From Candidatus Nanogingivalaceae bacterium (lineage in GTDB: Bacteria > Patescibacteriota > Saccharimonadia > Saccharimonadales > Saccharimonadaceae): a DNA stretch of 32,000 bases. Where the stretch lies: NCBI GenBank assembly GCA_015257795.3, contig CP072208.2, positions 630,001 through 662,000 on the forward strand. Direction: 5' to 3'. Of this stretch, positions 1 to 32,000 are shown piece by piece. The stretch's first letter is position 1, and every line of letters begins with the position of its first letter. The position numbers and the translations under genes were made by a program. Under the pieces are notes generated by a model. It was not told the origin of the DNA and ran no database searches. It saw only the letters and a program-made list of their open reading frames with translations.

Positions 1-1239
1 AACTTCCTTCAAAAGCCCCGCGTCGGCAGGTTTATAACCTTTAGAAATTAGTTTACTTAGATTTTCAGTAACTTTATCCCAATAAAATAGTCTTCTAACT
101 TTTGAAAGATTTGTTGAAACTTGTTTGAGAGTTTCTTTATCTTTCGAAATTTTAATAATCTCTTTTTCGATAGTTTTTGCATCAAGATCTGGCAAAATAT
201 AAACCGCTTTATTTGCTTCCAAAATATCACTCATTGGGTCACCGCCGTTCGTAACAATTGGTAGGTCGGCCCAAACATAATCAACCAACCGCGTTCTCCA
301 AGCGAGCGTATTCTCCATTCCAATATTGTTAATCAGCACTACAGCATCACTTCCAAGATACCATTCAGCCCTATCTTCAAATTTAACCCAATCAGTAATA
401 TGAACGATTTCATCCATATTATTATTTTTAATATAGTCCATGACCTCTTCGTATCTTTTTATGAAATCTGGGTGTTGATTGAATGGATTTTTAACTCCAA
501 CCATGATTAATTCAATTGGTGTTGTTTTATTGGCATTTTTAACAGCCTCGAGTAGATTAGTGAGATCAAACCAAGGGTAAATTCCACCAAACCACAACAG
601 TTTGAAAGCCTTTTTATTCTTAACAAGTTTCGATACTGGATCATTCTTAGCTACCGCTTTTTCTCGATAAATACCATAAGGAACAATCTGAATTAGATCT
701 TCATCACCATAAGTTATTGGATTTATTCGGCCAACTTGCGCCATCACGCCTGTGTAAAATTTCTTTTGAGCTTCGTTTGCACATAGCAAAATATCACCTC
801 TTCTCAAGGCTTTTGTCCATATCTTATTTTCGAAATTAAACGCATCATATTCACGATCAAGGTTATCTGAATTTCGTGCAGACATCTCAATGTGAATAGG
901 AACATACCCATCCAATATTAACTGCTGATCTTGACGTATATTATCAACAACTGTTTGCGTTATATCTCCAGCATTATAACTAACAAGAACTGAATCAAAT
1001 TCTTGAATTTTCTCTGCCAATGTCGATATTTCCCAAGTAGAAATTTTAATACCATTTAATTCATCCGTAAAATTATCTTGTTTAAAAACTTGGTTATATG
1101 AAACTTCAACTTCATACTTATCTTTTGAATTATTTTGAAGTCCATTCGCTAGCCCCCAAGCTCTCAATCCACCACCTTCAACATTTTTAATTTCTGGTGC
1201 TGGAACTGGACCATTCGAAATGATTAAAATTTTTTTCAT
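1..1239 (-). CDS. Glycosyltransferase, GT-B fold (GT4-like); 3' end runs off the window
   Basis: Missing from the supplied track because it is truncated by the window edge. My reverse-strand translation from the ATG (1239-1237) stays open for all 413 codons: MKKILIISNGPVPAPEIKNVEGGGLRAWGLANGL...GMENTLAWRTRLVDYVWADLPIVTNGGDPMSDILEANKAVYIL... This shows a Gly-rich N-terminal loop and a C-terminal sugar-nucleotide region typical of GT-B enzymes. AAGGAG lies 5 nt upstream, and the start overlaps the upstream stop as TAATG. Confidence 0.6.
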   Translation of the reverse strand, partial: MKKILIISNGPVPAPEIKNVEGGGLRAWGLANGLQNNSKDKYEVEVSYNQVFKQDNFTDELNGIKISTWEISTLAEKIQEFDSVLVSYNAGDITQTVVDNIRQDQQLILDGYVPIHIEMSARNSDNLDREYDAFNFENKIWTKALRRGDILLCANEAQKKFYTGVMAQVGRINPITYGDEDLIQIVPYGIYREKAVAKNDPVSKLVKNKKAFKLLWFGGIYPWFDLTNLLEAVKNANKTTPIELIMVGVKNPFNQHPDFIKRYEEVMDYIKNNNMDEIVHITDWVKFEDRAEWYLGSDAVVLINNIGMENTLAWRTRLVDYVWADLPIVTNGGDPMSDILEANKAVYILPDLDAKTIEKEIIKISKDKETLKQVSTNLSKVRRLFYWDKVTENLSKLISKGYKPADAGLLKEV

Positions 1240-2243
1240 TATTTCTCCTTACTACTATCTTTATGAATAATCTTATGTAGACCAAACCACTTTCGGTTTT
1301 CTAGTTCTTCAATATTATTCTCTAAATTTTTTACATTATTTTCATGATGCTTAATGATTAGCCCTTGCTCATCTATAAACTTCTGTCTATCACTTAATAG
1401 CTTGTTCCGCTCTAAAATTGAAATCTCTTTTTCCGCAAGATAGTTTTCAAGTGTGGTTTGTTTTTCTAAGAGCTCCTTAATCGCCTGTAAAAAATTAACT
1501 TTTTCTTGATATTTTTGTAAAAATTTTATCTGCGTTTGAAGTAGTCGCTGGTTTCTTTCTTGAATTCTCGAAAGATCTTCTGGATGGGAGTCTGATCCTG
1601 TAGTAAACCTATATGCAACCATTGGCTCTTCTATTGTTGAAAGTTTGGTCTTAACAAATAATTCCAGTTGGATATCAAATGTATCATCAGGAGTTTTAGT
1701 ATCAAGTGTATTGTTTATTTCCTTCATTAGTTCAGTATTAACTAACCATGTTGAAGCATTTGTAAAACCTTTAGAAATTAACATCTCAGTAAAATCTTCG
1801 GGCATTTTTACAAATTTTTCAGCGAAAGACTTTTTAAAAAGAATTTCCCCTTCCTCATTCTCAGTTTGAAATTCAGTATTACACCATTTCGAATCTTTAT
1901 TACTCTCGAGAAGATCGACTTGTTTTTGTAGCTTATCTTTTTTAATCCAATAATCATCACCGTCGCACCGAGCTATATATTTGCCTCGAGCCTTATTACA
2001 TATTTTCTTCCAAGTTTTCGCAATCCCTAGATTTTTTTCATTTTCGAAGAAACGAATCTTCTTAGGATTTTCATTTGCAAATTTTCGAATAATTTTAGAC
2101 GATGCATCGGTGGAAGCGTCGTCAATAATTAAAATCTCAAACTCAAAACTAGTTTCCTGCATTAAAAAGCTCTCAATTGCTTGCGCAATCCACTTTTCTT
2201 TATTGAAACTCGTACAAACTACAGAAACTAACGGATTTTTCAT
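1239..2243 (-). CDS. Family-2 (GT-A) glycosyltransferase with a C-terminal coiled-coil extension
   Basis: GT2 hallmarks are present: VSVVCTSFNKEKWIAQAIESFLMQ, IIDDASTD, CDGDDYW. The last ~110 aa are heptad-like (KNLENNIEELENRK). GAGGAG lies upstream of the ATG. Confidence 0.85.
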   Translation of the reverse strand: MKNPLVSVVCTSFNKEKWIAQAIESFLMQETSFEFEILIIDDASTDASSKIIRKFANENPKKIRFFENEKNLGIAKTWKKICNKARGKYIARCDGDDYWIKKDKLQKQVDLLESNKDSKWCNTEFQTENEEGEILFKKSFAEKFVKMPEDFTEMLISKGFTNASTWLVNTELMKEINNTLDTKTPDDTFDIQLELFVKTKLSTIEEPMVAYRFTTGSDSHPEDLSRIQERNQRLLQTQIKFLQKYQEKVNFLQAIKELLEKQTTLENYLAEKEISILERNKLLSDRQKFIDEQGLIIKHHENNVKNLENNIEELENRKWFGLHKIIHKDSSKEK

Positions 2244-2323
2244 TTACTACTTTTCTCCTCAATAGATGTTTCAATTGTTTAAACTAATATCCTAAAAGAT
2301 AACTCCCGTTCTCAAGATTGATC

Positions 2324-3523
2324 TTATTTGATCCTTTCAACCTTAAAAACTTCACTATTGAGCAATGCATAATCTGAAATTTCTTTTTTGTTTGAAAGCT
2401 TAAAAATTAAGGAATTTTCATCATTCGTAAAGCCAATTAAGTTTTCATTACCACTCAACTTTTTATTGGCATCTCGAATTGAAGCAGTAAGCTTAAACTC
2501 ACTACTGTTAAATAATTCCATCGGAATTGAAAACCTTACCTTTTGGTCACCACGATCAACATAAACTTGGCTCGAATCGTAGACAATTCCACCACGAGTT
2601 TGATCGAACATAGCCACTGCAAGGAAGATTTTTTTCTTACCTATATAATTATACTCTACCTCAAATTCAAAATTCTCTTTATTTGATACAACTTTTTTAC
2701 TGATTGCATTAATCTTTAATTTAGTCAGTTCATCATTCAAACCAAGAACTTCTTGAGTTTCAGGCTCTTTCTTTCCAAGTTTTTCAAGATTTAATTGGGT
2801 GTAAGCTTCAACAACTTCATCGATACTTCCAAGAGAAGCAACTTCACCTTGGTTAATCATAATAGCCTTATTACAATATCTACGCACAGAAGACATAGAG
2901 TGCGTCACAAGGATGACAGTTTTAGTCTTATCTTTTTTAATTTTCGAGAAGAAATCATCACATTTTCGCTGGAAAGCTTCATCACCAACCGCCAAAACTT
3001 CATCCAAAACCAGGATATCACCCTGAGCTTTAATCGCAATCGAAAAAGCCAAACGAACTTGCATTCCGCTAGAGTAATTCTTTAGTTTTTGGTCCATAAA
3101 TTCTTCAAGTTCCGCAAACTCAACAATTTCGTCATACATTGCCGAAACTTCATCTTTCGAAAAACCTAAAAGCGCACCGTTAAGATAAATATTTTCACGA
3201 CCAGTTAGCTCTGGGTTGAATCCAACGCCAAGCTCAATAAATGGAATTAATGTCCCGTTAACTTTTACAGTTCCTTTTTCAGGAGTATAAATTTGTGAAA
3301 TAATTTTTAAAAGAGTCGATTTTCCTGAGCCGTTTCTTCCAACTATGCCAAAAAAATCACCTTTTTCAACTTTAAATGAAATATCTTTTAAAACATGTTG
3401 TTCTTTGTAACCTTTAATTCCTTTTGTCCAGTTTACGAAAGCCTGTTTAATACCGTTAGCCTGTTCAGTTGGCAAACGAAAACTTTTCGAAACATGTTTC
3501 ACTTCTAAAGCGTATTTTCCCAT
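2324..3523 (-). CDS. Glycan/teichoic-acid exporter ATP-binding protein (Wzt/TagH type) with an extra C-terminal beta-rich domain
   Basis: Walker A GRNGSGKST, signature YSSGMQVRLAF, Walker B ILVLDEVLAVGD, H-loop LVTHS. The additional ~150-aa C-terminal domain resembles that of Wzt-type exporters. Confidence 0.85.
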   Translation of the reverse strand: MGKYALEVKHVSKSFRLPTEQANGIKQAFVNWTKGIKGYKEQHVLKDISFKVEKGDFFGIVGRNGSGKSTLLKIISQIYTPEKGTVKVNGTLIPFIELGVGFNPELTGRENIYLNGALLGFSKDEVSAMYDEIVEFAELEEFMDQKLKNYSSGMQVRLAFSIAIKAQGDILVLDEVLAVGDEAFQRKCDDFFSKIKKDKTKTVILVTHSMSSVRRYCNKAIMINQGEVASLGSIDEVVEAYTQLNLEKLGKKEPETQEVLGLNDELTKLKINAISKKVVSNKENFEFEVEYNYIGKKKIFLAVAMFDQTRGGIVYDSSQVYVDRGDQKVRFSIPMELFNSSEFKLTASIRDANKKLSGNENLIGFTNDENSLIFKLSNKKEISDYALLNSEVFKVERIK

Positions 3524-4347
3524 TACATAATCTCCGCAAATTTCTTTGAATTTTTATTAAAATACCAAAGTCCGAAAACAACCAAAAATATTGCTAGCGA
3601 AATTGGAATTATTGCTATCCAATAATTTTGGAATAGTGTCCAAAAAGTTGGCGTTTCTAGTGCAATTAAATTATGGCGAATATCCTGGATTGCTAGCGCT
3701 ATTGGATTAAGCATCATTAATTTCGCAACTGATACGCCAAAAATTGAGACTTTTGATACCATTGAAATTGGGTACATAATCGGCATTGAATATACCAGAA
3801 TCTGCATAAAAACTTCCCAGATATGCGAAACATCGCGGAATTTAACATATAGAGTCGACAAGATCAACGCAAGACCAAAAGCAACTGCAAATAACAGAAT
3901 GATGTTAAAAGGTAGCCATAAAACTGTTAGGTGATACTTCACCCCTGCAAATATTGCAAACGCTAGCACTACTAGAAGATTTATCGAAAGCGAGATTAAA
4001 GCACTCACCATCGAAGAAAGAATCACGATGTATTTTGGAAAATTAATTTTCCGCATCAAATCACCGCGAGAAACAATAGACGTCATTCCTAATGTTACAG
4101 CTTCAGTAAAGAACGCCCAAAGCGAAAGACCCAAAAGTAATGTAATTGCATAGTTAGGAATTGAAGGGTCAGTAATTCGCAAAAATTTAACAAAAACAAA
4201 GTACATCACCACAAAAATCATAAGCGGTTTTAATACCGACCATAGAATCCCTAAAACCGACCCTTGGTACCTTAATTTAAAATCTGTTTTAACGAGCTCC
4301 GCAAGTAAGACTCGGTTTCTCTTATCAAAAAATCCCATTTTAGTCAT
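3523..4347 (-). CDS. ABC-2 type glycan exporter permease (Wzm/TagG-like)
   Basis: 274 aa, multi-pass hydrophobic protein with ABC-2 architecture. Its stop overlaps the start of the ATPase gene (TAATG). Confidence 0.8.
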   Translation of the reverse strand: MTKMGFFDKRNRVLLAELVKTDFKLRYQGSVLGILWSVLKPLMIFVVMYFVFVKFLRITDPSIPNYAITLLLGLSLWAFFTEAVTLGMTSIVSRGDLMRKINFPKYIVILSSMVSALISLSINLLVVLAFAIFAGVKYHLTVLWLPFNIILLFAVAFGLALILSTLYVKFRDVSHIWEVFMQILVYSMPIMYPISMVSKVSIFGVSVAKLMMLNPIALAIQDIRHNLIALETPTFWTLFQNYWIAIIPISLAIFLVVFGLWYFNKNSKKFAEIM

Positions 4348-4357
4348 TATGCTTACA

Positions 4358-4366
4358 ATTATACCA
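4358..4366 (-). promoter_or_regulatory. Extended -10 box TGgTATAAT, 10 nt upstream of the permease ATG
   Basis: The reverse complement of 4348-4370 reads aaTATGGTATAATtgtaagcata followed by ATG. There is no Shine-Dalgarno (SD) sequence in the gap. Confidence 0.45.
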
Positions 4367-4378
4367 TATTAATCTATT

Positions 4379-4410
4379 AAAAAAAAGATCACTCTCGAGA
4401 GAGAATGACC
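4379..4410 (-). terminator. Rho-independent terminator after the lectin-repeat gene
   Basis: Imperfect 10-bp hairpin (4387-4396 / 4401-4410, 8 of 10 positions paired, centred on CTCTCGAGAG), followed on the minus strand by a run of 8 T. Confidence 0.5.
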
Positions 4411-4420
4411 TTTTTAAAAA

Positions 4421-6697
4421 CTATTGTTTTAATTTCCACTGTTGAGAAAGAGTCTGGTTTCTTGAATACAATTGTAACTTAGTACCGGACACGCCTATCA
4501 TCCCCCCAGACACATCTATAGTCTTGTTGGAATCACAGGCGGATAAAATTTCATACAACCCGTTATCGCTCTTTAAGATTTTCCATTTTTGAGCACAAGT
4601 TCCGTTATAATCATAGAGTTGAAGTTTAGTACCGTTTGATATTCTACCACCAGACACATCAATTACTTTACCGTTATCACTACGGATGACATAAAGATTG
4701 TCTGAAGTTTTTTCGATAGTAAAATTCTGAGCAAGTGTTTTATTTTGGTTGTATATTTGTAAATTCGCACCATTAGTCATTCTACCACTAGCTACATCCA
4801 TCGCTAATGTAGTCATGGTTGAAACTACATGCTTACCTTCTACCTCATCGCTATTAGATATTTGTTCATCTAAAGCCTTAATAGTGTTAACATCCTCAAT
4901 CTTCCATCTTTGTGCATCGGTGTTATTAGAGCTATAACCTTGAAGATATGAGCCGCTAGTATTAATAGCGCCATTAACAACATCTATAACAAAACCTCCA
5001 GAACAAGCATTTTGAACCTTATAAGCGCCTCTTTCATCGGCATGAATTGACCAAAGTTGCTCGCAAGAATTTTGTCTATCATGATTGAAGCGTAGTTGCT
5101 TAGCATTTACATTCTCAGTTATTTCCAAAAAACTTCCACTAGATATACTTTTAATTTTATAGAACACTCCGTCATACTTTTTTATCTCAAATTGTTGAAT
5201 TGGGCTATTTGAGACAAAATCTACGATATGAGCGGAAGCTTCTTCATTCTTAATACCTATAACCTTGTTAGATACAAAATTCGAAATCTTAAACGTTCCA
5301 TTTAGGCCTTGAGATAAAGATTTAATATTGAACTCTTGAGATGGCGTATCATTCCTGCTATAAAGTTGAAGTTTAGTACCAGAAGAATTTACATTTCCAC
5401 CGACTATATCCAACGCTTTATTTCCATTACACTTAGAAAGAATTTCAATCTTTCCGTTAGGTTTTCTACTTAAAGCCCATTTTTGTGCACAAGTTCCATT
5501 ATAATCATAAAGTTGAACCGAAGCTCCATTAATAGTTCTTCCTCCAGCCACATCAAGAACTTTTCCTGATCCTAAGTTCCTAATAACGTAGTATCCGTCG
5601 TCAGTCTGTTCGAATGAAAATTGTTGCGCTTTAGAACTATTTGCAGCATAGATTTGAATACGAGCACCATTTGAGTTGATTGCGCCATTTTCAATATCTA
5701 AATTTAATGAAGAGTTAGCCGAAACTGCATAAGAATCTTTAGGCAAAGCCACATTAGATTTAACAATTTCAACCTTGTCATCAGTAGTTGAACCAAATAA
5801 CTGATTGTAGAACATGAAGAAATTACGATTTCCGTAAGCGCCACAATTTGCAGTTCCTGGGAAGTTTGCAAGTGCTGCATCATTTGGAACATATGGAGTG
5901 TAGATATACAAGCTTAGTGTTGCAACATTTTCAATATTAACTCGTTTTGTTCCACATGCTGGATTTGGCGAATATTGTATATTATTCCAACCAATTCTCA
6001 AAGAGTATCCGCCATCTTTATAGTGATCTTTATAATATTTTAATTGCCAAGCAGCAAGAGTCATCTGTTTATAAAAACCAGCTTTCGAATTTACACAAGC
6101 AGCAGTATAGTTTGGCCCAGAATCAGGACAACCATAACCCATTGCATATTTATATTGACCCTTTACCGGCCAATTATCATTTAAGACATTCTGTGATTCC
6201 TTTTTTAATAGGACTAAAAGAACCTTCGGGCTAATTCCATATTCTTGAGCAGCATTATAAATAATTTGCGCAGCTGATATCCCGCCACTAAACGCTCCAC
6301 CACCTTTTTCGAAAGAAGTTTCACCTGTATTTGGATTTTCGTGATAGTTGTTTATACAAACATACGGCGGTTGATGCCAATAACTCGAACGTTGAGCCGC
6401 CGCAAATTGCGCCGCGGTTCGTCCATCACCCCTACCAGACGGCCCACTACCCCAAGTATCACATTGTCCAACTTGACTATTTAAAAATGCCTGAATTTGT
6501 TGAACATTCATAGAGTCTTTATCATAAAAAACACTATCATCAATAATTCTTCCTGGATTAAAATCAGTTGCGCGTACTGCGCTTGAGATATTTCGAATTA
6601 TAGCTAAAGCACTAAAAACAATTAGTGCCACAACTGGAACCCCAATAAAAACTGCTTTTCTAAATTCTCTATTTCTCGATCGTAAAACTTTGAGCAT
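4421..6697 (-). CDS. Secreted or membrane-anchored protein: N-terminal signal anchor, ~300-aa Cys-containing domain (tentatively lysozyme/lytic-transglycosylase-like), three ricin-type beta-trefoil lectin modules
   Basis: N-terminal hydrophobic segment AVFIGVPVVALIVFSALAII. Repeated (QxW)-type subrepeats: AQQFSFE, AQKWALS, SQEFNIK, EQLWSIH, AQRWKIE, AQNFTIE, AQKWKIL, SQQWKLK. The N-domain motif ISPKVLLVLLKKESQ...AMGYGCPD recalls Glu-Ser catalytic motifs of muramidase-like folds; that assignment is uncertain. Confidence 0.8.
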   Translation of the reverse strand: MLKVLRSRNREFRKAVFIGVPVVALIVFSALAIIRNISSAVRATDFNPGRIIDDSVFYDKDSMNVQQIQAFLNSQVGQCDTWGSGPSGRGDGRTAAQFAAAQRSSYWHQPPYVCINNYHENPNTGETSFEKGGGAFSGGISAAQIIYNAAQEYGISPKVLLVLLKKESQNVLNDNWPVKGQYKYAMGYGCPDSGPNYTAACVNSKAGFYKQMTLAAWQLKYYKDHYKDGGYSLRIGWNNIQYSPNPACGTKRVNIENVATLSLYIYTPYVPNDAALANFPGTANCGAYGNRNFFMFYNQLFGSTTDDKVEIVKSNVALPKDSYAVSANSSLNLDIENGAINSNGARIQIYAANSSKAQQFSFEQTDDGYYVIRNLGSGKVLDVAGGRTINGASVQLYDYNGTCAQKWALSRKPNGKIEILSKCNGNKALDIVGGNVNSSGTKLQLYSRNDTPSQEFNIKSLSQGLNGTFKISNFVSNKVIGIKNEEASAHIVDFVSNSPIQQFEIKKYDGVFYKIKSISSGSFLEITENVNAKQLRFNHDRQNSCEQLWSIHADERGAYKVQNACSGGFVIDVVNGAINTSGSYLQGYSSNNTDAQRWKIEDVNTIKALDEQISNSDEVEGKHVVSTMTTLAMDVASGRMTNGANLQIYNQNKTLAQNFTIEKTSDNLYVIRSDNGKVIDVSGGRISNGTKLQLYDYNGTCAQKWKILKSDNGLYEILSACDSNKTIDVSGGMIGVSGTKLQLYSRNQTLSQQWKLKQ

Positions 6698-7280
6698 CAG
6701 ATTTTCCTTCTTGTTTTTGTTTTATATTTTTATATGTTGTTACCGCAGTCCACTTACCAGATTTAAGATCATTATCACTGATTTTTTTCGAAACAGCCTT
6801 ACAATACTTATTGTTTGGACTTTCTAAAATTTCAGTTGAAAGTTCAATAGTAGTTCCGTCTGTATGGGTTAGAGTATACGAACATTTCCCGTTTCCGTCA
6901 TCATAAAGCAATCCTGAAATTTGTCCAGCAACACGAACTGCACCATCTTCAACTTGAACTGTTGTATAAGTCGGGAAACTGGTATATCCTGATGTATCAG
7001 TAGTTCCTTCTGCACGATCTGTTGTCGTATTCTTGGTTTTTGAATCAATAATCTTTTTTTCAGATTCGTCTTGTTTTTTATTTTCATTTTCAGATTTTTT
7101 TGAATCTGTTTTTTTATCTTCAACCTTCGAAGTTTTTTCTTCTTTTTTATTTTCACTTTTATCGCTCTTTCGTGAATTCATCCACCAAAAAGCTCCGCCA
7201 GCTCCAAGCAGCAAAATAATCGCAACAATTACGAAAGCAATAATTTTAGTTTTTTTAGTATTTTGTCTATTTATTTTCAT
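6669..7280 (-). CDS. Membrane-anchored surface protein with a Lys/Glu/Asp-rich linker and a small C-terminal 2-Cys beta-rich domain
   Basis: N-terminal TM segment IIAFVIVAIILLLGAGGAFWW, then a low-complexity KSDKSENKKEEKTSKVEDKK linker, then a C-terminal globular part. AGGAG SD. The gene overlaps the next gene by 29 nt. Confidence 0.6.
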   Translation of the reverse strand: MKINRQNTKKTKIIAFVIVAIILLLGAGGAFWWMNSRKSDKSENKKEEKTSKVEDKKTDSKKSENENKKQDESEKKIIDSKTKNTTTDRAEGTTDTSGYTSFPTYTTVQVEDGAVRVAGQISGLLYDDGNGKCSYTLTHTDGTTIELSTEILESPNNKYCKAVSKKISDNDLKSGKWTAVTTYKNIKQKQEGKSDAQSFTIEK

Positions 7281-7353
7281 TTTTTCTCCTGAAACAATTT
7301 TATCATAAGCTCAATAAAAAATCAACGTTTTTAAAGTTTTTTTAAACTTTTTA

Positions 7354-7362
7354 TGTTATAAT
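7354..7362 (+). promoter_or_regulatory. Extended -10 box TGtTATAAT, 9 nt upstream of the ATG at 7372
   Basis: Sequence tTATGTTATAATataactactATG. No SD fits in the gap. Confidence 0.5.
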
Positions 7363-7371
7363 ATAACTACT

Positions 7372-8337
7372 ATGAAAAAACTCATCACGATTATGATACC
7401 CGCCTATAATGAGGAAAAAGCTCTACCAAAACTTTTCGAAAGGCTAGATCTTTTAGCCAACAATGTAATAAAATACGATTTCGAATTCCTTTTTATTAAC
7501 GATGGATCAAAAGATCGAACGATGAAAATTATTCACGACCAAAGCGAAAAAGACCCGCGAATTTCATACATCAATTTAAGCCGTAATTTCGGCAAAGAAA
7601 ATGCGATGCTCGCTGGATTTGATTACGCTAAGGGTGATGCTCTAGTGATTATTGATGCTGACCTCCAAGATCCGCCTGAATTAATTCCTGCAATGATCAA
7701 TCTTTGGGAAGATGGCTATGATGACATTTACGCTAAGCGTGAATCTCGTGAAGGTGAAACTTGGCTTAAAAAACAAACTTCGAAATGGTTTTATAATATT
7801 CTTGACACTATTTCACAAATCGAAATTCAACGAGATACCGGAGATTTCCGACTACTCGATCGGCGAGCTGTCGAGGCTTTAAAAACCTTGCGCGAAACAA
7901 ACCGATATACAAAAGGTATGTTTTCTTGGATCGGTTTTAAGAAAAAAGAAATCACCTATAAACGAGACGCTCGTGTTGCCGGCGAAACTAAATGGAATTA
8001 TGCCAAACTCATTAATTTAGCCGTTGAGGGAATCACTAGTTTTACCGTTGCTCCTCTTCGAATTGCAACATTCACTGGAATTCTAATTTCAATAGGTGCA
8101 TTTATTTGGATTGCTTTCTTGGTAATTCGGCCTCTTTTTGGTGTACCGGTTGGAAACGGTTATGCTTCAATTATGTCTGTAATTCTATTTCTAGGTGGCA
8201 TTCAGCTTCTTTCGATTGGTATTCTTGGTGAATATATTGGCAAAATTTTTATTGAATCAAAAAATCGACCAGTTTATCTAGCGCAAGAAATCAAGGAGTT
8301 TAAGCGTGAAAAATCTACTAAAAAAGCTCAAAAATAA
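7372..8337 (+). CDS. Polyprenyl-phosphate glycosyltransferase (GtrB/CsbB/ArnC family, GT2)
   Basis: IMIPAYNEE, FINDGSKDRT, IIDADLQDPPE, GDFRLLDRR motifs, plus two C-terminal TM helices typical of the family. Confidence 0.85.
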   Translation: MKKLITIMIPAYNEEKALPKLFERLDLLANNVIKYDFEFLFINDGSKDRTMKIIHDQSEKDPRISYINLSRNFGKENAMLAGFDYAKGDALVIIDADLQDPPELIPAMINLWEDGYDDIYAKRESREGETWLKKQTSKWFYNILDTISQIEIQRDTGDFRLLDRRAVEALKTLRETNRYTKGMFSWIGFKKKEITYKRDARVAGETKWNYAKLINLAVEGITSFTVAPLRIATFTGILISIGAFIWIAFLVIRPLFGVPVGNGYASIMSVILFLGGIQLLSIGILGEYIGKIFIESKNRPVYLAQEIKEFKREKSTKKAQK

Positions 8338-8734
8338 CCAAGCTTTCTGGTTCTCGATAATTGGTGGAATTAATACAGCACTCGACTTTATAATTCTTTT
8401 TGTTTTAACATCTTTTGGTATAAAAATTTTCATTGCGAACATTTTTTCAACTGGGATCACATTTATTATTAGCTTTCTAATGAATAAGAAAATAACCTTC
8501 AAATCTGTTTCGAATAATAAAAAAGAACTTATTCACGAAATGGTTTTATTTATTCTCGTAACTCTTTTTGGACTTTGGGTTATTCAAAATATTGTCATCT
8601 CAACCACAATGCCAATTTTCGAAAACTTACTTAAAAATAAGCGAATATCATTATTACTATCAAAACTTATTGCTACTATTTTCAGTTTAATTTGGAACTT
8701 TATACTCTATAAAAAAGTAGTCTTCAAAAAATAA
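8306..8734 (+). CDS. GtrA-family small membrane protein (putative lipid-linked sugar translocase)
   Basis: 142 aa with four hydrophobic segments, following a GtrB-like gene. GTG start, with AAGGAG 6 nt upstream. Confidence 0.75.
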   Translation: MKNLLKKLKNNQAFWFSIIGGINTALDFIILFVLTSFGIKIFIANIFSTGITFIISFLMNKKITFKSVSNNKKELIHEMVLFILVTLFGLWVIQNIVISTTMPIFENLLKNKRISLLLSKLIATIFSLIWNFILYKKVVFKK

Positions 8735-8758
8735 AAGCGGCCAGTTACAGCCGTTTTT
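8733..8758 (+). terminator. Weak hairpin plus T-run between convergent genes
   Basis: aaaaGCGGCcagttacaGCCGttttt: a 4-bp GC core extended by G-U and A-U pairs. Confidence 0.4.
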
Positions 8759-8767
8759 ATTATATTT

Positions 8768-9490
8768 CTAATTACTGAAAAATTGTCTTGCTCGTTCTGT
8801 TTTTGGATTATCCATAACTTCAGATGGCTTCCCATCTTCAATAATTACACCTTTATCTAGAAAAATCATCCTTGTACCAACTTCTCGGGCAAATTTCATC
8901 TCGTGCGTAACAATAACCATAGTCATCCCTTTTTCAGCAACCTCTCGAATAACATCAAGAACTTCACCAATCATTTCAGGGTCGAGGGCAGAAGTTGGCT
9001 CATCAAAGAGCATAATTTTCGGCTCCATTGCTAGAGCTCGCGCAATTGCTACACGCTGTTTTTGACCACCTGATAAACTATTTGGCATCGCTTTAGCTTT
9101 ATTTAACAAACCGACGTCATTTAATAGTTCTCTAGCTTTTTTGGTGATTGCCCTATCTGAAACTTTTCGAAGTTTTTTAGGTGCCAGCTTGATATTTTCG
9201 ATCACACTATAGTTCGGAAAAAGATTAAACTGTTGAAAAACCATTCCAACTTCTCTTCGCAACTTATTTAAATCAGTTTTCTTATCGGTAATTTTTACGC
9301 CATCAACAATAATTTCTCCCGATGTCGGTTCTTCAAGTAAATTCAAGCATCTCAAAAATGTCGATTTTCCCGAGCCGCTCGAACCAACGATAACGACAAC
9401 TTCGCCTTCCTCAATATCAATATCGATATCTTTTAAAACATGATTAGAACCGTAATTCTTTTTTAAGTTCTTAATGCTAATTATTTTCAT
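8768..9490 (-). CDS. Polar amino-acid ABC importer, ATP-binding protein (GlnQ/HisP-like)
   Basis: Walker A GSSGSGKST, signature LSGGQKQRVAIARAL, Walker B MLFDEPTSALD, H-loop VTHEM. Confidence 0.9.
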   Translation of the reverse strand: MKIISIKNLKKNYGSNHVLKDIDIDIEEGEVVVIVGSSGSGKSTFLRCLNLLEEPTSGEIIVDGVKITDKKTDLNKLRREVGMVFQQFNLFPNYSVIENIKLAPKKLRKVSDRAITKKARELLNDVGLLNKAKAMPNSLSGGQKQRVAIARALAMEPKIMLFDEPTSALDPEMIGEVLDVIREVAEKGMTMVIVTHEMKFAREVGTRMIFLDKGVIIEDGKPSEVMDNPKTERARQFFSN

Positions 9491-10181
9491 TATCTAATTT
9501 CCTCTCAACCTTTGACATAATTCGTGTAAAAATCGCTGTTAAAGCAAGATAAATCAAAGCAGCTGCAAAAAGTGATTGAAACGCAGTTGAAGTTTGGAAA
9601 CGAATATTATCCGCACCACGCATAATATCGCTTAAACCAATCCAACCGACAATTGAGGTTTCCTTAAGCAATGCGATAAATTCACTAATAAGTGGCGGTA
9701 ACGAATTTCGAAACGCTTGCGGCAAAATTACTAGTCGCATAGCTTGCCAATTACTAAAACCTAGCGAACGAGCAGCTTCCGTTTGTCCCTTATCAATACT
9801 TTCAATTCCCCCACGAATAATCTCAGCAATATAAGCTCCCGCATTTATTCCAAAGGCGATTGCTGCCGTGAAAATTTTTGGCATGAATTGATACGAACCG
9901 AACACAACATAATACATAATTAAAAGCTGTACAAGTAAAGGTGTTCCGCGAATAATATCTACATAAATTTTTCCCAAAAAAGCTAACGGATTGAACTTTG
10001 CTAATTTCTTATTTTTTGAATTTCGAAATGGCTGAAAATTCGATGTTCGCATTAAGGCAATTAAAACACCAATAATCGAACCTAAAATTACTGAAAGTAC
10101 CGTTAATACGAGCGTAACTTCTAAACCTTGCCAAAGAAAAATCCACCGATTTCCGCCAAAAATTACTTCCCAAAAATTCAT
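9477..10181 (-). CDS. Polar amino-acid ABC importer permease (His/Glu/Gln/Arg/opine family)
   Basis: Multi-pass membrane protein with the EAA-type loop (TEAARSLGFSNWQAMRLVILPQA). Overlaps both neighbouring genes. Confidence 0.85.
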   Translation of the reverse strand: MNFWEVIFGGNRWIFLWQGLEVTLVLTVLSVILGSIIGVLIALMRTSNFQPFRNSKNKKLAKFNPLAFLGKIYVDIIRGTPLLVQLLIMYYVVFGSYQFMPKIFTAAIAFGINAGAYIAEIIRGGIESIDKGQTEAARSLGFSNWQAMRLVILPQAFRNSLPPLISEFIALLKETSIVGWIGLSDIMRGADNIRFQTSTAFQSLFAAALIYLALTAIFTRIMSKVERKLDNENN

Positions 10182-10966
10182 TTTTCACTCACTTCATTAA
10201 AATACTTTTTAACCAATTTCTGATATCGACCATCTTTTTTCATCTCAGTAATAACTTTATCCACCTGATCTTTCAATTCATTATTATCTTTTTTTATAGC
10301 AACTGCATATTCTTCATTACTCAAGGAATCTGGTAAAATTTGTAAATTTGAATATCCATGAACATATTGATTAGCGGGAGCCTCATCTAAGACCGCTGCA
10401 TCAATTTTTCCAGAGCTCAAATCTTGCAGAACGCTTGGGACTGATTGTAGTTGAGTTACGCTAACGCCTTTAATTTTCGAAACGATCGTATCACTAGTTG
10501 TCCCTAATTGAACACCAATTTTATTTCCCGAAAGCTCATATTTGTTTCGAATTGTTGAACCTTTACGAACAACAATTTTTTGTGCCGCAGAATAGTATGA
10601 TTTCGAAAAAGAAACATTTTTCTCACGTTCGGGAGTTTTTGTCATTCCCGCAATAACCATATCTACTTGTCCAGTTTCTAGAGCAGGAAGAAGTCCATCA
10701 AAGCCCATATCTTCAACTTTTAGTTCTTTTCCTAAACTTTTTGCAACCTCCCGTGAAAGATCAATATCAAATCCAACGACTTTTCCGTCTTGAATATATT
10801 CAAAAGGTTTAAAACCGGCATGCGTCCCAATAACCAAAACGCTCTTTCGATCACCGATAGTCCCTTCACGATATAAAATATCTATTAACATTAAAAAAAT
10901 AGCTGCAATAAAAATAAAAATTCCTGCTAGCCAAATAAAATTACTTCTTTTTGCTACACCTTCCAT
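10178..10966 (-). CDS. Amino-acid ABC importer substrate-binding protein (family 3), membrane-anchored
   Basis: N-terminal TM anchor, then the family-3 pattern: PFEY...G.VVGFDIDL, LLPALETGQVDMVIAGMT. Confidence 0.85.
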   Translation of the reverse strand: MEGVAKRSNFIWLAGIFIFIAAIFLMLIDILYREGTIGDRKSVLVIGTHAGFKPFEYIQDGKVVGFDIDLSREVAKSLGKELKVEDMGFDGLLPALETGQVDMVIAGMTKTPEREKNVSFSKSYYSAAQKIVVRKGSTIRNKYELSGNKIGVQLGTTSDTIVSKIKGVSVTQLQSVPSVLQDLSSGKIDAAVLDEAPANQYVHGYSNLQILPDSLSNEEYAVAIKKDNNELKDQVDKVITEMKKDGRYQKLVKKYFNEVSEK

Positions 10967-10972
10967 AGGTAT

Positions 10973-11001
10973 ATTATAGTCTTTTTGCTTATGATTATCA
11001 A
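10973..11001 (-). promoter_or_regulatory. Sigma70-type promoter (TTGATA-17-TATAAT), with only 6 nt to the ATG
   Basis: Reverse strand reads TTGATAatcataagcaaaaagacTATAATatacctATG. Confidence 0.5.
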
Positions 11002-11011
11002 CTTAATTTCT

Positions 11012-11042
11012 AACAAAAAATAAGCTTTTCACAAAGAAAAGC
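11012..11042 (-). terminator. Rho-independent terminator after jag
   Basis: 7-bp stem GCTTTTC/GAAAAGC (11024-11030 / 11036-11042) with a 5-nt loop, followed on the minus strand by TTATTTTTT. Confidence 0.6.
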
Positions 11043-11498
11043 CTATTTTTTCGAAATAACCAATTGACGCTCTCGGCCTTCGCCTTCAGAATGAGTTTCA
11101 ATATCGGAATAATCTTGAGCCAATTTATGAACCGTAAACCGATCTGTTGGATTTAAATTTAAGCGATAAGGTTCGCCTGTTTTACGAACTTGTTCTATCC
11201 ATTTTTCGGCTTTTTGCGAAATCTTTTGAGCACGCTGTTTTTTGTAATCCGCAACATCGATACTTACACGAGTGATTTCGGCATTTTTCGATTCAAGCGC
11301 ACGCGAAACCAAAAATTGCAATGCTCGCAAATTCCCTGAATCACGGCCAATGAAGAGCGAGTTTAATTCACTAGAAGGAACTGAAAGTTGGATAACTTGA
11401 TCTTCAGAAGTGGAATAAACCGCCAGATTAACTCCAAAAAAGCTTAAAATATCTTCTAAAAACTTTTGCGCAAAAACAATTGACTCTTCCCGATTCAT
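11043..11498 (-). CDS. jag: Jag/KhpB-like RNA-binding protein (KH + R3H domains)
   Basis: Located directly downstream of yidC. KH-like region IGRDSGNLRALQFL and C-terminal R3H-like region (NPTDRFTVHKLAQDY). Confidence 0.75.
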   Translation of the reverse strand: MNREESIVFAQKFLEDILSFFGVNLAVYSTSEDQVIQLSVPSSELNSLFIGRDSGNLRALQFLVSRALESKNAEITRVSIDVADYKKQRAQKISQKAEKWIEQVRKTGEPYRLNLNPTDRFTVHKLAQDYSDIETHSEGEGRERQLVISKK

Positions 11499-11499
11499 A

Positions 11500-12465
11500 T
11501 TACCTCCGTTTTCCTTCTTTCGCTTTAATCCTTCGAATATTCGTTCCTCCAGTTTTTTCTTTCGAATTCTTCTTTGGAACTTGTACCGTTGTATTTTTCA
11601 CAATAACAGCTTCTTTTGCATTCCGAAGTTTTTTCTTGTTTGATTCTGCAGCGATCTCTTCCATCTCTTTAGAATCAATTGAGAAGATATATTTTTGCTG
11701 AATAATTTGGACGATGTTTGAAATTAAGTAATAGAACGTTAGCGCACCATAAAGGCTAATCATAACGAAGAACATAATTGCCGGGAGAATTAAGTTCATA
11801 TTTGAATTAACCGCAGCATTAAGTTCTGCTTGATTTGGTTCTTTGCCGTCAGCGGCATCCTTAAAGATTTCTCGAACCGTTCGCTTGCCCTTTTGAGGTT
11901 GAGTTTGCTTAACCATATACCATTGCGAAAATGCAAGACCGAGTGCAATAATCATCATAAATCCGCTAGAAAAGTCGTTTAACGGTACAGCTGTATCCGT
12001 TAGGTCAATAACCCCAAGGAATTTTGGATCAAGCTTTTTATGAGAAATAACTTCGCTAACTCGACTCATTTGTGCAACCGGCTGATAAGCCCATTTCGAA
12101 ATTTGACCTGGATTATTTACTACAATCCGCATCACACTAAAGAAGGTTAAGAGAATTGGCAACTGAATAAATAATGTTAACATTGAGCGGAATGGTTTGA
12201 AATTATGCTTGCGGTAAAGTTCCATCATCTGAAGTGTTTCAAGCTGTTTATTGCCTTTTGCGTTCTTTCGAATCTTCTGCAATTCAGGTTGAAGATTTCG
12301 CATAGTTTTTGTTTGATGAAGTTGGCTTTTTGTAAGCGGCCACATCAAAAAACGCACAATTAAAGTAAAGACAATAATTGTGAAACCAAAATCACCGATA
12401 AAGTTATAAATCACCAATAATAGGTTCAAAATTGGCTGAGTAATAAATAGTTCAAACAGATTCAT
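11500..12465 (-). CDS. yidC: Membrane protein insertase YidC
   Basis: Sits in the conserved rnpA-yidC-jag context. Motifs PLTKSQLHQTKTMRNLQPELQKI and a basic C-terminal tail. A TATAAT box lies 7 nt upstream of the ATG (12473-12478). Confidence 0.9.
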   Translation of the reverse strand: MNLFELFITQPILNLLLVIYNFIGDFGFTIIVFTLIVRFLMWPLTKSQLHQTKTMRNLQPELQKIRKNAKGNKQLETLQMMELYRKHNFKPFRSMLTLFIQLPILLTFFSVMRIVVNNPGQISKWAYQPVAQMSRVSEVISHKKLDPKFLGVIDLTDTAVPLNDFSSGFMMIIALGLAFSQWYMVKQTQPQKGKRTVREIFKDAADGKEPNQAELNAAVNSNMNLILPAIMFFVMISLYGALTFYYLISNIVQIIQQKYIFSIDSKEMEEIAAESNKKKLRNAKEAVIVKNTTVQVPKKNSKEKTGGTNIRRIKAKEGKRR

Positions 12466-12488
12466 ATCTATTATTATACTACCTTTAT

Positions 12489-12842
12489 CTATTTATTACA
12501 ATAAAAATCAGCTTCTTTAAAGGTGTTGACTAAAGTCTCTTTCAATTCTTCATGGGGAATATCTTTAACGCTTTTATGAAAAATCAAAACCACAACATCA
12601 AAAGTCCCATCAATTTTCGGTAGTTCATTTCGAATAATTTCATAAACTCGCCGACGAATTCGATTTCGGCCAACCGCACTTTTTAATACCTTTTTCGAAA
12701 CTACCACAGCAAAACGTGAGTCTTTTCGCCGTTGGTTTTTTGTAAATTTTACAACAATTTTTTGTGTTCGAACCGAATTTCCATTCGCATAAACATACCG
12801 CAAACTGCCATGACCGTGAAACCTATTTTTATAAGATAACAT
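12489..12842 (-). CDS. rnpA: Ribonuclease P protein component
   Basis: 117 aa, basic, with the RNR-type motif AVGRNRIRRRVYEI. Located upstream of yidC. Confidence 0.85.
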   Translation of the reverse strand: MLSYKNRFHGHGSLRYVYANGNSVRTQKIVVKFTKNQRRKDSRFAVVVSKKVLKSAVGRNRIRRRVYEIIRNELPKIDGTFDVVVLIFHKSVKDIPHEELKETLVNTFKEADFYCNK

Positions 12843-12852
12843 AACTTTTTAT

Positions 12853-12881
12853 ATTTTAGCATTTTTTGATAAAATTAGCAA
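12853..12881 (-). promoter_or_regulatory. Promoter TTGCTA-17-(TGc)TAAAAT, 10 nt upstream of the rnpA ATG
   Basis: Reverse strand reads TTGCTAattttatcaaaaaaTGcTAAAATataaaaagttATG. Confidence 0.5.
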
Positions 12882-12920
12882 ATTAAAACGAGCTCATGCT
12901 GAACCCGTTTTTAAAGCTTA

Positions 12921-13535
12921 TTATAAGTTTACAATAACTTTTTTATTTGACCAGAATGATGGTTGGTAGTGAAGCTTTATTTGAGAACCTGCAGGAACCT
13001 CAAAAATCATAGAACCAGTCTTTTTACCACCTTTTACTAGATCCCCAGAACCAAGGCTATCTGGCAAACTGTATGTTTGTCCATCCGCGCTCTCAGCAGC
13101 ACCGTTAGAATCTTCAGCTTTAAATTCAAAAACGTTATAGCTCATTTCAGTTTCAGATTTATTTTCAATCTTTACTGTAACCTTTACATATTCTTTGCCA
13201 TCTTTTGGCTTCATATAGGTATTTCCAGAATCCCAATTTCGCTCAACCTTTTCAACAGTTAATTCTTTTCCATCAAAAGCAATTATATCGCCAACCTTAA
13301 ATTCAGTTTTTTCTTCTTTCTTGGGTTCATTATTCTGAACTTGAGATGATCCATTTGATCCAGAGTTTTTATTTTCGCCAACTTTTTCAGCCCGTTTAGA
13401 TTGACTACCAATAAGCACAACAAATACAACCACAATAACCCAAAACCAAGCTTTTTTATAGAACGGTTTCCCTGATTTAGTTTTTGCTAACCGTTTTTCA
13501 TCCTTAGATTCTGTAGCCAGCTTTTCTTCTTTCAT
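12921..13535 (-). CDS. Membrane-anchored DUF4352-like surface protein
   Basis: N-terminal TM segment WFWVIVVVFVVLIG, a low-complexity linker, then a beta-sandwich pattern: FKVGD...TVEKVER...KEYVKVTVKIENKSETEMSYNVFEFKAEDSNG...KTGSMIFEVP. Confidence 0.75.
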   Translation of the reverse strand: MKEEKLATESKDEKRLAKTKSGKPFYKKAWFWVIVVVFVVLIGSQSKRAEKVGENKNSGSNGSSQVQNNEPKKEEKTEFKVGDIIAFDGKELTVEKVERNWDSGNTYMKPKDGKEYVKVTVKIENKSETEMSYNVFEFKAEDSNGAAESADGQTYSLPDSLGSGDLVKGGKKTGSMIFEVPAGSQIKLHYQPSFWSNKKVIVNL

Positions 13536-13574
13536 TAGAACTCCTTTTATAAAATTTTAATTTATTATGTAATA

Positions 13575-13608
13575 ATTTTACCCCCCCCCCCCCGATATAC
13601 TTTGTCAA
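13575..13608 (-). promoter_or_regulatory. Candidate promoter TTGACA-(22 nt including G13)-TAAAAT for the DUF4352-like gene
   Basis: Reverse strand reads TTGACAaagtatatcGGGGGGGGGGGGGTAAAAT. A ~40-nt leader with an AAAGGAG SD follows, before the ATG at 13535. Confidence 0.45.
13581..13593. repeat. Homopolymer C13 (G13 on the coding strand of the downstream gene)
   Basis: Read directly from the sequence: 13 consecutive C. Confidence 0.95.
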
Positions 13609-13627
13609 TAGCAAAAAATAAAAAAAT

Positions 13628-13656
13628 GGTACAGAACCTTAAATGAATTCTGTACC
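13628..13656 (-). terminator. Rho-independent (bidirectional) terminator after copA
   Basis: 9-bp stem GGTACAGAA/TTCTGTACC, flanked by an A-run on one side and a T-run on the other. Confidence 0.7.
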
Positions 13657-13672
13657 ACTTTTTTTATTGAGT

Positions 13673-15895
13673 CTAATCAATTTTCGCAACATTGAGAAGC
13701 AGCGAGCTAGTCAAAACAGACAAAGAACTAAGGGCCATAGCAAGACCTGCTAGTTCTGGATTGAGGGTCAATCCCAGTCCTACAAAGACTCCAGCAGCAA
13801 TTGGAATCCCAAGGAGATTGTAGATAGAGGCCCAGAAGAGATTGAGTAAGATCCTGCGGAAGGTCTTTTGACTCATGTCAAAGGCGCGCACAACGCCAAG
13901 CAAATCATTTTGCGTGAGCACGATGCCACCGGACTCGATCGCAATATCCGTTCCAGATCCCATAGCGATCCCCACATCCGCGATCGAGAGAGCTGGAGCA
14001 TCATTGATCCCATCTCCAACAAAGGCGACCTTGCTATCTTCTTGCAGTTTTTGGATGGCGCTAGCTTTTTCTTGAGGAAGGACATCAGCAATGACGGTGT
14101 CAATTCCCACTTGCTTAGCAATAGCTTGGGCCACCCGTTCATTATCCCCCGTTAACATGACCGTTTTCAAGCCCCGTTCTTTGAGCTTTTTGATCGCTTC
14201 TTTTGAGCTGGCCTTCGGAGCATCTTGAATGGCAATCAAGCCAATCACTTGCCCATCCACAGACAAACTGATCACTGTTTTGGCCTGCTCTTGCAAGTCT
14301 ACCATCCGTTTTTCAAGCTCCGGATCCATCGCTGTCCCGTCATGAAGTTTGCCATTTCCCAAGGTCACCAACTGCTGGTCGATCTGACCTTGGACCCCTT
14401 TTCCTTCAATCGCTTGGAAGTTTTCCACAGGGGATAACACCAAACCTTTTTCTTCTGCTTGGGATAACACCGCTTGGGCTAGTGGATGTTCTGAAAAAGT
14501 TTCAAGACTAGCAGCCGGTGTCAAGACACGCGCTTCATCTCCTACAACATCGGTTACAAGTGGTTGGCCAATGGTAATGGTCCCTGTCTTATCAAACACC
14601 ACGGTTTGAATCTTTTGCACTTCTTGAAGAACTGTTCCATTTTTAATCAGAACCCCCATCTTGGCACTACGGCCGGTTCCGACCATCAGGGCTGTTGGGG
14701 TTGCTAAACCAAGGGCACAAGGACAGGCAATAATGAGGACAGAGACTGCATAGAGCATGGCCTCTTGAAGCGACGCGCCCAGAAGCACGGACCAAACCCA
14801 GAAAGTCGCAATGGCCAAAATCGTCACCACTGGAACAAAGATACCTGAAATCTTATCCGTCAAATCTTGAATAGGAGCACGACTGGATTGGGCCATTTTG
14901 ACAAAGTCCACAATTTGAGATAAGAGGGTCTCACTACCGACTTTTTCAGCCTTAAAGAGAATGGTCCCATTGCTGTTGATAGTGGAGCCGATCACTGCAT
15001 CACCAACTGATTTTTCCACAGGCAAGCTTTCACCTGTCACCATCGACTCATCAATGGTCGTACTTCCTTCTACAATCGTCCCATCAACCGCAATCTTTTC
15101 CCCAGGACGGACCCGAATCAAGTCACCAATTTGGATATCTTCTGCCGCCACCTCGACATAGTTCCCATCACGGAGAACTTGAGCCGTTTTTGCCTGCAAA
15201 TCCAACAATTTTTCCACAGCCTCGGAGGCATTGTTACGCATCCGTTCTTCAAAGATTTGCCCTAAGAGGATAAAGAAGATGATAAAACCCGCAGCCTCAA
15301 AGTATACTGGCTGACCAGTAAAAAGGGCAAATACACTATAGACATAGGCTACCAGGGTTCCAAGAGCTACCAAGGTATCCATATTGGAATGGTGCTTCTT
15401 AAATGAGGCCCAGGCACTCTTGATAAAAGGTACTCCTGCTACCAACATGATCGGCGTTGTCGCTAGAAAAGCCCCCCAGCGACTGACTGGATGGGAGACA
15501 AATCCTGCCCACATCCCAATCATCAAGATCAATAAAGGAAGGGTAAAGATACTAGTAATCCAAAAGCGACCCCGTAAATTTAAGACACGACGGCGTTTTT
15601 CCACAACCGTGTAGGAACCCTTTTGCATCTTCATTCCACATGAAAACTCGAAGTCCCCTGTTTCTGTCGGGGTAAAGGATATCACCTTATCCACACCGAC
15701 TTCCAAAGGCTCTAAAATCCCCTGATCTTCAAACAAAATTTCCTTGTAACAGCCGGAAGGATTGACCCGATGGAAGGTGATTTCAGCAGGGATCCCTTTT
15801 TGAAGTTGAAATTCCTTTGGACTATAGCCTTTTTCTGCTGTAATACGGATCTTTTGCACTCCGTTTTCCACAACTGCTTTTTGTTTTTCTACCAT
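13673..15895 (-). CDS. copA: Cu(I)-exporting P1B-type ATPase with an N-terminal cupredoxin-like metal-binding domain
   Basis: TGES, CPC ([13 protein letters not shown]), [27 protein letters not shown]. The N-terminal ~100 aa lack a CxxC HMA motif and instead carry C49...C86-G-M88-K-M90, as in the pneumococcal CopA metal-binding domain. Confidence 0.95.
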
Positions 15896-15905
15896 ACCTA
15901 CTCCT

Positions 15906-16277
15906 TTATTTCACAATCATGTGACCATGCATCATGTTCATTCCACATGAATACCCATATTCGCCCGCTTTTTCTGGCGTAATTTCAATGACATGTTTTT
16001 CACCTAAAGGCAAATCTTCATGAACACCAAAATCTGGAAAGATCACTTGATCCAGACATGAAGATGGATCCTTGCGATTAAAGATGATCCGGGCTGGAAC
16101 ATTCTTTTTCAGGACAATGGTTTCAGGCGAATAGCCCCCCATGACTTCGACTTCAATTTCTTGATAACCTGATTTCTGACGAGCGTGGCCGCTTACCTTT
16201 TCATGCTCTGCAAAGAACCACCAAGCAATAAAAGCAACCACAAGTAAACAAACAATACTAATCAACAATCCAAACAT
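15906..16277 (-). CDS. cupA: Membrane-anchored cupredoxin-like Cu(I) chaperone CupA
   Basis: 123 aa, with an N-terminal TM helix. Cys74, Cys111, Met113 and Met115 ([11 protein letters not shown]) sit at the positions I recall for Streptococcus pneumoniae CupA. Paralogous to the CopA N-domain and located immediately upstream of copA. Confidence 0.85.
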
Positions 16278-16321
16278 GGAATTTCCTTCTTTCTATTACA
16301 TACAATTGCAATGAATCGTTT

Positions 16322-17548
16322 TTAATCTCGTTTAAGCATCACAGTAAAAGCTTCACTCGGAATTTCAACATTTCCAAATTTCTTCATTCGCTTTTTACCA
16401 CGTTTTTGTTTAGCCAGCAATTTCTTCTTTCGAGAAACATCACCACCATAAAGATAGCCCGTCACATCTTTTCGATAAGCTGAAATGTTTTCGCGCGCAA
16501 TGAATTTTCCACCGATTGCCGCTTGAATTGCCACCTGGAAGTTTTGCCGCGGAATCACTTCTTTCAATTTTGCAGTAATCTCGCGACCCATTCGCACACT
16601 CTCCGAACGGTGACACATCACTGAAAGCGCATCAACCATTTCGCCCGCAACATAAAAATCTACTCGCACTAAATCTTCTGCTAAATAATCCCAAAGCTCA
16701 TAATTAAATGAACCGTAACCCGACGTAACACTCTTAAGCTGATCGTAAAAATCGGTCAAAAGATTCGCAAGCGGTGCTTCAAAAGAAATCAAAACACGTT
16801 CATCAATATAACTCAAGTTTTTCTGTAAGCCACGTTTCGAAACAATTAATTGAATTACCGCACCAACATAATCTTTTGGCACCACAATTTCGCCCTTAAT
16901 CCACGGCTCACGAATTTCAGAAATTCTTGTTTGGTCTGGTAAATCAGCTGCACTCTTAATATCTAATTCTTCACCTGTTGTTAAAATTACATGATAGTCA
17001 GTTGAAGGGTTAGTAATCACTAGATCTAGATTATATTCTCGTTCCAAACGCTCACGAACAATATCCATATGAAGAAGTCCAAGAAAACCAATTCGTATAC
17101 CAAAGCCCAAAACTGGCGAATTTTCTGGCTCAAACTGCAATGCAGAATCGCTCAAGCTTAGCTTTTCGACTGCATCTTTCAAATCTTGATAATCTTCGTT
17201 CGAAACTGGGAAAAATCCCGCATAAACAAACGGCTGAACATTCTGGTATCCCGGTAAAGGTTCATTAGCGGGGTTTTTCGAAAGTGTTACAGTATCACCA
17301 ACCTTCGCCTCGCGCGTGGTTTTCAAGTTTGTCACGATGTAGCCAATTTCTCCAGCCCCCATTTTATCGTATGGCGTCATTTTTGGCTGAAGCTTACCAA
17401 TTTCGAGTGCTAAGCCTTTCGAATCGGTTGCCATCATTTTAATTTCATCACCCTTTTTCAATTCACCCGAAAAAATCCGAACATACAAAATTACACCGCG
17501 ATAATCATCATAATAACTGTCAAAAATCAAAGCTTTTAGTGGTTTCAT
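16322..17548 (-). CDS. lepA: Elongation factor 4 (LepA), domains II to C-terminus, as a separate ORF
   Basis: PLKALIFDSYYDDYRGVILYVRI... aligns with LepA directly after the G domain. The LepA-specific C-terminal domain is present. Confidence 0.9.
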   Translation of the reverse strand: MKPLKALIFDSYYDDYRGVILYVRIFSGELKKGDEIKMMATDSKGLALEIGKLQPKMTPYDKMGAGEIGYIVTNLKTTREAKVGDTVTLSKNPANEPLPGYQNVQPFVYAGFFPVSNEDYQDLKDAVEKLSLSDSALQFEPENSPVLGFGIRIGFLGLLHMDIVRERLEREYNLDLVITNPSTDYHVILTTGEELDIKSAADLPDQTRISEIREPWIKGEIVVPKDYVGAVIQLIVSKRGLQKNLSYIDERVLISFEAPLANLLTDFYDQLKSVTSGYGSFNYELWDYLAEDLVRVDFYVAGEMVDALSVMCHRSESVRMGREITAKLKEVIPRQNFQVAIQAAIGGKFIARENISAYRKDVTGYLYGGDVSRKKKLLAKQKRGKKRMKKFGNVEIPSEAFTVMLKRD

Positions 17549-18099
17549 TAAATCTCCTTTGGTGATGGTATTCTTTCAATCACCGCATTCAAAACTTCTT
17601 CAACACCCATTCCTGTTTTGGCTGAAATATGTAAAATCTCGCTTTCATCACACCCTAAAAGATTAATAACTTCTTTCGAAACTCGTGGAATATCTGCAGC
17701 CGGTAGGTCAATTTTATTTAGCACAGGAATGATTTTCAAATCAGCCGCTATCGCAAGATAAACATTTGCGAGTGTTTGAGCTTGAATTCCCTGTGAAGCA
17801 TCTACAACCAAAATCGCACCCTCACAAGCTTGAAGTGAGCGCGAAACTTCATAAGAAAAATCCACGTGTCCTGGGGTATCAATTAAGTTTAGCTCAACAC
17901 CTTTCCAATTCATTGTTACTGGAGCAAGCTTAATAGTGATTCCTTTTTCCCGCTCCAAATCCATCGAATCCAAAAGCTGCGATTTCATGTCACGTTTTTG
18001 AACTGTACCTGTAATCTCCATCATTCGATCAGCTAAAGTTGATTTACCGTGATCAATGTGCGCGATAATACAAAAATTTCTAATATTTTTTAAATCCAT
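17548..18099 (-). CDS. lepA: Elongation factor 4 (LepA) GTPase domain, as a separate ORF
   Basis: G1 [10 protein letters not shown]3 DTPGH, G4 NKID. Ends ...ERIPSPKEI-stop, and the stop overlaps the next ATG (TAATG). Confidence 0.9.
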
Positions 18100-18110
18100 A
18101 AACTTTCAAT

Positions 18111-18139
18111 ATTTTAACATATTTATAATAGTTGAGCAA
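18111..18139 (-). promoter_or_regulatory. Promoter TTGCTC-17-(TGt)TAAAAT, 11 nt upstream of the lepA ATG
   Basis: Reverse strand reads TTGCTCaactattataaataTGtTAAAATattgaaagtttATG. Confidence 0.5.
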
Positions 18140-18143
18140 ATTT

Positions 18144-19775
18144 TTATTTAATCTTAATCTGTACAAAGAATATTTTCTTAACTTGCGCAATTATCGGATC
18201 GGCTTCTTTAAGTTTTAATAATTTTGCAGCCAAAACATAAACAGCAGAACTCACGGCTCCGATAAATACGAATTTTGGAAATATCGAGAAGAATCGTAAA
18301 TCTGAGCCCAAAAGAGGCATCTTTGCCACCAAAAGATAACACACAAAACCAGAAAAAGCACTTGCAACGAACATTCGCCCAACCCCTAAAACAAATTGTG
18401 CGTCAAAAAGTCCATCAATTCTTTTGCGCATCAAAAATAGCAAAATTGCAATTTCAAGAACTGCACCAATCGCTTGAGCCCAAGCTAACCCGTAAGCACC
18501 AAACTTAAAAATTAAACTGAAGACTATCGCCAAAGCAATATTTAGACCAATCGCAACTAGTGAGATATAGAATGGCGTTTTCGTATCTTCCATTGCATAA
18601 AAACTCCTTGCTGCAATATGATAAATCGAACGCGCAAAAATTGAAAGAACAAGAACTCCCAAAAGTCCAGCAATTAAATCATCACCACCGTTTTTAATAA
18701 AGCTTACAATGTAGCCACGCAAGAAAAAGAATAAAACCGAAACTGGCAAAGCCAAGAAAATAATCATTCGAAGAGCGGCTTGTAAATCTTTTCGAAAGAG
18801 GTCTTTTCGCCCAATCGCTAATCTTTCAGTTAAATTTGGAAAAAATGCCGTAGAAATCGCAACACCAATTAAGTTTACTGGCATCATTTGAAGGGTTAAG
18901 CTCTGCGAATATGCACGCACCGTTCCCGAACCCATTCGGCTGGCCATATTAGTTTCGACAATTGAATTAACATAATCCAAACCTTGATCCATTGAGCGTG
19001 TTGGCAGTAGTTTCATAACCTGTTGAAAGCCTCTATTTCGCCAAAAAATTCTAAATTGATATTTAAAGTCAACACCAATTAGTCCAATTGCCGCAATCAA
19101 AAGCTGGAGAACAGACCCGAAAGCCACACCAATCGCAACGCCCATGATTCCACCTTCGAAAACCTGAACGCCAAAAATATTTATACCATTCGTAAAAAAT
19201 ACTGTTCCAATAATAATACCAATATTATAAATTGCTGGTGCAAGAGCCGAAAAAGTAAACCTTCCTATAGCTTGTTGAATACTTGTAAGTACCGTCGCAA
19301 TAGCAAAAAGAAAGGGATTGATTGCAATCACGCGCATCATTGAAATTGCCAAAGATCGTGAAGACTCACTTAATCCTGGCCCAACAATATATTTAACTAG
19401 AGGTTCAGCAAAAATAATAATCAAAACTGAGGTTATAAGTGTTAACAGGGCTAATAAATTAAGAACACTCGTGCTTAATTCCCATGCAGATTTTTTATTT
19501 CGATTCGCCATTCGCTGATTAAATACAGGAATAAACGTAACACTTAATGCACCCGAAACCAAAATAAAAAACATAAAATCAGGAATCGTGAATGCGACAG
19601 TATAAGCATCAATTCCATCAGGGTAAGAATCTAGATAATACGAGTTTAGCAACCTGTCACGCAAAAAGCCCAACAAGCTCGACAAAAGAGTCGAGCTCGC
19701 AAGAATGATCGCTGCAAATTTAACCGTTAACCGCGAATTTGCTTTCGAAACAATAGATCGAACTTTAGATTTCAT
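18144..19775 (-). CDS. murJ: Lipid II flippase MurJ (MviN family)
   Basis: 543 aa with about 14 TM segments. The N-terminal LGFLRDRLL...AFTIPDFMFFILVSGALSVTFIPVF pattern is typical of MurJ. Confidence 0.9.
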   Translation of the reverse strand: MKSKVRSIVSKANSRLTVKFAAIILASSTLLSSLLGFLRDRLLNSYYLDSYPDGIDAYTVAFTIPDFMFFILVSGALSVTFIPVFNQRMANRNKKSAWELSTSVLNLLALLTLITSVLIIIFAEPLVKYIVGPGLSESSRSLAISMMRVIAINPFLFAIATVLTSIQQAIGRFTFSALAPAIYNIGIIIGTVFFTNGINIFGVQVFEGGIMGVAIGVAFGSVLQLLIAAIGLIGVDFKYQFRIFWRNRGFQQVMKLLPTRSMDQGLDYVNSIVETNMASRMGSGTVRAYSQSLTLQMMPVNLIGVAISTAFFPNLTERLAIGRKDLFRKDLQAALRMIIFLALPVSVLFFFLRGYIVSFIKNGGDDLIAGLLGVLVLSIFARSIYHIAARSFYAMEDTKTPFYISLVAIGLNIALAIVFSLIFKFGAYGLAWAQAIGAVLEIAILLFLMRKRIDGLFDAQFVLGVGRMFVASAFSGFVCYLLVAKMPLLGSDLRFFSIFPKFVFIGAVSSAVYVLAAKLLKLKEADPIIAQVKKIFFVQIKIK

Positions 19776-19777
19776 AA

Positions 19778-21649
19778 TTAATCGTGAAGTTTTGCTTCCT
19801 TAGGCAATTTAGCATCTTTCAAAATTTCTGCAACCTCTTTTTCGTCTAGAGTTTCTTTTTCAAGAAGCGCATCCGTTAAAGCTTTAAGCGGTTTTTTATT
19901 CGCTTTGAGAACAGCTGCAGCACGTTCAACAGCTTCTTTAATTAACTTAGCGATTTCAGCATCAATTTTTTCTGCTGTTTTTTCAGAATATGGTCGTTCA
20001 CGAGTCATCTTATCAAAAAACATTCCCGAATTTTCCTCATGAAATACTTGGTCAAGCAAATCTTCACCCATTCCAAATTCAATAACCATATTACGTGCGA
20101 TATCTGTTGCATTTCGAAGATCGCTTGAAGCGCCTGTTGAAATTCCAGCCTCGCCATAAATCAACATTTCAGCCTGACGTCCACCCATTGCGCGCGCCAA
20201 GATATCTTTATATTCGAAAATATTTGTATAACTTCGATCTTCTGGCGGCAAGAACCATGTTACACCACCGGTTCCACCACGCGGAATAATCGTAACCTTA
20301 TGAACTGGATCTGAATCTGGTAAAACATGTCCAACAACAGCGTGGCCAGCTTCGTGCCAAGCAGTAGTTTCGCGCTCTAGATCGCTCATTACTTTTGATT
20401 TTCGTTCTGGGCCGATGGCTACTTTTTCGAAAGCTTCCGTAAGATCATCGTTAGTAATAACATCTCGGTTATTTCGAGCTGCCAAAATAGCTGCTTCGTT
20501 CGCAATATTCGCAAGATCGGCACCAGCAGAACCAGCTGTCTTTTTAGCAAGCGCATTTAAATCTACTGAATCATCAACTTTTTTATTCTTGAAATGAACT
20601 TTCAAAATTGCCAAACGATCTTTTCTTTCAGGAAGAGCAATTTCAACACGACGGTCAAATCGACCAGGTCGCAAAAGAGCTGGATCAAGAACATCGGCAC
20701 GGTTTGTTGCTGCAAGAACAATAACACCAGTATCTTTTTCGAAACCGTCCATTTCAACCAAAATTTGGTTCAAAGTCTGTTCGCGCTCATCGTGACCGCC
20801 ACCCATTCCTGAACCACGTTTTCGACCGACAGCGTCAATCTCGTCAATAAAGATAATCGCAGGCGCATTCTTTTTAGCTTTCGAAAATAGATCTCGAACA
20901 CGTGAAGCACCGACACCAACAAACATTTCCATAAATTCTGAACCAGAAATCGAGAAGAAAGGAACTTTAGCTTCACCAGCAACTGCACGAGCAAGCATTG
21001 TTTTACCAGTTCCTGGATTTCCAACCATCAAAACACCACTCGGGATTTTCGCACCCATTTTTTGATATTTTTTAGGATCTTTTAAGAAATCAACAACTTC
21101 GTATAGATCTTGTTTTGCATTCTCATTTCCGGCAATATCTTCAAATTTAATCTTTTTCTTATCATCGCCATAAATTTTTGCTCGAGATTTTCCAAAGTTC
21201 ATAGCTTGCGAATTCTGGCCGTTTGCTGAACGCATCATTAACATCAATAAAGCTACAATCGCAATAATTGGAACGATCATAATTGCCAAATTCCATAAAA
21301 TCTCTGAAGTGTTATCTGCTGGGAAAACATTAACAGTAGTCTTTCCTTTTTCAAGACCTTGTTCATAAATTGTACCAGCTTCTTTTACAGATTTTTCAGT
21401 TGGTTTTTTCTCACCTTTTTTAGTAACTTTTACATCATTTCCTTGAATTTCAATTTTCGAAATTTCGCCCTTATTAGCACGAGCAATCACATCTGAAATC
21501 GGAACATCTTTCAATCTAGCTGAGAAAAAATTCTGGCTAGACCAAAATACGCCTAAAATAATTGCGATAACAATCGCCCAAAAAAAAGTATTTCCCGCCC
21601 GTTTCGCAAAATTATTCTTCTTATTATCTTTCATTCTGTCCTTTCTCAT
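19778..21649 (-). CDS. ftsH: ATP-dependent zinc metalloprotease FtsH
   Basis: Walker A GNPGTGKT, Walker [12 protein letters not shown] region, and Zn site HEAGHAV. The track's start at 21655 is a TTG that abuts the SD. The ATG at 21649 lies 6 nt after GAAGGAG and is the more likely start. Confidence 0.93.
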
Positions 21650-21716
21650 ATTCAACTCCTTCTATTTTAGCAAATTTTTAAAGCATTTTCAAATGAAATG
21701 ATTTTTCTATTTCACT

Positions 21717-22592
21717 TTAAAAGAATTCAAACTCATCTCTATAAAACTTAACTTCTCGCCCGCTCAAAATTTGAGTTTTTGAGCCATTTTTAAAAGTTCG
21801 AATCGCTTGCAAAAAATTCGCGATTTGTTTCGAGAGCGGAATTTTGCCAGATTGAATTCGCATAATCTCACGCAAAATTTCTACACAAACTTCATCGGAA
21901 TTATTTCGAAAAAAATTTCGCTCAAATTTTCTTCCATCACCAATTTTCGATAAAATATCGTTAGTAATTTCTTCAATTTCACGCTTAATTTTAATCTGTT
22001 TTTGCCAAATATCAAAGATTTTATTCAAGTTTTCTTCACTAAAATTTATTTTTTTACGAATTCGATTGCGTGCATATTTTTCACTTAAATTTGTCGAATC
22101 TTCACACCATTTCAAACCTTTTTCTTGCGCTTTGTTAAGAATTTCCGCTTTCGAAAACTTTAAAAACGGCCGCTTAATATTTGGTGAATCAAAACAGGCA
22201 ATCGCTCGCCAACCTCCGCCACGATTTAAGTTCAGAACAAAAGTTTCGGCCAAATCATTCTTGTGATGTGCTGTAAAAATTTCAGCATTCTCTCTTTTAG
22301 CCAGCGCCCTCAAAAAATCGTATCTTGCTTTTCTTGCTTTTTCTTCACTAGCATTTTCTCCAAGAAAACCTCTTTCAAACTCAAATCTCAAGTTATTTTT
22401 GTTCGCAAACTTTCGCACAAAATCAAAATCTCGCATGCTTTCTTCGCCACGAATTCCATGCTCAAAATGTGCAATTATTAAATTATCCTCAACCCACTTC
22501 AAGCCATTCTTTTGTTTAAAAAAATCAATCAAAAAATCCGCCAAAACAATCGAATCAACCCCGCCAGAAACCGCCACAAGAATTTTTTTCAT
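21717..22592 (-). CDS. tilS: tRNA(Ile)-lysidine synthase TilS (short form)
   Basis: PP-loop VAVSGGVDS, and the conserved tilS-ftsH neighbourhood. Confidence 0.85.
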   Translation of the reverse strand: MKKILVAVSGGVDSIVLADFLIDFFKQKNGLKWVEDNLIIAHFEHGIRGEESMRDFDFVRKFANKNNLRFEFERGFLGENASEEKARKARYDFLRALAKRENAEIFTAHHKNDLAETFVLNLNRGGGWRAIACFDSPNIKRPFLKFSKAEILNKAQEKGLKWCEDSTNLSEKYARNRIRKKINFSEENLNKIFDIWQKQIKIKREIEEITNDILSKIGDGRKFERNFFRNNSDEVCVEILREIMRIQSGKIPLSKQIANFLQAIRTFKNGSKTQILSGREVKFYRDEFEFF

Positions 22593-22598
22593 ACACTT

Positions 22599-22607
22599 AT
22601 TCTACCA
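22599..22607 (-). promoter_or_regulatory. Extended -10 box TGgTAGAAT, 6 nt upstream of the tilS ATG
   Basis: Reverse strand reads TATGGTAGAATaagtgtATG. Confidence 0.45.
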
Positions 22608-22610
22608 TAC

Positions 22611-22639
22611 TTGCGTTTTTAAATCGATTATGTTAAAAT
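22611..22639 (+). promoter_or_regulatory. Promoter TTGCGT-17-(TGt)TAAAAT, 7 nt upstream of the ATG at 22647
   Basis: TTGCGTttttaaatcgattaTGtTAAAATttatacaATG. This promoter is divergent from the tilS promoter within a 54-bp spacer. Confidence 0.5.
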
Positions 22640-22646
22640 TTATACA

Positions 22647-23921
22647 ATGAAAAATGGTGGGAACAGTTCGAAAATTAAAGAAGTAAAATTCGAAAAAACG
22701 ATAAAATTTACAGCTGAAAGCATTATTGAAAATGCCTTAAATTTGCACGCAACCGATGTTCATATTGAGCCTCGCGAAAATTCAGTTTTGGTGCGTTTTC
22801 GAATTGGTGGTGTCCTAAAAAATATGAGCGAAATCCCAAAAAAAGATTTTCCAAAAATAACTAAATATTTCAAGTCCTTAGCTGGTCTTAATTTTAGCGA
22901 GAAAACTTTTCCACAATCATCGACAATTCATTACGGAGAAGCTCGAATTCGAATTTCGACAACACCAGTTTTTTTGGGTGAAAAAATCACTCTCCGTTTA
23001 ATGCGTGCGCGAAAATACGTTCGAAAACTTAACGAAATTGGGCTTTGGGGTGAAAATCTTCGTGCCGTAGAGCAAATTCTTCGCCAACCACGAGGTATTG
23101 TTTTTACTGTTGGCGATGGAAGCAATACAACAAACTTCTCAATTTTAAACGAATTAAATTCCTCTGAAAAGAATATTGTAACAATCGAAAAAACAATCGA
23201 AAAAACAATTACCGGAATCAACCAAACCGAAATTAACCCTAAAATTGGCTTAGGTTATTTCGAAATGACCAAATCCGCCCTAAGCCAGAATCCAGATATT
23301 ATATATATCGATAACCTAAACGATAGAAAAACAGCCGAACTTATTTTCGATTCTGCAATGCGCGGAAAATTCATCATCGCTAGCGTTCCTGTTCGTAAAA
23401 CTAGCGAGGTTATTCCGTTTTTAAATCACCTCGGAATTGAACCGTTCCTAATTATTGCGAATGTTCTTGGGATTATTTCACAAACACTAATGCGAACCAT
23501 TTCTAAAAAATCTACCACTAATGTAAAAATCTCAAAAGAAGAGTCATCATTAATCTTGCAAGAATTTAATATTTCTCCACTTCGAATTCACCAACTCGAA
23601 AAAGATTTCAAGAATGAGAAATACCCAAATAATAGTCTCGCAACTTCGTCAAATTCAATTCTTAATCTCCCATCAATTAAGAAAAACATCTCGCCCGAGA
23701 TTGCTTTTTCTGGAACAACTGGAATTTTCGAAGTTCTAAGTTTACTCGAAGGTAAAATTTCAAAAGAAATTAAAGAGTTAATCCCCGTAAATCCAAGTTC
23801 TGTTGAAATTGAAGAGATTCTTTCTATAAATAATTTTGTCAATTTACGAACTGATGGCCTTCTAAAAGTTCTTCAAAAAGAAACCGTTCTATCTGAATTG
23901 ATGCGTAGAACTGGATTTTAG
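22647..23921 (+). CDS. GspE/PilB/PilT-superfamily protein with degenerate catalytic motifs (probable pseudo-ATPase)
   Basis: The family N-domain is conserved (ATDVHIEPRENSVLVRFRIGGVL...ARIRISTTPVFLGEKITLRLM). The four catalytic boxes are not: Walker A reads TVGDGSNTT (no Lys), Asp box TIEKTIE, Walker B NPDIIYIDNLND (no Glu), His box GKFIIASVPVR (no His). Confidence 0.8.
   Translation: MKNGGNSSKIKEVKFEKTIKFTAESIIENALNLHATDVHIEPRENSVLVRFRIGGVLKNMSEIPKKDFPKITKYFKSLAGLNFSEKTFPQSSTIHYGEARIRISTTPVFLGEKITLRLMRARKYVRKLNEIGLWGENLRAVEQILRQPRGIVFTVGDGSNTTNFSILNELNSSEKNIVTIEKTIEKTITGINQTEINPKIGLGYFEMTKSALSQNPDIIYIDNLNDRKTAELIFDSAMRGKFIIASVPVRKTSEVIPFLNHLGIEPFLIIANVLGIISQTLMRTISKKSTTNVKISKEESSLILQEFNISPLRIHQLEKDFKNEKYPNNSLATSSNSILNLPSIKKNISPEIAFSGTTGIFEVLSLLEGKISKEIKELIPVNPSSVEIEEILSINNFVNLRTDGLLKVLQKETVLSELMRRTGF
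23181..23209 (+). repeat. 12-bp tandem duplication (ACAATCGAAAAA x2 plus 5 nt) encoding TIEKTIEKTI
   Basis: Read directly from the sequence. It lies at the position of the Asp box in the GspE-like gene. Confidence 0.9.
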
Positions 23922-23931
23922 ACAATAAATC

Positions 23932-23940
23932 TGATAAAAT
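23932..23940 (+). promoter_or_regulatory. Extended -10 box TGaTAAAAT, 8 nt upstream of the ATG at 23949
   Basis: cTGaTAAAATtataaattATG. Confidence 0.4.
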
Positions 23941-23948
23941 TATAAATT

Positions 23949-24506
23949 ATGTTAATCCTAGCTTCGAATTTATCTAATACTCCAGTGATGAGCCTACAAA
24001 CCGGTTCCCAGCTTGCAAGAACAGGTAGAGCAATCATCGACCCTTCGAATCTTCAAATTTTAGCCTACGAGCTAAAAGCGAATACTTTTTTAAATCAAGA
24101 AATGTTGGTTCGCATTGCTGATATCCGTGAGCTCTCAAGAGTTGGTTTTATTGTTGATTCTGGCGAAGATTTTATTCTGCCAAATGATGTATTTAAAATT
24201 AAAGGAATTCTTGATCTAAATTTTAATCTATTAGATTTAAGAGTTGAAGATGAGAAGAAACATAAAATTGGTAAGATTATTGATTACACAATTAGCCTTT
24301 CGAATTTTTCTGTTCAACAATTAATCGTTAAACGTCCATTCATAAAATCTTTTAGCGATCCAACACTTACAATCCACCGCTCGCAAATTATTGAAATTAA
24401 CGATAATAAAATCGTAATTCAGAGCGAAGAAGAATCTGTTCCGCAAAAAAGCGCCGAAAAAACTGAGAATTTTGTTCCAAATTACGTTAATCCATTTCGA
24501 GATTAA
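23949..24506 (+). CDS. Tandem PRC-barrel-like protein
   Basis: Two segments match the PRC-barrel pattern: TPVMSLQTGSQLARTGRAIIDPSNLQILAYEL and DLRVEDEKKHKIGKIIDYTISLSNFSVQQLIV. Assignment is by motif recall only. Confidence 0.55.
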   Translation: MLILASNLSNTPVMSLQTGSQLARTGRAIIDPSNLQILAYELKANTFLNQEMLVRIADIRELSRVGFIVDSGEDFILPNDVFKIKGILDLNFNLLDLRVEDEKKHKIGKIIDYTISLSNFSVQQLIVKRPFIKSFSDPTLTIHRSQIIEINDNKIVIQSEEESVPQKSAEKTENFVPNYVNPFRD

Positions 24507-25246
24507 AATTCATCTTTAGAAAGTGCCCTCTTAATTTCGTCATACGAAAACCCTTGTCGTGCTAAATATGCGACAAGTTTTTTTTCGTCAGCGTATTTTT
24601 TGGCTTTTTTTGCAATTATTTTTTGAATTTCTTCCGAATCATTACGCTTTGAACTTGCTAAAATTTGTTCGATAATTTCGTCTGAAACACCTTTCGAAAA
24701 TAATTCAGATTTTAATTTTTTAATTGAACTTCCTTTTCTTTGATTTCGATTTTCAATCCAAAATTTTGCAAATTTAAAATCATCAACATAGCCTTTCTCA
24801 ATCAATCTTTGCAAAGCTTGTTCTGCTGAAACTTTTGAAACTCCTTTTTTCTCATAAAATTCACCCGTTTTTTTATTTCGAAGCTTTCGATTTAGCGTTT
24901 TTTTCCACAGATAATCACTAATTTCCTTTTCAGAATGTGGCCGCATCAAACAATAATTAAGCCCAAGAGCATATAATTTTCCAAATTCACTCTGTTGTTC
25001 GAGATTTAAAATTTCATCTTCTGAAAATTTTGCACCAATTTTAACATTTAGTTGAGTTAATTGAAAAATATCCAAAGAAAAACGATATTTTCCATTTACA
25101 AAAATATTAGCACGATTTGGATTTTTAACTGCTTGTTTTATATCTGTAATCGTGAAATGGCCATCTTTAAAAATATCTTCTTTTCGAAAACTTTTTTTTG
25201 CAACTTTTTCTTTAAAATCATTTTGATCGAAAATATCTAAAGCCAT
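24503..25246 (-). CDS. recX: RecA regulator RecX (long, Firmicute-like form)
   Basis: Immediately downstream of recA, with repeated three-helix motifs: ALNYCLMRPHSEKEISDYLWKK, RLIEKGYVDDFKFAKFWIENR, YLARQGFSYDEIKRAL. Confidence 0.8.
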   Translation of the reverse strand: MALDIFDQNDFKEKVAKKSFRKEDIFKDGHFTITDIKQAVKNPNRANIFVNGKYRFSLDIFQLTQLNVKIGAKFSEDEILNLEQQSEFGKLYALGLNYCLMRPHSEKEISDYLWKKTLNRKLRNKKTGEFYEKKGVSKVSAEQALQRLIEKGYVDDFKFAKFWIENRNQRKGSSIKKLKSELFSKGVSDEIIEQILASSKRNDSEEIQKIIAKKAKKYADEKKLVAYLARQGFSYDEIKRALSKDEF

Positions 25247-25258
25247 AATTAAAAGTAT

Positions 25259-25284
25259 AATTAGCCCGAATTTTCAGGCTAATT
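25259..25284 (-). terminator. Hairpin between recA and recX (possible attenuator)
   Basis: 8-bp stem AATTAGCC/GGCTAATT with a 10-nt loop, in the 41-bp recA-recX spacer. The trailing T-run is weak. Confidence 0.45.
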
Positions 25285-25287
25285 ATA

Positions 25288-26352
25288 TTATTTTTCTTCT
25301 TTTTCCTCATTATCAGAAGATTCTTCAGCAATTTCCTCTCCACGAATTTTTGCACGAACTTTTTTCTCAATTTCAGCCATAACTTCTGGATTTTCAAGCA
25401 AGTATCGTTTAGCGTTTTCACGACCTTGACCAATATTTTGGTCGTTATATTTGTAAAACGCACCTGATTTTCCAAGAATTTCATGTTCAACTGCTAGATC
25501 TAGAATATCACCCGTTTTCGAAATACCTTCATTATACATAATGTCAAATTCAGCAATTCTAAACGGCGCTGCAATCTTATTTTTAACGATTTTAACCTTT
25601 GTACGGTTACCAATTACATCGTCGCCACTTTTAATTTGTGCAGTTCGACGGATATCGGCACGCACTGACGCATAAAATTTAAGCGCATTACCACCAGTTG
25701 TAGTTTCAGGATTGCCAAACATCACACCAATTTTCATTCGAATTTGGTTAATGAAAATCACAGTCGCTTTTGATTTATTAATAATTCCGGTAAGTTTTCG
25801 AAGCGCTTGCGACATTAATCGAGCCTGAAGACCCATATGCGCATCACCCATGTCGCCATCGATTTCAGCTTGTGGAACTAACGCTGCAACAGAGTCAACA
25901 ACAATCAAATCAACAGCATTTGAACGCACTAGAGTTTCAGTAATTTCAAGAGCCTGCTCGCCATTGTCGGGCTGCGCAACAAGCAAATTCTCAGTATCAA
26001 CGCCGAGTTTCTTTGCGTAAGCTGGGTCAAGTGCATGTTCCGCGTCAATGAAAGCTGCAGTTCCACCTTGCTTTTGAATTTCAGCAATCGCATGAAGTGT
26101 TAGAGTAGTTTTTCCTGAACTTTCTGGTCCATAAATTTCAATGATTCGTCCTTTTGGATAACCACCACCAAGCGCAATATCTAAACTTAAGCATCCCGAA
26201 GGAAGAAGCTCAACATCAACCTTATGATTTTCACCAAGTTTCATAATTGAACCGTCACCAAATTGTTTCGAAATTTGAGCAATTGCTAAATCTAATGCTT
26301 GTTTTTTGCCGCTTTCGGCCATTCCCATATCTGTTTTCTTCGCCTTAGCCAT
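25288..26352 (-). CDS. recA: Recombinase RecA
   Basis: Walker [27 protein letters not shown], and L2-loop region [32 protein letters not shown]. Confidence 0.97.
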
Positions 26353-26380
26353 AAATAATTCTCCTTAAAATAATATCTTT

Positions 26381-26409
26381 ATTTTAACACTTTTCAATAA
26401 AACGTTCAA
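26381..26409 (-). promoter_or_regulatory. recA promoter TTGAAC-17-(TGt)TAAAAT, with a ~28-nt SD-containing leader
   Basis: Reverse strand reads TTGAACgttttattgaaaagTGtTAAAATaaagatattattttAAGGAGaattatttATG. Confidence 0.5.
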
Positions 26410-26435
26410 GGTTATTTTTATATTTATCTTTAATA

Positions 26436-26444
26436 TGCTATAAT
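26436..26444 (+). promoter_or_regulatory. Extended -10 box TGcTATAAT, 6 nt upstream of the pilin ATG
   Basis: TATGCTATAATaaaagcATG. Confidence 0.5.
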
Positions 26445-26450
26445 AAAAGC

Positions 26451-26840
26451 ATGAAGAGAAAATCTGGTTTTACACTTATCGAGATTTGTGTTGTAATTAT
26501 TTTTTTAATTGCGGCGGGTATAATTCTTACTATCCAGCGTTTCGAACTTTTATCAGTTCAACGCGATCAAACTCGTAAGCTAGCAATTAATGAAATTTAT
26601 TATAATCTCGAGGAAGTCTATTACAAGAAAAACGGTTTCTATCCTGAAAAACTTGATGAAAATGCCGTCAAAGGAATTGACCCAAACCTATTAACAGACC
26701 CCTTCGGAATCCTAATTAACGAAGAAAAGAGTGACTACCGTTATGAGCCAACAAGTTGCGAAAACGGAAAATGCAAAAAATTCTCTCTTCGTACAAAATT
26801 AGAAAAAGAAAGCGATTTCGTAAGGCGTTCGAAAAACTAA
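26451..26840 (+). CDS. Type IV prepilin / competence-type pseudopilin
   Basis: Class III signal MKRKSG|FTLIEICVVIIFLIAAGIIL (Gly-1, Phe+1, Glu+5). C-terminal Cys pair CENGKC. 129 aa. Confidence 0.8.
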   Translation: MKRKSGFTLIEICVVIIFLIAAGIILTIQRFELLSVQRDQTRKLAINEIYYNLEEVYYKKNGFYPEKLDENAVKGIDPNLLTDPFGILINEEKSDYRYEPTSCENGKCKKFSLRTKLEKESDFVRRSKN

Positions 26841-26844
26841 TTAT

Positions 26845-26876
26845 AAAATAGCCCTGTTAAATTCTAGGGCTATTTT
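26845..26876. terminator. Bidirectional rho-independent terminator
   Basis: AAAATAGCCCT gttaaattct AGGGCTATTTT: an 11-bp stem flanked by A and T runs, between convergent genes. Confidence 0.7.
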
Positions 26877-26879
26877 ATA

Positions 26880-27632
26880 TTATTTTACCGATATTTTTGC
26901 ACCTTCTTCAAAAAGTTTATCTGAAAGCATTTGATTTTCGCGTGCTGTCTCCACGATATCGCTCAAAAATTCAGCTTTCTTGTCCGGGTTTGGTGCAAAC
27001 GGAAAAGTATAGGTTGACTCATCACCAATAGTGCTTAATCGCACTGTTCCATAATCAAACAAATGCTGTAAAATCCCTTCACGAGAATACGAGATATCTT
27101 CAATCGCTTCCAGGTTAATAACCTGCTTTCTCTGATTCATAATTGTATTCGAAATCCACTGAATTGCACGTTCATTTGTTATGATTAATCTGTTCGCTCG
27201 ATAAACAACATAATTTATATAAGTTATTAAAATTAAAAGCACCGTTATTGAACCGAAGATTAATGAAAGTTGCGGCTTAAAGTTGGCTGGAATTGGAAAC
27301 GGATTTGGTAAAAAGCAAATAATAATCCAGGCGCTAATCAAGAAAACAGCAATAATTGAGCTAAAAATAATGTTAAGCAAATAGCCTAGTGCATGCCGAC
27401 GCATCGAAAGCACAACATATTCATCTTCATCAACTGTAATATCGGGATACATTCTTACCGATTGATCATGACGTGCTTTAATTACGCGTGGATCGCCAGC
27501 AGGAACTTCAACCTGCATAACTGGCTGAACTCGAATTGGCGCGCCCAGACTATTTTCGAAACTTAAATTTTCATTCTGATTCTGGGCAATTTTTTCCTCA
27601 AATTTCTGGGCTAGGCTTTGCTTATCGTTCAT
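26880..27632 (-). CDS. Membrane protein with a bacterial PH (bPH_2/YdbT-like) domain
   Basis: Two adjacent TM helices, followed by NERAIQW...[31 protein letters not shown]. Overlaps the end of ruvB by 11 nt. Confidence 0.6.
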
Positions 27633-28638
27633 CTTTGAATTCCTTTCCTAAATGCTCAAACGCTTTTTTCGTAATTATTCTTCCTCGTGGTGTTCTTTGC
27701 AAAAAACCAATCTGCATTAAATATGGTTCATAAAAATCTTCAATTGTCGCAGCTTCATCACCCGTCAATGCAGCCATTGTATTTAAGCCAACTGGCCGAG
27801 TGCCATAATTTTCAATAACCGATTTTAATAGATTTCTATCTGCTGCATCCAACCCTAATTCGTCAATTTCAAGCATTTCTAAGGCCTCTTTAACCGTTTT
27901 CGAGTCAATAATTCCATCACCTTTTACATCTGCATAGTCTCGAACGCGCTTCAAGATGCGGTTCGCAATTCGTGGTGTTAATCTTGCTCGAGTTGAGAGA
28001 ATATCTGAAGCTTCTTTTTCAATATCACTACCTAATAAATTACTTGAGCGTAAGATAATTTTTGAAATTTCCTTAGGTTTATAAAATTCTAACCTATAGA
28101 TATGTCCGAACCGGTCTCGGAGTGGAGCCGCCAGACTTCCAGTTCGAGTTGTGGCGCCAATAACTGTAAAATGCGGCAAATCCAGCCGAACCGAGCGTGC
28201 GGCCGGCCCTTTACCAATCACAATATCAAGTTTAAAATCTTCCATTGCAGAATAGAGAATCTCTTCAACAGCACGCGGCATGCGATGAATTTCATCAATA
28301 AAAAGAATATCGCCATCTTGTAAATTCGTCACAATCGAAGCTAAATCTCCCGCTTTTTCGATTGCCGGACCAGATGTAATTCGAATATTCGCGCCCATTT
28401 CACGCGCAATAACATTTGCCATTGTAGTTTTTCCTAGTCCTGGCGGACCATAAAGTAAGACGTGATCAATACTTTCACCACGTTTTTTTGCCGCGTCAAT
28501 CGCAAGCTTTAAATTCTTTTTCAATCGCTCCTGACCGATATATTCATCAAAATTCGTTGGACGCAAAGAAATCTCCACCTGCTGCTCTTGCGGTTCGTCA
28601 TCGTGTAAGTTTGCATCAATAATTCTTTCAATAGCCAT
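27622..28638 (-). CDS. ruvB: Holliday junction branch-migration ATPase RuvB
   Basis: [12 protein letters not shown], Walker [10 protein letters not shown], Walker B LFIDEIHR, sensor GATTR. Confidence 0.95.
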
Positions 28639-28645
28639 TGCTTAT

Positions 28646-28654
28646 ATTATACCA
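28646..28654 (-). promoter_or_regulatory. Extended -10 box TGgTATAAT, 7 nt upstream of the ruvB ATG
   Basis: Reverse strand reads cgTGGTATAATataagcaATG. Confidence 0.5.
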
Positions 28655-28658
28655 CGAC

Positions 28659-28687
28659 TTGACAAAAATAGAAAAATTTGTTATAAT
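28659..28687 (+). promoter_or_regulatory. Perfect consensus sigma70 promoter TTGACA-17-TATAAT for the orphan gene
   Basis: TTGACA at 28659-28664, an exact 17-nt spacer, TATAAT at 28682-28687. It lies back-to-back with the ruvB -10 box. Confidence 0.65.
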
Positions 28688-28719
28688 TCTATTCAGTATT
28701 CCTTTTTGGAATAAGAATT
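28685..28719 (+). promoter_or_regulatory. Imperfect palindrome around the predicted transcription start site (operator or 5' UTR hairpin)
   Basis: AATTCT attcag TATTCC ttttt GGAATA AGAATT. Inner arms are at 28697-28702 / 28708-28713, outer arms at 28685-28690 / 28714-28719. Confidence 0.4.
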
Positions 28720-28741
28720 TTATACTTAGGAGGCTCTTAAT

Positions 28742-29161
28742 ATGGGCAACTTACATTTAATCAAAGGTGACGTTGACATTTTCAAGAATGCTGTAAAAGC
28801 AGCACGTGGTGATGAAGAAATGGCAAAAGAAAACTTAACTAAAGATATTTTCAAATATGCCAGGGCTATCTCTAGACACGTGTTTAATAAAAAAACACAT
28901 AGAAGCTACCTCTATCACATAGATAATCTGGATGTCACTAACGGTTTTGGGGATGAGCCTGTTGCGGTTCTTGTAGAAACCAAAGACTGTTTTGCTATAA
29001 ATAAAAATGGTGACATTTATAGCAAAACTAGCAGTAATAAATACGGTTTCAAGAAGGTAAATGAAGCAGATCTTCTCAGCTTAGCTGGAGAACAAATCGG
29101 ATTCTTATATAAAGCGCTTCATAATCTCCTACGAGAAGTTGTAACCTTCCGTAAAAATTAA
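28742..29161 (+). CDS. Hypothetical cytoplasmic protein (139 aa); no family recognised
   Basis: Strong SD AGGAGG 8 nt upstream, a consensus promoter, and its own terminator. No TM segment or signal peptide. I recognise no motif. Confidence 0.65.
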   Translation: MGNLHLIKGDVDIFKNAVKAARGDEEMAKENLTKDIFKYARAISRHVFNKKTHRSYLYHIDNLDVTNGFGDEPVAVLVETKDCFAINKNGDIYSKTSSNKYGFKKVNEADLLSLAGEQIGFLYKALHNLLREVVTFRKN

Positions 29162-29164
29162 AAT

Positions 29165-29190
29165 AGTCGCACGAAATGTGCGGCTTTTTT
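29165..29190 (+). terminator. Rho-independent terminator after the orphan gene (also faces ruvA)
   Basis: 8-bp stem 29165-29172 / 29178-29185 (AGTCGCAC ... GTGCGGCT, including one G-U pair), loop GAAAT, then a T-run. Confidence 0.75.
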
Positions 29191-29199
29191 CTTTTTAAA

Positions 29200-29775
29200 T
29201 TAAATTCCAGCTTTCAATGCCAAAGTAATGCGTTCTTCTGTTGGTAAATCACGCGGGATTTGCTCTAATGCTTTTGTTGCATCGTTCAAGTTAAATCCAA
29301 GCGCAATAAGCGCCTCTAAAGCCTCATCTGAAGCCAAGCTAATATTATCGCCAACTCCATCGGGTTTCGAAATCGCCATTCCAACTTTATCTTTTAAATC
29401 TAAAATTACGCGCTCGGCCGATTTTTTACCAACGCCAGCAGCTTTTTGAATAAATTTCGCATCTTCACAGGCAATTGCGTTTCGAACTTCTTCGGTTTCA
29501 CCCAAGCTCATAATGGCAATTCCAGCTCTTGGCCCAACACCTTGAACAGTAATCAACAATTCAAAAAGTTTTTTAGCCGCCAAACTTGAAAAGCCAAATA
29601 ATTCCTGGCTTCTATCAGTAATATTATGATAAGTATAAAATTTAATCTGCTCGTTTAAAACCGCCCGTTCGAATTCTCCTACGGGAACAATAACTTCATA
29701 GCCAACACCAGAAACATCAACAATCACGCTCCCTGCAAATTTTTCAGCAATTTTTCCAGAAATATGTGCAATCAT
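29200..29775 (-). CDS. ruvA: Holliday junction DNA helicase subunit RuvA
   Basis: MIAHISGKI...GVGYEV, HhH motifs LITVQGVGPRAGIAIMS and KAAGVGKKSAERVILDLK, plus C-terminal domain III. Confidence 0.9.
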   Translation of the reverse strand: MIAHISGKIAEKFAGSVIVDVSGVGYEVIVPVGEFERAVLNEQIKFYTYHNITDRSQELFGFSSLAAKKLFELLITVQGVGPRAGIAIMSLGETEEVRNAIACEDAKFIQKAAGVGKKSAERVILDLKDKVGMAISKPDGVGDNISLASDEALEALIALGFNLNDATKALEQIPRDLPTEERITLALKAGI

Positions 29776-29781
29776 TGTTTA

Positions 29782-29790
29782 ATTTTACCA
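29782..29790 (-). promoter_or_regulatory. Extended -10 box TGgTAAAAT, 6 nt upstream of the ruvA ATG, in the 30-bp ruvC-ruvA spacer
   Basis: Reverse strand reads ttATGGTAAAATtaaacaATG. Confidence 0.4.
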
Positions 29791-29805
29791 TAATTATTTT
29801 AGTTT

Positions 29806-30291
29806 TTAAATACGCGTCATATAAAAATGCGTAATTGCGGCAGCAAGCGCATCGGCTGCGTCATCCGGCTTTGGCACTTCTACTAGATTCAAAGTTGAAC
29901 GCACCATTTCTTGCATTTGTTTTTTGTTTGCACCGCCATACCCAGTTAAAGTTTGCTTAATTTGATTTGGCGTATATTCAGCGATTGGAATTTTCGATTG
30001 TTGAGCTACTAAAATCGCCACACCTCGAGCCTGTGCGACCGAAATTGCCGTCGTTACGTTTTTCGAAAAGAATAGTTTCTCAATTGAAACCTCATCTGGC
30101 TTAGTTTCTTCAATAATCTCTTTTAAGCCGTTATAGATCTCCTCTAGTCGAATTTCAATTGGCGTGTGTGCAGGAGTTGAAATAACCCCTCCTGTAATCA
30201 TTTTTAACGGTTTTCCAATCTGGCAATCTACAACGCCAAACCCTAAAATTCCTGTTCCTGGGTCGATACCTAAAATTCGCCGTTTTTTCAT
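29806..30291 (-). CDS. ruvC: Holliday junction resolvase RuvC
   Basis: ILGIDPGTGILGFGV (catalytic Asp), EVSIEKLFF (Glu), DAADALAAAITH (Asp/His). Confidence 0.9.
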   Translation of the reverse strand: MKKRRILGIDPGTGILGFGVVDCQIGKPLKMITGGVISTPAHTPIEIRLEEIYNGLKEIIEETKPDEVSIEKLFFSKNVTTAISVAQARGVAILVAQQSKIPIAEYTPNQIKQTLTGYGGANKKQMQEMVRSTLNLVEVPKPDDAADALAAAITHFYMTRI

Positions 30292-31799
30292 TTTTTACCT
30301 TTCATTAATTTTGCAAAAATATCTCTTCTAAACTCGAAAAATAAAATTGCTAAAAATATCAAAATAATTACAGCAATAGCCCACCAACCCGTAAATTCAG
30401 CCTGTTTCGATTCTTTTTCATCTTTTTCGACTTCATTATTTGCGCCGTTGTTTTTAACTATTTTTCTACAACGATTTGTTTCAGTGTTGCGCTCGTAGCC
30501 ATCTTTGCACGGCGTTATTTCTTTTTTCGCATCTGAACTATTTTTTCGACATCGATTTGTGATAGGATTACGCGTATAGCCCGGCGCACAAACCGCCAGC
30601 TCTTTCGAAGAACTTGCCAGTGTTGCAATTTTGCGGCAACGATTTGTTTCTGGACTTCGAACATAACCATCGCGACACTCTGTTGTCGCTACTTTTTCGA
30701 CTGGCATTTTATTACAACGATTCGTTTGCGGATTCAAAAAATACCCATCACTGCACTTTTTCTCAGTTTTTTCATCATTTTCAATCTTTTCGGTTTTTTC
30801 TTTTTCGAGTTTTTCTTCTTTTATTTTATTACATCTTCCAGTTTCTTCATTTAAAAAATATCCGTCTTCGCAAACTTTTATTTTTTCGCACTGCCCTTGC
30901 GAATTTAAATTGAATCCATTTTCGCAAGGCTGAAAAATATTTTCACTTTTTTTTGTAATTTTAAAACTTTGACTCCATTCTTTTCCATCAAAGATCCAGC
31001 TCAAATCCTTTTTCGAATTTTTTAAATCAACAGTTTGAATTTCTTGATTGTTCGAATCTAATAACGAAATTTTATTTAAGCCCATCTTTAAAAGCTTGAA
31101 ATTTAGATCCGTATTTAAATCAAGCGAGAAAAAACTATTTGGTAAAATTTCTTCATCCGTAAAAACTTTTTTATACGGCTTTTTTAAACTTCCAAGATGA
31201 ATTTCAACTGCGCAATTTTTAAGATTTATTTTTTTATTTGTATTATTTTTAAATTCAATAAATTGCTCGCTTGAATTTGCTAAAACCTCGTTTAATTGTA
31301 TATTTTCGCAAAAATCAGGCTCTTTTTCCGCCAGGCCGCCAGTTTTAAAAACTACACCCTCTTTCGAAATCTCAAAATCACCGCCCAAGTTCAAATCTCG
31401 AACTAAAACATCTTCTTCTGTAAATTCTGGCGCATTTTTATTTTTGCAAGTCATTTTTAGACCACATAAAAAGTCTACATCCTGCCCGTCAATCCTTAAT
31501 TTTATTTGGCTTTTCAACAATTCCGGATTTAAAATAAGTTCCCCATCACCATTTTCGCCAAATGAAATTTGTGATTTTTTAAGAAAAACTCCGTTTGAAA
31601 TTTCGCCAATTATTTTATTTTTCTGAATTATCTCAATTTTCGAAAAACTCAAATTATCACCCAAATTTGTGATCTCAATCATTGTATTTGAAACTTTCGA
31701 AATTAAAATTTTCTGATCAGAAATAGCCGAAGCTTGATTAAAATTTCCCAAAAAGAATAAAGCTAAAATTAAAAATAAAAAATATCTAAAAAACCTCAT
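30288..31799 (-). CDS. Secreted, C-terminally membrane-anchored protein: lamin-tail-domain (LTD)-like region(s) plus six Cys-pair repeats
   Basis: Signal peptide MRFFRYFLFLILALFFLGNFNQASA. LTD-like IQLNEVLANSSEQFIEFKNNTNKKINLKNC. Six copies of C-x-[DPN]-G-[YF]-x-[LR]-[NS]-x-x-[TQ]-[NG]-[RQ]-C-x-K. C-terminal TM segment WWAIAVIILIFLAILFF plus a basic tail. ATGA overlap with ruvC. Confidence 0.75.
   Translation of the reverse strand: MRFFRYFLFLILALFFLGNFNQASAISDQKILISKVSNTMIEITNLGDNLSFSKIEIIQKNKIIGEISNGVFLKKSQISFGENGDGELILNPELLKSQIKLRIDGQDVDFLCGLKMTCKNKNAPEFTEEDVLVRDLNLGGDFEISKEGVVFKTGGLAEKEPDFCENIQLNEVLANSSEQFIEFKNNTNKKINLKNCAVEIHLGSLKKPYKKVFTDEEILPNSFFSLDLNTDLNFKLLKMGLNKISLLDSNNQEIQTVDLKNSKKDLSWIFDGKEWSQSFKITKKSENIFQPCENGFNLNSQGQCEKIKVCEDGYFLNEETGRCNKIKEEKLEKEKTEKIENDEKTEKKCSDGYFLNPQTNRCNKMPVEKVATTECRDGYVRSPETNRCRKIATLASSSKELAVCAPGYTRNPITNRCRKNSSDAKKEITPCKDGYERNTETNRCRKIVKNNGANNEVEKDEKESKQAEFTGWWAIAVIILIFLAILFFEFRRDIFAKLMKGKK
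30468..30926 (-). repeat. Six in-frame Cys-pair repeats (aa 292-444 of the LTD protein)
   Basis: CENGFNLNSQGQC, CEDGYFLNEETGRC, CSDGYFLNPQTNRC, CRDGYVRSPETNRC, CAPGYTRNPITNRC, CKDGYERNTETNRC. A recurring nucleotide core CAACGATTTGT is visible on the plus strand. Confidence 0.8.
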
Positions 31800-32000
31800 T
31801 CAAAACCCCTCTCTTAAATACAATTAACATTTCAAACGCGGATAAAAGTAAAATCTGTAAAGTGAAATTAGCATTTTTTTGATTAAATCCAGTATTCGGA
31901 GCTAAAATTTTAGTCTTATTCTTAGATTGAGTTATTGTTTTATTATTTTTTTCTTCAAAATTAATCTTTGGCTTAAAAAAATCATCTTTTACAGAAGGTT
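31786..32000 (-). CDS. 3' end of a surface-protein gene with a sortase-type sorting signal (5' end outside the window)
   Basis: Missing from the track because it is edge-truncated. My translation: ...KTKILAPNTGFNQKNANFTLQILLLSAFEMLIVFKRGVLNEVF-stop. This gives an LPxTG-like APNTG, a hydrophobic stretch, then KRG. The stop at 31786-31788 overlaps the next gene's start by 14 nt. Confidence 0.45.
   Translation of the reverse strand, partial: PSVKDDFFKPKINFEEKNNKTITQSKNKTKILAPNTGFNQKNANFTLQILLLSAFEMLIVFKRGVLNEVF

Follow-up and report, generated by a model that had tools for sequence, protein, structure and literature searches.

An oral Saccharibacterium not yet cultivated, from the family Nanogingivalaceae, has DNA densely marked by the palindrome TTCGAA and its octamer form TTTCGAAA. 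The motif is a highly iterated palindrome like the HIPs and is specific to one clade. That this palindrome is real, is specified at the level of DNA, is specific to its clade and is actively maintained is considered highly probable. A mechanism linked to a methyltransferase is put forward tentatively, and the explanation that blends the two is given a probability of roughly 0.55. Exact counts in the window (the whole stretch of 32,000 nucleotides analysed here) are 87 for TTCGAA and 37 for TTTCGAAA, with densities of ~3 per kb for the hexamer and 1160-1550 per Mb (~1.2-1.5 per kb) for the octamer. An earlier sequence-only reading had estimated about 85 and 37 copies against about 10 and 1 predicted from independent bases. 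These estimates agree well with the recount and with the computed zero-order expectations of 10.9 and 1.1.

The excess of TTCGAA in the window is real and robust. Shuffles preserving the dinucleotide content gave 25.5 +/- 5.1 copies of TTCGAA (maximum 39) and 4.2 +/- 2.2 of TTTCGAAA (maximum 10), the observed counts being reached by none of 100. Shuffling of synonymous codons within genes gave 31.2 +/- 4.7 and 7.7 +/- 2.5 copies respectively, whereas 84 and 35 are observed in the native genes (z ~11). The sequence-only reading had named both null models as checks, and neither reproduces the counts. TTTCGAAA is also the top 8-mer of the window, the next non-overlapping word having 15 copies. 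The maximal-order Markov model named in the same place was run and gave an O/E of only 1.1-1.2; 70% of the TTCGA copies in the window sit within TTCGAA, and the test is circular and uninformative because the motif supplies most copies of its own sub-words. This low ratio, along with the words TTCG, CGAA, TTTC and GAAA being each common in the window, would favour the view that nothing specific is at work and that the excess follows from base composition, from the usage of CpG or of codons, or from the amino acids encoded by an AT-rich genome. That view is hardly credible: the Markov result is circular and the dinucleotide and codon nulls fail by ~11-12 standard deviations. It is refuted by these shuffles together with the coupling of half-sites, the intergenic enrichment and the comparison with other genomes described below.

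The unit under force is the complete palindrome, with a softer outer T...A giving TTTCGAAA. The two halves of the site are coupled when CG lies between them (odds ratio 3.5, p = 1.5e-13) but not around any other centre, which bears out the proposal that the 8-mer itself is concerned and not a CpG or single-codon effect. The base following TTCGAA is A in 62% of copies against a background of 42%, and one-base deviants of the octamer cluster at its outer positions (34 vs 12-21). Beyond 8 bp the flanks are random, with no conservation. The spacing of TTCGAA copies is Poisson-like (pooled CV 0.95), at odds with a model in which sites would build up until no kilobase is left without one.

All 87 copies in the window fall in coding sequence, because bases 1-1238 form a partial ORF on the minus strand. 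Every reading frame is used, as had been claimed, with an enrichment of 2- to 3.3-fold over codon shuffles in all three; the motif occupies 41%, 44% and 43% of the synonymously available positions in frames 0, 1 and 2. The three copies cited earlier as examples of the phases are correctly assigned and lie in a single gene.

22667..22672, plus strand: frame 2 (xxT TCG AAx), in the T2SSE/PilB-like ATPase gene 22647-23921
22689..22694, plus strand: frame 0 (TTC GAA, Phe-Glu), in the same gene
23020..23025, plus strand: frame 1 (xTT CGA Axx), in the same gene

The choice among synonymous codons leans toward the motif, as was suspected. Wherever the motif can be written, TCG supplies 60% of Ser codons, as opposed to 12-21% at other places; CGA supplies 66% of Arg codons against 22-43%, and Phe-Glu pairs are written TTCGAA 16 times and TTCGAG once. 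The K-S-K offered as a contrast near 20390 is indeed AAA TCA AAA (20393-20401), but the motif cannot be encoded in that context. Intergenic DNA holds 9 copies of TTCGAA against 2.8 expected, and this 3.2-fold enrichment is the same as that of coding DNA; no preference for intergenic regions or terminators was found. The force targets DNA rather than codons and is blind to frame and coding status.

The distribution of the motif divides the window into two native segments and an insertion.

1..12842: native segment A, 35 TTCGAA, all coding, 15 of them as the octamer TTTCGAAA, starting at 142, 828, 3155, 3485, 6307, 6786, 7434, 8617, 9706, 10021, 10475, 10601, 11049, 12094 and 12693
12843..16321, minus strand: strain-variable insertion of 3.5 kb, G+C 0.43, zero TTCGAA
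12921-13535: DUF4352 gene of the insertion (Pfam match)
13673-15895: copper P-type ATPase with cupredoxin domain, in the insertion (Pfam match)
15906-16277: cupredoxin protein, in the insertion (Pfam match)
16322..32000: native segment B, 52 TTCGAA, 22 of them as the octamer TTTCGAAA, starting at 16835, 17276, 17674, 18790, 19743, 20425, 20737, 20879, 21455, 21904, 22149, 23258, 24692, 25182, 25516, 26266, 27554, 29365, 30061, 31362, 31638 and 31695

The copper island is foreign, as the sequence-only reading had stated, and is free of the motif. Its G+C peaks at 0.45-0.48, and its best plasmid match is a copper ATPase and cupredoxin module of Lactococcus piscium (67% identity). The island is present in most strains; in strains L085, L089 and L092 it is missing and lepA directly adjoins rnpA. 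The last TTCGAA before it (12767-12772) lies within rnpA, and the motif-free gap that contains the island runs from 12773 to 16835. In the island there are zero copies against 10.6 expected at the native density (P = 2.5e-5). The dinucleotide content of the island itself predicts only 1.3 copies, so that the zero is as expected for foreign DNA still unadapted. This recently acquired DNA is so far untouched by the force that favours the motif.

The claim of genome specificity is upheld by the comparison of lineages. TTCGAA occurs at 2.4-3.2 per kb in at least three species-level lineages of the clade (L336, L338 and L341, with 50-65 copies per 20.6 kb), and among ~65 recA neighbourhoods compared the window is the outlier. 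The sister lineage Ca. Nanogingivalis gingivitcus (L335, L337 and L342) has the same G+C of 0.35 as the motif-rich clade and only 2 copies against 5 expected, ~0.1 per kb. The enrichment is absent from the unrelated AT-rich genomes compared, and in other Saccharibacteria the hexamer is under-represented (O/E 0.47). TTCGAA is the site of BstBI/AsuII-type enzymes and is thus identical to a Type II restriction/modification target. Its rarity in relatives, as well as that of TCGA in the sister (O/E 0.26), is the palindrome avoidance to be expected; the motif-rich clade likewise shuns other short palindromes (GTAC 0.20, ACGT and CATG 0.36). Its own 3- to 8-fold enrichment in TTCGAA is opposite to the effect of exposure to a cognate endonuclease.

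Single sites turn over while the density stays constant over at least three species. In segment B, 34 of the 52 sites are invariant across an 11-strain alignment; half of sites are polymorphic within species, with 10 apparent gains and 7 apparent losses in species A, in a comparison that is unpolarised and fits selection and biased fixation alike. Between three species, 31, 24 and 8 sites occur in one, two and three of them respectively. The sites are kept somewhat more often than CpG-centred frame-matched controls, both within species (65% vs 37%, p = 9e-5) and between species (42% vs 22%, p = 2e-4). Against the strictest control, other WWCGWW hexamers, the excess is weak: 65% vs 53% within species (not significant) and 42% vs 28% between species (p = 0.035), with p = 0.07 in the three-species comparison. 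Of 208 non-synonymous positions within the motif one is polymorphic, against 4% elsewhere. The genes rpoB, rpoC and clpP together contain 24 sites in the motif-rich species, none of them present in the sister. Many of these sites differ at two or more positions, including flank transversions and an AGT-to-TCG serine switch, and some involve amino-acid replacements (Tyr-to-Phe, Ala-to-Ser, Leu-to-Phe).

The retention above matched controls, the very low non-synonymous polymorphism and the persistence over at least three species could be read as direct selection for a chromosomal function, for instance as sites bound by a segregation or nucleoid-associated protein, or in a domain organisation as proposed for HIP1, for which selection and a chromosome-scale periodicity have been argued (Xu, Lawrence and Durand 2018, PMC5861425). 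Local spacing is, however, indistinguishable from random, about half of the sites are species-specific, and the sister lineage has the same lifestyle without the motif; such a function is improbable.

Repair of the very-short-patch type alone has also been considered, in which an m5C methyltransferase and a T:G mismatch endonuclease would turn TTTGAA/TTCAAA into TTCGAA. Dcm and Vsr are thought to act likewise on CCWGG in E. coli, where methylation-linked repair raises the frequency of the methylated site. In keeping with this, CpG/TpG exchanges account for 22 of the 31 alternative alleles that lie a single step away at polymorphic sites, and apparent T-to-C gains are as common as C-to-T losses despite an AT-rich genome. 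Exchanges of this kind are also just what synonymous transitions at these positions amount to, and the CpG within the motif varies no more than do TCG or CGA codons outside it. The deamination products are barely depleted (O/E 0.68-0.73 vs 0.73-0.82 in relatives) and are not rarer than in the sister lineage. The whole TTYRAA pool is expanded, and correction limited to the C/T position cannot yield the flank changes, transversions and amino-acid replacements through which many sites arose. The effect is far larger than that known for CCWGG in E. coli, and repair alone is quite improbable as the source.

By analogy, the closest known phenomenon is the HIP1 of cyanobacteria (GCGATCGC), rather than the classical uptake sequences. 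HIP1 and the 'alternate HIPs' have been described by Elhai 2015 (PMC4390886) and in the 2018 study cited above. As with HIP1, no 8-mer is more abundant than a perfectly palindromic octamer, all frames and non-coding DNA are affected and codon choice is bent, the inner hexamer is shaped as a Type II modification site, one-base deviants gather at the first and last positions, sites turn over yet are kept more often than controls, and related lineages lack the motif. The density of TTTCGAAA lies inside the range of 300-2700 per Mb reported for HIP1 (PMC4390886). Unlike HIP1, TTTCGAAA is AT-rich and belongs to an unrelated phylum with reduced epibiont genomes (Saccharibacteria/Patescibacteria), and its O/E is at the low end (33 zero-order, 8 over dinucleotides). 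TTCGAA, the inner hexamer, shows strong enrichment of its own, which CGATCG outside HIP1 mostly lacks. The trait is shared by at least three species of one clade, while Elhai calls alternate HIPs sporadic. A further difference lies in the cognate methyltransferase: no DNA methyltransferase, Vsr or MutH-like gene turned up in ~120 kb of DNA from the clade, perhaps one fifth of a genome and hence too little to serve as a test. HIP1 was not named in the sequence-only reading.

That reading had preferred the analogy of DNA uptake sequences, as represented by the DUS of Neisseria and the USS of Pasteurellaceae. Its findings on the whole palindrome, codon bending, the foreign island and specificity stand, but the analogy is not supported in that form for a perfect palindrome of only 6-8 bp that coincides with a restriction/modification site and is not gathered in intergenic inverted pairs or terminators. 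To our knowledge, the known uptake sequences are of 9-12 nt, non-palindromic and set within a longer consensus. The likenesses are ~1 copy per kb, mostly in genes and in both orientations, an occurrence common to related species but not extending to newly acquired DNA, and an effect on the choice of codons and of some amino acids. In Haemophilus, too, such sequences reportedly affect proteomes, and the site-driven replacements here resemble this.

A signal of uptake or self-recognition, by which the competence machinery would prefer DNA bearing TTCGAA and spread such alleles by molecular drive, is rather unlikely. It would agree with the force on the whole site and the mosaic strains (identity 92-98%, block by block), and Saccharibacteria are naturally competent, with ComEC-dependent uptake and type IV pili (PMC10633639). 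HIP1 reportedly raises transformation, in a way that depends on methylation (bioRxiv 10.1101/2024.09.10.611283) and has been proposed as an uptake sequence (same preprint; 10.64898/2026.06.24.733823). Against it, nothing is conserved beyond 8 bp, the motif-free island is nonetheless present in most strains, and the sister, presumably equally competent, avoids TTCGAA. A transformation-linked role is possible.

The preferred explanation starts from a weak directional force on the DNA itself that favours the complete TTCGAA site. This force has raised the motif to ~43% of synonymously available positions and, in conserved genes, has brought about substitutions of several steps along with some that replace amino acids. 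Its source is probably a protein that recognises TTCGAA. Since this is a canonical Type II restriction/modification site avoided by relatives, the likeliest candidate may be a resident, possibly orphan, TTCGAA-specific DNA methyltransferase. Mutations creating a methylatable site would then be preferentially fixed, either through methylation-coupled, strand-biased mismatch correction (the ratchet of Elhai for HIPs) or because site-bearing DNA, when methylated, does better in natural transformation and recombination, in line with what is reported for HIP1. Points against this explanation are the weak excess of retention over other WWCGWW hexamers, the Poisson-like spacing and the only mild depletion of TTTGAA/TTCAAA. 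The motif-rich clade and its motif-avoiding sister, at equal base composition, provide a natural comparison on why some bacteria accumulate palindromes of this sort.

An exact recount over the 32 kb window has identified 87 copies of the hexamer TTCGAA and 37 of the octamer TTTCGAAA, which adds an outer T...A to the hexamer, and bears out the approximate numbers of the sequence-only reading. Dinucleotide-preserving shuffles, a control proposed there, contain 25.5 +/- 5.1 hexamers and 4.2 +/- 2.2 octamers, with 0 of 100 reaching the observed numbers, and the enrichment of TTCGAA in the window amounts to 3.4-fold. On shuffling synonymous codons within each native gene, a second proposed control, 31.2 +/- 4.7 hexamers and 7.7 +/- 2.5 octamers are obtained as against 84 and 35 observed, the enrichment being 2- to 3.3-fold in each reading frame. 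The observed to expected ratio (O/E) of TTTCGAAA is 33 under a zero-order model, about 8 with respect to dinucleotides and 4.5 with respect to codon shuffles. The octamer is the commonest 8-mer of the window, where the runner-up not overlapping it has 15 copies, and is also the top 8-mer in the clpP regions of the motif-rich lineages L336 (22 copies), L338 (25) and L341 (32); its density is 1160-1550 per Mb. A maximal-order Markov model, likewise suggested earlier, gives an O/E of merely 1.1-1.2 for the motif. This value does not refute the excess, because the motif itself supplies the majority of the occurrences of its own sub-words, and the model has been dropped as a null.

The base following TTCGAA is A in 62% of the cases and that following TTTCGAA in 69%, compared with a background of 42%, and the base following TTTCGAAA is at background frequency. 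Since the preference for A stops after +/-1, the hexamer with a softer outer T...A is regarded as the unit. From the second base outward of the hexamer the composition is that of the background, and no flanking consensus or longer element has been identified past +/-1 base. The two halves of the hexamer are interdependent: in words of the form NNCGNN, TT to the left goes together with AA to the right (odds ratio 3.5, p = 1.5e-13), and no half-site coupling is seen at other central dinucleotides (odds ratios 0.6-1.14). One-base deviants of TTTCGAAA number 34 at positions 1/8 as against 14, 12 and 21 at the inner positions. The copies show no regular local spacing, either in the window (CV 0.85, KS p = 0.10) or in the pooled loci (CV 0.95, P = 0.39), and are distributed in a Poisson-like manner over pieces of 20-32 kb.

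All the 87 copies in the window lie in coding sequence, because bases 1-1238 belong to a partial minus-strand ORF. In native genes the hexamer occurs 16, 27 and 41 times in frames 0, 1 and 2, and occupies 16/39, 27/62 and 41/96 of the positions at which it is synonymously possible (41%, 44% and 43%). The three frame examples and the anecdotal serine codon of a K-S-K stretch, from which a codon choice bent towards the motif had been surmised, are right. TCG makes up 60% of the serine codons at places that allow the motif and 12-21% of those elsewhere; for CGA among the arginine codons the values are 66% and 22-43%. Phe-Glu pairs are encoded by TTCGAA 16 times, TTTGAA 10 times, TTTGAG 12 times and TTCGAG once. 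Intergenic DNA pooled across the clade (6.2 kb) contains 9 copies as against 2.8 expected from dinucleotides, a 3.2-fold excess at a density of 1.45 per kb. The fold over expectation equals that of the genes, and the force therefore acts on the DNA and is blind to translation. An effect on amino acids is only suggestive: with respect to other Saccharibacteria, conservation is lower at the residues that the motif encodes (0.46 vs 0.54), and the orthologous RpoB, RpoC and ClpP have 11-12 Phe-Glu pairs in motif-rich lineages as against 7.

The RecA encoded in the window shares 84-85% identity with RecA of Saccharibacteria MAGs, and an identical RecA, assigned by NCBI to a 'Candidatus Nanogingivalaceae bacterium', is present in hundreds of assemblies from human samples and indexed in 852 blocks of the assembly collection; the homologues listed are variants of the same species (98-100% identity), with no intermediate relatives among them. 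Ten more strains (94-99% DNA identity) carry 58-67 TTCGAA per 21 kb, and the flanks outside the window have the same motif density as the window. The comparison with related and unrelated low-GC genomes that had been called for reveals no enrichment in either set: the recA neighbourhoods of 20 other Saccharibacteria are all without it (70 copies of TTCGAA in total vs about 150 expected), as are unrelated AT-rich genomes. Among about 65 recA neighbourhoods the window is a clear outlier, its best palindromic 8-mer having a z of 12.3 as against at most 8.6 elsewhere and 3-4 times the density found in the others. A scan of metagenomes for three closely spaced octamers returned mostly tandem repeats, and contigs with the dispersed motif are L221 and L328. 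The ClpP of L221 used as a query identified graded relatives, on which the following comparison of sister clades is based.

Copies per 20.6 kb in clpP-region loci of motif-rich lineages and their sister
Motif-rich species A (L336, L339, L340): G+C 0.37-0.38; TTCGAA 55-57; TTTCGAAA 22-26
Motif-rich second species (L338): G+C 0.38; TTCGAA 50; TTTCGAAA 25
Motif-rich third species (L341): G+C 0.38; TTCGAA 65; TTTCGAAA 32
Sister, Ca. Nanogingivalis gingivitcus and close kin (L335, L337, L342): G+C 0.35; TTCGAA 2 (5 expected); TTTCGAAA 0

The rpoB DNA identity is about 87% among the three motif-rich lineages and 78% between them and the sister; species A is the likeliest lineage of the window. The enrichment is clade-specific and is no consequence of base composition, since the sister and the unrelated AT-rich genomes are without it. 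The O/E of CpG is 0.77 in the sister and 1.24 in the motif-rich clade, and that of TCGA is 0.26 in the sister, 2.05 in the motif-rich clade and 1.13 in other Saccharibacteria. The motif-rich clade avoids the palindromes GTAC (0.20), ACGT and CATG (0.36 each), TATA (0.37) and CTAG (0.44), and the sister avoids GATC (0.40) besides TCGA; the sister clades therefore differ in their signature of restriction avoidance. TTCGAA is a canonical target of Type II restriction and modification. As the target of a resident restriction-modification system it would be avoided, but it is enriched 3.4-fold in the window and the avoidance is confined to the relatives. The synteny upstream of clpP also differs between the sister clades, with ftsA-ftsZ-nrdR in one and nusA-ogt-clpC in the other.

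The sequence-only reading had also pointed to a copper island devoid of the motif, and this observation holds good. The stretch concerned and its surroundings are as follows.

Features of the window around the motif-free stretch
11043-12842: rnpA-yidC-jag
12773-16835: gap without TTCGAA
12843-16321: insertion of 3.5 kb (the island) between lepA and rnpA, with a DUF4352 gene, a copper P-type ATPase with a cupredoxin domain and a cupredoxin protein
16322-17548: remainder of lepA, 408 aa
17548-18099: GTPase domain of lepA, 183 aa

The G+C of the island reaches 0.45-0.48, and it has no TTCGAA as against 10.6 copies expected at native density (P = 2.5e-5) and 1.3 expected from its own composition. 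In three other strains of the species (L085, L089, L092) the island is absent and lepA adjoins rnpA directly. The closest plasmid match to the island is a copper ATPase and cupredoxin module of Lactococcus piscium (67% identity). The island is recently acquired foreign DNA in which the force on the motif is not yet visible. The lepA-rnpA junction is a hot spot of insertion which, depending on the strain, is empty, holds the copper module or holds other genes; strain L086 has an additional CopY-like (Penicillinase_R) gene and strain L093 an unrelated gene of 292 aa.

Other observations concern the gene content of the window. The two ORFs of lepA meet at AAGGAGATTTAATGAAA, in which a TAATG stop/start overlap comes after a Shine-Dalgarno-like sequence, and the split is identical in all of the ten other strains, so that it is a real split gene and not a sequencing error. 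The genes rpmH, dnaA, dnaN and recF are situated about 1 kb past the window end at 32000 (positions 1-4000 of the strain loci L081-L090), and the window therefore adjoins the presumed origin of replication; its GC skew is negative throughout. The rnpA-yidC-jag genes, which in many bacteria adjoin rpmH-dnaA, are about 19 kb away from them. The region 4421-6697 encodes a protein of 758 aa in which six ricin-type beta-trefoil lectin repeats are present, and lies within a cluster of glycosyltransferase, ABC-2 exporter and GtrA genes extending 9 kb to the left of the window, which is a candidate surface or host-attachment locus of the epibiont.

Scanning of viral contigs for paired octamers has revealed mostly chance matches or tandem repeats. 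An IMG/VR contig of 8.9 kb (L212) has the tetranucleotide signature of the motif-rich clade (r = 0.98) and encodes topA, a sigma-70 region 4/HARE-HTH protein, RecT and a PD-(D/E)XK nuclease fused to an FtsK-like ATPase. It was rejected as a clean phage and is considered a fragment of clade composition with a RecT/FtsK-like element. The topA half of this contig has 2.6 copies of the motif per kb and the RecT half 1.3, a difference that may mark a partly adapted mobile element. The motif scan also picked up a metagenome contig of 11.2 kb with a G+C of 0.46 (L309), in which an unrelated high-copy repeat, CGAAAGTA/TACTTTCG, occurs 34 times in 11 kb.

The motif had been likened to the uptake sequences of naturally competent bacteria (DUS/USS). 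The likeness stands with regard to the density of about 1 per kb, the sharing among related species and the absence from foreign DNA. The known uptake sequences, though, are built on an asymmetric core, 9-12 nt long, that is embedded in a longer consensus, and the inverted pairs of the Neisseria-type DUS are enriched in intergenic terminators. TTTCGAAA differs in being a perfect palindrome with flanks at background from the second outside base, and without any preference for intergenic regions or terminators, every copy in the window being coding. A classical uptake sequence is hence disfavoured on anatomy, but the motif may have a function in uptake.

The motif works like a highly iterated palindrome (HIP) of cyanobacteria, an assignment made by anatomy, abundance and distribution. 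In both cases a perfect palindrome is the top 8-mer and is found in every reading frame as well as outside genes, and is thus no peptide or codon motif; the inner hexamer resembles a modification site, the deviants are mainly at the outer positions, and related lineages are devoid of the motif. TTTCGAAA is present at about 1.2-1.5 per kb, and its retention may moderately exceed that of control words, the excess being weak with WWCGWW controls. HIPs are further characterised by a methyltransferase specific to the palindrome or its core and by periodicity over 10-90 kb. HIP1 is known at densities of roughly 300-2700 per Mb (PMC4390886) and HIPs at over-representations of 15- to 300-fold (PMC5861425); the density of TTTCGAAA falls within the published range and its O/E at the low end. 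The motif is not HIP1, which is GCGATCGC and cyanobacterial; TTTCGAAA differs from it in sequence and, as a motif of a Saccharibacterium, in phylum. In the literature searched, Saccharibacteria have not been described as enriched in TTCGAA or TTTCGAAA. Palindromic octamers are also prominent in the recA neighbourhoods of Thiomicrorhabdus sp. (L054; CAGGCCTG, 7 times per 21 kb, z = 8.6) and Pseudorhodobacter sp. (L053; TTGGCCAA, 9 times per 21 kb). CAGGCCTG is the octamer reported as HIP-like in Synechococcus PCC 6312 (PMC5861425). Milder HIP-like palindromes may be commoner than the literature suggests.

An alignment of 11 strains (the window and ten others) contains 68 motif sites, of which 34 are fixed. 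Among the single-step alternative alleles at the sites, 22 of 31 are CpG/TpG exchanges, which are also the synonymous transitions available there. Of 208 non-synonymous positions in the motif 1 is polymorphic, as against 4% elsewhere, and the diversity (pi) of four-fold sites is 0.057 in the motif, 0.123 overall and 0.082 in TCG/CGA codons outside the motif. Retention of the hexamer has been measured with respect to frame-matched control words.

Retention of TTCGAA and of control words
Invariant in 11 strains: TTCGAA 65%; other NNCGNN 37% (p = 9e-5); other WWCGWW 53% (not significant)
Kept between L336 and L338 (80% DNA identity): TTCGAA 42%; NNCGNN 22% (p = 2e-4); WWCGWW 28% (p = 0.035)
Common to at least two of three species: TTCGAA 51%; NNCGNN 21% (p = 7e-8); WWCGWW 35% (p = 0.07)

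The excess in retention is clear with respect to the NNCGNN controls and weak with respect to the WWCGWW controls. When L338 serves as the outgroup, species A shows about 10 apparent gains as against 7 apparent losses. Among singletons in the 11-strain alignment, the asymmetry of 11 losses to 5 gains is not significant. Two motif-rich species together have 24 sites in their rpoB, rpoC and clpP genes, only 6 of which occur in both, and the sister has no site there. Many of these sites differ from the sister at two or more positions, transversions in the flanks included, and the changes comprise serine AGT to TCG, Tyr to Phe, Ala to Ser and Leu to Phe. A weak directional force thus acts on the complete site, continuously in several species and with steady turnover, and the motif is neither a frozen relic nor the product of a correction limited to the C/T position. 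Very-short-patch repair as the sole source of the excess is disfavoured on two grounds, the slightness of the depletion of the deamination product and the contribution of changes in the flanks: the O/E of TTTGAA/TTCAAA is 0.68-0.73 as against 0.73-0.82 in relatives, too weak a depletion and no lower than in the sister lineage, and many sites are gained by flank changes and transversions.

The bias therefore operates on DNA irrespective of frame, is directed to the complete site, and is clade-specific and still active. The force is either selection or biased fixation, both being compatible with the unpolarised strain data. TTCGAA would be recognised by a protein. Since relatives avoid the site, enzymes cutting TTCGAA or TCGA are probably common around these organisms, which makes a resident methyltransferase the most economical candidate; no DNA methyltransferase has been identified by ORF catalytic motifs and Pfam tables in about 120 kb of the clade, a minority of the genome. 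Sites could be gained by methylation-coupled, strand-biased mismatch correction (Elhai's ratchet, PMC4390886), or through a methylation-dependent advantage in natural transformation of the kind reported for HIP1 (bioRxiv 10.1101/2024.09.10.611283). HIP1 has been studied in Synechococcus PCC 7002 by competition between DNA with and without the motif, methylated or unmethylated. Natural competence has been demonstrated in Saccharibacteria other than this clade (PMC10633639), and the window encodes a T2SSE/PilB-like ATPase (22647-23921). By analogy, the potential role of TTCGAA as a methylation-marked 'self' tag of one clade of Nanogingivalaceae, promoting uptake or recombination of conspecific DNA in natural transformation, is tentatively suggested, with a chance of roughly one in five.

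Why highly iterated palindromes arise and what they do has been under debate for some 30 years, almost only with regard to cyanobacteria; HIP1 occurs in nearly every lineage there, and clean contrasts are hard to find. A phenomenon of this kind is found here independently, in a distant phylum and with a different, AT-rich sequence, in an abundant, human-associated host with a tiny genome (probably less than 1 Mb). The sister shares niche and lifestyle at a nearly equal G+C (0.35 vs 0.37-0.38), and lacks the motif and even avoids the site. The particular value of the system is this tight contrast of sister clades along with a very small genome and abundant population data: with so small a gene set, and metagenomic strains numbering in the hundreds, it is feasible to compare the clades for presence or absence of methyltransferase, repair and competence genes, and to set selection against biased fixation in a polarised population-genetic test. 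The sharp compositional signal of the motif is also of use in binning this clade and detecting its foreign DNA, and methylation, if involved, would be relevant to attempts at transforming these organisms. If TTCGAA is indeed a 'self' tag, it would be a palindromic uptake or recombination signal in Patescibacteria, akin mechanistically to the proposals for HIP1, and hyper-abundant palindromes would be a general, independently evolved device that biases gene exchange.

Follow-up and report, generated by a model that had tools for sequence, protein, structure and literature searches.

The closest described counterpart of the locus reported here is the copY-cupA-copA operon of streptococci, including pneumococci. 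Its gene order, ribosome-binding sites and terminator are the same as in the cassette described below. The proteins are also alike: pneumococcal CupA has a membrane anchor and the residues C74, C111, M113 and M115, pneumococcal CopA has a cupredoxin N-domain with C49, C86, M88 and M90, and the cassette proteins share all of these.

The cassette itself lies in a member of the G6 Saccharibacteria (HMT-870). These bacteria are abundant in the human mouth and have the smallest genomes among Saccharibacteria. To our knowledge they have never been cultured, and we know of no host for them. Streptococcal DNA has been found in this clade before. The G6 genomes JB001 and JB003 contain a prophage-like element of ~10 kb that derives from Streptococcus, with ~95% identity (Baker 2021, PMC8386444), and on the strength of this element streptococci have already been proposed as neighbours or hosts of G6 (PMC8386444).

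The window analysed here is a stretch of 32,000 nucleotides. It is nearly identical to the closed nanopore genome JB003 (CP076102), and the genes flanking the cassette are of the G6 type. The G6 genome has a size of 0.69 Mb.

The gene pair and its proteins

All genes of the locus are on the minus strand. In the direction of transcription, its features are:

16322..18099, minus strand: lepA (EF4), the native gene upstream of the cassette, present as two ORFs
18099..17548, minus strand: lepA ORF 1, 183 aa, GTPase domain (Pfam GTP_EFTU)
17548..16322, minus strand: lepA ORF 2, 408 aa (Pfam GTP_EFTU_D2 / EFG_C / LepA_C)
16312..16321, minus strand: left-junction filler AAACGATTCA, 10 nt between the lepA stop and streptococcal DNA, at the place of the native lepA terminator
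16296..16311, minus strand: copY remnant TTGCAATTGTATGTAA, 16 nt from the very end of the gene, with codons for ..CNCM plus the stop
16278..16295, minus strand: streptococcal copY-cupA spacer, including the cupA ribosome-binding site AGAAGGAA
15906..16277, minus strand: cupA, 123 aa, by sequence match a membrane-anchored Cu(I) chaperone of cupredoxin fold
13673..15895, minus strand: copA, 740 aa, a P1B-1 Cu(I)-exporting ATPase with a cupredoxin-like N-terminal metal-binding domain
13620..13664, minus strand: streptococcal intrinsic terminator of the cop operon, 19-bp stem and T-run
13609..13626, minus strand: right junction by microhomology, in which one T-run comes from the streptococcal terminator and the other, with ATTTTT, from the native lepA terminator region, the two being merged
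13575..13608, minus strand: promoter-like element of the downstream DUF4352 gene, native, bounding the cassette and outside it

The split of lepA into two ORFs is common to all G6 loci examined. The promoter-like element of the DUF4352 gene consists of TTGACA (13608..13603), a spacer with a G13 tract (13593..13581) and TAAAAT (13580..13575).

CupA matches the Pfam family Cupredoxin_1 (8e-25; 87 bits against a cutoff of 27), and its residues 31-122 match the solved CupA structures PDB 4F2E/2MRY (E=4.8e-47). Its set of Cu(I) ligands is complete. The translation reads as hydrophobic throughout residues 1-22, the N-terminal membrane anchor. CopA consists, by Pfam search, of an N-terminal Cupredoxin_1 domain followed by E1-E2 ATPase and HAD domains, and the same search finds no HMA domain. 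It scores 624 bits against TIGR01511 (cutoff 397) and 635 bits against TIGR01525 (cutoff 346). It matches the structure PDB 3RFU (E=7.5e-170), and residues 2-99 match the N-domain structure PDB 4F2F (E=6.9e-44). In addition to the four metal residues of the N-domain, the P1B-1 and catalytic motifs CPC391, DKTGT435, YN692, MALSS720, TGES287 and GDGINDAP627 are all present. The paralogy between cupA and the N-domain of copA is the sole long internal repeat of the cassette.

These results agree with a first-pass annotation of the window, made from the sequence alone. It had described a 123-aa protein of CupA type with a TM anchor and the ligands Cys74/Cys111/Met113/Met115, all of which are found and now joined by a structure match. 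It had also described a CopA in which a cupredoxin-like N-domain (C49, C86-G-M-K-M) takes the place of a CxxC HMA domain, in keeping with the residues and the Pfam result.

The predicted role of CupA is that of a Cu(I) chaperone at the membrane, with its Cu(I) going to the cupredoxin-like N-domain of CopA. As a predicted P1B-1 ATPase, CopA would pump Cu(I) out of the cell. By homology, the cassette would confer copper tolerance. The proteins are ordinary CupA and CopA, and their biochemistry is not new.

Streptococcal origin and the insertion site

The composition of the cassette is foreign to its surroundings. GC is 0.43-0.48 over 13.5-15.5 kb against ~0.31-0.38 on either side. GC3 is 0.47 in copA compared with 0.20-0.35 in native genes, and the observed/expected ratio of CpG is 0.67 in the cassette compared with 1.31 in native sequence. 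For the hexamer TTCGAA, shuffles predict 25.5 occurrences in the window, which has 87; the cassette has none, although 8.0 would be expected at native density (P about 3e-4). Both the raised G+C of the block and its lack of TTCGAA had been pointed out beforehand; the counts bear this out, and the comparison of GC3, CpG and TTCGAA separates the cassette from native genes. As a signal specific to the hexamer, the TTCGAA excess was rejected, since it does not stand out from a maximal-order Markov expectation. The excess resides in the TCGA core and its T/A context, and TTCGAA is thus used as a compositional marker only.

Cassette DNA is 98.4-99.2% identical to the cop operon of S. parasanguinis, S. 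vestibularis, S. salivarius, S. cristatus and S. sanguinis. The CopA proteins of S. salivarius, S. vestibularis and S. parasanguinis share 98-99% of their amino acids with that of the cassette. The mitis-group orthologue is far less similar (~69-70% in DNA, 73-74% in amino acids). Homology to streptococci spans 16311..13645, and in S. vestibularis it reaches 13613, so the limits first given for the block, 13610-16321, are right within 10 nt.

Relatives of the host provide the state before insertion. In L090-L093, L106-L110 and L112, the lepA TAA is followed by a terminator hairpin and then by the DUF4352 promoter. These empty sites lack the filler AAACGATTCA and have AAGAGGTTTTCGAAAGCCTCTTTTTT at that place, and in the window their lepA terminator hairpin is replaced by the cassette. 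The filler is identical in the window, L048, L066 and L113-L117. Streptococcus and L048 both have the sequence of the copY remnant TTGCAATTGTATGTAA, unchanged, at the 3' end of their copY, and the hairpin after copA is the same in Streptococcus. The right junction was defined by comparing the window with streptococcal and empty-site sequences.

Its foreign composition, the empty sites of relatives and the nearly identical donor sequence mark the cassette as a horizontally acquired island. It is a recent and clear gene transfer between very distant bacteria, from oral streptococci. The earlier annotation had called it a Streptococcus-type cupA-copA cassette, transferred into a reduced low-GC genome within a shared, perhaps oral, niche, and had proposed a search against Streptococcus and relatives of the host. 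The 98-99% nucleotide identity matches the first part, and a recipient in an oral clade, nearly identical to JB003, matches the second. The search returned near-identical streptococcal DNA, together with sister genomes of which some have the cassette and others are empty.

The cassette might instead be native to G6, having been inherited vertically or donated from G6 to streptococci. For instance, several G6 species hold it at the same site, and between the window and L113 the cassette diverges by 5.3%, about as much as the flanks (4-5.5%). Against this stand the foreign composition and the intact empty site, terminator included, of relatives with 93-97% identical flanks. G6 copies also keep relics of streptococcal neighbours: one is the copY 3' end, another a fragment that matches streptococcal sequence from upstream of copY. 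Likewise, spxB adjoins the cop operon in every streptococcal locus compared, even in S. mitis, where the cop allele is only 69% identical. A native origin is extremely improbable. Simple vertical descent, named earlier as the reading that could overturn a transfer, does not hold: sister copies are foreign in composition and other sisters are empty.

A chimeric assembly is another way to place streptococcal DNA in such a contig. In this case an assembler would have joined contaminating streptococcal reads to a Saccharibacteria contig. Short-read contigs of relatives (L094-L097, L100-L102, L104, L105) do end exactly at the cassette edges, indicating that the region is hard to assemble from metagenomes. 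The authors of JB003 also caution that conserved regions are corrupted when metagenomic reads are used for Pilon polishing. However, the run of lepA stop, AAACGATTCA and copY remnant is present in no streptococcal locus. The order lepA-cupA-copA-DUF4352 recurs at 99.8-100% identity in the nanopore-assembled CP076102 (JB003). The same arrangement is found in ERZ2610407, ERZ28636038, one HMP sample, one JGI sample and Logan assemblies, and five further metagenome contigs carry it too. Because the lepA-cupA junction is seen in a closed long-read genome and in independent assemblies from separate studies, it is not a chimera, and the misassembly that the first reading wished to see excluded falls away. 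The specific loss of the native terminator from the window, derived structural variants of the same junction in sister lineages, and private substitutions in the window allele (4 bases never found among 62 streptococcal copies) point the same way. The chimera has next to no probability left and is effectively refuted.

No flanking repeats or target-site duplication are seen at the cassette edges, and neither the ORF list nor the Pfam search contains a transposase or integrase. This is what had been expected from the letters. The cassette replaced the native lepA terminator through illegitimate joins of the microhomology type. From the absence of mobile-element genes and the anatomy of the junctions, we infer that natural transformation, with uptake of streptococcal DNA, would be the likeliest route. 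Natural competence has been demonstrated in Saccharibacteria (PMC10633639).

Transcription, copY and spread within G6

The start of cupA lies 44 nt downstream of the lepA stop. No terminator-like site is found between the two genes, and a single strong terminator (13664..13620) follows copA. A consensus scan finds no promoter in the 44-nt spacer or the 3' end of lepA, although weak non-consensus promoters could escape it. Over positions 12800-20000 (7.2 kb), 21 promoter-like matches compare with 15.9 +/- 3.9 in shuffles, which is not above chance. The cop box TACAnnTGTA is absent in and near the cassette and occurs only twice in the window, at 4467 and 11986. With copY reduced to its last 16 nt and no cop box, the locus in the window lacks both the repressor gene and the operator of a CopY-regulated operon.

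Upstream of cupA there is neither a copY gene nor a cop box, promoter or terminator, so the gene pair most likely shares the transcript of lepA and escapes regulation by copper. It would form the tail of the lepA transcript, which would stop at the imported streptococcal terminator, and its expression would be constitutive and blind to copper. The main points of this reading had been anticipated. The loss of copY and of a full cop box, the 44-bp distance and the lack of a terminator before cupA were all found as described, and the suggested read-through from lepA is strengthened by the empty-site relatives, which have the lepA terminator exactly where the cassette sits.

Some sister loci differ in this respect. 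L048, L066 and L113 contain an intact copY (CopY TIGR02698, 171 bits) together with cop boxes. The box TACAAATGTA lies upstream of copY in L048 and L063. The copY-bearing G6 lineages have the same lepA-cupA junction plus the cop promoter and intact copY. In the favoured account, a second recombination with streptococcal DNA would have restored promoter and copY in some lineages, and would have left the original copY-less junction behind as a 29-nt relic. The copA of L113 is represented by two ORFs (408 and 375 aa), owing to either a frameshift or an assembly indel, and is not claimed as a pseudogene.

The opposite order has a real but somewhat lesser chance of being right. In that order, the window lineage descends from an ancestor with the complete Pcop-copY-cupA-copA now seen in L113, L048 and L066, and copY was deleted between the two 29-nt direct repeats. 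The copY-bearing form is found in all three G6 species groups, including L113 and L115, whose lepA is 94-95% identical to that of the window. The copY-less form is seen only in the shallow clade of the window (at least 96% identical), and the missing 800 bp are exactly bracketed by the repeat. However, position 4 in the left copy of the repeat is T in all copY-bearing forms (TTGTAATTG) and C in the window, as in the right copy, so the deletion crossover would have to fall within the first 3 nt. The copY-bearing form also holds the relic of a copY-less junction, so that a copY-less state must have come earlier under either order. On whether the copY-less form is primordial or derived, its distribution and the C/T marker give opposite answers.

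The cassette has also moved within the clade. An identical filler junction is shared by three groups of G6 species whose mutual identity is 84-87%, and at least two of these groups also have empty-site members. To the right of the cassette, 200 nt of L048 are 95-99% identical to the group of the window and only 74-90% identical to the relatives of L048, after which the pattern flips. The cassette thus travelled from one G6 species to another, through homologous recombination of the lepA and DUF4352 flanks. The left junction of L019 is different, so at least one extra event is needed.

The account as a whole therefore begins with capture of a promoter-less cupA-copA pair after lepA. The native terminator was replaced and the pair would be transcribed as a lepA tail; spread through G6 followed, and in some lineages a regain of copY. 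We hold this sequence of events to be very probable.

The interior of the cassette may in addition have been overwritten repeatedly by streptococcal recombination. This reading, which is a little more probable than its negation, complements the account above and does not replace it. Repeated overwriting is proposed as the reason why G6 copies track the streptococcal allele pool. They are monophyletic in 0/100 bootstraps. L048 groups with S. cristatus alleles in 100/100 and shares 26 sites with them against 5 with the window, and a cristatus-like allele was found again in another sample of the L048-type species. The nearest relative of each G6 copy is a streptococcal allele and never another G6 copy, the closest allele being a coarse measure with one streptococcal genome per species. 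Most variable sites of G6 copies are polymorphisms also present in streptococci, the L113 cassette is pieced together from segments, one of them divergent and L071-like, and identity changes in sharp steps at the cassette edges. However, L019, L048, L066 and L103 are short-read metagenome assemblies, and reads of the far more abundant streptococci may have entered the shared 2.7 kb, in assembly or in polishing. The interleaving of G6 and streptococcal alleles suggests continuing exchange, with an assembly artefact as the other possibility.

A more tentative proposal, which we would put somewhat below an even chance, is that the cassette serves as a standing "homology anchor" for repeated recombination of G6 with live oral streptococci, the locus being traded among G6 as well. 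Such an anchor would explain both the streptococcus-like alleles in the G6 locus and the regain of promoter and copY. If true, it would be direct genomic evidence of routine cross-phylum natural transformation in situ, and would point to H2O2-producing streptococci (S. parasanguinis, S. cristatus, S. sanguinis, S. salivarius) as physical hosts of G6.

Significance and comparison with known systems

The gene pair, with its ~99% identity to streptococcal DNA, offers a concrete clue to the host of G6. Together with the streptococcus-like element already known, it suggests intimate contact between G6 and streptococci and uptake of their DNA. The locus shows how so small a genome can gain a function without mobile elements: a terminator is hit, a transcript is borrowed, and the insert brings its own terminator. 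It also illustrates the later addition of regulation, and identifies the lepA-DUF4352 intergenic site as one that tolerates insertions. For future G6 genetics or enrichment culture, copper tolerance may offer a selectable trait.

Among streptococcal operons, the cassette belongs to the allele class of salivarius, parasanguinis and sanguinis, not to the operon of mitis/pneumoniae type. Unlike the streptococcal operon, it has no copY, cop operator or promoter of its own, sits behind lepA, and is presumably expressed constitutively and not induced by copper.

The ~10-kb element (PMC8386444) has the same recipient species and the same donor genus as the cassette, and a very high identity as well. 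That element resembles a mobile element, with an invertase and VirD4, whereas the cop cassette is an adaptive gene pair with illegitimate joins and no mobility genes. The word "copper" does not occur in PMC8386444, and searches of the literature on copper or CopA in Saccharibacteria G6 found no account of the cassette. Transfers from streptococci to G6 are already known, and the cop cassette is a further example.

The copY-bearing form can be compared with another known process. Homology-facilitated illegitimate recombination during natural transformation has been described in Acinetobacter and S. pneumoniae. The copY-bearing form resembles a product of this process, with one end anchored in the resident cupA-copA and the other joined illegitimately just past the old junction, leaving the 29-nt duplicate. 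It differs from those cases in that the process is here read from sequence, and in that donor and recipient belong to different phyla.

Composition and streptococcal origin of the cassette

The cupA-copA cassette lies among genes that are all on the minus strand, in the order ftsH, murJ, lepA, cupA, copA, DUF4352, rnpA, yidC and jag.

Features of the cassette locus in the window.
18099..17548 and 17548..16322, minus strand: lepA, two ORFs
16321..16312, minus strand: filler AAACGATTCA, 10 nt, in place of the terminator hairpin
16311..16296, minus strand: copY remnant, last 16 nt, TTGCAATTGTATGTAA
After the copY remnant, minus strand: streptococcal spacer and cupA ribosome-binding site
16277..15906, minus strand: cupA, 123-aa cupredoxin protein (Pfam Cupredoxin_1)
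15895..13673, minus strand: copA, 740-aa P-type ATPase (Pfam Cupredoxin_1, E1-E2_ATPase and HAD)
13664..13620, minus strand: streptococcal terminator, after cupA and copA
13535..12921, minus strand: DUF4352 protein

GC content is 0.43-0.48 at 13.5-15.5 kb, compared with about 0.31-0.38 in the surroundings. The GC3 of copA is 0.47 (native genes, 0.20-0.35), and the CpG observed/expected ratio is 0.67 in the cassette versus 1.31 in native sequence. The hexamer TTCGAA occurs 87 times in the window, where shuffling predicts 25.5 +/- 5.1, and is absent from the cassette, for which the native density predicts 8 sites (P about 3e-4).

TTCGAA is 3.4-fold over-represented against dinucleotide shuffles of the whole window, with no site in 12773-16835. 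It is seen in all three codon phases, usually as T-TTCGAA-A, and also makes up the loop of the lepA terminator native to genomes without the cassette. TCGA makes up 17% of all CpG. Methylation-linked mutational bias, an uptake signal or codon context could cause the excess.

Proteins named from S. vestibularis and S. salivarius share 98-99% identity with CopA, and mitis-group proteins 73-78%. When one genome of each species was scanned, this allele class (95-99% amino acid identity) turned up in many species, such as S. salivarius, vestibularis, parasanguinis, sanguinis, cristatus, gingivalis and peroris. DNA homology to streptococci starts at 16311 and extends to 13645, in S. vestibularis-type loci to 13613; over this stretch the identity is 98.4-98.9%. 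The best match over cupA-copA alone is an S. parasanguinis locus, L014 (99.19%). The first-pass annotation had called the block streptococcal in type and unlike its surroundings in composition, and both claims are borne out, the former by this 98-99% identity of DNA and protein, the latter by GC, GC3, CpG and the absence of TTCGAA.

Among the streptococcal cop loci compared (L010-L082, operon at about 5350-8545), the whole operon of about 3.2 kb, from cop promoter to terminator, shows 97-98% identity among S. vestibularis, parasanguinis, sanguinis and cristatus. It is adjoined by spxB; the other flanks are unrelated or about 65% identical between species. The cassette thus represents an allele already circulating among oral streptococci. 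S. mitis has a 69% allele in the same place; one cop allele has thus swept through species of oral streptococci. The S. vestibularis operon has an IS30-like transposase fragment and czcD directly upstream.

The insertion site and its junctions

In other lineages of clade G6 Saccharibacteria, DUF4352 directly follows lepA. At this empty site, the stop codon of lepA (TAA) is followed by a terminator hairpin, which reads AAGAGGTTTTCGAAAGCCTCTTTTTT or a variant, and then by ATTTTTATACTTGACA, nine further nucleotides, a poly-G tract, TAAAAT and the DUF4352 start. The window is without the hairpin and has the streptococcal segment in its place; thus, the insertion replaced the lepA terminator. At the other end, the T-run of the streptococcal terminator runs into native T-rich sequence. 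The insertion brought no promoter and no regulator, and it supplied a new terminator. Because of this arrangement, cupA and copA would be transcribed as the tail of the lepA message, without copper regulation. The 44-nt lepA-cupA spacer reported earlier was recovered, and a cop box, a terminator before cupA and mobility genes are missing, as had been described.

Evidence for the reality of the junctions is provided by other assemblies. The exact CopA and CupA occur in the same context, between lepA and DUF4352, in a 166-kb contig (ERZ2610407), a 246-kb contig (ERZ28636038), a closed genome (CP076102.2, 691,584 bp), an HMP sample, a JGI sample and Logan assemblies. All of them match the window at 99.8-100% identity across both junctions. 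The closed genome, CP076102, is that of JB003, a Saccharibacterium of clade G6 (Candidatus Nanogingivalaceae, HMT-870), and metaFlye was used to assemble it from nanopore reads. A 37-nt left-junction query against JGI metagenome contigs found five more contigs from other projects, and four bases of the window allele are absent from 62 streptococcal copies. A one-off chimera, the artefact that the first-pass annotation had wished to exclude, is ruled out, since both junctions recur in independent assemblies including the closed genome.

Short-read contigs of close relatives often stop exactly at the cassette edges, as would be expected if abundant streptococci in the metagenome have the same 2.7 kb. 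G6 contigs L094-L097, L100-L102, L104 and L105 stop 50-350 bp from the right edge. G6 MAGs will often miss or misplace the cassette for purely technical reasons.

Two neighbouring features were also observed. Upstream of the DUF4352 gene, whose product is a predicted extracellular or anchored protein, a poly-G tract lies between TTGACA and TAAAAT (window 13575-13608, minus strand; compared in the window, L001, L003, L004, L019, L048, L066 and L090-L112). It has 13 G in the window and 9, 10 and 9 in L001, L003 and L004, which are otherwise 99.8-100% identical, and 8-13 in other G6 loci; the TTGACA-TAAAAT spacer therefore measures 17-22 nt. The promoter looks phase-variable, with homopolymer sequencing error as an alternative source of the length differences. 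The second feature is that every G6 locus examined has lepA as two ORFs, a GTPase ORF of 183 aa and another of 408 aa (split at window 17541-17559), joined by AAGGAG..TAATG, a Shine-Dalgarno sequence and overlapping stop/start. In L106-L108 (compared region, L106 1965-4389), a 208-aa T5orf172/MUG113 protein, with a GIY-YIG-type nuclease domain like that of homing endonucleases, is encoded exactly between the halves. This suggests that lepA may be a "gene in pieces": an endonuclease gene would have inserted into it and then disappeared from most lineages.

Movement between species and from streptococci

By their flanking genes, the G6 loci fall into three groups with 84-87% identity between groups: A (window, L094, L113-L117), B (L048, L019, L090, L109, L112) and C (L066, L106). 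Groups B and C have cassette-bearing and empty-site members with flanks 93-97% identical, and their cassette-bearing members have group A's junction. The left junction of L019 is different: lepA ends ..GACTAG, followed by GGTGTA and a longer copY remnant. On the right side of the L048 cassette, the first 200 nt share 95-99% identity with the window but only 74-90% with L048's own relatives L090 and L112; beyond them the pattern is reversed. These 200 nt are a recombination tract: through homologous recombination in its flanks, the L048 locus came from a G6 donor resembling group A.

Two other loci differ among G6 genomes. In the window's group and in L106, jag and gtrA have a three-gene amino-acid ABC transporter (SBP_bac_3, permease, ATPase) between them (window 9477-10966 and about 700 bp below); it is missing at the same place in L090, L048, L109 and L112 of group B, another presence/absence polymorphism. 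Downstream of a glycosyltransferase gene, the window's species has a 758-aa Ricin-B-lectin-repeat protein (L001 19195-21471) and group B a 575-aa LGFP-repeat protein (L090 11625-13352), so that one probable surface or adhesion protein is replaced by another from one G6 species to the next.

The filler junction is shared by L048 (a "Candidatus Saccharimonas sp." MAG), L066 (an "uncultured bacterium" MAG), L113 and L115. In these four, the filler is followed by a 29-nt copy that covers the end of copY and the ribosome-binding site of cupA, then by about 800 bp of streptococcal DNA, and then by cupA and copA. The 800 bp have three parts: two pieces that match DNA upstream of streptococcal copY and from which about 730 bp are deleted internally; the cop promoter and its TACAAATGTA boxes; and an intact copY (TIGR02698, 171 bits). 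Because filler and 29-nt copy precede the copY segment, the copY-bearing form holds the copY-less junction as a relic. A second recombination, with one end anchored in the resident cassette and the other joined illegitimately, would give this relic junction. Alternatively, the window's form may have arisen by later deletion between the 29-nt repeats. This possibility, which falls a little short of probable, agrees with the presence of the copY-bearing form in all three species groups and of the copY-less form only in the window's shallow clade; a C/T marker at repeat position 4 instead favours a primordial copY-less state.

Streptococcal alleles may have continued to enter the cassette. Between the window and L019, L048 and L066, flanks are 83-91% and cassettes 96-99% identical, with the step exactly at the edges. 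The nearest allele of each G6 copy is streptococcal rather than another G6 copy; G6 copies are monophyletic in 0/100 bootstraps, and L048 groups with S. cristatus alleles in 100/100. The same cristatus-like allele recurs in a second sample of the L048-type species. At most sites where G6 copies vary, the variant is a polymorphism also seen in streptococci, and L113 is a mosaic in which a segment comes from a divergent S. parasanguinis allele. That streptococcal DNA has repeatedly converted the resident cassette is considered slightly favoured rather than shown, because most of these loci are short-read metagenome assemblies, in which assembly or polishing could thread streptococcal reads through the shared region. 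Exactly this polishing problem is described by the JB003 authors.

Known transfers and the CupA/CopA system

Transfer of a prophage-like element of about 10 kb from a streptococcus to the same G6 species has been published, with streptococci suggested as a possible host of G6 (PMC8386444). The word "copper" is absent from that paper, and the cop cassette is undescribed in the papers searched on copper or CopA in Saccharibacteria. Natural competence was shown experimentally in another Saccharibacteria clade (PMC10633639). The cassette is a fragment of a known operon that has entered a new host through a process of a known type, and the first-pass annotation holds as a whole, in observation and interpretation. 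Its value lies in very clean junction anatomy, in evidence that genes pass into G6 from streptococci and also from one G6 species to another, and in a testable lead to the host of G6.

CupA matches the solved pneumococcal CupA (2MRY/4F2E; E=4.8e-47) and has a hydrophobic N-terminal anchor and residues C74, C111, M113 and M115. CopA scores 624 bits against TIGR01511, copper-translocating P-type ATPases (cutoff 397), matches Legionella CopA 3RFU (E=7.5e-170) and contains the motifs CPC, DKTGT, TGES, YN, MxxSS and GDGINDAP. Its residues 1-99 match the cupredoxin-type metal-binding domain of pneumococcal CopA (4F2F; E=6.9e-44) and include C49, C86, M88 and M90; Pfam assigns no HMA domain to the copA product. 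The ligand residues first listed for both proteins are therefore present. Judged by sequence, the two are ordinary members of the streptococcal CupA/CopA pair. Since copY and the operator are absent, the cassette falls outside the CopY-regulated operon type, but on every sequence criterion tested its pair belongs fully to the streptococcal CupA/CopA system.

Follow-up and report, generated by a model that had tools for sequence, protein, structure and literature searches.

What keeps a gene for a PilB/GspE-family protein in a genome when the residues used for motor work are gone? The question is raised by a gene in the window (the whole 32-kb stretch of DNA that we analyzed), which comes from a member of Candidatus Nanogingivalaceae. 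Saccharibacteria depend for their epibiotic lifestyle on type IV pili, which are essential. A sequence-only reading had described the gene product as a pseudo-ATPase with a conserved fold and had argued that the gene is retained rather than decaying. It proposed a profile-HMM alignment, a structural model, and an analysis of conservation and dN/dS across relatives as checks. All of these were done.

Former catalytic motifs in a PilB-type fold

The open reading frame at 22647..23921 (+) is intact and encodes 424 amino acids, as first reported. A Pfam search found T2SSE (PF00437) as its sole domain, with a score of 183.5 bits against a cut-off of 24.9 (E = 6.3e-54). The match runs end to end, covering residues 18 to 420 of the protein and positions 8 to 370 of the 370-position profile. 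PF05157 (MshEN/GSPII) gave no match, and the protein starts approximately 17 residues ahead of the N2D domain. The best PDB match by sequence was Thermus thermophilus PilF (5oiu; E = 1.4e-56), with 30% identity to the PilF core. An AF2 model (pLDDT 91; pTM 0.84) has the two-domain N2D + CTD fold, and Foldseek matched it to 5oiu_B with E = 1e-40, TMq 0.82, TMt 0.90, and an rmsd of 2.9 Å. This is a confident PilB/PilF-like fold, and PilF, PilB, and GspE headed the PDB matches by sequence and by structure alike. The similarity to PilT is much weaker (E = 1e-9 and TM ~0.63 for PilT/PilU). Therefore, its origin lies in PilB rather than in PilT. Every NCBIfam equivalog cut-off was missed by a factor of 2 to 5 (230.6 against 630 for GspE, 191.6 against 676 for PilB, 197.3 against 850 for TfpB, and 145.4 against 300 for ComGA).

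The N-terminal part of the secretion-ATPase core had been called well preserved, and we found ATDVHIEP at residues 35 to 42, VRFRIGGVL at residues 49 to 57, and RISTTPVFLGEKITLRLM at residues 102 to 119. For the motifs, positions were fixed by the HMM and by pairwise alignment to T. thermophilus PilF and canonical CPR PilBs, and the variability of each position in the family was taken from 23 non-redundant orthologues. The functional roles of the arginine fingers, of E400 of PilB_Gm, and of the catalytic residues have been described (PMC5424180). The first arginine-finger motif is lost (22899..22928, +). EKRLPQDGRF has become EKTFPQSSTI, so that TFPQSST replaces RLPQDGR, and family members differ from one another at positions 87, 91, and 93. 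The second arginine-finger position, R102 in "RIS" (22950..22958, +), is retained and is invariant in all alignments. Motif spacing suggests that it is the equivalent of R286 of PilB_Gm.

The Walker A remnant is TVGDGSNTT (residues 154 to 162; 23106..23132, +). The canonical GPTGSGK[ST] has become VGDGSN through a 3-residue deletion, the replacement of Lys by Ser, and that of Ser/Thr by Asn. In the AF2 model, only a 3-residue turn joins the strand of residues 150 to 155 to the helix of residues 159 to 170 at this site. The family consensus is xGxG[KRSN]N, and T154, G156, G158, N160, T162, N163, and F164 are invariant in this region. The Walker Lys position, 159, is K in 16 orthologues, R in 3, S in 2, and another residue in the rest. 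Therefore 19 of the 23 have K or R (xGxG[KR]N). In the clade to which the window belongs, the residue is S or N. The sequence-only reading had recognized this remnant and its missing Lys, but it placed the start at 23109, which is the V; the true start is 23106, a slip of 3 nt.

The Asp box (23181..23204, +) has changed from TIEDPVEY to TIEKTIEK. The Asp and Pro are lost and both glutamates are kept, E185 being invariant and E181 and the new K186 each being present in 22 of 23 orthologues. One or the other of the two glutamates would correspond to the Mg-coordinating Glu of canonical PilB (E357 of PilB_Gm), and both are retained. The earlier view that all four catalytic boxes are degenerate thus needs amending: it stands for Walker A, Walker B, and the His box, but the Asp box is only half degenerate.

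At the Walker B remnant (23289..23324, +), DPDIIMVGEIRD has become NPDIIYIDNLND, in which Gly is replaced by Asp and the catalytic Glu by Asn (GE to DN), in agreement with the loss of this Glu noted before. Position 222 is D in 21 of 23 orthologues. Position 223 is N in 11, D in 7, and E in 4, and S also occurs there. D217 is invariant in the family. Nearby, Lys228 (23328..23330, +) probably occupies the position of the pore-loop glutamate, E400 of PilB_Gm, as judged from the spacing of GEIRDxE. Canonical proteins have E at this position in at least 90% of cases, and K is present in 72% of the G6 sequences. The change of the pore Glu to Lys and the absence of an N1/MshEN domain speak against docking to a pilus platform.

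The His-box remnant (23364..23396, +) reads GKFIIASVPVR, TGHLVLSTLHTN having become RGKFIIASVPVR. Both histidines are lost, as claimed, and are replaced by K241 and P248, which are invariant in the family. In the former zinc-finger region (23496..23714, +), alignment showed that all four cysteines are gone (S286 and A289 stand in for the first pair, and the second site is without CxxC) and that a Saccharimonadia-specific insertion is retained. No other part of the protein varies as much (mean entropy 1.84). Pfam and the alignments, together with the lack of any CxxC pair, bear out the claim that the GSPII-type N-terminal domains and the tetra-Cys zinc motif are missing.

We also considered that intact motifs might lie elsewhere in the protein. 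This was rejected. The HMM and PDB alignments are collinear across residues 18 to 422, and because the HMM spans residues 18 to 420 end to end, there are no alternative Walker A and B motifs. As read from the sequence, a protein without the P-loop, the catalytic Glu, the His box, one arginine finger, the zinc site, and the N1/MshEN domain would be incapable of canonical ATP-driven motor work.

Conservation and selection in clade G6

The gene defines a family of Candidatus Nanogingivalaceae (the oral Saccharibacteria clade G6) with members in approximately 31 GTDB species, down to 49% identity. Intact orthologues were found at 31 G6 loci, and 30 of these gave a full-length coding sequence, with the frame intact at approximately 420 amino acids. 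The one orthologue with a broken frame, L032, could be taken as a sign of decay, but tilS, recX, and ruvB on the same contig are frameshifted too. Therefore, L032 is a noisy assembly, and we rejected it as evidence of a decaying orthologue. The gene has been kept in at least three different genomic contexts.

The median dN/dS was 0.091 (217 gene pairs, clades pooled). This is lower than the values for tilS and recX, similar to those for three non-core neighbors described below (the pilin, the bPH protein, and the PRC-like protein), and higher than those for recA, ruvB, and ftsH (0.03 to 0.04). At least 97% conservation was found at 81 of the 424 positions, and 9 of these are G6-specific replacements of residues that are conserved in canonical PilB (N163, K186, K241, S246, P248, and others). 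Entropy in the former active-site segments was 0.70 to 0.95, compared with a protein average of 1.27. The family is kept under strong purifying selection. Intact frames, this dN/dS, and the confident fold agree with the original view that the gene is retained; none of the values is that of a pseudogene. The open reading frame, the Pfam match, the PDB and Foldseek matches, and the dN/dS together mark the gene as encoding a PilB-derived pseudo-ATPase consisting of N2D and CTD only. In the literature searched, we found no relevant report of pseudo-ATPase or degenerate PilB paralogues, in keeping with the earlier statement that such a paralogue is uncharacterized.

The claim that the gene has its own promoter fared less well. 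A candidate, TTGCGT-17 nt-TGtTAAAAT (22611..22639, +), ends 7 nt before the ATG, but it was read by eye, and a scan for promoter and terminator consensus sequences near the gene found none above the shuffle expectation. Because it did not pass the scan, we treat this promoter as purely hypothetical. No Shine-Dalgarno sequence was seen by eye before the ATG, and transcription from the candidate promoter could possibly produce a leaderless mRNA.

Gene neighborhood and origin

Immediately downstream of the pseudo-ATPase gene, after 27 nt, is a gene for a 185-residue PRC-barrel-like protein (23949..24506, +). Its Pfam PRC match is weak and below the cut-off (E = 0.004). Homologues with 31 to 38% identity (E = 1e-20 to 1e-26) precede recX in all Saccharimonadia loci examined. 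The adjacency of the PRC-like and pseudo-ATPase genes is specific to G6, and within G6 it is absent from L022 and L023. We considered this apparent operon as a functional clue and rejected it: the PRC-like gene pairs with recX in every lineage, and the adjacency is a G6 rearrangement. Next come recX (24503-25246, -; Pfam RecX) and recA (25288-26352, -; identified by sequence and synteny), both landmarks of the ancestral locus discussed below. They are followed by a gene for a 129-residue type IV pilin (26451..26840, +), which has the prepilin motif KSG|FTLIE and weak N_methyl and GspG matches. A block of genes for a bPH-domain protein, RuvB, RuvA, and RuvC (26880..30291, -; assigned by Pfam), with orf139 (+) between them, would have bounded the ancestral pilus operon on its right. 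No pilC or pilM/N/O gene was found in the window or within ±10 kb of the gene at the 31 G6 loci. In L023, the pseudo-ATPase gene is alone, with rnpA on one side and uvrA on the other, so there is no operon partner pointing to pili.

The landmarks point to a second pilus operon. In Nanosynbacter lyticus TM7x, locus two encodes PilC2, PilB2, PilM2/N2/O2, RecAX, and the pilin PilJ (10.1101/2024.11.25.624915). Among the loci that we compared, L086, L087, L088, and L090 have a full PilB-PilC-pilins-PilMNO operon with canonical motifs between recA and bPH-ruvB. At seven reduced loci (L080, L081/82, L083, L084, L085, L089, and L091), only PilB and one pilin are present, and the PilB motifs are altered in all of them. 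In L087 and L090, the full operon is edged by the bPH-ruvB-ruvA-ruvC block, and so are the reduced loci L080-L091. All of the landmark genes (PRC-like, recX, recA, PilB, pilin, bPH, and ruvB) are present and homologous in G6, and for three of the products (PRC-like, pilin, and bPH) homology extends over the full, reduced, and G6 loci. For the pilin, matches to those of the reduced and full loci had E values of 3e-9 to 2e-16, and its dN/dS was 0.062. It is orthologous to the one pilin that other loci retain next to their recA-linked PilB. The window has the PRC-like, recX, and recA genes as a block between those of the pseudo-ATPase and the pilin. In N. gingivitcus CMJM (L022), the pilin gene directly follows that of the pseudo-ATPase, and the order pseudo-ATPase-pilin-bPH-ruvB is preserved.

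The protein sequence has features in common with this lineage as well. The Saccharimonadia-specific insertion between the two CxxC positions is kept in G6 ("RIHQLEK...LATSSNSIL", compared with "LH.LE...L.TS..IL"). Two derived states, R to Y at position 74 and GFWG to GLWG, are common to G6 and the reduced type. In a neighbor-joining tree that contained no PilB1 (locus-one) sequence, G6 grouped with the reduced type at 45% bootstrap support (25% without the motif columns) and with canonical PilBs at 0%; long-branch attraction might have affected this tree. We discarded raw similarity as a test of origin, because the top scores go to slow-evolving canonical PilBs. In an exhaustive profile search, proteins of approximately 1,000 amino acids (P0241-P0254) scored above all single PilBs, yet their domain scores add, and we rejected them as closer relatives. 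P0241, P0244, and P0248 each consist of two PilB cores in tandem, with motifs close to canonical, and we assumed that the other eleven are alike.

We conclude that synteny strongly supports descent of the pseudo-ATPase from a PilB whose operon encoded a second type IV pilus, lay between recA and bPH-ruvB, and had the architecture of TM7x locus two (T4P-2). Most likely, several lineages lost PilC, PilM/N/O, and the minor pilins by deletion, so that PilB and the first pilin were left. PilB would then have eroded its catalytic residues in the reduced lineages, with G6 as the end state. The only comparative study that we found reported no homology between G6 and locus two (10.1101/2024.11.25.624915). 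The G6 pseudo-ATPase is probably a relic that this statement missed.

Possible role and comparison with known systems

The catalytic residues are lost and the second pilus system is otherwise deleted, and so the present job of the protein is probably non-enzymatic. The sequence-only reading had suggested a scaffold, a regulator, or a hetero-hexamer partner of a pilus or competence motor, all of them putative roles. Two papers report that a type IV pilus system remains in G6 (10.1101/2024.11.25.624915; PMC8386444). Our explanation as a whole, to which we assign a probability of roughly 0.6, is that a motor-dead PilB fold that originated in locus two is maintained by purifying selection as a non-catalytic partner or regulator of T4P-1. 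As to mechanism, we weakly favor a brake or an adaptor that modulates the remaining T4P-1 pilus. Freed from its own platform, the protein would persist as a non-catalytic, PilT-sized subunit that binds or oligomerizes with T4P-1 components (PilB1, PilT, PilC1, or PilM1), and the bound subunit would modulate T4P-1 assembly or retraction. The remodeled nucleotide pocket and the inter-subunit surface might then be a conserved interaction or ligand site.

Several other explanations were weighed. Perhaps the remodeled pocket binds a nucleotide or small molecule without hydrolysis and signals its occupancy to partners, in the manner of regulators that have an ATPase fold but do not hydrolyze ATP. 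That would fit with the former active-site segments being the best-conserved parts of the protein, and with the K or R at the Walker Lys position in 19 of 23 non-redundant members. The Asp-box glutamates, one arginine finger, and D217 are also invariant or nearly so, and new polar residues of similar constancy (N160, N163, K186, and K241) line the same region. However, the P-loop is three residues shorter and forms a tight turn, an invariant Asn replaces the Mg-binding Ser/Thr, and both the window's own clade and a clade with 76% identity have S or N instead of K. We consider such a ligand sensor unlikely. It is far harder to see the protein as a motor that still runs on ATP through non-canonical residues. 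Most orthologues do have GxG[KR]N, both Asp-box glutamates, and one arginine finger, and some have E or D at the catalytic Glu position, but the established PilT-like mechanism is not compatible with a shortened P-loop, Lys and Glu positions that vary, and the absence of both histidines. Furthermore, Ser and Asn stand at the two key positions in the protein of the window. We regard this as very improbable.

A role away from pili, in DNA uptake, recombination, or repair, would draw on the neighborhood. The Saccharimonadia locus is among recombination genes, its pilus genes being flanked by recX-recA and, at the opposite end, by bPH-ruvB-ruvA-ruvC, and uvrA adjoins the gene in L023. The authors of the TM7x study also saw a hint of DNA uptake in the essential pilin beside recA (10.1101/2024.11.25.624915). 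Against this, TM7x pilB2 and T4P-2 mutants have wild-type competence, the neighborhood is weak evidence in a small and gene-dense genome, and Pfam and NCBIfam profile searches found no DNA-binding motif. TM7x pilB2 is dispensable, and its loss leaves competence and twitching unaffected; therefore, the ancestral protein has no known second role, which also counts against our own favored explanation. Exaptation of this kind appears improbable. Finally, the loss of the catalytic motifs and the deletion of the rest of the operon are what might be seen in a pseudogene that has not yet been disrupted, or in a gene kept for the sake of neighboring regulatory sequence. The dN/dS of 0.09, which is below that of tilS and recX, the intact frame of approximately 420 amino acids across approximately 31 species down to 49% identity, the confident fold, and the occurrence in at least three genomic contexts effectively refute a decaying gene.

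A retained, non-catalytic PilB derivative would have consequences beyond this locus. It would be a case in which a machine is deleted and one of its parts is put to another use. Full, reduced, and motif-less forms make up a natural series, which offers a route to the PilB surfaces that matter apart from catalysis, and, if our explanation is true, living intermediates show the stepwise change from a motor to a pseudo-enzyme. Annotations of "PilB/GspE family ATPase" in CPR genomes can hide inactive proteins and so inflate the counts of pilus and secretion systems. Should regulation of the remaining motor be its role, the G6 protein would be a new type of control element in type IV pilus biology. 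It is possible, although we would not press the point, that no pseudo-enzyme of the PilT-like secretion-ATPase superfamily has been documented before this one. It would then be a subunit of a hexameric motor that was deprived first of its machine and later of its chemistry, and that was exapted as a non-catalytic type IV pilus regulator (a brake, clutch, or adaptor).

The whole N2D + CTD core is homologous to that of PilB, PilF, and GspE (T2SSE; 5oiu, 5it5, 5tsh, and 4ksr). Compared with these, the G6 protein keeps A-[ST]-D-[IV]-H-I-E-P, R50 and R52, the arginine of "R[IV]S", and the Asp-box glutamates. In contrast, it is without the P-loop, the catalytic Glu, the His box, the first arginine finger, the tetra-Cys site, and N1/MshEN, its pore Glu is Lys, and its gene is not beside pilC/M/N/O. 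PilT and PilU resemble it in consisting of N2D and CTD only (approximately 350 to 420 amino acids), with no N1 domain and no zinc site, but they are active ATPases with all motifs intact. TM7x PilB2 (T4P-2) has the same landmarks as the G6 gene, namely recX-recA on one side and a single PilJ-type pilin, and gene order suggests that the two are equivalent. PilB2 is reported to be required for thin pili and to have its Walker A and B boxes conserved (10.1101/2024.11.25.624915), whereas the G6 protein is truncated, has lost the residues of Walker A, Walker B, and the His box, and is no longer accompanied by PilC/M/N/O.

Between these two forms are the PilBs of the reduced loci (P0121-P0134 and P0101), for which the literature searched held no description of motif-eroded, recA-linked proteins. 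As in G6, a PilB and one pilin lie between recA and ruvB, the first arginine finger and the Walker B Gly are lost, and Y74 and GLWG are present. Some have also lost the Walker Lys (K to I in P0121 and K to N in P0101) or the catalytic Glu (P0123, P0124, and P0101). Unlike the G6 protein, they are approximately 600 amino acids long, with MshEN, the tetra-Cys site, a full-length P-loop, and, in most, the His box.

FlaH of the archaellum and TadZ/CpaE of the Tad pilus are examples of structural or regulatory components of filament machines that have a non-hydrolyzing or atypical ATPase fold and work beside an active motor. FlaH is RecA/KaiC-like and TadZ/CpaE is ParA/MinD-like, and most still bind nucleotide. 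To our knowledge, none of them is a PilB derivative. They embody the same concept as the role proposed here for the G6 protein, in superfamilies other than that of PilB.

Protein fold and catalytic motifs

The pseudo-ATPase gene (22647..23921, +) is an uninterrupted ORF of 424 aa. Its sole Pfam domain is T2SSE (PF00437; E = 6.3e-54, 183.5 bits), with residues 18 to 420 aligned to positions 8 to 370 of the 370-position profile. Therefore, there is no room for a second set of motifs. By sequence, the closest solved structure is the ATPase core of Thermus thermophilus PilF (5oiu; E = 1.4e-56), followed by GspE/EpsE and Geobacter or Myxococcus PilB; PilT matched only at ~1e-9. An AlphaFold2 model (95-sequence alignment) had a mean pLDDT of 91 and a pTM of 0.84, with disorder in residues 1 to 11 only. 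The former P-loop is modeled as a 3-residue turn from strand 150-155 to helix 159-170. The top Foldseek match in the PDB was PilF (5oiu_B; E = 1e-40, TMq 0.82, TMt 0.90, rmsd 2.9 Å). Geobacter PilB and Vibrio GspE ranked next, and PilT, PilU, and DotB reached TM ~0.6. This pLDDT and these matches uphold the conserved fold claimed by an earlier, sequence-only reading. Homology and fold place the protein in the PilB/GspE clade of the T2SSE/PilT-like superfamily. It scores far under every NCBIfam equivalog cut-off.

Motifs were placed by residue-level alignments to PilF and to canonical PilBs of other Patescibacteria. Walker A (canonically GPTGSGK[ST]) has a 3-residue deletion followed by VGDGSN. 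The Asp box reads TIEKTIEK (canonically TIEDPVEY), Walker B NPDIIYIDNLND (canonically DPDIIMVGEIRD), the His box RGKFIIASVPVR (canonically TGHLVLSTLHTN), and the first Arg-finger motif TFPQSST (canonically RLPQDGR). Neither CxxC pair of the zinc site is left, and there is no N-terminal MshEN/GSPII domain. Features common to all PilT-like ATPases are Walker A and B, a catalytic Glu, two Arg fingers, an Mg-coordinating Asp-box Glu, and a His-box His contacting the gamma-phosphate (McCallum et al., PMC5424180). The pseudo-ATPase retains only the Asp-box glutamates (E181 and E185) and one Arg finger (R102). It fails on Walker A, Walker B with its catalytic Glu, the His box, and one Arg finger, and it is missing two features of the PilB/GspE clade, the zinc site and the N1 domain. 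The pore glutamate (equivalent to E400 of PilB_Gm; PMC5424180) is Lys in 72% of family members.

The motif sites and peptides of the sequence-only reading were thus confirmed, with its Walker A coordinate off by 3 nt, and so was its statement that the tetra-Cys motif and GSPII-type domain are absent. The profile alignment left the motifs in place, with no intact Walker A or B elsewhere. Its description of all four catalytic boxes as degenerate stands for Walker A, Walker B, and the His box, but only half holds for the Asp box, which keeps both glutamates.

Conservation and selection

A database search found ~77 protein clusters of the pseudo-ATPase, from 99% down to 48% identity and nearly all of 403 to 436 aa. 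Below 48% there is a gap, and then canonical PilBs at ≤33%. No further close family emerged when 1.84 billion representatives were searched exhaustively with a profile: those from G6, the Saccharibacteria clade of Candidatus Nanogingivalaceae, scored 710 and 487 bits, and no single-domain outsider exceeded 289 bits. In GTDB species genomes, the gene is at 31 loci, under the names Candidatus Nanogingivalaceae, Nanogingivalis, and Saccharibacteria. Among them are N. gingivitcus CMJM (HOT-870) and, at 99% identity to the window, JCVI_32_bin.33. The only disrupted copy (L032) is on a contig with frameshifts also in tilS, recX, and ruvB, so noise in the assembly is the likely cause. That contig (CAKAEX010000001.1, 666 kb) is from a near-complete G6 assembly with frameshifts in several housekeeping genes. 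These are probably uncorrected long-read errors, so this assembly is unfit for pseudogene calls.

Median dN/dS (Nei-Gojobori, 217 pairs with 0.05 < dS < 1.5) was 0.091 (IQR 0.062-0.13), below tilS (0.155) and recX (0.119). The other neighbors gave 0.088 (PRC-like), 0.062 (pilin), 0.061 (bPH protein), 0.042 (ftsH), 0.037 (recA), and 0.032 (ruvB). This value and the intact loci bear out the view that the gene is retained rather than decaying. At least 97% conservation was found at 81 of 424 positions (alignment A4, all 36 G6 sequences). Conservation is higher in the former active-site segments than across the full protein: among 23 non-redundant members, mean entropy was 0.70 for the P-loop remnant, 0.84 for Walker B, and 0.93 for the His box, versus 1.27 overall. 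They have new invariant residues (N160, N163, K241, S246, and P248; K186 in 22/23). By contrast, both classic catalytic positions drift: 159 (K in 16, R in 3, S in 2, two others; N in a 76%-identity clade) and 223 (N in 11, D in 7, E in 4). Therefore, the pocket and interface are remodeled and constrained, but not for catalysis. Together, these data show a gene that is maintained by selection, yet whose product, judged from its motifs, would be unable to run PilB chemistry.

Gene neighborhood

The 32-kb window contains no pilB, pilT, pilC, or pilM. Its order is murJ(-) ftsH(-) tilS(-), pseudo-ATPase(+) PRC-like(+), recX(-) recA(-), pilin(+), bPH(-) ruvB(-) orf139(+) ruvA(-) ruvC(-) LTD protein(-), and it is kept around the pseudo-ATPase in most G6 loci. 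At the CMJM locus (L022), the gene directly 3' of the pseudo-ATPase is that of the pilin, followed by bPH-ruvB; at L023, the gene is alone between rnpA and uvrA. A 54-bp gap to the divergent tilS means that the pseudo-ATPase needs its own promoter. The specific promoter claim of the sequence-only reading found no support, as a consensus scan near the gene gave nothing beyond chance. By eye, there is a candidate (TTGCGT-17 nt-TGtTAAAAT) whose end is 7 nt from the ATG. No Shine-Dalgarno sequence is present; therefore, the mRNA could be leaderless. Just 27 nt without a terminator separate the gene from the PRC-like gene, and a terminator-like hairpin is 3' of the latter, at 24553-24577.

The PRC-like protein (~170-190 aa, weak PRC-barrel match; 23949-24506, +) is also encoded at L080 (7459-8037), L083 (7009-7524), L087 (2813-3328), and L089 (5519-6040). 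Its gene directly precedes recX, convergently, in most Saccharimonadia loci examined (window, G6, and environmental lineages), and the two look like a conserved pair. The exceptions are L088, where a peptidase gene intervenes, and L022, where it lies beyond recA on the same strand. Lamin-tail-domain (LTD) proteins of ~475-500 aa (window 30288-31799, -; L086 3015-4442; L087 1269-2690; L088 4632-6089) border the recombination/pilus block in G6 and in full-operon lineages, but on opposite sides, which suggests a large-scale rearrangement of an otherwise conserved neighborhood. BLASTP of the L087 LTD protein against that of the window gave no match at E ≤ 1e-3; they have in common the Pfam match alone, which is weak in the window (E = 1e-4).

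Elsewhere in the window, lepA (EF4; 16322-18099, -) is split in two: an ORF of 183 aa with the GTPase domain (17548-18099) and one of 408 aa (16322-17548) are in different frames and overlap at TAATG. The split recurs in most G6 loci reaching this region, and in L026 the halves are ~630 nt apart, so it looks like a genuine, conserved split rather than a sequencing error. The genes at 13673-16277 (-) are for a 740-aa P-type ATPase of the copper type, which has a cupredoxin domain at its N terminus, and for a second, stand-alone cupredoxin-like protein of 123 aa. They lie in the only GC-rich stretch of the window (0.45-0.48 versus 0.32-0.38 elsewhere), possibly a metal-resistance island gained by horizontal transfer. 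A protein of 758 aa (4421-6697, -) has six ricin-B/beta-trefoil lectin repeats, and its gene adjoins glycosyltransferase and ABC-2 exporter genes. On the epibiont surface, it may act as a carbohydrate-binding adhesin.

Probable descent and possible role

On L036, a Saccharimonadales contig from the genome scan, recX-recA precede the gene for a PilB of 606 aa with an MshEN domain and tetra-Cys motif, in which Walker A is GSGIS (K to I), Walker B is SSIND, and the His box is half lost. A search with this PilB and a motif census separated two Saccharimonadia kinds. The canonical set has EHRAPQDGRF, GPTGSGKSTT, TVEDPVEY, DPNIIMVGEIRD, and TGHLVFSTLHTN. In the altered set (P0121-P0132, P0134, and P0101), HxPQYGQ stands in place of the first Arg-finger motif, another residue (mostly Ser) has taken the position of the Walker B Gly, and a few catalytic residues (Lys, Glu, or one His) are missing from some members. 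The contexts of the genes split the same way. Canonical PilBs are in a full operon at four loci (L086, L087, L088, and L090). The complete L087 reads LTD(-) PRC-like(+) recX(-) NUDIX(-) recA(-), then PilB, PilC, pilin, three ORFs, PilM, PilN-like, PilO-like, and orf100, then bPH(-) ruvB(-) ruvA(-) ruvC(-). At seven loci in the same frame (L080, L081/82, L083, L084, L085, L089, and L091), an altered PilB and one pilin are all that is left between recA and bPH/ruvB. The PRC-like, pilin, and bPH proteins of the window are homologous to those of the compared loci (E from 3e-9 to 1e-26), and the pilin that was retained is orthologous to the first one encoded 3' of PilC.

An insertion specific to Saccharimonadia, between the former CxxC sites, is still present in the pseudo-ATPase, and its family and the altered set have two derived states in common: Y for R at position 74, and GLWG for GFWG. 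These features support its probable descent from the Saccharimonadia PilB of locus two, the second type IV pilus operon of Nanosynbacter lyticus TM7x. In a neighbor-joining tree, G6 was monophyletic (100%) and grouped with the altered set at 45% bootstrap (25% without motif columns) and with canonical PilBs at 0%. The G6 branch is very long (mean distance 1.5-1.6, versus 0.78 between the altered and canonical sets), so orthology was rested on synteny rather than on the tree.

Locus two encodes PilC2, PilB2, PilM2/N2/O2, RecAX, and an essential pilin, PilJ (Grossman and colleagues, 10.1101/2024.11.25.624915). Loss of PilC2/M2/N2/O2 would have made ATP turnover by its PilB dispensable, which would account for repeated erosion of K, E, and H in reduced lineages and total loss in G6. 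Some property of this PilB would have stayed useful. G6 genomes have a type IV pilus system (10.1101/2024.11.25.624915; Baker 2021, PMC8386444). Our preferred reading, held tentatively (probability about 0.35), is that the pseudo-ATPase is a noncatalytic partner of the T4P-1 (locus one) machine that modulates pilus dynamics. It might compete or coassemble with PilB1 or PilT, or dock to PilC1 or PilM1. However, the features with which contacts to the platform are usually associated (N1 domain, pore glutamate) are lost, and the solitary L023 gene also counts against a T4P-1 partner. So do TM7x pilB2 mutants, which are viable, motile, and competent and so reveal no second role for the ancestor.

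The constrained pocket, with K or R at position 159 in most members, would also fit a sensor that binds a ligand without hydrolyzing it, which we consider doubtful. A shift to DNA uptake or recombination, for which the neighborhood is the only support, seems distinctly improbable. Residual ATPase activity is unlikely, and gene decay is effectively excluded by the dN/dS and the intact loci.

The literature searched holds no description of such a PilB/GspE-family pseudo-ATPase, in agreement with the sequence-only reading. Six short (~440-470 aa) PilB-like cluster representatives (P0275, P0297, P0298, P0267, P0322, and P0355) are partially eroded, with the Walker Lys changed to I or T, GE to NS, EN, or SE, and changes in the His box. 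A P-loop deletion combined with loss of the Walker B Gly-Glu and of both His-box His residues was found in none of the six. Motif erosion may therefore be wider than G6, and pseudo-ATPase evolution recurrent. In another group (P0241-P0254, ~980-1050 aa), the scores indicate a pair of matched PilB cores on a single chain. Each of the three read (P0241, P0244, and P0248) contains two complete PilB/GspE ATPase cores whose motifs are near-canonical, except that one Walker A of P0248 is GSGT, not GSGK.

As an example of how a pseudo-enzyme evolves within a motor family, the pseudo-ATPase is clear and well supported, although it comes from an uncultivated clade and its function is inferred. Its domain architecture (N2D and CTD, without an N1 domain or zinc site) is the same as that of PilT. 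The architecture of TM7x locus two matches that of the full recA-bPH/ruvB operon of other Saccharimonadia. CMJM was reported to keep locus one and to have "no homology to locus two" (10.1101/2024.11.25.624915). The pseudo-ATPase is probably a diverged remnant of locus two that this comparison missed, and its presence in G6 would correct the published statement.
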